From Chiloscyllium plagiosum (taxonomy: Eukaryota): 64,000 bases of DNA. This document shows, one piece after another, positions 1-64,000 of the stretch (positions within the stretch are counted from its first letter, which is position 1; the number at the start of each line of letters is the position of its first letter). The notes beneath the pieces are model-generated. The model was not told the DNA's origin, did no database searches, and saw only the letters and a list, made by a program, of their open reading frames with translations. Position numbers and translations under genes: made by a program. The stretch covers positions 2,854,776 to 2,918,775 of the forward strand of contig NC_057756.1 of NCBI RefSeq assembly GCF_004010195.1. The letters are read 5' to 3'.

Positions 1-1704
1 TACAAACTTCGGAGGTCTTATCTGTTTCCCTACTCCTTAAGACATATTTTACTTGTTCTATATTCTAATTCCTATACAAAATTGCATGTTTCCCCGGAGA
101 GAGTCCAGACGTTGCAAGTTTCGAATTTTTTTTTTAAATATTATGCCAAACTCACTAAATTATTGTTGAAAACTGCTCATTCCATTACTCTCTAAGTTTG
201 TGATACAAACTGAATGTTCACCATCTTACTTTAGATGATACGGTGCTTTATGAGTAACATAAAAAAGCTCTTGGCCCTGAAAATCAAAGCAACACTGTCT
301 ATACACTTCAATGAGCACAGAAACTCCTGCCTGCGCCGCTCTGGAGAATTGTTTTCATCTGATAGTCTCCCTTTATTAATGTTCCATCTTTTCTTATTTG
401 TTCTCGCTGCCCGACACAGCTAACAATCAGTTTTGAGTTGTCCACACTTAGATTCTATCTTGAGAGAAACGTATGATAGGGATTTGCTGCCTACCTACCT
501 GCTCTCCCTCTGTTAGACTTTCGTCTGACTGAATTTTAAAACCAAGTTTAAGGGCATTGAAATGGTCATTGGATTGGCATACGGACGATAATATATTTAG
601 CAAAAGCCTTTTAAACAGTACTGCCGGGTAATCGTGCCTGGAAGCAAGCTATCAAAATGACCCTGAACCTGCTTGATGGAAACCTTTTTTCAAGTGATGT
701 TAAAGCTCCAATTATCAGTACTTAATCTAATCAGACTCTGGCACATTCTGCAACTGCGGTCATTCATGTTACCATTTGGAACGGTGTTTCCTGCATGTGG
801 CATACCATCAGAGAATGATTTATTATCTGCTATACCATATCTTAGGCATAAATGTGTTTCCTTTATGATGACATTACATCATTATCTGTGCCTAACTTCG
901 TTTACCTTTATTTTTCTTCTCGTAAGAGTGAACTTTGACTTATTTATCGCAATGCATAATACACAATCTTAATTTATTGTACTCGTAGGTAGTGTTAGCA
1001 TGAGTTTCTTACAGGTTTTCTTTGAAGCACATTTTGGTTTTTCTCTCTACTCTATTGCCCGACAGGAGCACTGGGATTCTAAATTTAGAACACATTTCCG
1101 AGACTGCTTCAGTGTGATGTCCGTCCAAGGGGACTGCTCTTAGTTTACTTCAACACAATGCTGATCGTGAGTGAATTTTGACGTCAATTTTAAAGGCATC
1201 GAAATGGTCATTGGATAGGCATTTTGGCGAGAATGGAATAATGTAGGTTAGATTGGTTTTAAATTGGTTCAACCGTTCAGCTCAAAATCGAGGGCAGAAG
1301 GGCTTGAATTGTGCTGTGTTGTTCGATCTGCTATGCTCTCTGTTCTATAAATTATGCCTGACTAAGCTCAGAGTAAGTTCACACTGTGGAGAAATGTTTA
1401 ATAGAACGCAGCAGTATGCAAAATAATTATCCGAAATATTTACTTAAGAATGCGACTTTGTGAAGTTCATCTATCCAACTGGAAATAATGGGATGACACT
1501 TTCCGTGGGTACATATATTTGAATGAGTTAAATGAGAAAAAAAGGCTCAGCTGAAACCTGGAACATGCTTGGCCAATTCAAATGATTCTGTTGTTCATTC
1601 GACGCAATTTCCTCTTACAGCTTACTCGAAAATAGCGTAGAATTGAATACGCTCACCAATCCCTTCATAAGAAACTTTTTTTTTACATTGATACTCTATT
1701 AACA

Positions 1705-1740
1705 GATCCTGAAGAAGGGCTTATACCCGAAACGTCGATT
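1705..1740 (+). ncRNA. Minimal type I hammerhead ribozyme motif
   Basis: Stem I gatc/gatt, CUGAAGA core, stem II ggg..ccc, GAAA, minimal palindromic stem III (ACGT), GUC cleavage triplet. Confidence 0.6.
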
Positions 1741-1835
1741 CTCCTGTTCCCTGGATGCTGCCTGACCTGCTGCGCTGTTCCAGCAACACATTTTCAGCTC
1801 TGATCGCCAGCATCTGCAGACCTCACTTTCTCCTC
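1709..1835 (+). mobile_element. Short Penelope-like-derived retroelement with a hammerhead-ribozyme core and 13-bp target-site duplication
   Basis: Flanked by ctattaacagatc at 1696-1708 and 1836-1848; starts CTGAAGA-agggcttataccc-GAAACGTC; homologous copies near 6207, 42120 and 50595. Confidence 0.75.
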
Positions 1836-3275
1836 CTATTAACAGATCTACCCTGTATTCTTAAACTGTGACTGCCAAATCTGGAATCGTCATACATCTG
1901 GGATGCATGCCCCAAAATTTTCATGTACACACAATGTGATTGTTCATATAAACTTCGCTGATCCTAATTTTAGAAACATGGAGAATAGTCTGGAAACTCA
2001 TAAAAGCTTGTATCACGCCCACAAAACCACAGAATGCATTTCCACACTTCTGTGCAAATAGGTTCTGGAGAAATACACTTCAGTTTGGGTTTTGAAACAT
2101 TGCTTCATTGTGAAAATGCAGCCGTCGGGCTATTATTGACCTTATAACTTAAAAGAGTGAGTTGTTTTATCTCTCTTTTTTGTTCTAAGTCATGCTTTGT
2201 CAGCTGCTAGGTTTTAGCGATGTGATCACATATAAATATTTTTACTGTTGAATTTCGAACTGGCTAATACAATAATTGTTGCAAAACCTTTTTTCTCCAT
2301 ATCTTTCATATTGCTCCAAACTTATTATTACTCGTGCAAATCTGTTATCAAGCTTAGTACGGTAATGTCGGTCATGGGTCGTTTGCTAGATTCCATTTCA
2401 CATTCGTATTTTGCCATGCTTTTCTAATTAATGCATTTATTTTATCAATGAACTCTTACACTTTCTTTTAAGATAAAGAATTGGCTGATGTTTTAAAAGG
2501 TAAAAACAAATATTTAAGTTTGTCGCCAATTATTTAAAGTATCCTTTTCTTCATCTGGTGTTCAGAGAAGCCCATGAATTAACATTCGATTGACGTACTC
2601 ATGTTTCTTGAGCAGGTCATCGGAAAGCACAAGGTGTCTTCATATTCACATTTTAAAAGCAAATTCCACGTAAAGGAAATTTTGGGCAATATGTTTTTGG
2701 AATTCATTGAAAAAATGAATGCCAATGAAGATGTGTGATGAACCACATGCACATTAAAAGTTTTTGACGAGATTTAATGAAACCAAATATCGGTGGAAAG
2801 TACAGATTGTTGGCAAAGTAAACAAATTTTTTAAAAATATGTAAACTTTCCAGAAAGAAACTGGTTTATTTTTGACATTGTACTGGAGTTTACCTTGATC
2901 TGACGTTATAACTGTACGATTTAACATCTGCATTTCCTAAAAATGGTAATGAGGCATCGTTTCAGTCATGCTCATGAATGGTCTCCCTGATTTATATAAT
3001 CAAGCGTCTCGTAGAGGCATTCAAAACAGAACTATATCTAACTGAAGCAAGGCTCGTATTAAGAGTTTATGTTTTCTCTTATTTTGCTATTGATTGAACT
3101 AAACTGGGACTTGTAATATTTGCAAGCTTTTTCTCTTGGGATTTATTTATCGCATTTTTTGAAATGATGTCGAAATAACGATTGACTCGAGGTATTTTGT
3201 TCCTTATCTCAAACAGTGAGTTATATATTTCAATTTAATGGCAGATGTTTTTCCTTTTTTTTATTTGGATTGAAG

Positions 3276-3311
3276 AACTGACCAAATGTGAAGATAATCA
3301 AAAGTCTGCAG
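3276..3311 (+). CDS. Micro-exon 1 (36 nt, phase 1-1) of a coiled-coil-encoding gene; (E/K/Q)LTKCEDNQKSA
   Basis: Poly-T tract ...tttttttatttggattgaag acceptor, strong CAG|gtaaga donor, open frame; matches the 36-nt module pattern (L2, C5). Confidence 0.75.
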
Positions 3312-3464
3312 GTAAGAGGAGTGACACTGTTCTCTATTGCTACTGATGAAAGGAGGAAAGATGTTTGTCGTCGTGTTTAGAACAGAAAGTTTGATCCCAG
3401 TAAAGAACTCTCTTCACTTCGTGATCCGCTATAATGAATAATACTGAACACGGCTTTGTGTGCA

Positions 3465-4705
3465 GAAAATAGTGTCTTACTAATGTGTCCGATTTTTGAA
3501 GAGGTTAACATGAAGTGTGATGCAGGCAGAGCAGAAGGCATTGACTGTACGGACTTCAGCAGAACATTCTTCAAGAGTTCACGATGTACACTGTTAGTAA
3601 TGCTATGTCACATGGAATTCATGCAGTTACCACATTTGATACAAATTTGCTTTGAAGGTCGGAGACGGGATTTGTGGTCGAGGGTTGTTTTTCAGAATAG
3701 ATACGTATGATCAGCGGTATGCCGCACGATCAGTGCCCTATCTCCGAGGTACTGCATTTGCATAAATGGTTTGCATGTGTGTATAGGAGTTGCCGTGGGT
3801 AAATTTGCAGACGAAACCAAATTAGATTGTGTGGTGCAGAACGAAGATTAGCGCAGAGCACACTAGGAATTTGATAAGATGGCCCAATGGACTGAGGAGT
3901 GGCAGACGAAATTTAAGTTAAATAAATGTGAGGTGTTGCATATTTCAAAAGCAAACCAGGTCAGGAGTTATGCAGTTAATCTCAGACCCTTGGAAGTGTT
4001 ATTGAACAAGGAGATCAAGAGGTGCAGGGACATATTTCATTGGAAGCATACTCACATATGGACAGGGTGATAAAGAATTGTTTGACACACTTGCCCTCAT
4101 TTGTCAGAACATTGAGCATAGCAGTTGGGATGTTTTGATGAGGTGATAAAGTGCGTGGGTGAGGCCACTTTTAAAAGGCTGCATCAAGTTTTGCCCGCCC
4201 TAATAGAGGAACATTTTTTTTAACGTTGAATGGGTGCAGTAATCGTTTACAAGGATGTTGTCGGGATTTGATTGATATAAAAACGCTAAATTCGGTGCGG
4301 TTTGAATTTTTCTGGATGCTTGGAGTCTGTGGCATGACATTACAGTGTTAATTTACAGTAATGCTGTGCATAGATTGGAGAAATAGCCAAATGATCTTTT
4401 CTGGAGGGAACAGAGAAGACGAGAGAACACAGTTCCAAGGCGACAGGCAAAGGATTTTTTAAAAATGTAAAGTTTGTTTTTCTGCATGTTTGTGAGCATG
4501 CATGAAGCCTTTCGGAAGAAAACATAGTGGAAATGGTTACAATTTAAACATTTATAGACATCAGCAGGGGATCGATGAATACAAAGCCTTTAGAAGGACA
4601 TGAGTCATATCCTGGCAATTGGTGCGAGGTCAGATTAGAATTCTGTTTGGGCGCAAGCAAGTTGTATTGATGGATTTCTGTGCAGCATGGCTCTATAAAT
4701 CTATG
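3465..4705 (+). mobile_element. Decayed CR1-type LINE, 3' part of ORF2 (RT) plus 3' tail
   Basis: Remnant peptides FEEV..CD.GRA..DFS, KFADETKL, WQTKFKLNKCEVLH; ends in a ctctataaatctatg-type tail. Confidence 0.85.
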
Positions 4706-6206
4706 TGGACGTAAAATGTGAAGAAGCAGGTTGTACTTTGGAAGTAAGTATCAGAAACTGCTAAAATTTAAATCGATTTTATGTAACAAAAAGAGCAATT
4801 GCGCTGTTAGGTAAATTTCTTTCTGAAGGATATTTGGAATCGAGTAACAATAGTCAAACTGAGTTATATTTTAAGGTAGTCTGGAACGTAAACTACCTTA
4901 ATACAATGTTTGGTCTTCAATGTGAAAGAAATGCATCTTTGATGTTTTGATACCTCCAGCCATGGCAGGTAGACGTTTGAGAAGCGTTTGTTTGTTTGTT
5001 TGATGATCGTCACGTATAATAAGATAAAACTGTTGAGCTTCATCAAATGTTTGGTCGATTCTACAGTTCATAATCACACAACACTGTATGCCGACAGAAA
5101 AAAAAGGAAGGTCAATTTGGTAATAAGATCAGCATAGTCAATCTATTTACATTAAGACATGATAAAAATGTGCAGACAAACAACAAACATATTGGACAGT
5201 TATGCATGATTACAAAAGCAGGCGGGAGATACAAAACAATTGCGATCCATATGTATTTAACAAGGAAAAACATACTTTGGTTTTGATTTTGTGTAGAATA
5301 TGACGACATTTCGAGTTAATTTAATGCTAATCGTCACTGAGATGGAGGTCCGAAACAAATTGTGGTAATACTGTACTGCGTAGTTGCAGGGTTAAGTTTT
5401 ATTTTTTGCAGCGAATGATCATGAGGAACATACATACTGAAGCACGACAGGTGGGGGCGGAGAAAGTGTCTGAGTGTTTTGATTATGTCACTGATGCAGG
5501 GATCTGTAAACTAGTTAAATGATTGCATAAAATGCTGACTCTTTTCCTATAAGGAGCTAAATGACAATCCAATCAGCAACAAAGCACACAATGTGAATTT
5601 TCAGTGACCTCCCAATCTTACATAGATTGCCAATCAATTCCATATTTTCATTTGATGTGCCATAACGTTGTTGTGAATTTGAGATAGAAGACTTCATTTT
5701 CATTTTTCATTCCGAAACATGAAGTCGTAGTCCACTCTGAGAAGTCCACTATACAATGTGAAAATCAATGAAGGCACATGTCATCTCATTTTGACACAGT
5801 TTTAACCATCTCTATTCAAAGTTTCAAAGACATTTTCCCCAAAGTAGCCAACCTAATAGTCTCTAAATACATTAGTGAGGAAGTGAACTGGATGTTCAAG
5901 TGCTCGGGGCATTGTTTCGGAATAGACCGAGGATGCTTTCGTAGGCTGTTAGGAAGCAATTAGTTAGAATAAGTAGTATATGGAAGATAGGACACGAGGC
6001 TGCAAAAGTCTATGTAACTGGAAGGAACAGTGTTTATTGACTAGTGGGTAGGGTCAAGGCTTTAGCAGGGCAGTCATAATGTACAATATGGGTAGGATGT
6101 CAAGTTAGTAAATGATGGAATAATAATTGTGACGGGTATCTTCTGAGAGATCGATAATTTATGTATCTTATGATGAATGAGAGTAAGTGGTTTGAATTTG
6201 GTGAAA

Positions 6207-6359
6207 GCTGGAAATGTGTTGCTGGAAAAGTGCAGCAGGTCAGGCAGCAACCAGGGAACAGGAGAATCGACGTTTCGGGCATAAGCCTTTCTTCAGGAAA
6301 TTCAGTCTCATATTCCTCCCTCCCCTTCCTCGACCTTTCTATTTAAATACGGAACCGAC
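6207..6359 (-). mobile_element. Penelope-like short element with hammerhead core and 14-bp TSD
   Basis: Reverse strand reads cCTGAAGAaaggcttatgcccGAAACGTCgattc; direct repeat tgaatttggtgaaa at 6193-6206 and 6360-6373. Confidence 0.7.
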
Positions 6360-6647
6360 TGAATTTGGTGAAATACAGGGTGAAGGCATTAGGGACCATC
6401 AGGTAATGTGATGTTGCGTTCCAGGCTGTTGTAAACAGGGTGAATCCGTAGGACTGAATGCTTTATGCACAGAAAGGTATCTGGTCGTAATTTGGAGTTG
6501 GCTCAGGAGTGAAGGAAGCAATGGGTTCGACTTCTGTGCGTGAAGGTTTGTTCAGTCTGTTGGTATGAGCAGTTTTCTTTTTTCAGATGCTGTTGTGCAT
6601 GACGGCAGAGGAGAGGTACCAAATGCAGTGCAGAGCCACTTTTGTCA

Positions 6648-6700
6648 TATAGATTAGATTAGATTAGATTAGATTAGATTAGATTAGATTAGATTAGATT
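6648..6700. repeat. (TAGAT)n pentanucleotide microsatellite (SINE tail)
   Basis: About ten tandem TAGAT units. Confidence 0.95.
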
Positions 6701-6995
6701 ACTTACAGGCCCTCCGGCCCAACAAGTCCACACCAAGCCGCCGAAGAGCACCCACTCAAATCCATTCCCTTACATTTACCCCTGCACCTAACACTACGGG
6801 CAATTTAGAATGGCCAAACCACCTAATTTGCACATTTTTGGACTGCGGGAGGAAACTGGAGCATCTGGAGGAAACCCACGCAGACACGGGGAGAATGTGC
6901 AAACTCCACACATTCAGTCGCCTGAGGCGGGAGTTGACCCGGGTCTCTGGAACTGTGAGGCAACAGTGCTAACCATTGTGCCACCGTGCTGCCTA
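6648..6995 (-). mobile_element. tRNA-derived V-SINE (HE1-like, elasmobranch) with (TCTAA)n tail
   Basis: Minus strand starts ggcagcacggtggcacaatggttagcactg (A-box-like), has the V-domain gtgtggagtttgcacattctccccgtgtctgcgtgggtttcctcc, and a tail seen as (TAGAT)n on the + strand. Confidence 0.85.
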
Positions 6996-7304
6996 TAAAT
7001 GAAGAACATTTCACAAGCATATGAGAATGTGGAGTTGAAGGCAGGGGAAAGTTCAAATCTTTCCATAAGAGTGGATCGTGAATTTAACTGTCTGTACTGA
7101 GGCAGGAAGAGTCATACATTGTCATACTAATGACACCAGTGTACTAAGAAGTGACTTAAATCTGGAAGCTTATGACAAACTTCATTCTTGTGCTTAGTTT
7201 GCCAGTGGTAGCTGGGTCTTTTTTTTTGGATCCAAGAATTTAATATGCCTGTTCGCTGGCATAGCCGAGCTAAATATATTGGGTGATATCGGGTATCACT
7301 ACTA

Positions 7305-10300
7305 TCGTGACACCTCTCCTAATAAAAAAAAGAATCATCAATACCAAAAGATAGGTTCATTTTAAATCCCTCAAAACCTGGTTACTTGTCAAACACAGAG
7401 ATACATCATTGACTACAGCAACAAGCTTAATCCTAACAGTCCTTTAAAATTTCCATAGATGTCAATGGGTTGTCTTCAGTGTATACAATTTTCTCAGGTA
7501 CATTCCTGATAATATGAACACTGAATTGTTGTAATGACAACACCAAGTTTAAAGTCTGTTTCTTCACCGTTGAATACTTCTGTTGATGAACGTCCAACTT
7601 CCTGAAGAAAACAATCCAATGGGCCTTCCTATCCACTCATCATCCTCCTGCAGGAGCATCGCACTGACATCCACATCACTGGCATCGAAAGCCAAGTTGA
7701 AAAGCTTCATGTAATCCGGTGTAGCTAATATTGGAACACTGGTTAACACAGTTTGTAGACTATCAAATGCTTTTGACAGCCCACTGTCCACTGAAACCTC
7801 TCGCCTTTTTTATAACAATTCGGTGTGTGAAGCAGGCACACTGATAAAATCCACTCAACGGCAGGAATGTCATACTATTTTTTTTTTGTCGATAGTGTGG
7901 GAAATTACCCAATTACTTTTGTTTTCACATCTCGTGGGGCCATTTGTCTGTGTACAATAAAATGGTCAAGGAAGATGACTAGGGCTTTTGCAAATTCCCG
8001 TTTAGTAAGGTGAACCACAAAGCCTGCCTTTCGAAGTCGAGAGACAAAGTCCAATAAATGTAGTCATTTATTCATTCTCCTCTTGCTTTCCTTCCCTGTC
8101 AAAATGCCTATTGAGCATTCTCACATGACACACTCTGCGAGATTTTGACCCCTCTGGAGTCCTTATCGAGTATTTCACCTCACTCAATTTCTGCTCAATT
8201 TGATAAGGTCCAAGAAGCCTTGCTTTCAAAAACTCACGTGTAATGGGAAACAACACCAATACATTGTCCCAAATTGCAAAATTGAAAATTTGTGATTTCT
8301 TATCTGCTTGCTGTTTCATTGCATGTTGTGATACTTTTAAATGCTGTCAGTCCAATTCTCCAGAAAGATCTAATCATTCTCTAAGATTTGACACGTAATC
8401 CAAATGCGCGGTCTCTGAATTCTTGTTTATTAATTTCTCCTTCATCAATTTTAACGATCCTCTTGGTTTTGTGCCCCAAAACGCATTCAAATGGACTGAA
8501 TTCTGTCGATTCATTAGGTGCATCTCTGATCACAAAAAGTACAAACGGAACTCTCTTTTACCAATCTTCTGGATAATCCTGATCATTAGCTCCCAATATA
8601 GTCTTCATTGTCTGACACCATCGCTCTAGCGCTCCCTGCGATTCTGGATCGTACACAGAAGTTTTGAATTGTTTTATTCCCAAGTTATCCATGACATCCT
8701 TACATATTTTGGATGTGAAGTCTGAATCTTGATCTTACAGGATCGCTGTTGGCTCTCCACATCTCATAAAAAAATTAAATAGTTCTTCTCCAATCCTTTT
8801 AGTTGCGACGTTACGTTAAAGGATTGCCTCTTGAAATTTAGTCAACGCATCCATTATGGTTAATGGATACTTATTCCCACTTTTTGCTGGAGACATGAGA
8901 CCTACACATCAATCAAGACACTTGTGAATGGTTCCCGTAAAGCTGGAATATGAATTAACGATGCAGGTTTTATTACTGCCCGTGGTTTTCCAATTACCTG
9001 ACATGAATGACACGTCTGTCAAACTTCAACTACATCTTTGTGTAGTCCAGAGCAGTAAAAATGTCTTTGTATGTTAGCGTGTGTTTTCATAATTCCAAAT
9101 TGGAGCTCATCAGCCACTCGCAGCACTTCCTTTTCTGGTAGCAAAAATATTTGATGTATCTCTCCCCATTTCTAATCTGCTTGAATGTATGATGGTTTCC
9201 ACACCCTGACTAAGATATCATTTGTTTAGTAATCACACAGAGGGATGCATTCACTTTCTTTATTTCTAAATGCCTTTCGATATAAATGTATTAACTCCTC
9301 CTCTTTCTGCTGTAATTCAATCAGCTCAGCAGAGCTAAAGATACTTGCACATTAACCGATTTGCTCTTTCGCTGTTCCACTTCTCTGATCAAAAAAGGTC
9401 TCGGTCAGCGCTATGTCAGCTTCATTATCTGTGCATTCTGGTCTCTCCTACTTCAACTTGTGCCTCTGTGATCCTGTGATCACACAATCACGGAAAGTTT
9501 GTTGATGAAAATTCTCCATGTCTTCATTTGCCTTCGTTTCCACTGGTTTTTCAATTAAAGTAGACAGCACACCTACCAGTGAATCAGTTATATCATTTGT
9601 CAGGACAAATTGTTTTCGTGGAGCTAAGAGTTTTTTCCATTACATCTACCAAAAATTATCCAATCTTTTCTGGTCTCTCTAGCCTCACTTAAAATAACTG
9701 AGCACTTTCTGTCTCACCATTTATTCCTGTTACCAGTAACCTTTCTGCCAATAGTCTCTCAGGAGTGCATATCTTCTCATTCTTCGACATTATAGACTGG
9801 GAGGATCATGTGTCCTTTAATATTGTAAACACTGTACCTACTGCTCCTGGCCTACGTGAATACACATTATCCTTGCATGCATTTTTCTAAAAAGACGATC
9901 TGGTACTTCCTACTGTAACAATCTCGAAACATCTTGTACACTTGTATTACAGTTGTATTACTTCCCTTGTGCTTTTCGTTACTAGTCCAACAGTCCAACA
10001 TAACTTATAGGCTTGTCAGGTTTTCCTGAATCGGCCTTTCTCCTGGCTGACCAACACTGATTTCGTGTGGCCCACTTTGTTACAATAAAAACACAAGACC
10101 TTTTTAACTCCTTTCTTACCCTCATGGGCTTAATTGTTACTCTGTGGTAAGTTCTCCTGATGATCATCACTGCGATCTACCTTCCCCTTTTCACGGGAGG
10201 ATTTTTCTTTGCCCCAATTTCTATCCTTCATGAACTGAAATTGACTCTGGAAGGCAAACCATGTTTTATGGGCCAACCCATAATCATCAGCCACTTCAGC

Positions 10301-11272
10301 AGCTAAACTTGTTGTTTCAACTCTCTGCTCTTCCACATGTGTTCGCACTAATTCAGGCAGGTTTCTACAGCAAGTTGAAATGCTGAGCTACTGCTGCAAT
10401 TATCTCTCCTTTCTTCACAGAATCTTTCAGTTCCAATTCCAGCTTCTCTGATAATTCCTATGACTTGGTCTTATTCACTTTTTTGCAAAACTTCCAAAGT
10501 CACTGCATTCACGTTCAGAAAACTTTTGGCAACTGAAAGAGGCATTCAATTCCAAAGGGCTATTTTCTCAAACAAACCAATACCCGAAATAAAGACATGA
10601 GCACCTACCACTAGCTGTTTTAAATCCCCAAGGAAGCCCCAATCTGTTATGGATTAGACCAGACCACTCAAACATTCTTAAGCAGAGAGGCCAGAACATA
10701 ATTTTGCGATTTGCTTTGGTAAGTGCACAGCAAAACATAGCCGGAGTAAGTTACTACAAGCTTGACACTAGATTTTAAAACAGACAAAAATGCATTCACG
10801 AGATTAGACATTGAAACACAATGAAGTGAATAAGGAACCCCTACAGTCTATCCAAACTTTACTTACTTATGCTGTTCTAAATATATGCAATTGTCTCAAT
10901 AAGCAAACTCCCATTGAAGCCCAGTATAATTGGAACACATGCTTACAGATTAAAGTTGAAGGGCAGAGAGAGAAATTTCACACAGATCACTGTTGAACCT
11001 CTCACCAGTTCAAGACTGAACTGAATTGCTCAGCTAGAGAGCTGACCATTCCCCTTTCATTATTCTGTTCACTTCCCCAACATGACCACTTTGGCTTGAA
11101 GTCTCAACGGTTTACATAAAAACAAAATGCCTCTGAATATCACTTTCACCTGTGTATCAAACCAGACTGACTTAAGCCTAGCCTGTTTTATTACACTTCT
11201 AAAAAAGTCAAAAAGCAAAGTATTCTTGAGCCAAGGAACAGGTTGTACAAAAAAGAAGTTGGTGTCATGACA
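7305..11272 (-). mobile_element. Decayed Gmr1-like Ty3/gypsy LTR retrotransposon (5' LTR, gag, integrase, partial RT, RNase H)
   Basis: LTR 10645-11272 (TGTTATG...CATGACA) followed on the minus strand by PBS-like TGGGGCTTCCTTGGGGATTT; gag near 10000-10560; integrase GNKYPLTIMDALTKF near 8850; RT C-terminus HLLDFVSRLRKAGFVVHLTKREFAK near 8000; RNase H LAFDASDVDVSAMLLQED near 7650; purine tract plus TGTCAC near 7310. Confidence 0.85.
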
Positions 11273-11720
11273 ACAATTTCTTTTTGTTTACATCGATGCC
11301 AGATGATTTTATCAAGTGTCTTTCCATTTACCGTGTGGTTATTTGTTGAACTTGAGTTGCACATTATATCCAATTTTAATTTCTAGGCATACGATATTAT
11401 CCAGTGGCTTTTCAATTTATTTCATTTTTTCACTTAATAGCCTGTTATGTTATGGACTCAGACATTTTATTCAGATAAAATTCATTTAACAAATGGCAAG
11501 CTTGGGTCCACAGCAAAATATTTTGTATATTGCTCCTATTGTATTTGCCCATATTTCTGAATATTACTTTTTCAGTGAGATGTGATTATATGCCATTAAT
11601 TTTGAATGTTACAGAATGGTAATACTTTACTTAAGTATACCTCAATAAATTAAAAATACTTTACTTCTTTGCTTCTCTCATATAATTCCCTTCTAATATT
11701 GATGCTGCTTGTTTCAACAG

Positions 11721-11750
11721 AGAAATGCAATGAAGACTTCGCTGAGAAAG
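11721..11750 (+). CDS. Micro-exon 2 (30 nt, phase 1-1); EKCNEDFAEK
   Basis: gcttgtttcaacag acceptor, AAG|gtacga donor, open frame; aligns to the 36-nt module lacking its first two codons (C at module position 5, F at 9). Confidence 0.75.
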
Positions 11751-12448
11751 GTACGAAATTACTTGGCGTGTCTTTACTGTCATGAGTACACAATTGTTCT
11801 TTGAGTCGTTGTTAAGTCATGTGCCATTATATTTCAATTCAAGTTCAGCTCTCCAAACCTCACTTGGTAATCTTAACTTTGGTTGACACAACAGTGGTGA
11901 CACAATGGGCCTTGTTCATCTGTGCATCTCTGATTCATTTGTATGCACTGTTCCGTACACTTCCCTGCATCTGCAGTCCGAATGCGGTTTTTGTTTGGAA
12001 GAGAAAGTTATATCTACAGAAACTCCAGTCGCATTTAGTCCTTCATTTCAATAAGTCTTCAGGGAGCCATATCTGTCCAAGGAAAGTGAAACCAATCCTC
12101 CTGTGGAACAAAGAAAAACGAACCCAATAGATTTTGCGGCGAGTTGTATCCATCTTCTCCCGCTGTATTCACTCACAAATTAATAGATAAGAGTCTCGAA
12201 TATGTTACTAAATTGTAGAATATGAAGTAACGAATATTCAGCAAGTTTTCTTCTTCTGATACATCAACTCATCCAAAGCTGAAACAATAAGTTTTGGTGT
12301 GATTTTGTCATTTGTTACTACAATCGTACAGCTTCGAAATGTATTTCGGTAATACCACAATGTATGCACTATCGAATGGCACTAAGAAAAACTGCACTGT
12401 TTATTACCACAAAGTATGACAATTCTATGCATTATTTTACCCTTTTAG

Positions 12449-12475
12449 AGGTGGAATTGGCTAGAAAACAAAAAC
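12449..12475 (+). CDS. Micro-exon 3 (27 nt, phase 1-1); EVELARKQK
   Basis: ttttacccttttag acceptor, C|gtaagt donor, open frame; 698-nt intron after exon 2. Confidence 0.75.
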
Positions 12476-13799
12476 GTAAGTGTTGCATCATAATTAACTC
12501 AAAGGCGTGCATGCGTAATTGTTGACTGTCAAGAATATTCTTTTTCAGTCCTCAGTATGTCATGTGATGCATTGGAAAATGAATGGGAATTTTTGTTTCA
12601 TCGAGTAAAACTGTAATTGTTATTCATCAGCATAGAACATTGAGGAGAGGTTTGCTGCTATGTTCAAAATTCGAAATTCTTTGTAAATGAAATAAAATAA
12701 GCTGTAATTTATTTCGGCACTGCTGGTGGCCAGAATGGAAAGATTATAGGTTATTGCTGCAGATAAGTTGGAATGCAATAGAGTTGGAGAAATTGCCAAA
12801 CGGGTTATGATTCAATGAACATTGCCAGAACACTAGGAAACCAATGTATACATACTAAAAAAGTGGAATTGTTACTAAAACAAAGATATAAAATCAGCTA
12901 AGTTGTGGAGAAAGAAATCAGAGTACTTTACTTCAGTCTTTCATGGTGAGCTCGTGTTCTGACGATGCCATTGGGTTAGGTCTCACGTTTTGTTTTGTTT
13001 CTGTAAAAGAATGTCAGAGACAGTAATGCGAAGACATCTGACAAGGCAAATAACTTAAGCAAATAATGAGGACTTTCTTTCTTGTAAGCAACAGAAGCGG
13101 GCTAAATGTGCGGGATCAAGCATCTACATAAGCGGGATTTCTGCATTTAGCTTCTGAAGTTGTGTGTATTTGAAAGCTGGATTTCGAATCTTTCATTCCT
13201 CTCTGTTACTTCGGAAAGCTGTTGTTCTCTTCCTGCTACTAAACATGTTTGTGAACGAATTGTTTTTACTGATTAGGAACACAGAACACACGTTTTGTTG
13301 AAGTGGGAAAGGAAGGCGCATTGTAAATTAAACAGTTGCAAAATAATGACTAACCTATTTAAGGGTTGTTTGAGAGGTAAGTGCTAAATTTCTTCGAAGA
13401 ATTTGCATGCGATGGCAAGGTTTACTCATGAATGACAGGAGGAGCTGGTGAGAAAATGCTGTTTTACCAGATGCTGTAGAATTAAATTTTTGATGGTGAC
13501 AATTGAGGAGTTACAGAATTCACAAGGAGTATTGCCAAGAAAACCTGGTACTCCTTGAAACGAGTAGCAAAACGTTATATAAATTGACATTAGAGAGTCA
13601 GGTGAAATATGATGAAGTGCTGTTCGAAGTAACAGAGATACTTTCTTGTTTCCAGAAATACAATCTGTCCTTTGTAATATAATAGCTGGATCATAGTTGG
13701 CAAACTACTGAAAAATCAGGCACTGAGTAATTGAAGGACGAATATGCTGCGAAATTTCCTGACTGCGTGCTATCAACTAAACAAAGTAACGAAAGGAAA

Positions 13800-15450
13800 T
13801 CGAAGGAGAAATCACGAAATGAGTACAAGGAATTTGAAGGTCAACTATCAGAACCCACTTAAATGGGTGAGAAAAGAAAATAAGATTGGAGAAGGACAAA
13901 CGCATGTTTGTTTCTCGGATAATTTGGCTGAATTACAACTGACAGACGAAAAAGCAAAACAGTCCAAGCGGAAGGCAGCAGAGAAAAATAATCTGAGTTT
14001 ATACTAACATGTGGCGATGTTGAAAATGAAGTCGTGCTAAGGAGGTGGCCACCATTGCACATATTGAGAGCAATGAAAATTTGCAGCAGTGCATGATGTT
14101 ATACAACTGTTGCATTACAGAATGGAAATGTTTCGGGCAGTGCATAATTTATAAGAACAATGTAATTCTCCAGTAACACAAGCTCAACTGAAATGCAAAA
14201 AAGAGGCTTAGACTATATAATGATGCCATCAGATTTCGTGGGACATTTCATATGTGTTAGGTAATTGAAAATTTTGGGAAATGATGCCCATTTTTAGATT
14301 AGAGAAGCATTTTGCAAGAGCTCCAATTCATTAATTACAGTCCCGATTGAAAGAAAAATGTGGGAATCAGTGTTTGCTGACATAAGTGGATGTGGTCTAC
14401 TAAATTTGCAAACGGCATTCCATTACGCAGTTTCACGTCTTAATGTACTGCAAAAGAGTTACTTTTTTTGTATTGATATGGACTAACGACAGTAATACAA
14501 TCGGACCGAGTGTCTAATTAGGTTTTACATCACAATTATTTAAAGAATTTATGTACCACTTAGAAATAAAATAACACAAATCAATTGTGCACCATTTAAA
14601 TTCGCAAGAAGCCTCAGAGCAGAAGGATCAATCTTTCCATACAATTTAAAGGTTTTAGTTTAGGCATCCAGAGGACTGGGATAAGGATTTCCATTTCCAT
14701 ATTTTATAACTACTGAATGAGTCAGCTGAATTGAGTCATTTTAAATAGGATTTTAGATGACATGAAAGAACCAGCGAAATTAATTAAGGAACAATTGAAA
14801 ATTGAGTGTTCAGCGAGAAAGTATTTGTACTGGATATCAATTTTTATGGAAAGCGAGTGAGTTGGCCGAAGAGTACTTCACATTTGCTCAGAATGTCATG
14901 AAAAAGAAAATACGCAAGAGAACAAATCTCCGTAATTTTGCTGCAAAGACAAAGGGTACTGTCAGTATTAGTGTTATAATGGGAAGGTGCAGTGAACGGA
15001 AAATGAATGATAGAATTATTTTATAATTGCGCCAGATAGGAAGAAATCCCTGAGTGTATCACTAGAATACGCCTAAAGTGCACTTCGGCAGTTAAAGAAT
15101 TCCAAATGAGAATGCGTGCGTTACAAAGTGAAGACCAAATGATTCTGAATGGAATATCCCTCAAATTAAACTGGGTAATAGAGAAATTCCCCCAAGAAAC
15201 GATAGATTATTGAGATAACTTTCAAAAAGAACTTGAAATGACCTGAAACAGTTATAACAATCGCATCAGAAGGTACGTGGAATTAACTGGAAGTACATAT
15301 CTAATTATGCAAGATATGGATATCGGAAATTATATTCCAAATAAGTAACAGACATTTGGACTCTATCGTCTAAAGTTGGCATACGTTCAAACATATATTG
15401 CCTGCAAGTTCTTAGACAAAAGATTTGTCTCAATTGCAGCAAATAGAGGC
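13800..15450 (+). mobile_element. Second, more decayed Gmr1-like gypsy pol fragment (integrase to RT N-terminus)
   Basis: Remnant peptides GNQCLLT*VDV, YGLTTVIQSD, FTSQLFKEFM, HPEDWDK, ASELAEEYFTFAQNVMKK, collinear with the 7305-11272 copy. Confidence 0.7.
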
Positions 15451-15489
15451 CACCAGTAGTCATGGCACTGAAACTGAAGGTGTATAATT

Positions 15490-16915
15490 CACCTGTAGAA
15501 GATCGGCTACACCTAGAGCTCTAAGGGAGATAGCTGAAGACAGAGCAGATATTTTGATCGTGATCGTATAGCAATTGCTAGAATCAAGTAGGGTCTCGGA
15601 ATAATTGAAAACTGGGAACGTGGCATCCTTGTTTACAAAGTGAGTTATGCAAAGATGGAAAATTGCAGAATAGTTACCCTAACATCAGTCGTGGAATCCA
15701 TTGTGAATGATGAGATTTCTGAATGCTTGGTTGTTCATGGATAAATAGGGGAATGTCAGCATGGCTTAATTCAGGAGTTCGCAAACCTGTTAAAATTATT
15801 TGAGGAGGTGACAGGCAGGTTAGGCCAAGGAGAGCCAAAAGATATTATCTACCTAGACGTCAAGAGGCCCTTTTACAATTGTCCAAGCAGCAAGTTACAG
15901 AGATTGATATGTGCCCATGGTTTTCGAAGCATGGTGATAGCATGGATAGAAACTTGGCTGTCTGGAAGAAGGCAGGGAGAGAGGACCAAAATCGCACTTT
16001 TCAGACTGGCAGTCGGTGCCAATTGGTACTCCACTAGATTCAACTTTTCACTTTATACATTAATGATTTCGATGAAGGAACTGATTAGTTTTCCAGATGA
16101 TACAAAGCGAGGTAGACGAACAGATGGAATTGAGGAGGCGGGAGTCTGGAGATGAATTTGGACAGGTTATGACAGTGGATAAACTAATGACAGACTGAGG
16201 GCAATGTGGTTTCGAGTCATGTTATGCACATTGATAGGAAGAATAGAGTCGTGCACAATGTTCGAATTGAGGAGAAAAATCAGAAATTCGATATGTAGAG
16301 AGACTTGGGACTTCCAATTGATAATTCTCTCAAGGTAAACTTGCAGGTTAAGTCAGCAGTCGGGAAGGCAAATGCAATGATGACATATATTTTGAGAGGA
16401 TTTTAATCTCAAAGCAGTGATGTACTTCTGATGTTTTACAAAGCTCTAGTCAAACCACCTTTTGAATACTTAACAGAGTTTTGGGCAATTTCTCAGAGGG
16501 GGGATGTAATGACAGTGGAGAATATTTAGATGACGTTGGCAGGAATTTTCCCAGTAATGAAAATCTTAACATTTGAGGGGCATTTGAGGATTCGAGTCTA
16601 CACTCCATTGTGTTTATAAGGATGAGGGAGTTCAAATTTAAATACACAGAATCAACACCAAGAGGCAAATGGCCTGGCGAGAATAAATCTTGTGAAGATG
16701 TTTCCATTGCCACGAGAGTGTAGGATCGACGGGAATATCCTCAGAGTAAAGAGAAGACGATTTAGAACCGAGATATGGAGAACCTTATTCAGCCAGAGAG
16801 AGGTAACACTTTGGAACTAATTGCCGCAGAAGGCTGTGGGGGCGAGATCATTGAGTGTATTTAAATTGAGTGAAATCGATTTGTAAATATCCAGATGATC
16901 AAGGGTTTCTGAGAA
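15490..16915 (+). mobile_element. Decayed CR1 LINE ORF2 (RT); its 3' end resumes at about 18590-18700 after a nested insertion
   Basis: DIIYLD, WIETWLSGRRQ, FPDDTK remnants; 3' UTR remnant after 18590. Confidence 0.8.
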
Positions 16916-18587
16916 CAATAGAAATAGACAATAGACAATAGGTGCAGGAGTAGGCCATTCAGACCTTCGAGCCTGCACCGCCATTCAATATAATCATGGC
17001 TGATCATTCCTAATCAGTATCCTGTTCCTGCCTTATCTCCATAACCCTTGATTCCACTATCTTTGAGAGCTCCATCCAACTCCTTCTTAAATGAATCCAG
17101 AGAGTGGGCCTCCACTGCCCTCTAGGGCAAAGCATTCCACACAGCCACCACTCTCTGGGTGAAGAAGTTTCTCCTGAGCTCTGTCCTAAATGGTCTACCC
17201 CGTATTTTTAAGCTGTGTCCTCTGGTTCGGCACTCACCCATCAGTGGAAATATGTTTCCTACTGCCAGAGTGCCCAATCCTTTCATAATCTTATACGTCT
17301 CAATCAGATCCCCTCTCAATCTTCAAAACTCAAGGGTATACAAGCCCAGTCGCTTCAGTCTTTCAGTGTAAGGTAATCCTGCCATTCCAGGAATTGACCT
17401 CAATAGAATGTCTTTTCTCAAATTTGGAGACCAGAACTGCACACAGTACTCCAAGTGTGGTCTCACCAGGGCCCTGTACAGCTGCAGAAGAACCTCTTTG
17501 CTTCTATACTCAATCCCTCTTGTTATGAAGGCCAGCATGCTATTAGCCTTCCTCACTACCTGCTGTACCTGCATGCTTGCCTTCATTGACTGGTGTACAA
17601 GAACACCCAAATCTCTNNNNNNNNNNNNNNNNNNNNNNNNNNNNNNNNNNNNNNNNNNNNNNNNNNNNNNNNNNNNNNNNNNNNNNNNNNNNNNNNNNNN
17701 NNNNNNNNNNNNNNNNNNNNNNNNNNNNNNNNNNNNNNNNNNNNNNNNNNNNNNNNNNNNNNNNNNNNNNNNNNNNNNNNNNNNNNNNNNNNNNNNNNNN
17801 NNNNNNNNNNNNNNNNNNNNNNNNNNNNNNNNNNNNNNNNNNNNNNNNNNNNNNNNNNNNNNNNNNNNNNNNNNNNNNNNNNNNNNNNNNNNNNNNNNNN
17901 NNNNNNNNNNNNNNNNNNNNNNNNNNNNNNNNNNNNNNNNNNNNNNNNNNNNNNNNNNNNNNNNNNNNNNNNNNNNNNNNNNNNNNNNNNNNNNNNNNNN
18001 NNNNNNNNNNNNNNNNNNNNNNNNNNNNNNNNNNNNNNNNNNNNNNNNNNNNNNNNNNNNNNNNNNNNNNNNNNNNNNNNNNNNNNNNNNNNNNNNNNNN
18101 NNNNNNNNNNNNNNNNNNNNNNNNNNNNNNNNNNNNNNNNNNNNNNNNNNNNNNNNNNNNNNNNNNNNNNNNNNNNNNNNNNNNNNNNNNNNNNNNNNNN
18201 NNNNNNNNNNNNNNNNNNNNNNNNNNNNNNNNNNNNNNNNNNNNNNNNNNGCCCCGGAGGCTTATCAACCTTCAGACCTAACAGCTTCTCCAACACCAAA
18301 TCCTGGCAAATATAAATTCCCTTAAGTTCAGGTCCTTCAGCTACTGTTACCTCAGGGAGATTGCTTGTGTCTTCCCAAGTGAACACAGATCTGAAGTACC
18401 CATTTAATTCCTCCATTTCTTTGTTCCTAGTAATATATTCCCCTGTTTCTGTCTTCAAGGGCCCAATTTTTGTCCTAACCATTTTTTTTGCCTTGCACAT
18501 ACCTAAAAAAGCTTTTACTATCCTCCTTAATATTCTTGGCCAGTTTACCTTCGTGCGTTATTTTTCCTCTGCGTATTTCATTCTTAG
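16915..18587 (-). mobile_element. Young CR1 LINE nested in the older CR1; spans an assembly gap
   Basis: Well-preserved [19 protein letters not shown] and LNGYFRSVFT peptides; tail seen as (AGACAAT)n near 16915-16940. Confidence 0.9.
17617..18250. other. Assembly gap (N run)
   Basis: Run of n characters. Confidence 1.
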
Positions 18588-21500
18588 TAACAAGCAGGAG
18601 AATTAGGGCTAAGAAACTTAGCAGAAATGAATAAATGGTGGAGCAGACTCAATGTGCTGAATGGCCCCTAATTTCTGTTTCCACGTCTTATTGTCTCTTT
18701 GAAATTGATGCATCCAGCGATTATGCGAAGACTATCACAAAGGCAATGCTATTACAACATTGGATTCACCTGGTCTTCGACGTTTGTAAGACTGCAATGA
18801 GAATTTGAAAAAAAGCAACTTGCATTTAACATTTCGGCATACTCGGGATCCTAACAGTTAACACTATCTGAAAGAGCAAAGACAATGTCAGCTTTCATGA
18901 TTCCGAATGGACTGCAACACATTAAATGCCTGCCATTTGTACGATAAATGCAGCAGCCACATTTCAAAGTTAAATCATCAATATATTTTCGGAATCATCC
19001 AAATGGGCAGTGTACAATGTTGGTCTGTTGATTAAGTCACACATGCAAGTAACATTAGGAGCTTCCATCGGAAATTTTGAATCAACATCAGGAGGGAATG
19101 TATAATGCGTTGTTCTTGGAGAGTTCCACATCAATCGACGAAGAGTAAGTACAATTCCTAGGTCTGAGTGTCTTTTTTTTAATCAGAGTTTCGCACCAAA
19201 ATTTAGCAGTGTACTTGCTCGACGAACTAGCTTTTTCAAGAAGTGTTATGCACATGTCACTACATCGCGCTATTCAACATGTGTATCGATGTGGCTGATG
19301 TGGGTGTCAAGGTGCACGCTCTCATGAAGATGATAATAATATGGAAAGACTTATTTGGCATCTTAGATACAGAAAATTGAACAATCAACAAGATAAGTTA
19401 CACACAATTGAAAAGGAGATCTGAATCTTGCTGTTCACATTGCACATTTTGAACATGAATATTGCCAGTAAGATGACTGAGATATTTACATACCCTGATC
19501 TTAACATATTGGAGACGAAAAAGAATGAAAAATGCAGACAGTTTAGAATGAACGTTTTTTTTATAACATTCAATTTCAAAATTATATTCTGGGAAGGATT
19601 ATAGAATGTAATTGCTGAAACGTTGTCGTCACTGTTATGAAGGAAGTCGAATGCGTTCATTGGCGCGACAATATGATTAAAATGGATTGCAGGAGTGAAT
19701 ATTTGCATGTTCAGATCTGATGGCATCCAGTTGCACAGTAGTGGTAATAGTGTGAGGCTGAAGTTGTGTTTCTGTATAAAGTGAATTTACTTTTGTATAT
19801 TGTTAGTTAATTTTCTGAAAGGGAAAGTGTGACGAATCTACGACTTTATGTTTCTTGGAATGAAGAAAGCTTGAGACAGGTGCATCAAATGGTCTGCTCA
19901 AAGGAAATGAATGAACAGCTGGTGAGGCATTTTTTTAAAAAAGAGGTACAACAGAAGCAGCCTAAATTGATGTGTTCATAACTCCAAAAAAACAGGGCTT
20001 TTATTTTTTTGGTGTACACATTTGCTGGGATTCTGGAATTGGATGTTGAAGATTGTCGCCCTCTCTCCGTTACAATTAAAGTTAGGGTCACATCATGCTG
20101 CTCGAAATGCATGTGAGACAAACTATATTGAATATGCCTTTGCCAACTCTGTGCTTGGCGAAGCTAAACTAATAGGGATGGCGATAGAGTGCAATAGATG
20201 CCGTTATCCTTTCAAAACAATGCAACTACCTCACTCGCTCTGCAGAACCAAAAAAGCGTTCGGATCAACAGTACCCGCATTGTCACTGGTAAGTTTACTT
20301 GTTTAACCAAGTTCTCAAGTGAAATGAAAGGCTTAAACATCCTTTTTAGTCGGACTTGGACAATGCTTGTCCATATTTTAACAGATCCCAATCATGTAAT
20401 TTACTTTGTTCGGATTGCTGTCAAATTCTGTTCTTATCGATACTCCTTGCTTTCACTTCGACATTCGCTGTGCCTTTTAATTTAACTGTTCTGTAATATT
20501 TTATCAAAAGATTGCACATTTTCAGAATTTACTTCTCATTTCGTTTGCATTCATTTAGCCACTGTCGTCATCACAGTTTTCTTTTGACCTTGTTTGTCTT
20601 TATTCTTTTGTATGCTTGTTTATTCATTAATAAGTTGTTTTCATCTTTCTGTGTATCTACCTTCCTTTATTACTGTCTGACGTTCTTGCCATAATTAATC
20701 AGTAACTCTTTGAGTTCTTCTTTCATATCTACCTTAATTCTCATACTGTATCTTCCTGAATTGCTCCGTGTTACATGCAATTCGTGAAACAGTCTTTGCA
20801 ATACACTCATTTCATGATTGTTTATTTAATTTTGTTTTCTTTGGTATATCTGCATCTCTTTCGTTTTATAATTTTGCTCTTTCAGGTTCTTTTTGAATTC
20901 ACTTTTAACCCTTTGTTCGTTCACACCCATACACCATCTCTGTTTGCATATTTCATCGAGGGTCTTTAATCATGTTAAATTCAAAATTCCAGGTCTACGT
21001 GATTTTAATTCAAAATGTTTATTGGGATTCACCAAAGCCACATTGTAATTCTTGTTGAAAAATTAGTTGCTTCGAGACATGTTGGATCATAGTCACTAAA
21101 AAGTTGATTGTGATCCAAGAACAAACTGGACAGATATTCTGATAAAAGAAAATGAATATGATCCTCAATGAAAACTAATCAGAGAAGTCAATTGAAATTC
21201 TAATTCATTGAATTATTCAAGTGTACTACAAATGATAATTTGAAGACTCAAATTATATATATGTATGTATGTATATATATTGTTGCGCACTGAACGTCTG
21301 TGTTAACTTCATTCTACTACCTCAGTCTAAGCTTTATAGTAGACAATATCAATTTGTACACAGAGAGGAAACGATTGCTTTGCAGCTTGCCTGTAATACT
21401 GTAACACAACTTTGGAAAAATCAATCGTTTAATTTTATTTATTGGTCAGTTATTTCCATCCCCTCGTAATCACAGCAAATATATGTTTACAAATCGAACT

Positions 21501-21716
21501 CGTATTAAAGCACTCCACAATATATGTTTATCTGTCCCACTGAACAGCATACTTTATTAGTGTGATTACCTAATGGAATGAAACAAGAACGGTTAACAAA
21601 ATAATGTTACATCAACTAAGACACGAATGGATACCCACTTTACGAGCAAAAGAAAATTGAATAAGAAAGAAAAAATCTAATAAGATCTGCAATTTTATGT
21701 TTCATTTCTTATTCAG

Positions 21717-21752
21717 AGCTTGCTGAAGCAGAGAAAAGGGTCGATTCAGTTG
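21717..21752 (+). CDS. Micro-exon 4 (36 nt, phase 1-1); QLAEAEKRVDSV
   Basis: tttcatttcttattcag acceptor, TTG|gtaaat donor, open frame, hydrophobic residues at positions 2, 5, 9 and 12. Confidence 0.8.
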
Positions 21753-22755
21753 GTAAATCGCTCACTGTCTAATCCAAACTGTTTTCTGTTGAAATTACGT
21801 TTGTACTCGGAGTTGTACTTTCTAATGATGAACACTGGCATTTTTGCAGTCACATATGTCGCTTATTAAGGAGTTCATGACTTGTCATTAAGCATCTTTT
21901 GCAAGTTATTTGCGATAAAATCATATTCTTTGCCGTTCTAATTTTGCATGTTCGGTGCTAAGATAGATATTTCCCTGCGAAATCATCAGGTTTCTTTTTT
22001 CAAAATATGCAAGACCTTCGTAAATTCTTCGATACAACATTCCGAACGAATGACTTAAATATTGCATTGACCACGACAGTGCATGTTTTCAATAAGGTTA
22101 GAAGTGGTTTGATTTACACGCCAATTTATGACATTCCCATTCTTAGAACATATCCCTGATATTGAGACATCTCAAACTACTTATTGAACTGTCCATCTGT
22201 TTTGTATTCTAAATTTGCACATAACTGTTAATCAACAGATAGAAAAGGAGAATTGTCACGAATTCGCTGAATTTCACAAGTTTTTTGATTAAACAAATGA
22301 TACATCAACTGCGAGCGTTTATTAATCATTGATTGACGTCCATGAAATTACAGCAACATGAATGGTACTTTGTCAGAAATTTACGAATTTAAAACTCTTA
22401 TTGAAACACTCCAAATAGCTGGTCACCTTGCACAATGCATAAGTTCTGAGAAATTTGGAATGGAATTTCATTTTTCCATTTTGCTTCTTCATTCTTCAGA
22501 ACGGGTTTCTGTCATTGTGCTCAAGCTGACTTTGAAAAATGCACTTACATCCAGAAATTGATGTATTTCTGCACTACTTCCGTTCGATGAGTTCAAGACT
22601 TCCTTCGCCATATGGTTCTAAACCTGCTGTATTGCTGTAATTCATTAAATTTGGGGTACAAAGTAACTTTATTTATGTAAATAATAACAGCTGTATATTT
22701 AGATTACGCAGTAAAATTTACTATCATTAATGCAATCTATTTATACACTTTACAG

Positions 22756-22782
22756 AAAGGCAGCTAAATGTTTTGACTGGAG
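22756..22782 (+). CDS. Micro-exon 5 (27 nt, phase 1-1); ERQLNVLTG
   Basis: atttatacactttacag acceptor, GAG|gtaaaa donor; 1003-nt intron after exon 4; continues the heptad register. Confidence 0.75.
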
Positions 22783-25149
22783 GTAAAAATAGGTTTTTCT
22801 TGCCAATTTTGATTGTTGGCTTGTCAAAAGCAACCTTTTCCCTTATATTTCTCAATATTTTTATTTCCTTTGTACTTCCAAACCTTGGTTCAGTGACTTT
22901 TTTTCGTCCAACCTGCTCGCAGAGATGAGAATGAACCGTGGAAATGAAGGCAAGCAACGATTGCATTAATTCTAGTAACCACAATCGTTATAATAACTGT
23001 TGTACAATAATAATTTTTCTGAATGTATTCAAGTCCTCTGCCAAGTAGTGAGGAAATTGAGCCTGTAATCATCAGAACATAGAATGAGAGATAATCATTG
23101 GAGACTGATGAAATCCTTTAATGGTCAGACAATGGATTTTTTTAACACCAAAAACATTGGGATTTTGAAGATCACAAATTCGTGTAATTTTCGACATAAG
23201 TGTGCAGTTGTTGCTCGTTAATTATTTACATTCAAAAGAGACGATCTTGTATGACTTGTTGCTATTGATAAACATTACAAAGCATATTTCATGGTGACAA
23301 CAGCTTGAATTAGCATCGTTAGTCATTATCACGACTAGCAATAAAGAGCCAGGTTATTTTTGATGGTTTCTATCTCCAAATTTTCATTGTTTGACATGAA
23401 TGAACGAAATGATAAAGCAAAAATAAACTAAAGCAATCGAGAACTGATGCAAAAAGTAAATTATGACGTTTTGGATTGTGTTGGGGAGACATTTCATCGA
23501 GGAATGTCCAGTTCTGTGTTCTGACGTTTATGCAGAGTTAATTTCCCACAGGTGTGGGAAACACCAGAGACCTCCCCGAATTGGGCTTTCACTTGGGGCC
23601 CTGTGGCCTTCCAAATCGAGCTCAAAATAGAGGTCAGTTTAACTCTACCTTTCCCAATGAATGCAGGAAATGCATACTGTGTTACATTAATTACGCACAA
23701 CACTGACATCAGTGCTTGCCACGTTCTGTTCTGGTCTGCATATTCAAGCCTGCGACGATCCATAATACACAACTTCATAATCAATCTTAGGGTTAGCGTG
23801 ATATTAACCTCATTAATTTACATTCCAACACATGCTCATCCTGGACATTTTGCGGATGCACCATACACTTGCTTAGTACAGATGATTGTTCGAATTCTGT
23901 TATAATATTCAGATTGTTGCTGTGTCATGATGCAGTATTGAAATAGTGTTCATTTCTACCAATCGTTATAATATTAGTACTGTCAGCTTGAACGCTGTTA
24001 CGTATGAAGTTACTCGCAGTTGCATTTGTATTGCAATTTTGTCACACAACAAATACTCTTGGGGGAGCATCTTTCATCTTACTCAACTTACATAATTTAA
24101 AAGAAGTATCTCTGTCAAGCAGCTGACATTTGCAATGTCTTCCATTTTGCATGCTGTAAGATGGTTTCATACAGATATTTGGTGAAAAGATGAACTCTAT
24201 TGCCGTTTCTTGAACTACTTTTATATAGCATATGTTTATATTCCTCCAATAGAAATGAAATTCAAGCACCATGAAACCTCCATTAAGTCATTTAAATGTT
24301 TTTTTTCAATATGTTACGCTATTCATAAGTTGCAAGTCAAGTTTATTGTCTCAAGGTTACAGCTACCCTGTATCACAATTGTTTCTATGCCACTTTCTTC
24401 ACTTTGTCTTTCTCTTAATACTCATATGGAAATGTTTGCTCATAACGTTTTTCATCATAACCTTCCCGGTGAGGAAAGAAATAGTCCCTAGAAGGCGTTC
24501 ATCGAGACAAGATTCTGCTATTATGAGATCATACTGTTCTTTTAATTCTTGCTAATCTGAGAACTTCCGGCGAACTGTTGCCAAACATTTCTTATCAGAC
24601 TGCCTCCAAATAGTATCTACCATCGTGAGTTTGTGCAGAGCTTCTGTATTTTAAAGGCCAGCTTCTGTGTTCTCACTCTATCTACCGTTTTAATTTGATC
24701 TCAAAACTTCAATTAGCACAATTGAGGATAACATTTTAATTCTGAAACCATCAAGTTAATTCTGGTGCCGTAGCTAGGGACGTTTTCTGTCAAATTTATG
24801 TCATCTAAAAATCCATGGGAAGACTTTTTTGCCATTTCTGGCAACTGGGTGCCACAACAGTCTTACATCTTCAGATGTTTTCATGCAGTACACTATCTCC
24901 GATATTTGTGGTCATTAATCTGCAGATTATTGCGATGTCAACCTAAGTACATTGCTGAGATTTTGGAAGGCTCCAGTTTGGATGTTTCACAGCCCAATGC
25001 TAACATTGACAAATCTTTTTTTTTGTCGCAGTGGTATAGCAGCTTTGACGCATTGTTTAATGAATGTAGGCAATAACTGAAAATAATTTTGAAATCTCTA
25101 GCTACGAGATTGCTGAGGGAAAAGAAAGAAAAATGCAAATCCATATTTT

Positions 25150-25990
25150 GACACTGCAGATTAAATAAACTGGAAAGTGAAGGCAGTGGATTGATGAAAG
25201 GATGTTGCAGGTTATAGCGGGACATAGATAAGCTGCAAAGCTGGACTGAGAGGTGACAATGGTGGTTAATGCCAGAAAATGTAAGATGATTCGCTTTGGA
25301 TGGTTCAACAGGTATAAAGAGTACTGGATTGACAACAAGATACTTAGGTTAAATGAGCTCTGAGATCTCAGTGTGCATTTACATAGATCCCTAAAAGTTT
25401 CCATCAAGGCTGATAGGGTTGTTAAAAAGACAAAGGATGTGTTAACCTGTATTGTTAGTGGGATTGCGTTTCGGAGCCAGGAAATCAAACTGTAGCTGTC
25501 CAAAACTCTGGTGCATCCACATTTGGAGTATTGTCTCCAGTTCTGATCCCCACTTTATCGGAAAGATGTAGAAGCTTTGGAGAGGGTTCAGAGCAGATTT
25601 ATCAGGATGTAGCCTGGTATGGAAGAAAAGTCTTACGAGGAATGTTTGAGGGACTTAAGGCTGAGAAGTTGTTTCCATTAGGAGGGCAAATGAGGACCCG
25701 TGGGCACAGACTTGAAATTAGTCAGGATAAATTTAGAATGGAAATGAGGAGAAATTTCAACCAGAGCGCCGGCCCCGGAATCCATTGCCACTGAGTGTAG
25801 TGGAAGTCATATTAAATGACCTCAAGGCAGTGATTGACAAATTCTTGATCTCGCAAGGCATTAAGGAATATGGGGAGAGTACGGGTACGTAGAGTTGAAA
25901 TGCCCATCAGCAATCATTAAATGGTGGAGTGGACTCGATAGGCTGAATGGTCTTACTTCCACTTCTATGTATTACAGTCTTATGGTCTTA
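25150..25990 (+). mobile_element. CR1 LINE 3' fragment whose 3' end is the left arm of the inverted duplication
   Basis: ctctggtgcatccacatttggagtattgt..cagttctg motif (LVHPHLEYC); CR1-type 3' UTR. Confidence 0.8.
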
Positions 25991-26721
25991 CAGAATACAG
26001 AGGTTTCGCAACGTCTGACTCAGTCCTTCAAACTTATAAATATTACTCTTAACAGCTGCCTTTATTTCTCTTTTTCATCAATGTTTTATGCTCAGCCTCA
26101 TCTCGGAATGTCAGCAATGGAAAATATAATGCACAGCGGTGGAAGGGAAAATAATTATCTTGTAACCTACATGTGTAAGCAGAATGTCAATGATATCAAG
26201 TTGTACAAAACACTGACATGGATACACTTTTCGTTTAACACGTTGAAAGTTGTATGCTTCTCACTACAATACTTTACGTTTCTGGAAAAACAAAACATGA
26301 TGATTGTGAAGAGAAATAAAGGCAGCTGTTAAGAGTAATATTTATAAGTTTGAAGGACTGAGTCAGACGTTGCGAAACCTCTGTATTCTGTAAGACCATA
26401 AGACTGTAATACATAGAAGTGGAAGTAAGACCATTCAGCCTATCGAGTCCACTCCACCATTTAATGATTGCTGATGGGCATTTCAACTCTACGTACCCGT
26501 ACTCTCCCCATATTCCTTAATGCCTTGCGAGATCAAGAATTTGTCAATCACTGCCTTGAGGTCATTTAATATGACTTCCACTACACTCAGTGGCAATGGA
26601 TTCCGGGGCCGGCGCTCTGGTTGAAATTTCTCCTCATTTCCATTCTAAATTTATCCTGACTAATTTCAAGTCTGTGCCCACGGGTCCTCATTTGCCCTCC
26701 TAATGGAAACAACTTCTCAGC
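25660..26721. repeat. Inverted repeat: 413-bp arms (25660-26072 and 26309-26721), 236-bp spacer
   Basis: Arms are reverse complements with equal coordinate sums (no net indel); the ORF track shows an identical peptide of about 60 aa on opposite strands. Confidence 0.95.
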
Positions 26722-29640
26722 GTCCACGAACCCTAAAGCCCTTCATTATCTTGAAAGTTTCCACCTCAACCTTCTAAACTCTAATGAGTACAGTCCCAGG
26801 ATCCTGAACCGTTCGTCGTATGTTCGGCCTACTATTCCAGGGATCATTCGTGTGAATCTCAGCTGAACATGGTCCAGCATCAAGATGTCCTTCCTGATGT
26901 ATGGGGCCTATGATTAGCCACAGCATTCTAAATGGGGCCTAGCTAGAGCATTATAGATTATCAGCAACACATCACTGCTTTAATATTCGCTTTTGTTTCT
27001 TATGTATTGAAAGGAACTTTAACTATTATTTATAATATTACTGGGAAGCCTATGTTCATATTTGATCCTCTCCTTCCATATTTCTGTCTTTGTTTTCCTC
27101 AGTATGTTTTCATAGTCTTCCCAATCCTCTGAATTCCCAGTGCTCATGTCCAGTTTATACGCTCTCTCTTTTTCTTTGATGCATTTTCTGACTTACTTTG
27201 TCAGCAGTGGCTGTTTAATGCTCCTCCCCGGCCCGCCACTGATGATCTTTCTTTTATTTGGGATGAAAGTCTGTACTGTACCCTCAATTACACCCATTGT
27301 CGCCCTTCTGTCTTCTCCGCTAGACACTGCCTCCATTCGATTTTTGTCACTTCCACTCTCACGACAATGTAATTAGCTTTATTTAATTATAACACCATGC
27401 CATCCGATTTTGCATTCTCTCTTTCAACTGCAGACTGAACTTTACCATATTATGATTGCTGCCTCCTTAGTGTTCCCTTACTTTAATATCTTTTATAAAG
27501 TCTTGCTCATTACGTGCTACGAAGTCTAGAATAGCCTCCTCCCTTGTAGGCTCCATTACAAGCTGTTTAAATTGCCATCCTGTAAACATTCCATGAATTC
27601 CATGGATCCACCGACAATATTATTCACCTAGTTCACCTGCATATTGAAGTCCCCCATAATCACCGTGATCTTGCCTTTCTGTCATGTCCTATATATTTCA
27701 CAATACGTCTTGCGCCACTGGTCCTGACGACTGCTAGGAGCTCTGTACATAAATCCCATTCTGATTTTTGTTTGCATTTGTTGTACCTCAACTCCAGCCA
27801 CAGACTCCACAAACTCTGATCACATTTCATTCAGTGCCATGGATTTAATTTCATTCTTAACAAGGCAACCCCGCCCCCTCTGCCTACCTCACTTTTTTTC
27901 GATAACTTGATAATTCTTGAATGCTTACATGCCAGTCCTGAACTCCATAGACGTATGTCTCTGTGATGCCTACAACATCATAATCATTCATGATTATTTT
28001 TGCTGTTAATTTGTTTACTTTGTTACGAATCCTACGAGCATTCATGTCAATCGCCATAATGATAATTTTCTTATCCTCATGATTTCCAACATCTCCAGTG
28101 TTCTGCCCGAAGTTATCCTTCCTCTTTGCTTCATTCCTAGTCTGCCTTGAACTTAAACCCTGCACACTTGCTAACGTGGCTCTTATCTTTCTACTTGACT
28201 CCATACTCCTGCTCACTTTCCCTTTCCCTTCCACCTGACTTATAAGTTTATACTCCTAGTGACCACTATTTTTATCCTTTTCGCTGGAAGTCCGGTTCCA
28301 GATCGGGTCAGGTTGAGACTGCCACTATGGTTTGGATCCCACCGGTTCCAAAACTAATGCCAATGTCGAATGAAATGGAATCCCTCTTTCCCACACCAAT
28401 CTCTTCGAAGCGTGTTTTATTCCCGAATGTTCTTATTATTATATCAATTAACGCGTGGCTCGGGCTGTAATCCAGAGATTATGACCCTCGATGACTTGCT
28501 CTTCAATTTCCTTCCCAGTGCTTGACAATCCCCCAAAAGGTAATCGAATCCATCCTTGCTTATGTTGTTAGTGCCAATGTGGAACACAACAATTGGATCT
28601 GCTGCCACCCGATCCAATATCCGTTCAAGCCTGTCGGAGATGTCCTGCACCCTGAGGTCATGCACGCAACCATTCGGAAATCCCGATCTGGCTCACAAAG
28701 GGTGCTATATGTTACCCTGATTATAGAATCTCTGATAAGAACTACTTGTCCTTTTGCTCCCCCCATCTTAGATAGCCTTCTTCACCAAGGTGCATCAATT
28801 ACACCCATTGTTGCTCTACTGTCTCCTCTGCTAGACACTGCTTCGATTCAATTTTTGTCACTTCCACCCACATGCCCCGTAATTTGATTTATTCAGTTAT
28901 AACACCATTGCATTCGATTTTGCTTTCTCTCTTTCAACTGCAGACTGAACTTTACCATAGCATAATTCCTGTTTCCTAAGTGTTCCCATTCTCATCCTGT
29001 CCACAGTCCTTTCTTTCATCCGTACAGGGAGCAAGAATCCCATAGCTATTGGACAAGGTCAAGGGCAGTGGGCTTCTCCACTCCTGAACACAGACTCCCC
29101 CTACCTGCCTCACTAAAAGTCATACTCTTTTGTCCATGATCACTGACGGAATTTTAGTGACTTAATATGAAGCATATGAATGCCTCCTGAAGCAAAGCGT
29201 CCAGGTAACTCTCCTCATCTCGGATTTGCCATAGTGTTTGAAGCTCAGATTCCAGATCCTCAATTTTGATGCGGAGATCTTCCAGCATGCAACACTTGCT
29301 GCTCATGTGGTCACTGCTGTTCACAATGAGATCAGCCATTTCCCACATCATACTGCCCACCACATCACCTGCCCATCCATCTCTAATAATTTAATTAATT
29401 TATGCAAATTTATAAGTTAAATAAGTCCTAGTGGTCTTATTCAACTAGTCAGCTCACAGTAAACAATACACACAATACACAAGATGTATCAATTGAAAAG
29501 ACTTACCTTAGTAACACATGAAAGTCCATTTTTGTTCGAGGAGGAGGATGGGTGTTCCTTGAAAAACGGCGAATGTGCGCTCCCTTCCCGGCAGCCCTCG
29601 CTTCTCTCTGGCCTCTGTCCTCGCTGATCTCTAAAAATGG
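26390..29640 (-). mobile_element. Internally deleted CR1 LINE retaining 5' region, ORF1 (leucine-zipper plus SGNH esterase) and ORF2 endonuclease
   Basis: KCCMLEDLRIKIEDLESELQTL; VVLIRDSIIR, IVVFHIGTNNI, VIISGLQP; MNARRIRNK..DVVGITET; most of the RT is missing. Confidence 0.85.
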
Positions 29641-30244
29641 AACCATACTCACTCGTATATATCTCCCGGCAAATACAGCATGTTAAACTTGGTCAGAGCA
29701 ATTCAAACTGTGCATTGTGAATTGCATTTATTAGACTTTGTCAATCGTATTTCTTCGGGTTGGTATATTGTGGGCTGGCAATATCAGGACATATATTACA
29801 ATGTTGGCATCATTGCTGTTGAATGATGAGAAGCATCAGTGGTAACAGGCTGAAATCAATTTTCTAGTCGGAATGGGACATTGCACCATGCTTTTTTCTT
29901 TCACTCACTGTTTAAACCACATTGACATATGAGTAAGTTGCTTCTTGGATGCATGCAGTGGCACGTAAATATAAGGAACACTTCTGCAGATAAGCATTCT
30001 CATGCCACTCTTGCAATGGGAATTTTCTTCGAGGAAAAAGATTTGTCAGGTATAAATGAACTCAATGTGATAAAAGTGTTATTACTTTTTAACACCAAAT
30101 TATCAATAAGAACACAGCAGACACTTAATTTGATTAAATAATGAAATAATTTCCAAGGAGGAAGTGTGGAATAATTACCATGTTGATTTGAAATGAACTT
30201 TAATAATATCGTTCTGATCCAACAACTATTAATAATTTTAACAG

Positions 30245-30277
30245 GACTCGAAGAAATAATTGTGAAGCAAAAAGAAG
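30245..30277 (+). CDS. Candidate micro-exon 6 (33 nt, phase 1-1); GLEEIIVKQKE
   Basis: taataattttaacag acceptor, AAG|gtacca donor, open frame; resembles the 36-nt module minus its last codon (L2, I5; KQKE versus NQKS/NMKE). Confidence 0.6.
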
Positions 30278-30879
30278 GTACCACGTGGAAATCAATCAAA
30301 ACGTTTTGAAATACATGATTAACATTTCGATGCTTGCCTTCATTGGAGTAAATTAAAACATCTCTCTAAAAATAAATATTTTAACTTGCAAATAAAAAAA
30401 CACACCTTTGTGAAGATCTATCTACTCCGTTGAACAAAACATTCTATGCACTTGTCATTCACGACATACGACTAATTGATCTCGATGATGCAAAGTTAAA
30501 ACATGCCCATTTCTACTGGAGAATGTAAAAGGAAACAAAGACAGTGGACATTGAAAGCATCATACAAAGAAAAAAAATCTTTAAAAGAGTCAGACCAGTC
30601 AACCGGTGTACAATTTCATCTACTTTAAGTATTGCAATTGTGAATCATTTCGCTCTAGGTATTTTAATTATAATTACCAATATTATTTTGGATGTTCAGA
30701 AACTCAGGTTGGTGAGATCATTGCTGGACCTAAAACGTATGTGGACCTATCCCAAATGCCAGACCATGAATGTAATTTGAAAGAAAAAAAAACAACTTAC
30801 TCCCGCTCATTTTCTACAGAACATAAAGACAGAATATAAAAAAGACGTCTTTTTTAATAACGTTGACGGAGGATGTTAA

Positions 30880-31300
30880 TGTCATGGAACCAGTCAGACC
30901 ACCTCAAAACATTTGAAGAAGGTAGCCAACACGCTAAAATTTCTAATTGTTTTGAGCAGGTATGCAGTGGATATTCCAGGAGGGATGCAGCTGTTTTTAC
31001 CATTTTGTTTTTAACCATGACTGAAATTATTTATAAATAAACGAATGAAACGCAAACGAAAGAGAATAGCAACCTATCTGAAAACTTAATGATGCTGTTA
31101 AAACACGTGCAATAATCATCACAAACAGCCTTTGGAAAAAAAATAAAATCAAACACAGGGTCTTACAGGGGAGGGAGAGAGAGATAGATACAGAGAGGTG
31201 GGGGGTGAGATGGCAGAGAAATTCAGCATGGAACAGCTTCTTTCATGTGTTTACTCCTTTGACCAGCGGCACGGCACCAGTTTTGAGTTTCAGTCTGAAT
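30880..31300. mobile_element. LTR fragment related to the 10645-11272 LTR
   Basis: tgtcatggaaccagtcagaccacctcaaaacattt aligns with tgttatggattagaccagaccactcaaacattc, with scattered similarity downstream. Confidence 0.65.
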
Positions 31301-31779
31301 TGCATTGAACCCTCGACATGATGGACGCAGAACATGAGGCTCCTCCAGACCACAATGGTACTGCGAACAACATCCCACCAAGAACCACCTCAGAGACATT
31401 GTAACCTTGAAATTCCCATGGGCAATCAAACTTATTCGCACTTTGACTGATGCAATAAACCGAACGACTCAAAGGAAACTCAGGCAGACAAGGTAGGACG
31501 TTGAAAAGCAAAACCATCAGACATTGTTGCAAGAGAAGCCAGGTCACGAGCACTTTAAGGCTACACGGGTGGCCATGAGCGATGTGTGCCATCCCAATTT
31601 ACTTAGAAACTTGAAGTAAATTTTCTTTCCTGTTGGTCTATTTGCAATTTCTCTTCTCAATGGCAATATTGTGAAAAATAAGTAATTTTGAATCGATCAT
31701 TTCATGACACTTTCGTTTCTGGAATATAAAGAACAACTGGACCAAAGTTATTTGCCTCTTATGTGTTTGGAATTATTAG

Positions 31780-34700
31780 AATATAAAACATTGAACAATG
31801 CAGCACAGTACAGGCTCTTTGACACTGGCTGTTGTGCCGGCTTTATACTGAACGAGAAAAACAAACTATCTTACATAATCTACATTTTACTATCATCCAT
31901 GTGCCCACACAAGAGTCGCTTCAATATCCCCAACGCATCTGACTCTACGAGCACTGCTGGCAATGCATTCCAAGCACTCACCGCTGTCTGTGCAAAGAAC
32001 CTACCTTTGGCATCTCCTCTAAACATTCTAAATCACCTCAAAATTATACCACCTCATGATAGACATTTGCGCTCTGAAAGTAGTGTCTGCCTATCCACTC
32101 TATCAAAGCTTCTCATCGACTTGTATCCCTCTATTAAATCATTTCCAATTCTTCTTCACTTCAGAGAGAAAAATCCTAGATCCCTCAAAATTTGTTCTAA
32201 AGACAAGTCCTCAAATTCAGGTAGAATTCTGGTAAATCCCCTCCAAATCTTCTTTAAAGCTTTCACATTCTTCCTCGAGTGAGACGACCAGAACTGAACA
32301 CAATAATCCATGTCTGGTTTAACCAAGGCTTTATACCACTGCAGCATAGCCTCGTGTCTATTAAACTGAAACGCTCTGCTAATGAAAGCCAACTCACCAT
32401 ACGCCTGTTTAACAGCCCAACCAACGTGGTTGGCAACTTTGAGGGATCTGTAGACAAGGACCTCAAGATCCCTTTATTCCTCCACTTTCAAGAAAGCTGC
32501 CTTTAACCCCGAAATTTGCATTCAATTTCACCATCCCAAAATTAATCTGTTCGCACACGGCCAGTTTGAACACAATTTTCTAAGCCCACCTCTGCCTCCT
32601 CTCAATGTGTCATTGCAAGCTACAGCAGCCCTAAGCACTATCCAAAACAACCCATCAAACCTTAGTGTCGTTGTCAAATTTAGTAACCTACCCTTCCACT
32701 TCTTATTCCAATTTATTTATAACAAAAAATTACAAAGTGCAGAGTTCCCCGAATAGATTTCTGCAGAAAACCACTGGTCACCCAGCTCCAGGCTGAATGC
32801 TTTCCATCTAATACCACTGTCTGTCTTCAAAGCGCCAGCCAATTATATATCCAAACAGACACATATCCTGCATTCCATGCCTCCATAATTACTGAATGAG
32901 CCTTCGGCAGGGAAACTCCATATGCACCATATCAACTGCTGCACCTTCATGAATCTCTTTGGTCGCATTCTCAGAAAGGCTTTTGAGGCATGTCCTGCCC
33001 CTCACAAAGGCATGATGACTTTGTATAATAAAACTATGGCTTCCTAAGTAATTATAAATCTTGTTTCTCAGAATCTTCTCCAATGCTCTCCCCATATAGA
33101 CATAAGACTGATCATTCTGTCGTTCTTTGTGTTCTCCCTATTCCATTTATTGAATGATGCAATAATATTTGCCACCCAGAAAATCAAATGCTGACACTGT
33201 AGTGGACAGTGACAACGTAATTCTTCTTGCCAAAGGCGCAGCAATCGGTTCCCTCACTTCCCGTATTAAACTTGGATGTATTCTTTTGGCCCAGGGAACT
33301 TGTCTGTCGTGAAGTTTTTCGGCATTTCCTGAGCATCCTCCTTCTCAACATCAACTTGTTCGAGTGCTTTAGATCGTTTCACGCCGACTCAGAAAGGATA
33401 CGATTCGTGTCACTAGTGAATATTGAAAGAGAATATTTATTAGGGATCTTTCTTACCGAATTCGACTCCTTGCCCAGCTTTCCTCCAGTATTTCCAATCG
33501 GTCTTACCATCACTCTGGCCACCCTCTTCTTTCGTACATAACTTTTGAACGTCTTGGGCTACTCCTTAATCCTAAGTGCCAATCATAGTTCATGCCCCCT
33601 TCTAGCTCTCCTAAACTGATTCTTTTGCTCAATCGTTGCTAACATGGAATCCTAAAGAGCCCAGTCGGCTCCTTGTTTCCTTTAACTTAAGTATACTCCC
33701 TTCTTCCACTTGGCCAGAAGTTCCAAGTCTCGTGTCATCTGTGGTTCATTCGCCTTACAATCCGTTCCTTGCCTCATGGGGGCATAACTATCCAGGGGTC
33801 GCTGCATGTTCTCCCTAAAAATCCTCCATATTTCTGATGTGCATTCCCCGGAGAATTCCTGCTCCCAATTCATATTCGAAAATTCCTGTCAAATAGCAAT
33901 GTAATTTCGCCTCCCCGAATTAAATATTTATCCATACCATGTGCTCCCATCTCTCACCATGACTGTAGTGAATGTTAGAGAGTTGTTACCAGTATTACAG
34001 AAGTGCTCTGTCACTTAGAGATGTCACAGCTGACCTGGTTCTTTTTCAAGCACGAAATCCAGATTGGCCTCCACTCAAACGGCATATCAAAGTACTCAGA
34101 CAGAAATCCTTCCTAAATACGCTTGACAAAATCTGTTCCATCCAAACTATTTCCAGGAGGAAGATTCCAATCAATAGTAGGCAAGTTGAAGTCACCCATG
34201 AAAACAACACTGCTACTTCTTCAGCTTTCGAAGGTCTGCCGGCAATCGGCGCCTCTGTTTCTCTGTTGCTACTGGGTGTTCCATAGAAAACACCAATTAA
34301 AGCAGCCGCTCTTTTCTTGGTTCTGAATTCCATCCATACTAACTCAGAAGACAAAGTTTGCTCGAGGAAATCCATTTTCTGCAGCTGTTCTTCTCTCCCA
34401 GATTAGCTAACCACGCCCCCATTTATGTTAACTCCCTTCCACAATCTTTAGAAATATCCAACAACCATCCCTTCCACTATGATGTCCATGTTTCTACATT
34501 GACCACAACATCGGAGCTGCAAGCATTGATCCATGCTCGAAGTTCATCACCGACATTCCTGACATTTTTTACATTAAAACGGATACACTTCAAACGAACA
34601 CCGACTGCAACCTTGCCCTATCAACTGTGTAACCTTCCTCACACTAACCTCTGATCCTTAGCTCTGCTTCACATACCCCTGCCCAAACTAGTTTGTACCC

Positions 34701-34780
34701 TCCAGAAGAGCTTCAGCAAACCTTCTGCCCAGGATATTAGTACACCTCCAGTCCAAGTGAAAAAGTCCTTTATTTCAAAA
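31780..34780 (-). mobile_element. Decayed CR1 LINE ORF2 (endonuclease to RT) with 3' tail
   Basis: ELVWMEFRTKK..IGVFYG, QSHHAFVRGRTCL, YKALVKPDMDYCVQFWS. Confidence 0.85.
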
Positions 34781-37247
34781 AGTTAGAGACATAAATTGCA
34801 GATTCAGGAACCCAAGTTAGACATGCAGCAGGCCGGATGAAAAGAGCAAGCCATGCAGTATCAGGAGTCGAAAGTCAACGTTTTATGTGTAACTCTTCTC
34901 CAACAAATGTTTTATTACAAGGTGAACAACATTTTAATACATATTTTACAATTTGGCAACTTACACGAAAGCAATTAAACCTGATTGATCAAACAAATCA
35001 TTCGCAATTAAAATGACTGAGTGCCAACTAATTAAAATTACAAAGCAGTCTGATATTTAGAAGGCCGCACTAATTCACTATTGAATCTCTGAACTGAACA
35101 TTAGTAAGATAATCGACTTTTCTGGAACATGGTTAGCGTTTTGAAGAAGCACTGCATTATGAATTTACAGTGAAAAAGAATCTCCTTACTTTGTTTCCAA
35201 ATTGCCATTATATCGTCGCTCACTATATGAGCCATGATCGTTTCTTTCGTTGAAAATGTAAACTTAAAATTGTACATAACCTTAACAAAGCTCATTATTT
35301 CTGAACCAGCATTTTATGATCCTTGTGTGGGTGAATTTTATATTTAAGTACAGTTAATTGGAAGGAAGTTGAATCGAAATTATTCTTTTATAATAACAAG
35401 AGTCCTATTACAGGTCATCAGAATCAACCACAATTTTAACAATTTGTTCAAAAACTTCTTCTTTCTGATACATGAACAATATTACAAGTTAAGTTATAAC
35501 ATGATGACCCCGCTGATAATTGGAAGGAAAATGGATGTATCATCATATGTTTTGGGGATAAAACAAAGAATTTCAGAAAATAATTTATATTTTGCCCCTG
35601 CAATTTTATTTAATTTGTATCCTATTTAATGATGTTTGTCAAATTAGTGAAATTGACAATTAGAACGTCATTTTATTTCTTCTTGCACATTGTCGTGTTT
35701 TTACTTAACAAACTAGATATATCAGATAATATTTTCCCTATACTTACGAAGAGTTAGCACATCTGAGGTATTATTCATCAAATGAAGGAAGAAAATAAAG
35801 CTCAGCAGATCAAAAATATATTTTACCACTCCATCTTTCACCTATAGTTTGGTCATCCAACCTTCCTAACTTAAAAGATTTTGCAATGACCAAAGTCATT
35901 TGGAGTCGAAGGTTGGATTTGTCTACATTACGTTATCTCATTAACTTTGTAAAACAATGGGTATTTACAAACAAATTATTACAATTCTCTATTGGGGAAA
36001 ACTAAAAAGAGTCAATGATTTTTAACTGAAATTTCCTTTTCTATCGTCATTTTGAAATATTTTGTATTAATAGATTTGCCTTTCCCCTACTCCAGCAAGA
36101 CATCCCTGTGAAAATGTGCGAATAGATGAGTTCTCCTCCAGAATATTTCAAGTTTCCATTATATGCATGGCAAATGGCTGGGGTTGTGGGTTGGTGAAGA
36201 ATCACGGTGAGTGCACAGTATGGCATTTCTTTTTCAAGTTATGCACCAGTTCTGCATATAAAGCATCATATTCAGTTGAGAAATACTGCTTCGACTTTAA
36301 TTTGTATCAGCTTTCATTGCTCTTAATTGGGGGGTGGGGGCGGGGGATGTCAACTTTTGCTGTATATTGAAATGCAGGAGAGCTTCTTCACGCTATGAAA
36401 CATTTCAGGGTAACGCCGTTAAACACTACCTGCAGGAATCGTTTTGTTTCTTACATTCATTGGTAAAGGGTGCTTCGTATTATGCAATTCATCAGCCAGA
36501 GTCTCCTCTAACATATGCATCAATGTAATAATATCGAATTGTTTGTGAACTTAATTACATGTGAATTTAAGTTCAAGTCATTGAGAAAACTAAATGTTGA
36601 CGGTGAATTCCTCCCCGCACAAAGAGGAAGACAACGTGAAACGACTATTTTCATATGAAACATGCAACTCTATATGATTCAATAATAAAGACATCCGTTA
36701 CTTTCGCTGTTACATTTTTGTCCATTCCATGCTGGTACATTTTTGTTAGCCATTTTGTCGAATTAGCAAATGTATGCAAAAAATAATTGGCAAGATATGC
36801 TGCACAAAGGAACTCGAGAAAGTACCGTTCAAACTGATGTGTCCCGGATGAGTTACGGATGTGAAAGTTCCGTGAATAAGAACATATTAAATGGAAACAA
36901 ATTGCACCAATGCTGGAAATCTGAGACGTACTTAGCAAATACTGAACAAACGCAGCAGATTTGGTCACATTTTGCAGAGAGAAGCAAATTTCAACTTTAG
37001 AGTCTGGTACAATAATTACAATATACTGGTCTCAGCATATATTTCTCTTACCATACATGATGTCCTAACTGCTGATGTTATCAAGCATTCGTGTGTTCAT
37101 TGAAAATATTTCCTCTGTTCTCATAATCATGTCCAATGATTGGCATGCAGACTACTTACTAAAAAAATAGTTTTCGAAACTTGTTGCTTTAAATACTGCG
37201 TACAATGGTTTTACATCAATGAAGTCAAGTTTTGACTTGTATTTCAG

Positions 37248-37283
37248 ATCAAGCTAACTTATACAAAAACATGAAAGAAGTGG
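37248..37283 (+). CDS. Micro-exon 7 (36 nt, phase 1-1); DQANLYKNMKEV
   Basis: ttttgacttgtatttcag acceptor, TGG|gtaagc donor, open frame. Confidence 0.8.
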
Positions 37284-38383
37284 GTAAGCATAAAAAGAAT
37301 GTTGTATCCACATTGTGTTGAAGGGTCATCTTTATTTAAGGACAGAGCGATGGACGTTTTGACGATGTCAGTAAGAACTAGTAGAATAATTCAGAAATTT
37401 TGGCGAATATTCAATAAAATACTTCATAATATCGCTGAAAAACCTCGTTTATTTGGAGGAATAGAAACACTGATAGAAAAGCAGTATGTATCCAGCTCGA
37501 TATTCCCCAAACCTATGCTCCCACGATTCCTGCCTGCAATGTTAATCAATGGAATTAATATAGATCTGAGCATAATCAATCCATAATCCGAGTCGATGAA
37601 TGTTGGTGATGAATCTTCTTGGGGTATCAATCACAGACATTGAAATAATTGATCACACCTTCTCACAGAGATATGCCTATTTCTTTGTATCTAATGATTT
37701 CACAATGAAACTTTCTTTTGCACCGAGCTGAAACTTGTGTCTGGACAGTTAGCACACAATTTGCAAATGAGCTTGCAAATGAATTTGATAAAGATATACA
37801 ATTGAAAATATAGTTGTACAGGAAATGACAATTGGGCTCGGATTATTTGGATACTCTTGTCTCGACCACAATTGCCAATAAAATGAATCTCTCCAAAAAT
37901 TTTTTTTTTCTTTGCCTGCATGGTACAGAATTGAGTATTTTGAACCAGAATATCAAGCGTTAAATTCCTGGTGGCATACACAGTCGTTTAGTGACGTTTT
38001 CCCGTTACATCTTAAAGATGATATTAATCAGCAAAATTAACAGATGGCATATCTGTGTTTCCAGAATTGTCGATTGAAAGCAGCTTTGATGAATTCTACC
38101 AGTTTTTACCAAGGGACATGGCCTTATTCCTTTCTTTTCTGACCGACCACAAGAGTTTTGCAAAACTGACTGTACTTCTTCTAAGGTGATAGTTAAAGCA
38201 GTAGCTGTCTAATCTCTGAATTTCCAGATTAAAAATCAATGAAGATGTAAGATATGACAATGCGTATCAGCTCATTTTCGTTGTTAAAACAGAAATGTGT
38301 AATTTTAATAGAGTTTTTTTTTTAAATCTTCTTGCATATGATGTACTTCAAGTGAGTTACCAAGCATATGTTTTTCTTCACAG

Positions 38384-38410
38384 AGACGTTGTTGTCAAAT
38401 AAAACAAAAG
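38384..38410 (+). CDS. Micro-exon 8 (27 nt, phase 1-1); ETLLSNKTK
   Basis: tgtttttcttcacag acceptor, AAG|gtaaag donor; 1100-nt intron after exon 7; contains an N-K-T sequon. Confidence 0.8.
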
Positions 38411-39525
38411 GTAAAGCCTTTGCACAATCATGTCACACAATTCGACAAATGTTGAGGGGGTTGATATTTTTCCATAAGAAGAGACGGGTAAATGGAGGAA
38501 AAAAGAGATTGAAATGGACATTTTCTTCTTTGATTCTCACAATCTTATTTAGTTTGTCGTTACTAGGATGCATCGGCCAGTGAATAGCAAGTTGTTTTCA
38601 GGCACATTGGTCTTACTCCAAAATTACGTACAAACCTTTGTCGAGTCCACAGAGGATGGCGCCCCTAAATGTTGCTATGATTGGTGGTAAAATGAATTGT
38701 CACCTCGCTTTTCGAACGTAATTATTAATAGTCATTTTGTAAATTAATGTGAAAAAGTTCTGTCGGACTCAATTAACAGTCGTTTCGCAACCTACACATC
38801 CTGAAAATCGAAACTCATAAGTGTATATTTACTTTTAATACAGAACATATTTTTATTTACTTCATATTTATGGGTATTTCTAGGATTAATCTCACCAATT
38901 ACAATAACGCCAATTTCAATACTAACACCATCACTAATCATAGTATTAATAGTAACACTAATATTATTGTCAATAATAAAAATAAAGTAATATTAAAAAA
39001 GATATTTTTTTAAAACTGAAATGACTTTCCCAGTATTAATATCAAATATAGAACTAATAATAAATTTTAAAGAAAACAACTACTATTAAAATCGCATTAT
39101 TATTATTATTAAGGTATTATTCCAGACTCGGAAATCTATTCTGATTATGGGGTTCAAAGACTGCCAACGTAATTCAGGGAGGAAGTATGCTTCCCTTGTC
39201 CTCTCTGCCGTTAACTTGACTCAAACACACAGCAGCACGTTTGAATCCTAAATCTCATTTTGAAAATTAATTACCGGCACGGCTTGTCAAACCTGAGCAT
39301 TTGTGGGTGCATTATAATGATGTTTTTGTATTTATATCTAGCTGCGATTGCAGTCAAAATTTAATGACCTTATCTTTCAGAGGACACATTCTACATTCCT
39401 ATAGATTTCTACTGCTTTAAACTCATCGGCATAAGCTCACAGTTTTGGCGTAAGCAAATTCTGTCATGCAGCACTTGTTACATTGTATTCAGCAAAAACG
39501 GCAACACATAAAATAACGTTGTAAG

Positions 39526-39695
39526 GATGTAGGTTTGCTCGTTCAGCTGTAAGGATCATTTTCAGATGTTTCTTCACCATACTGCATAACGTCTTCAATG
39601 AGGCTGCGGATGAAACGGTCCCTGAAGATGTTCCTTGTATGGAGACAAACGTCTGACAAAGTGCCTTCCAGCTCTGCGAGCAAACCTACATCCAG
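39526..39695. mobile_element. Palindromic Penelope-like short element (two opposed pseudo-LTR halves with decayed hammerhead cores)
   Basis: ggatgtaggtttgctcg ... cgagcaaacctacatcc inverted termini; internal cCTGAAGAtgttcc..ggagac-AAACGTC. Confidence 0.6.
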
Positions 39696-41669
39696 AACCT
39701 GAACCTGAACTGCAAATCTTTCGATAACTCACTGATATCGTTTTAAGTTCCGTTGAATTTGAAGAAAACGCCTGCGCTGTAATGTTATATTCAATGTAGT
39801 TGATATAACGTCAATTTCCAGAATTGTTTTGGAAAGAGAGATGCATATTCCTGTTTTCCACGCTACAGTAAGTAAACAGAGAAGAAAAAATGTAACTTCA
39901 CCATTAGGAAAGAAAAGACAAATTAAGAAAAAATATGACAGCAAGAAACTTAAAACATTGATTTTCATAGCGGAAATTTGGTATTCAAATTGATCCCTAC
40001 ATTGTTTACAAAATATTTGGAATGGATCTGAACATATTGGTTAGACTAGCCCAAATGCGTTTTTTTTTCTGGAGGAACAACAATGTAGTTGCTCTCATAA
40101 ATGATTTAATATGACCCACAATCGCGCAGAGTAACTGGAGAGGCTTCCTTTTAAAATAAACGGAGTAGAAATATTTTTTAAAAAAAATGAGTGCAGTTTA
40201 ATTTATTAGAGCAAATAACTGCGTTGTAACAAATGATCAGAAGATGCCTCAATTGACATGATTGCATGTATATGACTGACGTCTGTGTATTTTACCAAAA
40301 TTGGATTTGCTGCTTTATGCAGTTTGCACCAGTCACAAGTGCTTCTCAGCATTATAGTATTTTCATATTTGCCTGCTGATATTTTGGAATGAAACGCCCA
40401 TTGTAATACTTAGGTCATCATTCAAATTGTTAAGACTCTGATGTCTTATGAAATACATTTAGAAAATAGCATATTGAGAATCTCCGAAATTGTACAACTG
40501 TTGAGGAACATTTGATCGCAAATAAATATCAGATTATTGTGTGAGGAGACAAATAATTTTCATGGGGAATTCGGAGACCATTTTGTGGAAAGAACCAATT
40601 AATTCATTTTGAGATTCCAACTTTGCATCGTCCAAATCTATGCTGGTAAATATGCATAATACATAACTTTTTGAAACAGAAGAACTGAGTAAATCCATAT
40701 ACTGGAAGTAATGAAAGTAATTGGTGAAAAATATCAGCACACATAGCATCCTGCATTGTTCGAAAATATAATCTGCTTCGAATCATGTTGAAGTCAGGAC
40801 CAGAAACGGTACTTTCGCCACATAAATTGTGCAGACCTGCTGAATTTCTCGAGGAATTTCTGGTTTTGTTTTAGGTACTTGATCTGCAATTCTCTATTTT
40901 CTCAAAGCTCAAAGGTTCGCTTTCCTACATATCATGCACAGTCAGCGGGTGGGGAAAAATAAATTAAAAGATGCAGAAATGTCAAAAAAGATCGTCGGGA
41001 TTCATTTTTGCATGCAGTTTCGATCTTCTCCTATAGAAGTCAAGCATGACAGTTTCTCAGAGTATCATTACCGAATGTCAGCGGAATTTATCTCTGACCT
41101 TGGAGTCTTCCTAGGATTCCTCGATGTCAGCAAAGCCATTACAGACCAATTGATTAATTCCACATCATGTCTTGGACCAGTTAATCCGACTACACACAGA
41201 ATATCTTAGACTCTCGATCACAGAACTATACCAAAATGTTCATAACCATGAAGCATTTAGCGAAAACAGCCCTCGCCATCTTTCAATGAAAGTAGATACT
41301 GGGGTTAATGACGATATCAAATGGGAAAAAAACAAACAAAATGCTGGAAAGAGTCAAAAATTGAGTAGCGCCACAGAGAAACAATGATGTATTTTCAATG
41401 TCTCAAGACCAAGGACTTTTAGTTTACATTTACTAAGATGATTAATGAACATAATGACATCTAATTCTTTTTTTCTACTTTTCCAACAAATATTGCTGCG
41501 CATCCTCTCGTGAGTGGTACATGGCACATGTTCAAAGCAGACTTGGAAGAAAATGAGTTGAAACATTCTGTAGATTTGCAATGCTATTTATGGGGAAAAT
41601 GAAGATTTCAAGGACGAACGTCACTTTCAGTTAACATGTATTTGACGATACTTAAATCTTTGTCACTGA

Positions 41670-42450
41670 GTCAAAGACTGACAGAGCACAAAATAGAACT
41701 ACCAGTCCAACCAGGTATAATCACAAACGAAATAGTGCCACTTTCCTGACATTAGTACTTGTCCCTCCAAATATATTTATTCATGTCCTTACCTGAAAAT
41801 TTGTTAGACTTAGTAACCGCATCTGCATTCATCACCTCAACCAGAAGTTAACTCAGCCTACACAGACCGCTCACTGCAGCAAAAAAAGTTTGCCTTTTAA
41901 AATAATTTCCTCTTACTTGAAAAAATATGACCCTGGTCCTGAAGTCCGGACCCCAAGAAAAATACACTTGTCATTTGTCTTATCTCAATTCTTCTTGATT
42001 TTATAAGTCTATATCATGTTTTCCCTCAACCTCCAAGTTTCTAGCGAAAATGTCCAACACTAAGCAGAATTTGGAGATGCCAGTGTTGGATTGGAGTGGA
42101 CAAAACTAAAAATCAAACAAGATTAGAGTGGTGCTGGAAATGCACAGCAGGTCAGGTAGTTTCCGAGGACAAGATAAATGGATGTTTTGGGCAGGTCTTT
42201 TCATCAGGAATCTGTTCATTCCTGATGAAGTGCTTCTGCCCGAAACGCCGATTTTCCTGATACTCAGATGATGCTGTACTTTTCCAGCACCACTCTAATA
42301 CTGGTCCTAATCTACAGCATCTGCAGTCCTCACTTTCACCTAAATATCAAACATTACCAGGATATATTCTAAGAGTTTTATTTGGAATTATTAGCTTTCA
42401 AAATCCTGCTTCTTCATCAGATGGTTATAGCCCAGTCTATCCAGTGCTTT
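41670..42450. mobile_element. CR1 3' remnant with nested Penelope-like elements, including a palindromic copy at about 42121-42341
   Basis: ttagagtggtgctggaaa ... tttccagcaccactctaa inverted pair; two opposed cCTGATGAA..GAAAC-type cores; outer element split near aaaatcaaaca/aatatcaaaca. Confidence 0.65.
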
Positions 42451-44689
42451 GATGTTGAAAGCATATGTGCAGCTTTAAAAATAGATCGTGTTTTCGGAGT
42501 ATTGAAATAAACGTAAAGTGCAGGCTCAGTTACCCGAATGGAAAGTAGGGTCAATGGAACCTATGAATGTCTGCATTAGATAATGCATCAAACATTTGAC
42601 AATGCGGACACACTCAAAATATGTTTACAAGTCTTATGCAAAGTAGAATGTGACTTGGGTAACCGATGCTAACCTGGGATCACTCCATGAACAAAGTGGT
42701 AGTCTATGAATGTGTACAGTTAACAGATGACCACGAGAGTGTGATTACTACAATTTTGTAATGGAGATATAATATGGCTCCAAATGCCCAAAAGGTGATC
42801 ATGCCTCGAGATGTGTTCCTTGGAGAGACCTTGCTGGATATTACCACAGAGCAACAACATTCTCGTGCATCGTGGTAGGATTTTATTTATAAATACCTGA
42901 AAGGAAAGTTTATAGCGAAACCTAACGATGGCATGTTGTACCCGAAGTTGAATTAAGAACTAATTTAGTTTTTTTTTTGCAATTAAATGATGATTTCACC
43001 AATGCTATGGTACCCGCTTTCCACGTGCCTTAACAAAGGGAGTTCTCCCATTATTTAAACATCTTCTGCTTGTGAGGGGCTTTCAGCGAATAGTGTTCTC
43101 GCATTCGATACAGAACACATGATGTACATGCCCATCAAGTGCGACCTGAAGTTGTTGCATGCAACATATGTAGGCAACAATATCTGGAACCCTTTAACGT
43201 AACCTGGTAGTTTTCTTTCTCTATGTACTGTGCAATGCAGAAACTTAAGCTTCTCTGCAGTTCACTTGTAACAGTCTATGTCCCCGACTTTTTCCAAGAA
43301 ACTAAATGATAGCAATACTGCTGGTTTCAGTATGAACATTTTTGAAAAGCTCGCACAATGGATAGCAGACGGCATCCCTTCAGATACGAAATGATATAAA
43401 TTAAAATTCCTACCTCAAAATATCACAGAGGGACAGGGACAATGGATAACACTATAGTAGGCCACTATTATCAGCTTCGGCGAGTGTTTTATAAATATGC
43501 GCCAGTTAGTTTTTACTGTGAATATTGTGTTAGCTGTTACAGCGCAAATAGCTCATGAAAATAAATTTCCCTACTTTGAGGACCTGTACACACACCATTA
43601 ACATTCTAAGGCCGAAACAGGACGAATGTCTTCTCCACCAGTCCTAGTTGAGCCGACGTGCTGTAAGTTGAATTAAAAGCTTTGGTTTTTCGGGCGTCAC
43701 AAAATGAGTTTGGAAATGTTGGGAAACTAACACAGACAGCTATTGAGTTACCTGTTGTTCGTAACAAACCATTAGGACATGCATTTGGAAATTGTTATTT
43801 TCACGAACATGGCTTCGAAGTTTGTTAACAGCACTATCAAGGAAGCGCATCACACCCAGTTCTTAATGACAAAGCTAATCTGTCGCATTGTAATTTTTTT
43901 TTGAAGTGTATAGTTTTGCACAATGGACTACTCTAACCACATCATTGTTATCTAGATGCTGATGCCCAGTTTATTATAAATTAATTCCAATGGCGTCATC
44001 CTTATTTCTAGATTTTTGATTTCACATGCTACCCAGCAGCAAATATGCTAGCAACTTATTACATTGTTCACAGACAACTTATGAAAACCTGCTTCTTTCA
44101 TGGTGAATGGCTAGATGATGACAGAGAAAACAACGAAGAGAATGATTGCAAGTAACGGCCAGAAGGCTGACTTTCATCTTCCATGTGCCCCTTTCTACGA
44201 AGCTTATACATTGGTACGCCACATGGAAACTTGCTGATGATGAAAATTACCAGTAAGTGAAGCAATCGTCACATATTTGATCCAAAACGCGTGTTAATCA
44301 AAAATATATTTGCCATTGAAATTAATGAGAAGAGGGAAGAGCTATAGATCAACCAATTATGAAACGTGTTTGTATTCTCTCTGATTTAACTGATTTAATT
44401 AGAAATCAACTAACAGATCTAAAGAATGGCAGGTGAAGAACATATATTGCACCATTTAAGTAGATAAGGGACCTGAGTGACGTTTAAAAGAAAACGTATG
44501 GAATTTCCCTGCACAAAATAACTTATTTCACGTTTGGTAGCATTGCACCAGATGTTCTTGCAGAAAGGAACTGCAATGAATAACATTCATGACTAACAGC
44601 TGTGATCAATGATCTTAATGGCAAGAAAATTGTGGTCTCTTACTTTGCATTATTTTGGCTCATATTTAAGCAATAGTAGTTTCATGTAT

Positions 44690-47420
44690 CTGCATTATCT
44701 AGAACTGCTGCTGACAGTTACTAGATTATCCGTCCCAAATTGTCCCACTCTGACCAAAATGTCCATCAAAGCAAACTCAATTCGATGCACATAGACCACG
44801 TCTTTCTAAATCTTTCCTATCTTTTATTGTCTAAAAAATGACGTTTAAATGTTGTTAATGCACCCGTCTCAACAATTTCAGCCTGCAGCTTTAATCAACA
44901 CCTGCACTGCCCTCTGTGTAAATAAGTTATCTTGCAGGTTCCCTTTTATCGTTTCCTCTCGATCCTTAAACTTATGCTTTCACTAGTTCTTGATTGCATA
45001 ACCCTGGGAACAAGGCTGAGTTTATTCACCCTGTCCGTTCCTCCCTCGATCTTATAAACTTCGACAAAATACCCCATCAGTGTCCTTTGCTGGAAAAAAA
45101 AACCTTCTAGTTTGTCCAACCACTTCCTTTTAGTCGTATCCTTAAGTCCTGAGAACATACTTGTAAATTTATCTGTTTATTTTCCAGTTTAATAAGGTTT
45201 TAACTATAATACGGTGAGCAAAAGTAAGTCAAATACGACAAGTGTGGCCTCACAAACGTCCTGTCCAAAGGCAATGCAACTTCTCACTTCTAAACTTAAT
45301 GTTCTAACTTATTAAGGCCTGTGAATGAAAAGCCTTTCTCAATACGCTATCTACCTGTGACTCCAAATTCAAAGAGCAGTGACCATTAACTCTAACGTCC
45401 TTCTGCTCCATTGCATCCCTTACAGCTTTACCGTTTACCATGAATTTACTGCCGTGATTTGAGTTCACAAAGTACAAAAATTCGCACTTCTCTAAGTTAA
45501 ACTAAATTTGTCATTTCACAGCGCAATTTCACAGACGATCAGGATCAAGGATAAAGAACAAAAAACATTGTCAGACCAGAAATAGGCCCTGCTGCCCTCC
45601 AAGCCTGAGCCGATCTAAATCCCCTGTCTAAACCTGTCACTTAATTCCAAAGCATCTGTATCGCTCTGCTTCCCCCCCTCCGACTAATGTATTTATCCAG
45701 TCACATCTTAAATTAATCTACCGTGCCTGCCTCTATACCTCTGCTGGCAACTCGTTCCAGGAACAGACCACCGTCTGTGTAAAGTACTTTCCACGTGTAT
45801 CCCCCTTAACATTTTACCTCTTACATTCACAGCGTGACCTCTCATTATTGAATGCCTAACCCTGTGAGAATAAACCTTGTCCCTCTCCGCCATGTCTATA
45901 CCCTTTATGATTTTAGGAATCCTTCAGGTCGTCCCTCAATCTCTTTCTGTTTTTGATAATGAAAACAATCCTCTTGAAACTCAGCACCTTCCACACCAGG
46001 CAACATCCTCGTAAACCTTCTCTGCGTCTTCTCTAAACAGTCCACACCCATTTGGTAATATGGCCATCATAAGGCCAAACCAAAATCGTGTACATTTAAA
46101 ACATGACTTGCTAACTCTTATGCTCGTCCGATGATGATATGCATACCATATGTCTTCTTGGCCACTCTATTCACCTTTGCAGCCACCTTCAGGGTAAAAT
46201 GGGCCTGAACACCCACATCTCTCTGCTCACCAACGTTTCCCAAGGCTCTTCCATTTACAGTATATTACGCACTAGAATTAGATTTCCCAAAATGATTTCC
46301 TAACATTGGCCTAGATTGAACTCCGTCTGCCACTTCTCCACCCAACTCTCCAGTGTATCAATATTCTCCTATATTCTTTCATAGTCCCATATGCTTTCTG
46401 CTACTCATCTAATCTTCGTGACATCTACAAACGTACTGACCAGACCAAAAACGCCCTCTTCCAGATAGTTTATGTATATGACAACAACATTGGCCCCAGT
46501 GCAGATTGGTGTGGATCACCAAATGGTCAACTTTTACCATTTCGAGAAATTCCCTTCAACTACTACTCTCTGTCTCTTGTTGCTCGACGAGTTCTTTATC
46601 CATCAGCATCGAAAACCCGACACAACATGTGACTTCACTTTCTCCATTGTTTTACCATGGGGAACCTTATCAATCACCTTTCTAATTTCCATGAATGTGA
46701 CATCTATAGTTCTTCCATCATTTATCAACATGATCACTTCCTCAAAGAACTCTGTTAAGTTTGGTAAGGCACAATCTCCCCCACACGTTATCTTTCACAG
46801 ATAAGCATATTGTTTTCTAAATATAATAGATTTTGTTCCTCACTATCGTCTTCAGCAACGTTCCCACTATTGACGTCGATCTCACTGCTCTCTGTAGTTA
46901 CCTGGAATATGCCATCGACCCTTCTTGTATCGGGGGACAACATTAGCACCCTCCAGTCCTCCACCATATCACCTGTGGTCCTGCTGCAATTTCTGACATG
47001 TTTCCAGAATGCCCACGATACCTCCTAATATATTGTTGTTTGAAAATTTACAATCATGCCTTGTAAGTTCTCATCTATATCATTGATGTAGATAGCAAAC
47101 AATATTGGACCCAGCACCGACTTCTGAGTAAATCCACTAATCATAGGCCTCCAGTCCAACATGCATCCTTCCATTTTACACTCTGCTTACCACCATCGAA
47201 CCAGTTATGCGTCCATGTTGTCTGCTCCTCCTAGATTCCATGAGATGTAACCTTCTCCAGCAGCATGTTAACTGGAACCTTATCAAATACCTTACTGAAA
47301 TCCATGTAGACTATATCTGCTGCCCTGCCCTCGTCAACATTCCTCCCACTTCCTCCAAGAACTCTAACAATATTGTATGACATGATATTCTCTGCACACA
47401 TCCATTTGCTATTTATTGAC
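44690..47420 (-). mobile_element. Two nested decayed CR1 LINEs (inner copy about 45550-47030)
   Basis: Two separate CR1 3' ends (near 44700 and 45550); DIVYMDFSKVFDKVP near 47300. Confidence 0.8.
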
Positions 47421-47789
47421 TGTCGGTTTTCATTGAATTGCACCGTAAAACATCAACTTATAAGCGTGCAGCTGTTAAATGATTCAACCATGCATTTATA
47501 AATTTATAATTATGAGTTTTGGAGACATAAATATTATAACTTAGTATATGGTTAGTATATGCATAAATAGGAAAAGGGAGAGTTATTTGAACATAACAAT
47601 AAGCAATTCATAGGGACTGGGCAGATACATGGGAGAATGCCTTTTTTTGCACAACCAGCTCCTATATTTTTCAAAGAGACATGATTAGGAAAATTCCTTA
47701 GAAGGTGCAATTTAGCAAGTAATATAGAATCTTGTAGAATATGAATATCGACACCTTTTTAGAATTAACTGTCTTTACCGTTGGTCTAC

Positions 47790-50090
47790 ATAAAACATAG
47801 AAAAGTACACCACAGAGCAGGCCCTTCAGCTCACGATGATGTGCCGAGGTTTATTCCTAATCTAAAATAAAATAACCTAGTCCAAGCATTTGTCAATTCA
47901 CCGTTGATCATGCAGAGGTCCAGCAGTCTGTTAAATGTTCCCAATGCCACTGTTTCCACGACTATCGCTGACAACACATTTGAAGCATTCACAACTCTTT
48001 GCGTAAAGAACCTACCCCGGTTGTCTCCTGTATACCATTCTCTAATACCATAAAACGATGACCCCTCGTGTCCATCAATGTTGCCCTGGGACAACGCCTC
48101 TGGCTATCAACTCTATCTATGCATCCCTACCCATTGTATACGTTGGTCAGGTCACCTCTCTTCCTCCTTGTCCCCAGAGGGAAAAGTCCGAGCCAAGTCA
48201 ACCTGCCTTCGTAAGACAAGCCTTCTAGTCTACGCAGCATTTTGGTAAAATTTATTCGCAGACTCTCCAAAGCATCTGTATATTTTCTACAGTAGGGCAA
48301 TCACAAAATTGACACAATATTCTAAGTGTGGTCTCACCAGGGTTTTCGGAGTTTCAGCAAACCATCGTGGCTCTTAAACCCGATCCCCCTGTTAATGAAA
48401 GCCAAAACACCATACGCTTTCTCAACATCCCTATCCACTTTAGTGGCAACGTTAAGGGATCTACGTACTTGAAGACCAAGATCCTTCTATTACTCCGCAC
48501 TGCCAAAAATCCTGTCTTTACTCCTATGTTCAGCATTCAATTTCGACCTTACAAAATGCACCATTTCGCCTTTATCTAGGTCGAACTCTATATGCCAGCA
48601 CAGTCCAGCTCTGCATCCTGTCTATGCCACACTGCGGCCTGAAATGGTCTTCCATTTTATGAACGCTACCTCCAACCTTTGTGTCGTCAGCAAATTTATT
48701 CATCCACCGCTCAACCTCCTCAAACATGCCACTTATAAAAAACACTATGAAGAGCAGAGGCCCAAGAACAGAGCCCTGCGGGACACCACTCACCACTGAC
48801 CTCCATGCAGAATATTTTCCATTTATAGCAACTCTCTGCCCTCTGTCAGCCAAACAATCCTGAGTCGACAGCCAAATCTTCCTGCATACCAAACATTCTG
48901 ACTTTATGAATGAGCCTACCGTCACAAATGCCTTGCTGAAGTCCACATACACAACGTCCACTGCACGAACTTCGTCGACAAGTTTCGTAACTTCCTCAAA
49001 ATACTCAATAACATTTGTGAGCCATGACCTACCCATCTCAAAGCCATGCTGCCGGCCTTTAATTGCGCTATGCTTTTTCAAACATCATAAATTTTATCTC
49101 TCAGAATTCTTTCCAAAATATTGCCGATCACATTTGTAAGTCTGGTAAATGCCAGAGAATTCCTTATTACATTTCTTGAAAAGAGGAACAGCATTCACCT
49201 CCCTCCAATCATCCGGTACGACTCCCGTGCAGTATGAGGAAGCATAATCTTCATCACGGCTAAGCAACTCATTTATCGTTTCTCGGAGAAACTTAGGGTT
49301 AATCTTGCATGGCTCTCGGACGTATCAATCGTAATGTGTGTCAAAATTTCCAGCACATCAACTTAATCCATCTTGACCTGTTCAAGCCTATTTCCTACCT
49401 CCTCAAAGTTCTAATTCACAACAAGTTCCCTTCCTTCAGTGAAAATCCAAGCAATAAAAAAAAGTTAGGGCCTCAACTGTTGCAAAGACTCCACACACAA
49501 GTTGTCTACTATATCCCTGACCGCCCTAACTTCTCCCTGATCATGCTCTTATTCTTCGCCTATGAGTTTCTTCCTTTGTGTTCTCGCTAATCCTTCCCAT
49601 CAAGCCTTTTTTGTGCCGCTTCCTGGCTCTCCTCTATTCATTTCTGAGCTCCTATTTAACTAGCATGCCATCCGCGAAAACTGGATGAGACCCTTGATTC
49701 CTCCAACATACCTGAGCTGCCTTCCTTCTTTTGACGATAAGTTCCTCTGTTTTGCCTTTTCTGTGGTTCAGTTGCTCCAAGTCTGTAATTTTAACTCTGT
49801 TTGATAGCGTCATAATTTCCCTTTCCCCAATTAAAAAACTTCTCACGGTAACTGCTCCTTTCCCTCTCCATGGTTATGGTAAATGTACGGCAGTTATAGT
49901 CACTGTCATTAAAGTTCAGGCCCACGGTAGATCGGACACCTGTCCTGAATCATTCCCGAGCAGCAAATAGAAACTGGCCTCTCCTGTCCTCGGTCTGTCT
50001 GCATACTAAGTAAGGAAACCGAACTGAACACACATGTCAAAAACGACTCCACCCAAACATCAGAATTAGCAGTATTCTGGAAATTCAAAT
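47790..50090 (-). mobile_element. CR1 LINE ORF2 remnant
   Basis: QHGFEMGRSWLTN..VDVVYVDFSKAF..SGVPQGSVLGPLLF..KFADDTK. Confidence 0.95.
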
Positions 50091-50594
50091 AAAGCTCCAA
50101 GTGCCTCATTTAGTAGTCATTTAGCAGAAACTATGCGAGAGTTTGTTGCTCAAATATTTCCAAACATGTTACCAGTTCTAACATCTCTAAAGTTGTCAAG
50201 ATTATAAGTAAATCCAAAGCATGTAAAATAAATAATATAAACATTCACAAATTTGAATCGCACGTATCTTGTATTTATTTTGATCAACTGTAATAAAACA
50301 AGTCAGGGGACCTCAGTCTCGCATCGCAAAGATTTAACGGTGAACTATACTAACTAACAAAAAAGGATCATCTTTTTTTATCGTGAGTCTGTGTAGTCAA
50401 TGCGCATGAATAAGGAATTACGTTATGAAGTGACAGATTTAAATAATTGACAGTTATTTCTACTCACATTGGATACTCAGGAGTTGAAACGAAAATTCAA
50501 CATAACAGTTTTATGTATTCTGGAAGGAATACCACTTGATTTCTGGAGTTACCGTACTATTGCACTCACTTAAAATGACGACAGTGTTACATGG

Positions 50595-50830
50595 AGAAAG
50601 AGAGGACTGCAGTTGCTGGAGATCAGAGCTGAAAAATGTGTTGCTGGAAAAGCTCAGCAGGTCAGGCAGCTTCCAAGGAGCAGGAGAATCGACATTTCGG
50701 GCATAAACCTTTCTTCAGGAATGAGGAAGGTGTGCCAAGCAGGCTAAGTTAAAAGGTAGAGGGGAGAGAATTGGGGGAGGGGCGTTGGGAATGTGATAGT
50801 TGGAAGGAGGTTAAGGGGGCGGAGAGTGTT
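50595..50830 (-). mobile_element. Penelope-like short element with hammerhead core and 14-bp TSD
   Basis: acagtgttacatgg at 50581-50594 and 50831-50844; minus strand reads cCTGAAGAaaggtttatgcccGAAATGTCgattc. Confidence 0.75.
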
Positions 50831-52132
50831 ACAGTGTTACATGGCACAAGAGGATCGAGGCATGATCAATCCATTCATGACCAGTGGTGTTGTAATATTC
50901 TATCAGGTACTTCATATCTAAACAAGCGATTACACCATGTGGTAACAATATTCGTAGTGAATCAGATAGTTCAGTAAACTATTGGCTTTCGCCAAAAAAT
51001 GAAATATTAGCCATTCATCTCCCGAATACAGAGGAAAGTGAAAAGTTGCTGAGGTGAGGCTTGTGGAAGAGTTTGCGTAAACAGTATAAAGGGAGAAGAC
51101 AATCATCATTCTGCTACATTTCATACGACCTTGTGAGATGTGCTCCTTTTACTTTTCCTAAACTAGTTGTGAGATTTTAGCATCATATACGTGTAGAAAC
51201 CTGCATTTTTTCTCATTGGTTGCATGAGCATAGAAGCTATATTAACAAACTAAAATGGTATGAGCAGTGTTCAGTAAATGAGACAAAAAGTATTATTTCA
51301 AAATAAAACAATCATTTTCAGAATAATTCAGAATGTAGTCAATCCAAGAAAACGAAGTGCTGAAATACATTATAAGTTAATGCATTTGGATGAAGCATGA
51401 AAAACAATGGATGTGCAAAATAGATAGAACCGGAAGCTGAGATCACAAATATGCACGCACCTATATGAGGTGAACATTATCTTGATGGTGAAACATATTT
51501 TACTTGGGTAACCTTTTCATGCCATTCCCTGATATTTCCATCCATTGATTTAGATGAAGAAACATGTAATGAAAATAAAGATCTACAATGTCATAAGCAG
51601 TGAATTTGAAAGTTCCGAGCAAAGCACCAGCGCAAAAATATTGCTTCAAATTAATTAATATGCAAAATCTAAAGTACAAAGAACTATTTATTTCTGCGAG
51701 AAAAGTTTAAGTTGAACAATGCATTGGAAAATACAGCAATTTGGACTTGGCAAGACTCGAGTAAATCGTGGTCCACTGAAGGGATTACATAAACATTACA
51801 ATACAGCATGGGTAGTTTCACCAGGCTGTCTTATTTTGCACTTAACACTTCAGGTTCTCAAATGGGCATTCGGGATTGTAAAAAAGGAAAACTCAAAGCA
51901 TAAAATGTAACATTTAACCAATAACATTTATCTAAACTATCAATTTGGTTATTATTTGGATGGTAGTCAATTCTGGCAGCAAGAATAACTGGAAAAGTGT
52001 TCAAGACAATTATTTTCATGTGAATGCCAACTGACATTGATATAAAAACTAAACGGAAATCAAATCCAGCTGGAAATCGGAAAGATTGCACATTGGCCTA
52101 ATGTGTATGCGTTTTTTTCTCTCTTGTTTCAG

Positions 52133-52168
52133 ACCTCACCGAATGTTTGCACCAGTTGAAGAAACTAG
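52133..52168 (+). CDS. Micro-exon 9 (36 nt, phase 1-1); DLTECLHQLKKL
   Basis: Long pyrimidine tract gtttttttctctcttgtttcag, TAG|gtcaga donor; similar to exon 1 (xLTxC). Confidence 0.8.
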
Positions 52169-54539
52169 GTCAGAGAACGTGTTGTTTTAATTTTAAGAGT
52201 CTACTCTTCTTTACTTATTTTCATATTTTTTTAACCTTTCTTGTTTACTACTGCTGGAAACATTTCCATTTGCTGTTCGTACAAAGATTGAGAATAAGGG
52301 GACAATTATGTTGAGTAAAACCAAACTCATTCAAGTTGGATTGAATCGCAGCAAATTAAACGTGCAGGGTCATGGCGCTGAAGAAGTTTAATTTAATGTT
52401 AATTGGTTGACTTTTCTTTACAACATTTTGTTAATATGTGTCAATTTGAGTGTGAATCTCCTAGCACCATGCAGATATTGTCACACATTGGCACTTCTTG
52501 CTCTGGAAATTATGTGGCATGTGCGCTTCCGAGCTTCTAAAATGCCCGGCAGTTGTCATATTTAGACGTTTTCCTACTTCAGTTTCTAATCAATTATAAA
52601 ATTCACAACGTAAAGTAACTGTAAAATCAGTACCTTTTCCGTCACTGGCCACACGAATCTATCTTCTCCTTCCTCCCACCACAGAACTCCTCTTCTCAAC
52701 ACACAGTCAGATACTTTATCAAAGCATATATGTCCCATATATCTCGGTTAATCACCAGCTTGATGAGAACCCTCCATTGAAGTAAGCACGGCCATTTACT
52801 GTAATCTGATTCCATTCCTCCAAGTTCCCGTCTTTCTACACCTCACCAATGATTATCCACCTCCAAATCTTGCTCTGCCCTCTCTGTCTTCATTACCAAT
52901 CATCCGCTCTTCCCTTCTCCATGATCACTCCCATATCTGTCTCGTGTTCAATGTCTGCACTTCGGTCTAAATTCAATCTTTTCACACTCCAAATTGTCTT
53001 GCAATTATTTCTCCTCGTCTATCTCGCCAGTTTAAATTTTACCTGGTCGCCCCTCTCTATTTCCACCCCTCCGTGGCAGCCCTTTGTCTTCCGTGTCCTG
53101 GGCAATCCAGCTGATTCAATTCCCCTTCTCAATGTCTCCTCATCCTCTCTCGCTCCCATTGCTAGAATACCTCTCTTTCTTTTCCTGTTCCCTATCGTAC
53201 CCTTGTCATTCCAAAGTTCTCTCTACCCATATGACTGCCATTACTCTCTCACTTCTGGCCAGCCCTGCTTTCACCCATCCAGCCCACATCTATAGCCCTC
53301 GCATTGAAAATATATTTCTCCTTACGCGAAGAACTTTTCTACATCCCCTCCGCGTCCTTTTCCCAATCACAGAACTTCCACACCTTCGGAATCATCAGCT
53401 GTCACTTTCCTCCTTCCCTGTCACTTGCAACTCTCGCTACATCACCAACACTCTCCTTTTACGCCCCAATCCATGGGCACTCAGTTTTCCCTCACTATGC
53501 ATAACTCTTTCATCCTCACTAATGATCTCTTTCTTTCCCTTCATGGCTGGCCGTTTTCTTTTCTCTCTCCATTTATTTGCCAGTGCTAATCGATGCTGGG
53601 TGCCACACTTTATTACCTAGTCACACTCCAAAGCAAACTCTCTGGTACTCCTTGCCCGACCCTGCACCAACTCCAGACTCTGAACAGGAACATTCAGTCC
53701 CTGGCAAGAGAATTCACAAAATGTTCATCGCTCCACTGTTGAATATGCATAGGTGTATCTAAGGTAGCTTAGCATGCTTGTGATGCAACAGTCAGGACGC
53801 ACAGATTTTCAGTGATGCAACATGTAAATTCTGTCATTGAATTCGGATTTCGACGACTTTTTAATCGTTAAGACTCGATCAAAATGAAGTATCTCCTTCT
53901 TACTCGAAGAAGTTCGTTAACTAGAGAATTCCTGGCATTGCTTGGTATCGCTTTCGCTCATGTATGTCATTATATAAGATATTCAGACTGCATTTTTAAT
54001 TGTAGTTCATCGCTTCAAAGATAGCTTTGGACAAATGAGATGTTATGATCCGCTTTTGTGTTGCAGGTATTTTAACTGGGTTTTAATGAATTTATTAGTA
54101 TTGAGTCCGTGATGTGTGAAAGCCATGCATGGCAAAACCAATGACATCTGCCACATAATTGATGACTGAGAACAAGCTAACTTACTGATAACTATCCTGC
54201 TTAGTCTAGTTAACAAGTACGTAAACGGGAAGTTTCCCATCCTGTCAGGTAGTTGATCACATTGTAGATTGCGAGGGACTGTTCAGATTCAGTTCTACTC
54301 AACGATTAAGCAGAGATTATGCGTCCAAGAGTTGGGATTAACGCCGTTATCAGTGTCCAAAATGTATTGATATTCTGTTTTACGAACAAGAATCATAGTG
54401 AAAGGAATAAGAGCAATACACTCTGTCCTGCAAGTTTCCACACAATTCCAGAAGAGCTGGTGTCTGATCAGGTTACAAAAGTATATAACCCTTTGATAAT
54501 CAATTATGTATCCGTCCATGCCTTTAAAAAGGACAAACA

Positions 54540-57210
54540 TTTGAAGATCCTGAATCTATTACCTTTTGTGAAAGCGAAGTCCAAAGTCTGGAAGCCAGCT
54601 GAAAGGGAAAATAAATCATCATAGTTATTTTAAATAGGCTCCCTCAGTTTAAACATGCTTCACAACTCTAGATTAAAAGAAAAAGAAATAACGTATATTC
54701 CGATCCATTCAAACAAGTCCTTTCAGGACCTTCGAATTTTCAACTATTTCTGAAATATAGAGGACACTCGTCAAGTCTCTCTAGCCTTTTCTGGCAGTAG
54801 GATCTACTCTGCGAACGTACTGTGGCATTAAGAGATTTATATTATCCTGTCAGATTTCTCAAGAGATTTTGGTAAGAGATACCGAACAGTCCACTAAGAA
54901 TGACGAAAGTAAACAGCCTGTGAGGCTTTTTGTATCAAATTGATTGAGTTACACTTACGTGAATTATTTCCCCTTTTCTTTCATTTTTTCGGGGTTTTAA
55001 CTGTAATGTAAAACATAATGTGTCGATTAATCAGTGTCAAGTATTGTGACCATCGAATACCTTCCAGAACGCAACACTATATACTTACCTCTGAAATAAG
55101 AAAACCTGAGAGAACAGTCTACGTTCTGAATACACTTTGAGGGGATTTTGTCTAATTGTTACCAGTTCATTCCAGAAAATAGTTTTATGTCAACTTTCCC
55201 GAAAGCAATTCCAATGTGTTAAAACCTTTATGTAAATGTGGTGATCCACACTGTGCACAGTATTCTAGATGTGGTCTTTACAGTGCACTCAATAACGGAC
55301 GTGCAAACTTCATATCTCCCATTCATTTATTTTTTTCTTGCAGCAATAAGAAAGGGGGGGGGGAATATATTTATTATCTATATCTGTAGGTTTCTTCAGC
55401 TGCATACTCGCCTTCTGTGTTTCTTGGACCAGAGAATACTGAAGTTTATGTGTCTCGAAGTTCGGCAAACAGTCACCATTCAGAGAATATGCAACCTTCT
55501 TTCCCGCCCGTCGAAAACAAAGAGCGTTATATTTACCCGGAAGTTTGCTCATATGTCAGAGCTTAGCCTACTCATGAAGACGATCCACATCATTTCACAG
55601 GCATCTCACGTCCCCTTCACTTCAAAAAAGAAATAATTCATGCTATCTTTTTATCATTAGTAAATTAACGTAGTGTGTTCTTAGCAATTTCATATAAATC
55701 ATGGTATGAAATACATCGAGTTCAGATTAACCACACGACAGCTGAAGAAGGACCCATTTATGTTACTTTTAGGTTCCTGTGAGTTAATCATTTTTTTTTC
55801 CATGTCGATGCATTAGCTCTAGCCCAATGATGCATTATTTGTAGCAACATATTTTAATGTGTCTCCTGGAAATATGTAACATGCAGTTACTAAGTTCTCC
55901 TGTTTCAAAAGCACAGTTTGATTCTTCAAATGCCTCAAGTTAATGAGTCAACCATCATGTCTGTTGATTAAGTGAAGTCGGCACCAACCATTCGCGTTTG
56001 AAATATCCAGGTATCCTTGAATGATATCTTTTACAACAGCTTTTAACATTATATTTCCATTGTGGCTTGTAAGCGAACAGTCTGCTTTCCCTCTTTCTAC
56101 CTTTCTCACTTTTTGAAATAAAGAAGTTCGATCATTATTTTTACGTCCAAATTAATCTACCTACCATCCAATGTAGGAAAATTAAGCAGCAAATATGGGA
56201 ATGTCTCACAAGTTACATTTTCTCTGACCCGATCATGAGATATGTCAAGGCCAGGAGAATTGGAATCCATAAATCCAACAACTCACTCAGGTATTAAGCA
56301 CTGCCGATAGTGACTTTTGAGAGACTATTGCTCACTTCCAATTCGTTATCTTCCCTATTGTCAATCTATCATTCTTTCTATCCCTGTTTTCAGCAGAGCG
56401 TCATGTCTGTTCAATTTTTCTGCAAACTCACGTCTAATATCATTTATTCTGCAGATTTAGTTCCAGGAGGAGCAGGACATGCTTTGTTTACTTTAATATA
56501 TTCTATTTTTTGCACAGTCTTCGGATCTGTCAAATAACTTTCAAATTGTACTTCTTTTCTTTGCGTTTTTATAAAATCAATTATAGTACACAGGTATGTT
56601 TCTTATGTTTCTTCTTTCTTGGATTGTAACTGCTTTGTGTGTGCTTTGTTTCCATATTAATCCATTAAATGTCTGCCACTTGTGACAGCCTGAATACATA
56701 AGCTGATGCATGTTATGCTCGATGTATGTGTAGAGTTATTGATGCTTCACAGCAAACCAGATCAGTTGTCAGGTCTGTCGTTGAGGGAGCATTTCTGTTA
56801 ACGTGATCACAGCTCCTTGACCTTTACTACAGTCATGAATAATGTTAGGAGCAGACCGTGTGAGAAAGTATTTAATTTAGAAAGTGGGAATTACAATGCT
56901 ATTAGGCGGGAACTGTGAACCATATATTGGAAATGCACGACTGAAAAGTGGATGGTGTTCAGGGAACACATGCTGCTACTGCTGGATAGTTTTGTCCCAC
57001 TGAGGCAAAAAGGGGACGTTGAGATGAAGGAACATTGGATGACAGGAGCTTGGAAAATCGAGTCAGGATGAAAAAGGTAGGTTACTTAAGATTGAAGGAA
57101 CAACATGAGCTATAAATTGCTACAAGATAGCCAGGAAGCCACGGATGAATGGATTTGGGGGAGCTACACATATGGATGTATCAAGAGGATGGCCAGAGTG
57201 ACAGTAGTGC
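54540..57210. mobile_element. Highly decayed CR1 fragments (minus strand to about 56700; plus-strand fragment about 56840-57210)
   Basis: cactgtgcacagtattctagatgtggtct motif; aaagtgggaattacaatgctattagg..tggatgac linker-like sequence. Confidence 0.55.
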
Positions 57211-57211
57211 T

Positions 57212-60200
57212 TGTAAGAGATATGGAAGTTATTCTGGCTGTTATACAGTTAATTTAGCCAGGGATCAAATTGCAGGACTCCAGTAAGAGATAGTGGTAAT
57301 GCATTGTGATGGGCTAGTTAAATCGCTGTTAGATGAACTAGTGGTGAAGATGATGGTGGGGTAATATGATAGATTAAGTGTAATGTCGGTAACCAGTGTG
57401 GCTGACGATGATTGTTTTAGAAAGACAAGCACGCCAACATGATTGGTCACGCTAATGTTCTCCAATTAGCGCAGGATGAACAGCTGGAAGAAAAAATGCA
57501 GAAGAGGAAAGAGAATCTGGGCTGTCATGAAAGTCATTGCGCTGTCTGCCATAGCTTTGATTTTGTAAGAAAAAAGTTTAATTTCATTTAGGATTTTCTG
57601 TGTCTCCTGACAATTTTTTTTATTGATACATTGAGTGATTCGTCCACAACAAATTTGCACTCCAGCTACTAGCAGGAAGAGACACTTTCCTCAGAAAGGT
57701 GTCAGTGTTTTGCGGCTAGTTTGGACTGTATTCCGTCAATTAAGGGAGGTTCTCGGGAACGCAGAAGTGTAACGAAAGCTGCTGGTGGGTCTCTCTGATC
57801 CAAAGATGGCAACTTAAACTTTGAGGAGACGTTGGGGATTGTTCAGGAAAACTATGCAGAGCGGGTGAGTAGGTATAGAAAATAAAGGAAATTGAGGCAA
57901 AATTCCACGTGGTGTGTTCAACTTTCTGTGGATACCGCCCAGTTTTTAGGAAATTAAAAACGACAAAATAAAACGGTTAATGATTTTGGGGGACTGAACG
58001 GGCAGAAAGAGATAAGGAGTGTTTTATTGTTAGTATTAGTGATGTTGGTTGAAATTGAAAGCTAGCAGATTTGTTTTAAAGTATTAGTAGACTGTTAAAT
58101 GTTTACGACAAGGCTTGCATGGTAATTAGATTGTACTTTTAGAAATGAACAAAGGATCTATTTATGAAAGGCTTTGTGTGTGTCTGTGTGAGAGAGAAAG
58201 AAGCTCGGCCTTGCAGAAAGGCTTTGTGTCTGTGCGAGTGCGAGAGAAAGAGGGAGAGAGAGAGAATTAGTCGACAGTTTCACCATTGTGATCTGGTTTG
58301 TATGCACAATTGTTTTCGGTGGTTAAATGTTTATGTTTTGTTCACTGGAGAATGAGATCCGGGAGTATTTTGATTTCATTTTGCGCTGTAGCACTTTAAG
58401 ATAGTTTTTTTTTAGCAGAGACTTTTCAAGTAACCATCAGTGATTACTGCATACTGTAGATGCAGTCCTAGAATAGTCTGCGCAGAATGAACGATCATTT
58501 TTTGTTACTGTTAATGAGTTGAAACTAGGAGTTTAGAGATGTTAGATTCATAAGGGACGATTGCGAGTTGCAGAGTTATGGAATACTTACATGAATTGAT
58601 AGGCGCTACTCTCCTTGTATGGCATGAGAAAGAGAATTGTGAGACCAGAGATAATAGATTAGCTGGTCTGAAATCAGGATGAATTAAGGATCTGCAGTTG
58701 GAATTTTGAGGAATACATTTCTTGTAGCAAGAAATGATATTGTAAAAGTTTCTGAAAAATGGAATAGAAGAACATTTATTAATTAAATGGCCGAAAGATG
58801 GTACTATTGAGTAAATATGTGTGATGAAATGGAAGGGTTAATTAACAATTACAGAACTAAGGATATATCGATAAAGAGAATATTAAAGAGGGACTAGGAG
58901 GTAGAAAGTTTACAGCTGTTTAGAATTGTAGAGGAGGACACAGAGAAAAAAAAAAATCTGGCACCAGTTAAGAAAGAGGCGGGTTGCCAAAGAACAGAAT
59001 GAACAATTTTTGGAAACAAAGACTTTGGAAGAGAAAATCTCCATCTATTTAGAGTAGAACAAAGAGCGTTTGGAAATGAAGGCTCAGCAAGGGAAAACAC
59101 TTACGAAACCCGGATTTCAATACTGGAAACCTCCTCCCATTTGGGTGAAGAGAATATCACACACTGTCATGTAATAAGGGTGACAGTAGAGATAGAGGAA
59201 GAAATTGATTGGAAAATAGTCGACAGAGAGCGGAATGTGTTAAAAATAAAATGTGAGGCAGGACAGGCAAAGAGGCAAACAGAATTAGAAGCTTTGAATT
59301 AGAAACTGGAAGAAGGGAATTTGTGAGGTGAAAGTCAGGCATTATGCATGTTAAGAGAACAAAGAGACTGTGAGGCACATCTAAATAATTCCAGTAATGT
59401 TGAGCAGATACAGGCAGAGAGTGATAATGAGGAGGGAACAAAGGAGGCAGTAACACAGGCAGGAAGCTGGGAGGAAATACAAGTAAGATTAAGTTTGGAG
59501 TCTGATGAGGAATCACAAAGAAACACGGGAAAGAAACTCACACAGGGAAGATGTTACCCTTGTTTATAAATGGGGCGAGATACTGTAATACATTCCTTGG
59601 GGAGCACCTGATATGAAAAAGCTGAAAAATGTGTTTCCAGTTTACATGATGGAGAGTAGGGGAGTGGATTAGAGCTTTTGAAGACAAAATCGCAGGACAT
59701 TTGTTGACTATGGGGGATTAGAATAATTGATTATACAGGTGGATGGTCTCCCGAAATTAAGAGAAAAAATGGAGTGAGCCCGCCTGAAGAACGCTGTGGG
59801 CAATCCAATGTTTGATAGTGCTTGGTTTGATCGAGTAAGTCAAGGGTATGGCAAGCCCTTAGACTGTTGCCCACCTAAGACCAATCCAGCGGTTTTGAGA
59901 GCTGATCCGTTGGAATATGTCAAAAGCTCAACAGCTTGATTGGCAAACCATTGGAAAAGGTGAAGTCTTGAAGCATAACAGGATATGGAAGGTAGGCAAT
60001 TGTTAGCCACAATATTCTGGACTGCTGCTGTCGAGGCAATGCCCTCAAGTCAAACCTAAATTGGGTAGTGGGTCTGATATTCATGATCCACCAGGAATTC
60101 AGAGATCATATAGTCCATGCAATAGAAAGGTATCAGAAAGACAAAACTAAGCTAGCTGTACAGCAGGAGGAGTAAAAAAGAAACGTGGCACAAACGCAGC

Positions 60201-61582
60201 TCGAGGAAATTAAAAAGGCAGTGTGAGAAAAACTAGATCATGTTGCAAGTGAGAACTAGGTTGATCGGTGCGAATGAAATGAACAAAGTGCTGGTTCAGG
60301 GAGACCCTCTACCAACACCTGGCAAGGGGCAGCTATTCCAATGCCGACAATAAACGGTTTTGAAGGAACTTTTCCACCAATATCATACCGATGACAATAT
60401 GAAATTAACTACAGCATAGACGGAACTTGGGTCTCCAATGACAGAGACAAAGAGATGAGGGGCGCCAAAGAGTGAGGTGAGACGCCAGACTCATGGAGAA
60501 TTAGGAATAGTTTGTGGGAGGTGTTATTAACCAGGCCATTTTAGAAGAAATTACCTGTATTAACTTAGCCCATCTAGCCCGAGGTGGGCCTATGAGTCAG
60601 AAACGTCCGCCTGTCCCGCAATAACATCCCTACGGGCCCAATGGGCCTGCTAATCTGAACAGAATGCACTAGGGGTGCCCAGAAAACACAAGTGGGAAGG
60701 GGCAGTGCCCGATGCTACACGGGAAGCTGAAGAGGAACCTTTTGCACAGGTCAGTTCGGAAGGATGGTTGACAAATACGATGATTGATTTCGGAGCTACT
60801 TATATTTATGTTCAACTGCATTATGCCTCCCAACTTCCCATGTCAGAATAACTTGTTGAGACTGTAGGTTTTTGGGGAAAATTGAAGTTGGCTAGGTGTG
60901 CATATCCAGTAAGTTTGCAAATGAATAGTGAAACAGTTTTCTGGTCTTTATTAGTCTCTCATGGGACATCAATCTATTTGCTGGGTAGGGATGCTTTATT
61001 GAAGTTGGATTTAAAATTGGAATGCACTCAAAAACGATTCAGTGTCGACAGGGTGAAGTTTCAGTTGCTGTTGCAGAGAGACTGGATGGCCAACATATAT
61101 TGAATAGGCGTCATAAGTTGTTGCATTTGGGAAAACTGAGAATATTGAAAGAAACATTCCTTAGATTTACTGCTCATGGGTGAGCCACACAATTCTGAGC
61201 TGTATTGTACAGTGTTTTTTGACGAGCTTTAGGGTAAATTCTTAGGGGAGCAATGACACTGTGAGGTTGTCACCCGACAACATTAAATGAGTGTAGCTAT
61301 AGTTATCGGAAGCAAAGACGATTCTGAAAGAACAATGGGTATTCCCATGCAACATTGCCAGTGGAGTGTCGAGCTGACGGCCCCACTGATGATTCAATAA
61401 GCATTAGCTAATATAAAATGTCAGGAAAACAACTTGGTAGTTGTTTGGTAGTCAGGGGTAATTAGGCAGCAGATGAAGCAGCGCGATTGGCTTCTGTGTG
61501 CACGTCAGTTGCCAATGCACCGCACATGTGTTTAGATCCAGGGCCAACCATCGTTGACATCATTGTAATGCAAGGTGAGTTC
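57212..61582 (+). mobile_element. Decayed endogenous retrovirus (fish ERV-like): LTR, leader, gag, protease, internally deleted pol
   Basis: Putative LTR TGTAAG...CAACA 57212-57651; zinc-knuckle remnant VCGRCY*PGHFRRN near 60510; protease MIDFGATY..IYLLGRDALLKL at 60780-61010; RNase H end GN*AADEAAR near 61455. Confidence 0.75.
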
Positions 61583-63432
61583 ATAGAGTCAGAGAGATGA
61601 ACAGCATGGAAACAGACCCTTCGGTCCAACCAGTCCATGCCGACCAGATATCCCAACCCAATCTAGTCCTACCTGCCAGCACCCGCCCATATCCCTCCAA
61701 ACCCTTCCTATCCATATACCCATCCAAATGCCTCTTAAATAAAGCAATTGTACCAGCCACACCACTCCCCGTGGCAGTTCATTCCATACCCGTACCACCC
61801 TCTGTGTAAAACAATTGCCCGTTAGGTCTCTTTTATATCGTTCGCCTCTCACCCTAAACCCATGCCCTCTAGTTCTGGACTCCCTGACCCCTGGGAAAAG
61901 ACCTTGCCTATTTACCTGATCCATGCCCCTCATAATTCTGTAAACCACTTTAAGATCATCCCTCAGCCTCGGACGCACCAGAGAAAACAGCCCCAGCCTG
62001 TTCAGCCTCTCCTGTTCAGCAAATCCTCCAAGTCTGGCAACATCTTTGTAAATCTTTTCTGAACCCTTTCAAGTTTCACAATATCTTTCCGATTGGAAGG
62101 AGACCAGAATTGCACGCAATATTCCAACAGTTACATAAACAATGTCCTGTACAGCCGCAACATGACGTCTCATCTCCTGTACTCAATACCCTGACCAATA
62201 AAAGAAAACATACCAAACGCCTTCTTCACTATCCTTTCGACCTGCGACTCCCCTTTCACGGAGCTATGAACCTACACTCCAAGGTCTCCTTATTCAGCAA
62301 TACTCCATATGACCTAAGTGTATAAGTCATACTAAGATTAACTTTCCCAAAATGCAGCACCTCGCAGTTCTCTTAACTAAACTTCATCTGCCAGTTCTCA
62401 GTCCATTGGCCCATCTTGTCAAGATCCTGTTGCAATCTGAGTAACCCTCTTCGCTGTCCACTACATCTCCAATGTCTCTGTCATCTGCAAACTTACTAGC
62501 TGTAACTCTTACGATCGCATCCAAATCATTTAATTAAATGACAAAAAGTAGAGGGCGCAGCACTGATCCTTTTGTTACTCCACTGGTCAAAGGCCTCCAG
62601 TTTGAAAGAAAGAACCCTCCAACGACTACCCTCGGTTTTCTACCTTTCAGCCAGTCCTGTATCCAAATGGCTAGTTCTGCATGTATTGCATGAGATCTAA
62701 CCTTGCTAATAGTGTCCCATGGGGAACGTCGTCGAATGCCTTACTGAAGTCCACGTAGATCACGTGTACCGCACAGCTTTCATCAATCCTCTTTGTTACT
62801 TCTTCAAAAATCTCAATCAAGTTTTTTACACATTATTTCCCATGCGCAAAGCCATGTTGACTATCTCTAATCAGTCCTTGCCTTTCCAAATACGTAAACA
62901 TCCTGTCCCTCAGGATTCCCTCCAACAACTTGCCCACCAGTTAGTTCAGGCTCACTGGTCTATAGTTCCCTGGTTTGTCTTTATCGCCCTTCTTAAGCAG
63001 TGGCACCACGTTTCCCAACCTCCAGTCATCCGGCACCTTACCTGTGACTATCGGTTACACAAACATCTCAGCAAGAGACCCAGCAATCACTTATCTCCAA
63101 TCCCATAGAATTGTCGGGTACACCTTATCAGGTCCTATGGATTTATCCACCTTTACCCGTTTCAAGACATCCAACACTTCCTCATCTAAATTTGGACATT
63201 TTGCAAGATGTCACCATCTATTCCCCTATAGTCTATATTTTTCATATCCTTTTCCACAGTAAATACTGACGCAAAATACTCCTTTCGTATCTCCCCCATT
63301 TTCTGTGGCTCCACACAATGGCTGCTTTGGTGATCATTGAGTGGCCTATTTTTTTCCGAGTTACCCTTTTGTCCTTAATGCAGTTGTAAAAACCCATTAG
63401 ATTCTCCTTAATTCTATTTGCCAAAGCTATCT
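61583..63432 (-). mobile_element. CR1 LINE inserted into ERV pol
   Basis: RTRGHGFRVRGERY..FTQRVVRVWNELP and ANRIKENLMGFY peptides; CR1 tail at 61583. Confidence 0.9.
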
Positions 63433-63925
63433 CAAATCTATCAAAGCTGACCTTAGCTGAGCTGCTGTTGTGGGGACAAGGTGGGGTGAGTGTATGGCGG
63501 GGNNNNNNNNNNNNGGGGGGGGGGGGGGGGGGGGGGGGGGGGGAGGGGGGGGGGGGGGGCGGAGGTGGTGGTGCGCACAGGTGTAAACAAGAAGGATTTT
63601 AGTGCACAGGCAAGTATTGTGGGTAGCACATACCCCTTTGCTGGCCATTCTTATCTCAGAGGCACATGCCTTGGATCATTGAGCTCGAGGAGAGGTGTTG
63701 TGGAAGATAAAGAGCGATGGATTTGACCACCTTAATTTCAGTCCTCAGTAGTTTACATATTACCCCAATGTGTTATCTGTGCTCAAAATATTGTCAGGAA
63801 AAGGTTGGCGAGCCCTGTAAGTCACATACCTGTACCTGAAGGGCCAGTTAAGATTTTAGTGATTGATGGTATGAACATGATAAAGGCAATGACAAAGAGG
63901 AGATATGTTGGTGTTCATTGAGGCT
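63433..63925 (+). mobile_element. ERV integrase remnant resuming after the CR1 insertion
   Basis: CVICAQNIVRK (HHCC zinc finger end) and HIPVPEGPVKILVID..MIK..KRRYV motif; interrupted by a G-run/N gap and unrelated sequence. Confidence 0.65.
63499..63559. repeat. Poly-G run with small N gap (63503-63514)
   Basis: Direct observation. Confidence 0.9.
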
Positions 63926-64000
63926 AAACGCCAGCTCGCGGACACCTCCTCCTATTGCCCCCTTGACCATGATCCCATCTCCCACCACCAAACCATCATC

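Follow-up and report, generated by a model that had tools for sequence, protein, structure and literature searches.

A candidate array of symmetric micro-exons predicted to encode a long coiled-coil rod in the shark Chiloscyllium plagiosum

The stalk of CD23 (FCER2) is built from a few 21-residue repeats, each encoded by a single 63-nt exon, which are followed by C-type lectin exons. Non-fibrillar collagen genes carry exons of 27, 36, 45 and 54 nt, all multiples of 9 nt, whose borders split codons, and the micro-exon genes (MEGs) of schistosomes encode short secreted parasite proteins that have no coiled-coil periodicity. BG genes, of the butyrophilin family, are compact. In chicken, according to PMC5938342, the cytoplasmic tails of BG proteins are encoded by many tiny symmetric exons, whose first codon is split and across whose borders a true heptad pattern continues; these exons number 27–37, vary in number, measure 21 nt (a few 18 or 24 nt), encode one heptad each and lie downstream of Ig-V and TM exons.

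We analysed a 64-kb stretch of C. plagiosum contig NC_057756.1 (the window) within 314 kb of sequence from the same contig, running from −100 kb to +214 kb; all coordinates are window positions, with negative values lying upstream and values above 64 kb lying downstream. Judging from the sequence, nine segments in the window are likely to belong to a very long plus-strand array in which every micro-exon is symmetric (phase 1-1). With roughly 30 or more exons over at least about 285 kb, this array would encode a long alpha-helical coiled-coil rod of a large, unnamed shark gene. The array resembles the chicken BG tails but its exon grammar differs. In common with those tails, as described in PMC5938342, it strings together many tiny symmetric exons whose predicted product is a coiled coil, the first codon is split (in all nine exons) and the heptad runs over the borders. 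In contrast to 21-nt exons encoding one heptad each, exons of 27 and 36 nt alternate, each pair encodes 21 residues, the introns measure 0.7–14 kb and the span exceeds 285 kb. With CD23 the array shares a three-heptad unit of 21 residues and symmetric exons, whose duplication or skipping leaves the frame intact, but here introns of 0.6–1.4 kb or longer divide each unit into 27 + 36 nt, the units are many and the contig yielded no lectin exon. As in non-fibrillar collagen genes, small exons with lengths in multiples of 9 nt and split codons form long arrays that would yield a rod-like oligomer, but heptad periodicity replaces Gly-X-Y (2 Gly in the 95 residues of the joined product). As in MEGs, symmetric exons of ≤36 nt carry most of the coding sequence and permit in-frame variation by skipping, but the locus is that of a vertebrate and its units are coiled-coil segments of 21 residues. 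A preliminary description of the window had pointed to the BG and CD23 families. We find no support for membership of either: exons of 27, 30, 33 and 36 nt stand in place of 21-nt heptad exons, there are no 63-nt single-exon repeats, and the Ig-V, TM, B30.2 or C-type lectin exons envisaged in the flanks were not found in 314 kb. Our literature search returned no description of 27/36-nt coiled-coil exon arrays, the BG papers alone being relevant.

The nine AG..GT segments of the preliminary description are all present on the plus strand at the proposed places, sizes and phase, with their exact limits re-derived here (Table 1). Eight of the nine peptides matched exactly. The e4 peptide, in frame at 21716–21751, differs from that given previously in its first residue alone; because this codon is split and e3 ends in C, C+AG restores the previously reported Q. 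AG precedes and GT follows every exon, the last base being G in eight and C in one, and e6 has the weakest splice signals. The joined 288 nt contain no stop in the phase-1 frame, as had been proposed, versus 8 and 9 stops in the other two frames. Purines (A+G) make up 66% of the exons versus 48% of the window. Using blastn, we obtained no HSP over any exon, and a genome search with a 1.6-kb stretch containing e7 and e8 returned one match, itself; this stretch is therefore single-copy, and no paralogue or retrocopy of the e7–e8 region was found.

Table 1 Candidate micro-exons in the window and their splice signals
Feature	Position	Strand	Length (nt)	Splice signals	Remarks
Additional candidate	2473..2499	+	27	Pyrimidine tract 0.75; donor GGTAAAA	Phase 1-1; 777 nt upstream of e1; absent from the preliminary description
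e1	3276..3311	+	36	Donor GGTAAGA	12-residue type (L..C...); phase 1-1
e2	11721..11750	+	30		Off-pattern (10 residues); passes strict filter; shifts heptad register by 3
e3	12449..12475	+	27	Donor CGTAAGT	9-residue type (E..L....K); ends in C
e4	21717..21752	+	36	Pyrimidine tract 0.8; donor GGTAAAT	
e5	22756..22782	+	27		1003 nt after e4 (exon pair)
e6	30245..30277	+	33	Pyrimidine tract 0.55; donor GGTACCA scoring 4/7	Off-pattern (11 residues)
e7	37248..37283	+	36	Donor GGTAAGC	
e8	38384..38410	+	27		1100 nt after e7 (exon pair); one N-x-T sequon
e9	52133..52168	+	36	Pyrimidine tract 0.9	L..C...L..L

In the core of the array, 27- and 36-nt exons alternate strictly. The shorter type encodes nine residues with the pattern [E/D]..L....K and the longer type 12 residues with the pattern [E/D]L.[E/D][C/L]...L..[L/I/V], and together (27 + 36 nt) they make 21 residues, or three heptads. 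The two exons of a pair often lie 0.6–1.4 kb apart, with 7–14 kb between pairs, and several of the 12-residue exons place a Cys at a core position. Two of the nine, e2 (30 nt) and e6 (33 nt), do not obey the alternation, and the register that is shifted by e2 is restored by e6. Each may mark a genuine break in register, be an optional exon or have been picked wrongly, the break at e2 being a stammer if real. Neither partner exons adjoining e6 and e9 nor larger coiled-coil exons were convincingly found.

In silico splicing of the nine exons yields a predicted continuous alpha-helical coiled coil, in agreement with the preliminary description, and the heptad pattern crosses the predicted junctions. 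The joined sequence is rich in E, K and L, lacks Pro and Trp, and has the periodicity of a coiled coil, with hydrophobic a/d positions over many turns: 17 of 28 a/d positions are hydrophobic compared with 10 of 67 others (heptad score 0.458). This score was reached by none of 5,000 residue shuffles and by 2 of 5,000 composition-matched decoy sets of nine taken from an opposite-strand pool of 59 members; none of these 5,000 decoy sets reached the 3.5-residue power. Permutation of exon order gave P = 0.025 for the heptad score and P = 0.0036 for the 3.5-residue power. As a set, the nine exons are not a product of chance. Omitting e3, e4 or e5 lowered the score to 0.323, 0.238 and 0.227, respectively, while omitting e6 alone raised it to 0.608. 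With both e2 and e6 left out, the series is strictly 9/12 alternating and scores 0.625 (22/30 versus 8/74), and with the candidate at 2473 added to the nine, the score rose from 0.458 to 0.485 without a change of register. When splice signals and composition were filtered loosely, 23 plus-strand and 11 minus-strand candidates remained in the window, compared with 12.0 ± 4.1 (maximum 27) in 100 Markov simulations, a plus-strand excess of only about 2.7 sd. Because this excess is modest and only six of the nine exons pass the filter, one or two of them could be decoys, with e6 and e2 being the weakest.

The count of nine also understates the array, since similar exons continue on both sides, from about −71 kb to +214 kb. 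In-register exons of like kind are found upstream and downstream, which bears out the earlier proposal that the termini of the gene lie outside the window. Across the 314 kb, splice and composition filters retained 44 candidates on the plus strand versus 15 on the minus strand, and 21 versus 3 when an initial A and a final G were also required; the best heptad-consistent exon chain over 264 kb reached 35.2 on the plus strand versus 7.5 on the minus strand. Twelve of 16 extra candidates start with A, which gives D/E after a G-ending exon, a trait that was not a selection criterion, and none of the roughly 30 candidate exons contains a stop. The upstream candidates at −16172, −12251 and 2473 share the local register of e1 and extend it (heptad scores 0.485–0.501), and a downstream 12,9,12,9 set at 125–142 kb scored 0.764 (10/12 versus 2/29). 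Some of the extra candidates are wrong, because the sets at −71 to −60 kb and at 153–159 kb scored poorly (0.203 and 0.323, respectively). The closest candidate to e9 is an exon at 136785 (BLOSUM62 score 24). In one duplicated exon pair, 158337/158931 versus 188017/189411, 21 of 27 nt are identical in each exon (78%), compared with 24–37% identity in the 100-nt flanks, and the changes between the exons are mostly synonymous or conservative in a codon-by-codon reading by eye, without a statistical test. Judged from these identities, the pair is an ancient duplicate in which the exons are conserved and the flanks randomised.

Across the 314 kb we found neither a first nor a last exon, nor any promoter or exon for a globular domain; the array may represent several tandem genes rather than one. 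The sole GC-rich island in a CpG-island scan (64.0–65.5 kb) was rejected as a promoter, being a Penelope-like retroelement, and a hydrophobic frame at about −66.9 kb was rejected as a TM exon, having no usable in-phase splice sites. Apart from one sub-threshold chance match, Pfam searches with 300 of the 578 plus-strand ORFs (≥60 aa, 314 kb) returned transposon domains (GDSL lipase, endonuclease-RT, RVT_1) and nothing else. Since Pfam gave transposon domains alone for these ORFs and the motif scans reported below gave nothing credible, we leave the gene unnamed.

Several alternative readings were weighed against that of a long rod-encoding array. It seems very improbable that the array encodes the extracellular neck of a type II C-type lectin receptor (CD23/DC-SIGN-like), a disulfide-linked oligomer that would hold lectin heads off the membrane. 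The 21-residue three-heptad unit has the length of the CD23 repeat, Cys recurs at the core position and e8 carries a sequon, but one sequon per 95 residues is, by estimate, roughly at chance level, and each unit occupies two exons rather than one of 63 nt. Moreover, no CTLD motif occurs in the 314 kb (to +214 kb), and of the 43 Lectin_C matches that the genome gave among the best 133 candidates scored, none falls on the contig of the array. Alternatively, the array could be the cytoplasmic tail of an Ig-superfamily (BG/butyrophilin-like) membrane protein, with Ig-V and TM exons upstream and a dimeric coiled-coil tail whose length is set by alternative splicing and read-through. Many tiny split-codon exons, a/d hydrophobic heptads across borders and charged flanking positions are indeed shared with chicken BG tails, as PMC5938342 describes them. 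We nevertheless regard this reading as unlikely, given the 27/36-nt exons, the span of the array and the Pfam results for 300 of the 578 plus-strand ORFs; in addition, no Ig-V-like frame (C..W..D.G.Y.C pattern) was found on either strand of the 314 kb, scans of the same sequence for B30.2, TM and TM+Ig exons gave nothing credible, and the only SPRY match on the contig, among the best 150 of 293 candidates, lies 1.66 Mb away.

The exons might also be chance AG..GT segments, or the remains of a decayed gene that is no longer spliced or expressed. In favour of this reading, a read sample too small to be informative from two single-cell RNA runs (~2% and 6% of raw reads), together with two contig sets, gave only repeat-like pieces at 24.7–33.3 kb when searched over 21000–39500, with none on e4–e8; about 12 decoys per strand pass the loose criteria per 64-kb window; and the 314 kb yielded no gene ends. 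However, just 2 of 5,000 decoy sets match the heptad continuity, the strand asymmetry over 314 kb is strong, all nine splice sites are intact, the candidate exons are free of stops and the duplicated pair keeps its exons while its flanks are randomised. Taken together, these observations make chance or decay a highly unlikely explanation.

If the nine segments do belong to a long rod-encoding array, any subset of exons would be spliceable without a frameshift, because every exon is symmetric. Heptad register, in contrast, would be kept only by 27 + 36 pairs (9 + 12 = 21), and single exons such as e2 (10 residues) or e6 (11 residues) would shift it by three or four residues. As the exons are symmetric and only pairs hold the register, splicing could adjust rod length by 21 residues at a time and introduce local breaks in register. 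The exon bodies, which are rich in purines, probably serve as splicing enhancers that allow such small exons to be recognised, and the recurrent core Cys suggests a parallel, possibly disulfide-linked, dimer or trimer. More tentatively, we propose as one possibility that the locus belongs to an undescribed family of vertebrate genes. Nearly all of a coiled-coil rod of several hundred residues would be encoded there by symmetric exons that alternate between 27 and 36 nt and extend over about 300 kb or more. The exons chosen would then determine both rod length, in steps of 21 residues, and, through off-pattern exons like e2 (30 nt) and e6 (33 nt), where the heptads break, making the protein a splice-programmable molecular ruler.

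If expressed, the array would be among the most extreme micro-exon gene layouts in vertebrates. It would offer a test case for how the spliceosome recognises serial 27–36-nt exons between 10-kb introns, and for the coupling of exon arithmetic (9 + 12 = 21) to coiled-coil register. Standard ORF-based annotators, and many alignment-based ones, would miss an array of this kind, and large shark genomes may conceal whole genes in micro-exon arrays.

The nine AG..GT segments proposed as phase 1-1 micro-exons (e1-e9) are real on the + strand: eight of the nine peptides in the preliminary description were recovered exactly and the ninth, that of e4, was also located, with its mismatch limited to the split first codon. 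This peptide begins with Q because e3 ends in C (C+AG). A pyrimidine-rich tract and AG lie upstream of each segment, GTA or GTC follows it, and the last exon base is G in 8/9 and C in 1/9. The claim of a stop-free phase 1 also held: the joined 288 nt contain 0 stops in that frame, whereas the remaining two contain 8 and 9. Purine content is 66% in e1-e9 vs 48% in the window. Between the exons, short introns of 698, 1003 and 1100 nt alternate with long ones of 7-14 kb.

Stop-free phase 1-1 AG..GT segments of 18-90 nt are common, numbering 2077 on the + strand, 43 of them with good signals. A loose splice-plus-composition filter retained 23 in the window on the + strand and 11 on the - strand, compared with 12.0 +/- 4.1 in 100 second-order Markov simulations. 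As this + excess is modest and only 6/9 of e1-e9 pass the filter, counting alone is weak evidence. The decisive evidence against chance is the heptad pattern of the joined product. In silico, joining the symmetric micro-exons in order yields an uninterrupted coiled-coil heptad pattern, in which L, I, V, M, F, Y or C occupies 17/28 a/d positions and 10/67 others. None of 5000 residue shuffles matched it. With exon order permuted, 2.5% of arrangements matched the heptad score (the excess of hydrophobic residues at a/d positions) and 0.36% the 3.5-residue power; for composition-matched decoy nine-sets, sampled in order from 59 opposite-strand segments, the corresponding figures were 2/5000 and 0/5000.

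Local register was analysed across e1-e9 and three further predicted micro-exons at -16172, -12251 and 2473 (window coordinates, minus denoting upstream). These three share one register with e1, e2-e5 are offset by three residues, and e6/e7 through e9 are back in the first register. Exactly two exons, e2 (10 residues, 7+3) and e6 (11 residues, 7+4), break a strict 9/12-residue alternation. Without them the series reads 9,12,9,12,9,12,9,12,9,12 and scores 0.625 (22/30 vs 8/74), while removal of any other exon pair lowers the score to 0.21-0.24. Thus, the core unit pairs one exon of 27 nt with one of 36 nt, giving 21 residues, or three heptads. Either the two exceptions are a stammer and a stutter that compensate each other, or they are cassette exons used optionally, or they are false picks; e6 has the weakest splice signals (pyrimidine tract 0.55, donor 4/7), and e2 passed the strict filter.

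Beyond confirming the nine segments, our analysis extends the original observation, as the array far exceeds the window in extent. Within the 3.56-Gb genome (window at G000:C47:2854776-2918775), we examined the window together with 100 kb on its upstream side and 150 kb on its downstream side (314 kb in total). When phase 1-1 candidates from 264 kb were chained with the heptad taken into account, the best chain scored 35.2 on the + strand (27 exons) and 7.5 on the - strand (14 exons). Over 314 kb, candidates with good splice signals numbered 172 on + vs 125 on -, falling to 44 vs 15 when coiled-coil-like composition was added and to 21 vs 3 when A at the start and G at the end were also imposed. 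Although A-start was not a criterion in choosing 16 extra candidates by hand, 12 of them begin with A, yielding D or E after a G-ending exon, as in e1-e9. The e1 register continues upstream into the candidates at -16172, -12251 and 2473 (heptad scores 0.485-0.501), and downstream, at 125-142 kb, a set of exons of 12,9,12,9 residues reaches 0.764 (10/12 vs 2/29). Low scores for two other sets, 0.203 at -71 to -60 kb and 0.323 at 153-159 kb, indicate that the candidates include some false ones.

The array also includes a duplicated pair of 27-nt exons. Each exon is identical at 21/27 nt between copies, compared with 24-37% (ungapped) in the 100-nt flanks, and a split ATG codon is kept at the second exon. 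The intron within the pair measures 568 vs 1368 nt, flanking sequences are unrelated, and no blastn HSP links the two regions (of 415 HSPs, none overlaps the 29 exons or candidates). Read codon by codon by eye, without statistics, most of the changes are synonymous or conservative, a pattern that would be expected of old exon duplicates under protein-level constraint.

Positions of individual exons and runs of N, in window coordinates
Feature	Position	Strand	Remark
e4	about 21716-21751	+	
Old duplicated exon pair, first copy	158337 + 158931 (158337-158957)		27-nt exons; in array, outside e1-e9
Old duplicated exon pair, second copy	188017 + 189411 (188017-189437)		27-nt exons; in array, outside e1-e9
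N run	17617-18250		634 bases; inside e3-e4 intron; could conceal sequence
N run	63503-63514		12 bases

Motif scans of the 314 kb for the Ig-V, B30.2 and CTLD exons suggested for the flanks found none. Pfam searches of 300/578 + strand ORFs of at least 60 aa, which took in every + frame of the window and ran from about -27 kb to +104 kb, returned only transposon domains plus one sub-threshold chance match. Scoring the best 133 Lectin_C candidates genome-wide gave 43 matches, none of them on this contig; among the best 150 of 293 SPRY candidates scored, one match is on the contig, 1.66 Mb away. The e7-e8 region is single-copy in the genome. A 20-residue, TM-like hydrophobic + strand frame, VVMLVAFVVLALLLFLILTT (about -66873), sits between two candidate micro-exons and lacks convincing in-phase splice sites; it is probably due to chance.

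The sole CpG-rich island found (64.0-65.5 kb) was ruled out as a promoter, being a degraded Penelope-like retroelement (about 64001-65700; GC 0.55, CpG observed/expected 0.86) with the look of a promoter island. Its long + strand frames include 'LLYIGETGRLLAERF', a GIY-YIG-like stretch. A + strand element of LINE type, at about -31 to -29 kb, has two frames with Pfam matches: the first is GDSL-lipase/esterase-like (E=1.5e-13), and the one after it is an endonuclease-reverse transcriptase (E=5.2e-13). At window 27426-27994, 21 single-cell RNA reads (run X5), all aligned only in part at 95-99% identity, and contigs of X7 pile up on a repeat; these look like transcripts from other copies of a repeat family, not from this locus.

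Among documented systems, the cytoplasmic tail of chicken BG comes closest: its 27-37 exons are each 21 nt long, their first codon is split, and the heptads run across exon borders (PMC5938342). The shark array works the same way as the tail so described, but breaks its defining 21-nt rule and has no detected Ig-V or TM exon. The earlier interpretation is supported in part. Further analogies come from the stalk of CD23, from the exon sizes of collagen and from schistosome micro-exon genes. The literature searched contained no account of coiled-coil exon arrays of the 27/36-nt type.

Judged from sequence, the locus is most likely a real, unusual, predicted micro-exon-encoded coiled-coil gene. 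Its product would be a long parallel coiled-coil rod. Symmetric phases would keep exon inclusion or skipping in frame, and because only 27+36 pairs would preserve register, length could change by 21-residue steps, with off-pattern exons introducing local heptad breaks. The purine-rich exon bodies probably serve as splicing enhancers. Five 12-residue exons carry a core-position Cys, which could cross-link chains, provided that the rod is extracellular. The rod may form a tail in the cytoplasm, a stalk outside the cell or part of the cytoskeleton.

Follow-up and report, generated by a model that had tools for sequence, protein, structure and literature searches.

A chain of 27- and 36-nucleotide micro-exons in Chiloscyllium plagiosum that probably belongs to a very large coiled-coil rod gene

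The short open segments in the 64,000-nucleotide stretch of Chiloscyllium plagiosum DNA analysed here (the window; positions 2,854,776 to 2,918,775 of contig NC_057756.1) are probably coding micro-exons which lie mid-way in one very large chondrichthyan coiled-coil rod gene of BG/butyrophilin-like design, from a B30.2 family and possibly with a secreted product. The plus-strand chain to which they belong begins about 71 kb before the window and runs at least 183 kb past it (about 2.784 to 3.102 Mb of the contig), and it is still running at 3.102 Mb. It contains at least 43 candidate exons over at least 318 kb and would encode a rod of at least 440 residues. Neither gene end was found in the 354 kb scanned. 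The exon-free gaps of 44, 24 and 24 kb between the detected exons of the chain leave room for more than one gene.

Nine micro-exons are predicted in the window, six in the range of the preliminary description of this DNA (11,721 to 38,410) and three beyond it. On inspection of the sequence, the six lie on the plus strand with AG and GT at their ends and an open phase-1 frame. The features are as follows, in window coordinates, with the scores of a trained exon model.
1..64000 (whole window), plus strand, predicted gene interior; the micro-exon chain extends past both window edges
2473..2499, plus strand, candidate 27-nt phase-1 micro-exon (9 codons), score 10.8; outside the range first described
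3276..3311, plus strand, candidate 36-nt phase-1 micro-exon, score 17.1; codons 2 and 5 encode Leu and Cys, the donor is strong and the acceptor is AAG; outside the range first described
11721..11750, plus strand, candidate 30-nt phase-1 micro-exon (10 codons, not 12), score 14.7
12449..12475, plus strand, candidate 27-nt phase-1 micro-exon, score 13.8; separated from the 30-nt exon by a 698-nt intron
21717..21752, plus strand, candidate 36-nt phase-1 micro-exon, score 20.6; a/d register at positions 2, 5, 9 and 12
22756..22782, plus strand, candidate 27-nt phase-1 micro-exon, 1003-nt intron after the 36-nt exon; under the model threshold and kept by hand
22923..22949, plus strand, putative extra 27-nt exon that lies 140 nt past the 22756..22782 exon and has GC as its donor; uncertain and excluded from the 43
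37248..37283, plus strand, candidate 36-nt phase-1 micro-exon, score 10.3
38384..38410, plus strand, candidate 27-nt phase-1 micro-exon, score 11.7; 1100-nt intron after the 36-nt exon
52133..52168, plus strand, candidate 36-nt phase-1 micro-exon, score 17.6; Leu 2, Cys 5, Leu 9, Leu 12; outside the range first described

The preliminary description had proposed exons of a coiled-coil rod in three modules, each a 36-nt exon followed after a short intron by a 27-nt exon, and the assignment to a rod is supported by the analysis below. The three short introns (698, 1003 and 1100 nt) are all present as given, and two of the modules are indeed 36+27 (21 residues each), with the possibility that the 21717/22756 module is 36+27+27 if the GC-donor exon is real. 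The first module is 30+27 (19 residues): its long exon, described as 36 nt, measures 30 nt, and no AG or GT nearby would give 36. Of the six a/d positions claimed for the modules, 6 (Ala counted) in one case and 4 in the other hold hydrophobic residues. The range described covers 27 kb of the chain of at least 318 kb. The order of the pair is reversed at 3276..3311, which comes after a 27-nt exon and a 776-nt intron, and no 27-nt partner of 52133..52168 was found within 24 kb.

Candidate micro-exons of these two lengths are strongly enriched. Using splice scores only, the plus strand of the 354 kb yielded 21 candidates at the 27-nt length and 19 at the 36-nt length, where the background has a mean of 4.2 per length and a maximum of 10 (Poisson P 5e-9 and 1e-7, respectively). 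The minus strand yielded 4 and 2; plus-strand candidates of 21 nt numbered 5 against the same background of 4.2. In phase 1 the 27-nt set has stops in 0 of 21, compared with 7 and 11 in the other frames and a chance rate of 448/1191 (P 5e-5), while the 36-nt set has them in 3 of 19, compared with 15 and 7. Chance AG...GT pairs were considered as a source of the candidates and are ruled out by the enrichment in length and strand and by the phase-1 stop counts. With the trained model, 37 candidates scored 9 or more on the plus strand and none on the minus strand, and no stop is created at any of the 42 junction codons. The conceptual rod is rich in Lys, Leu and Glu (200 of 440 residues together) and contains a single Pro.

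The heptad signal is clear in the longer exons. In the 36-nt set taken from splice scores only, positions 2, 5, 9 and 12 hold hydrophobic residues or Cys in 46 of 76 cases, compared with 26.5 +/- 3.3 in shuffles (0 of 10000 reach it). The a/d register claimed earlier for positions 2, 5, 9, 12, 16 and 19 is strong in this half and weaker in the other: in the 27-nt set, positions 4 and 7 (16 and 19 of the module) reach a combined 19 of 42, compared with 11.7 +/- 2.6 in shuffles (53 of 10000), a signal that comes from position 4 (12/21), with position 7 (7/21) falling behind position 5 (10/21). The 3.5-residue power of the true exon order exceeds that of 998 of 1000 order shuffles, the other 2 reaching it; the best local period of the rod is 3.4-3.45 rather than 3.5, and a period of 3.6 finds no support (205 of 1000 shuffles). 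Among the 17 36-nt exons of the chain, 6 have Cys at position 5 and none has it at any other position.

Along the chain, the 36+27 pair is a real unit, with an unbroken run from 21717 to 52168, and it is mixed with other arrangements, so the strict two-exon repeat first proposed holds in part. Successive 36-nt exons are 21 residues apart (36+27) in 5 of 16 intervals, 30 residues apart (36+27+27) in 6 and directly adjacent (36+36) in 2, and 30-nt exons also occur. The stereotyped intron spacing does not extend to the whole gene: introns from a 36- to a 27-nt exon are shorter than 1.2 kb in only 3 of 13 cases (range 537-43,973, median 5,023) and those between two 27-nt exons shorter than 1.4 kb in 7 of 10, with the qualification that some of these lengths would be too long where exons went undetected. 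Growth by duplication of a two-exon unit is visible once, in a 27+27 rather than a 36+27 unit: the doublet 158337/158931 matches 188017/189411 (window coordinates) at 21 of 27 nt per exon, with 4 synonymous against 3 changed codons and no intron homology left. When the intron sequences flanking the 43 exons were compared, the matches were all of repeat type and did not fall at corresponding places.

This organization suggests how the rod could be built. Because the exons are in phase 1 at both ends and are multiples of three in length, the reading frame is preserved when one of them is duplicated, lost or skipped. Each 36-nt exon would contribute 12 residues with core positions 2, 5, 9 and 12 and each 27-nt exon 9 residues, and 36+27 pairs would keep the heptad register because 12+9 = 21, whereas combinations of 30, 24 or 19 residues would break it locally. 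The gene would encode a long coiled-coil rod that forms oligomers and carries Cys at a core position, and the number of exons and their skipping would determine how long it is. Most likely the stalk oligomerises, perhaps through disulfides, and either holds a B30.2 binding head or serves as a structural rod.

The closest full-length model for such a product comes from the elephant shark Callorhinchus milii, and the gene would belong to the same chondrichthyan family. XP_042192744.1 ('nuclear-pore anchor-like', 1,697 aa; an older model of the same gene is XP_007898089.1, 'myosin-2 heavy chain-like', 1,722 aa) begins with a short hydrophobic segment, continues as a rod of about 1,400 aa and ends in a divergent B30.2 (PRY-SPRY) domain. 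Shorter family models are present in Narcine, Scyliorhinus, Leucoraja and Cetorhinus under labels such as TRIM39/58/69-like or A33-like; all of these are automatic predictions with misleading names rather than described proteins. The C. milii rod has in common with the chain a 12-residue motif (Leu 2, Cys or Leu 5, Leu 9) and a 21-aa spacing. A profile of the 17 36-nt exons matched XP_042192744.1 at 25 places compared with 3.9 in shuffles (maximum 9, 50 shuffles), shuffles being a control that a heptad profile would beat on unrelated coiled coils too; among the 24 spacings between these matches, 21 occurs 4 times, in line with 36+27 as a unit, 12 occurs twice, and 42 is also seen. The best-match BLOSUM sum of the exon peptides is in slight excess (960 against 897 +/- 23, maximum 955 in 30 shuffles). 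The two C. milii models differ by 12 gaps, of which 4 span 9 aa and another 4 span 12 aa, and isoforms of Narcine and Scyliorhinus differ by internal blocks of 9 and 6 aa. The exon order is not colinear with XP_042192744.1 (78 of 500 shuffles reach it), and chaining to six family models in all, this one included, was non-significant (68 to 490 of 500 shuffles); the link to C. milii is therefore at the family level only, and orthology is not established.

Other searches with the family gave less. The C. milii rod (residues 390-900) retrieved just its own two models among 7997 protein candidates, and its N-terminal 393 aa nothing in the C. plagiosum genome (0 of 14 candidates). The AlphaFold model of a Narcine relative has long helices over residues 4-195, at a mean pLDDT of 49.6 and with no confidence in the B30.2 part, and the ESM Atlas returned generic coiled-coil clusters (best 0.87), which serve as a lead only. 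A literature search, with most subscription papers outside its scope, found no paper on this family.

Secretion of the product has, in our estimate, nearly an even chance. A hydrophobic start is seen in 2 of 7 family models, C. milii and Leucoraja (11-residue hydropathy 2.85 and 2.93), and is missing in the other 5, several of which look partial. At the locus, a signal-peptide scan for the first exon gave 7 candidates on the plus strand and 3 on the minus strand, none tied to the chain. No RING pattern was present among the matches listed for 264 kb.

Whether this gene copy itself ends in a B30.2 domain is a little more doubtful, at somewhat below an even chance. Four protein queries led to the same five subfamily B30.2 exons in the genome (best 110-150 of 173-267 candidates), and three subfamily B30.2 exons lie on contig NC_057756.1. 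The B30.2 domains of the subfamily form one side of a branch with support 100/100 (39 rows), long and separate, and are related to the B30.2 domains of BTN and TRIM proteins. No B30.2 exon was found in the 354 kb scanned around the chain or, among the best 110-150 of 173-267 candidates, in the 1.4 Mb that follow the last micro-exon detected; on the plus strand the first one downstream among these candidates is at 4.578 Mb, 1.47 Mb past that micro-exon. In the 4 kb before it no 27- or 36-nt exon was found, and one 21-nt candidate only. A PRY search had no match on the contig, and for the contig B30.2 exon 269 longer protein candidates gave no match, while 14 candidates close to it in length included a single paralog, at 59%.

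A single giant unit from about 2.78 Mb to the 4.578 Mb exon, a sub-case of the explanation preferred here, would at the observed density span about 1.8 Mb with about 240 exons and about 2,500 aa. It would account for the chain and that exon lying on the same strand, for the finding of no other subfamily B30.2 exon between them (best 110-150 of 173-267 candidates) and for the chain not having ended at 3.102 Mb, and the B30.2 domain of XP_042192744.1 matches the 4.578 Mb exon about as well as the one at 0.995 Mb (7.4e-26 and 1.9e-25). The longest known family model, at 1,697-1,722 aa, speaks against it, and we consider it unlikely. Still less likely is its full form, in which some 240 micro-exons transcribed as one unit of about 1.8 Mb would yield a secreted, disulfide-linked rod about 2,500 residues and several hundred nanometres long, with a divergent B30.2 tip and with length and register tuned by skipping of 9- and 12-residue exons. 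In cartilaginous fishes such a molecule would act in recognition, much as collectins do, or as a structural element; it would date back at least to the split between sharks and chimaeras and would have escaped annotation.

The design recalls the chicken BG (B-G) genes, where a long coiled coil is likewise assembled from many small exons. These genes have 13 to 36 small exons each in one haplotype, in varying number, mostly of 21 nt with some of 18 or 24 and one heptad per exon, and true heptads cross the exon borders in tails with Cys (PMC4046983, PMC5938342, PMC8813856); this comparison set includes a BG-derived zipper protein. The shark chain differs in its exons of 27 and 36 nt, with 21-nt candidates near background, and BG proteins have Ig-V and transmembrane segments and no B30.2, none of the three being found in the DNA searched around the shark locus. 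In butyrophilins (BTN3A and others), short heptad exons precede the B30.2 exon and single heptad exons are skipped (PMC6790196, PMC12841164). The contig B30.2 exon resembles them in its phase-1 acceptor. They differ in having few heptad exons together with IgV, IgC and transmembrane segments, compared with at least 43 exons in the chain, and in the shark B30.2 subfamily being a separate long branch. Enterophilins, guinea-pig intestinal leucine-zipper and B30.2 proteins, likewise have a long heptad rod ending in B30.2 and are not known to have Ig or RING domains. A role of enterophilin with SNX1/EGFR is described (PMC13749957).

It is improbable that the rod is the cytoplasmic tail of a BG/butyrophilin-type membrane protein with Ig and transmembrane exons further upstream. 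The small symmetric heptad exons are of the same design, BG tails likewise have Cys and split first codons (PMC5938342), and the relation of the subfamily B30.2 to those of BTN and TRIM would fit. Against this, the exons are of 27/36 nt and not 21/24, Pfam detects no Ig domain in six family models (nor RING or B-box), and none of the 55 matches to butyrophilin IgC (PF22705) lies on contig NC_057756.1, the best being on another contig (C37; 96 of 96 candidates scored). In the 100 kb upstream no transmembrane exon and no Ig-V domain was found, the V-set search saying little with the best 150 of 1319 candidates scored. One hydrophobic stretch 67 kb upstream proved to be AT-rich intron with no exon ends and was rejected as a transmembrane exon.

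It is very improbable that the rod is the extracellular stalk of a type II membrane protein, be it of the CD23/C-type lectin kind or of the tetherin/PLVAP kind. The CD23 stalk has Cys-bearing heptads and 21-aa units, which the chain resembles; none of the 35 Lectin_C matches and neither of the 2 PV-1 matches lies on contig NC_057756.1, in a search that split exons would escape, and the exon motif leads to the B30.2 family instead. Equally improbable is a decaying or unexpressed array, or chance AG...GT pairs: no collected protein is near-identical to the 4.578 Mb B30.2 exon and no gene ends were found, but chance is excluded by the enrichment in length, strand and frame, and decay fits poorly with the lack of any phase-1 stop in the 21 candidates of 27 nt, with the intact splice sites and with the codon balance of the doublets, kept though their introns no longer align.

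The rod gene favoured here suggests that cartilaginous fishes have a little-described multi-gene family, which annotation pipelines would miss or misname because almost all of its coding sequence lies in 27-36-nt exons across hundreds of kilobases. After the chicken BG genes, it would represent a second route by which symmetric micro-exons can build an adjustable coiled coil, in this instance from exons of two complementary sizes in which 12+9 residues make 3 heptads. The mutual constraints between exon size, exon skipping and heptad register could be tested on it. Should the family prove to be secreted and to carry B30.2 at its tip, a mostly cytosolic domain would have been put to unusual use outside the cell.

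The micro-exon series is real and statistically strong, and it proves bigger and more irregular than the preliminary description had it. All six pieces of the preliminary description have AG/GT ends and an open phase-1 frame, in which exons split a codon after its first base at both ends, and the three short introns of 698, 1003 and 1100 nt were found as reported. The first of the supposed 36-nt exons, 11721-11750, is 30 nt long, so that its module amounts to 19 aa, and no other AG or GT in the sequence there would extend it to 36 nt. Further candidates lie outside the range of 11721-38410 originally proposed:

Start 2473, + strand: candidate micro-exon
Start 3276, + strand: candidate micro-exon
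Start 52133, + strand: candidate micro-exon

The first two form a 27-then-36 pair, 776 nt apart, which is the opposite of the order proposed earlier. A candidate exon with a GC donor at 22923 could make the second module 36+27+27. The 39-nt stretch at 5412-5450 (+ strand, splice scores 5.8 and 5.8) ranks top among + strand candidates of up to 60 nt; it has a phase-1 stop and is either due to chance or a poison exon of the micro-exon gene. A 21-nt phase-1 candidate at 28519-28539, which has good splice sites and two Pro and lies within a repeat-like stretch, was excluded from the exon list.

The DNA examined comprises a continuous 354 kb, which includes 100 kb ahead of the window and 190 kb beyond it, and a further 5.5 kb at 4.573-4.579 Mb of the same contig, C47. 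By splice scores only, the + strand of the 354 kb yields 21 candidates of 27 nt (P 5e-9) and 19 of 36 nt (P 1e-7), against a background of 4.2 per length (maximum 10) taken from other lengths and the - strand. There is a slight excess of 18-nt candidates (12; P 0.0014, uncorrected for the 58 lengths); those of 21 and 30 nt on this strand do not rise over background. None of the 21 27-nt candidates carries a phase-1 stop, as compared to 7 and 11 in the two other frames; by chance the rate is 448/1191. An exon model whose iterative training used + strand candidates, with leave-one-out scoring, returned 37 candidates with a score of at least 9 on the + strand and 0 on the - strand. From the 54 model rows scoring at least 5, 12 were removed (4 overlapping alternatives and 8 candidates of 21, 24 or 45 nt) and the exon at 22756 was added by hand; since the model missed this exon, the list is certainly incomplete. 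The resulting 43 predicted exons (24 of 27 nt, 17 of 36 and 2 of 30) span -71,047 to 247,339 in window coordinates extended into the flanks and encode 440 aa, with no stop in any junction codon. We consider it very likely that the predicted exons of this copy are real and coding. One 36-nt exon (L008:1653-1688, on a piece of C47) contains an in-frame inner donor 18 nt from its start and an in-frame inner acceptor that would leave 27 nt; these are possible built-in length variants.

The proposed a/d register holds in the 36-nt exons, where positions 2, 5, 9 and 12 are hydrophobic or Cys in 46/76 cases as compared to 26.5 +/- 3.3 expected (0/10000 shuffles; splice-only set), and Cys occupies position 5 in 6/17. 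In the 27-nt exons, positions 4 and 7 follow it jointly (19/42 versus 11.7; 53/10000 shuffles; splice-only set), although position 7 is weak. The best local period of the rod is 3.4-3.45, and the 3.5-residue power of the real exon order was equalled or exceeded by only 2/1000 order shuffles, evidence for the pieces being read together. The 36+27 module is a clean three-heptad repeat over 21717-52168 but does not describe the gene as a whole: the 16 intervals from one 36-nt exon to the next measure 21 aa (five times), 30 aa (six), 12 aa (twice) and 22, 31 and 48 aa (once each). Stereotyped intron spacing did not hold up, as short introns are mostly 27-to-27 (7/10 below 1.4 kb) and occur in only 3/13 36-to-27 steps. 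Duplication of a two-exon unit, as suggested earlier, is seen once, but in a 27+27 doublet, whose copies share 21/27 nt per exon with 4 synonymous and 3 changed codons; no intron homology remains between them. In both copies (L011:4337-4957 and L024:4017-5437, also pieces of C47), an A closing the first exon and a TG opening the second combine into a Met codon where the two join. The rod of a Callorhinchus milii protein contains two similar 9-residue units led by Met, a match within shuffle range.

The window has a G+C content of about 38%, in a genome of 3.56 Gb, and is rich in decayed retroelement frames of a kind known from sharks. Runs of N, either gaps or withheld sequence, occur at 17617-18250 and 63503-63514; the former falls within a retroelement remnant of the intron that separates 12475 from 21717 and may conceal sequence. 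A perfect inverted duplicate (25660-26072 and 26309-26721, 413/413 nt, arms 236 nt apart) either arose very recently or is an artefact of assembly.

A SPRY search identified a B30.2 exon on C47 at 4,577,660 (L026:500-1020, equivalent to C47:4,577,499-4,578,019; + strand), with a phase-1 acceptor, a stop and a Pfam SPRY match at 4.6e-18. Its relatives of solved structure are TRIM58, TRIM21, pyrin and BTN3A1 (1e-16 to 5e-19). No near-identical protein to this intact terminal exon was found in a collection of 5.8 billion proteins, and it is therefore probably unannotated. Preceding it by 1.8 kb is a 21-nt candidate whose donor is strong. Four different queries retrieved, among the matches listed, the same five subfamily B30.2 exons:

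C47, 0.995 Mb, + strand: subfamily B30.2 exon
C47, 1.297 Mb, - strand: subfamily B30.2 exon
C47, 4.578 Mb, + strand: subfamily B30.2 exon
C37:20,720,064-20,720,582 (20.72 Mb): subfamily B30.2 exon
C37:22,229,872-22,230,375 (22.23 Mb): subfamily B30.2 exon

The two exons on contig C37 find their best matches in a Cetorhinus model (66%) and a Narcine model (61%), respectively; C37 is also the contig with most butyrophilin IgC and PRY matches. The closest single-domain relatives of the C47 B30.2 among 1.84 billion proteins are chimaera, skate, ray and shark models; every close protein relative identified is chondrichthyan. In a tree of 39 rows picked from 150 matches, with multi-domain matches mostly excluded, a branch with 100/100 support separates the subfamily from 31 other B30.2 rows. 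The rod of the longest family model, C. milii XP_042192744.1, measures about 1,400 aa; the profile of the 17 36-nt exons matches it 25 times (3.9 in shuffles), four times at a spacing of 21 aa. Two RefSeq versions of this gene differ by 12 gaps, 8 being 9 or 12 aa. Judged from these predicted gene models, the profile matches and block differences indicate that the 27/36-nt design is very probably present in chimaeras too. Isoforms of Narcine and Scyliorhinus differ by 9- and 6-aa blocks. It is likely that the present copy belongs to this chondrichthyan micro-exon coiled-coil family, to whose B30.2-bearing rods enterophilins are an architectural parallel.

No B30.2 exon lies within the 354 kb, the nearest on the + strand among the matches listed being 1.47 Mb past the last exon seen, and none of six family models is colinear with the exon order; that this copy ends in B30.2 is possible, if somewhat doubtful. 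A scan for signal-peptide candidates identified no first exon. A type II membrane protein appears unlikely: searches for lectin and PV-1 domains, which would miss split exons, gave no match on C47, and the sole hydrophobic stretch in the 100 kb upstream is intronic. A V-set Ig match at C47:10,206,275-10,206,583, among the matches listed, is 7.3 Mb beyond the window and too distant to link. A signal-peptide-like hydrophobic start in 2/7 family models and the Cys at a core position suggest a secreted, disulfide-linked rod. This suggestion is only modest, because chicken BG cytoplasmic tails too contain Cys, as described in PMC5938342, and secretion of this copy is put forward tentatively, as a nearly even prospect.

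In published accounts, BG tails are built from 13-36 exons per gene of 21 nt, some 18 or 24 (PMC4046983, PMC5938342), and butyrophilins place a few heptad exons ahead of the B30.2 exon (PMC6790196, PMC12841164, PMC8813856). As far as these accounts go, the shark rod resembles BG in assembling its coiled coil from many small exons and butyrophilins in using heptad exons as a building principle, whereas it differs from both in the size and number of its exons and, to date, in Ig domains, and is therefore classed as neither. We regard the shark gene as a variant of the micro-exon heptad design known from BG and butyrophilins.

Symmetric phase-1 exons whose lengths are multiples of three would be free to duplicate and be skipped. 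As 12 and 9 residues are complementary modulo seven, a 36+27 pair would add three heptads without a register shift, and unpaired units would introduce local register breaks. The product is probably a long, segmented coiled-coil oligomer, which in B30.2-bearing members would carry several binding heads clustered at the tip of its stalk. A search of literature listings found no account of this family. The design is apparently peculiar to cartilaginous fishes, and its annotation is poor.
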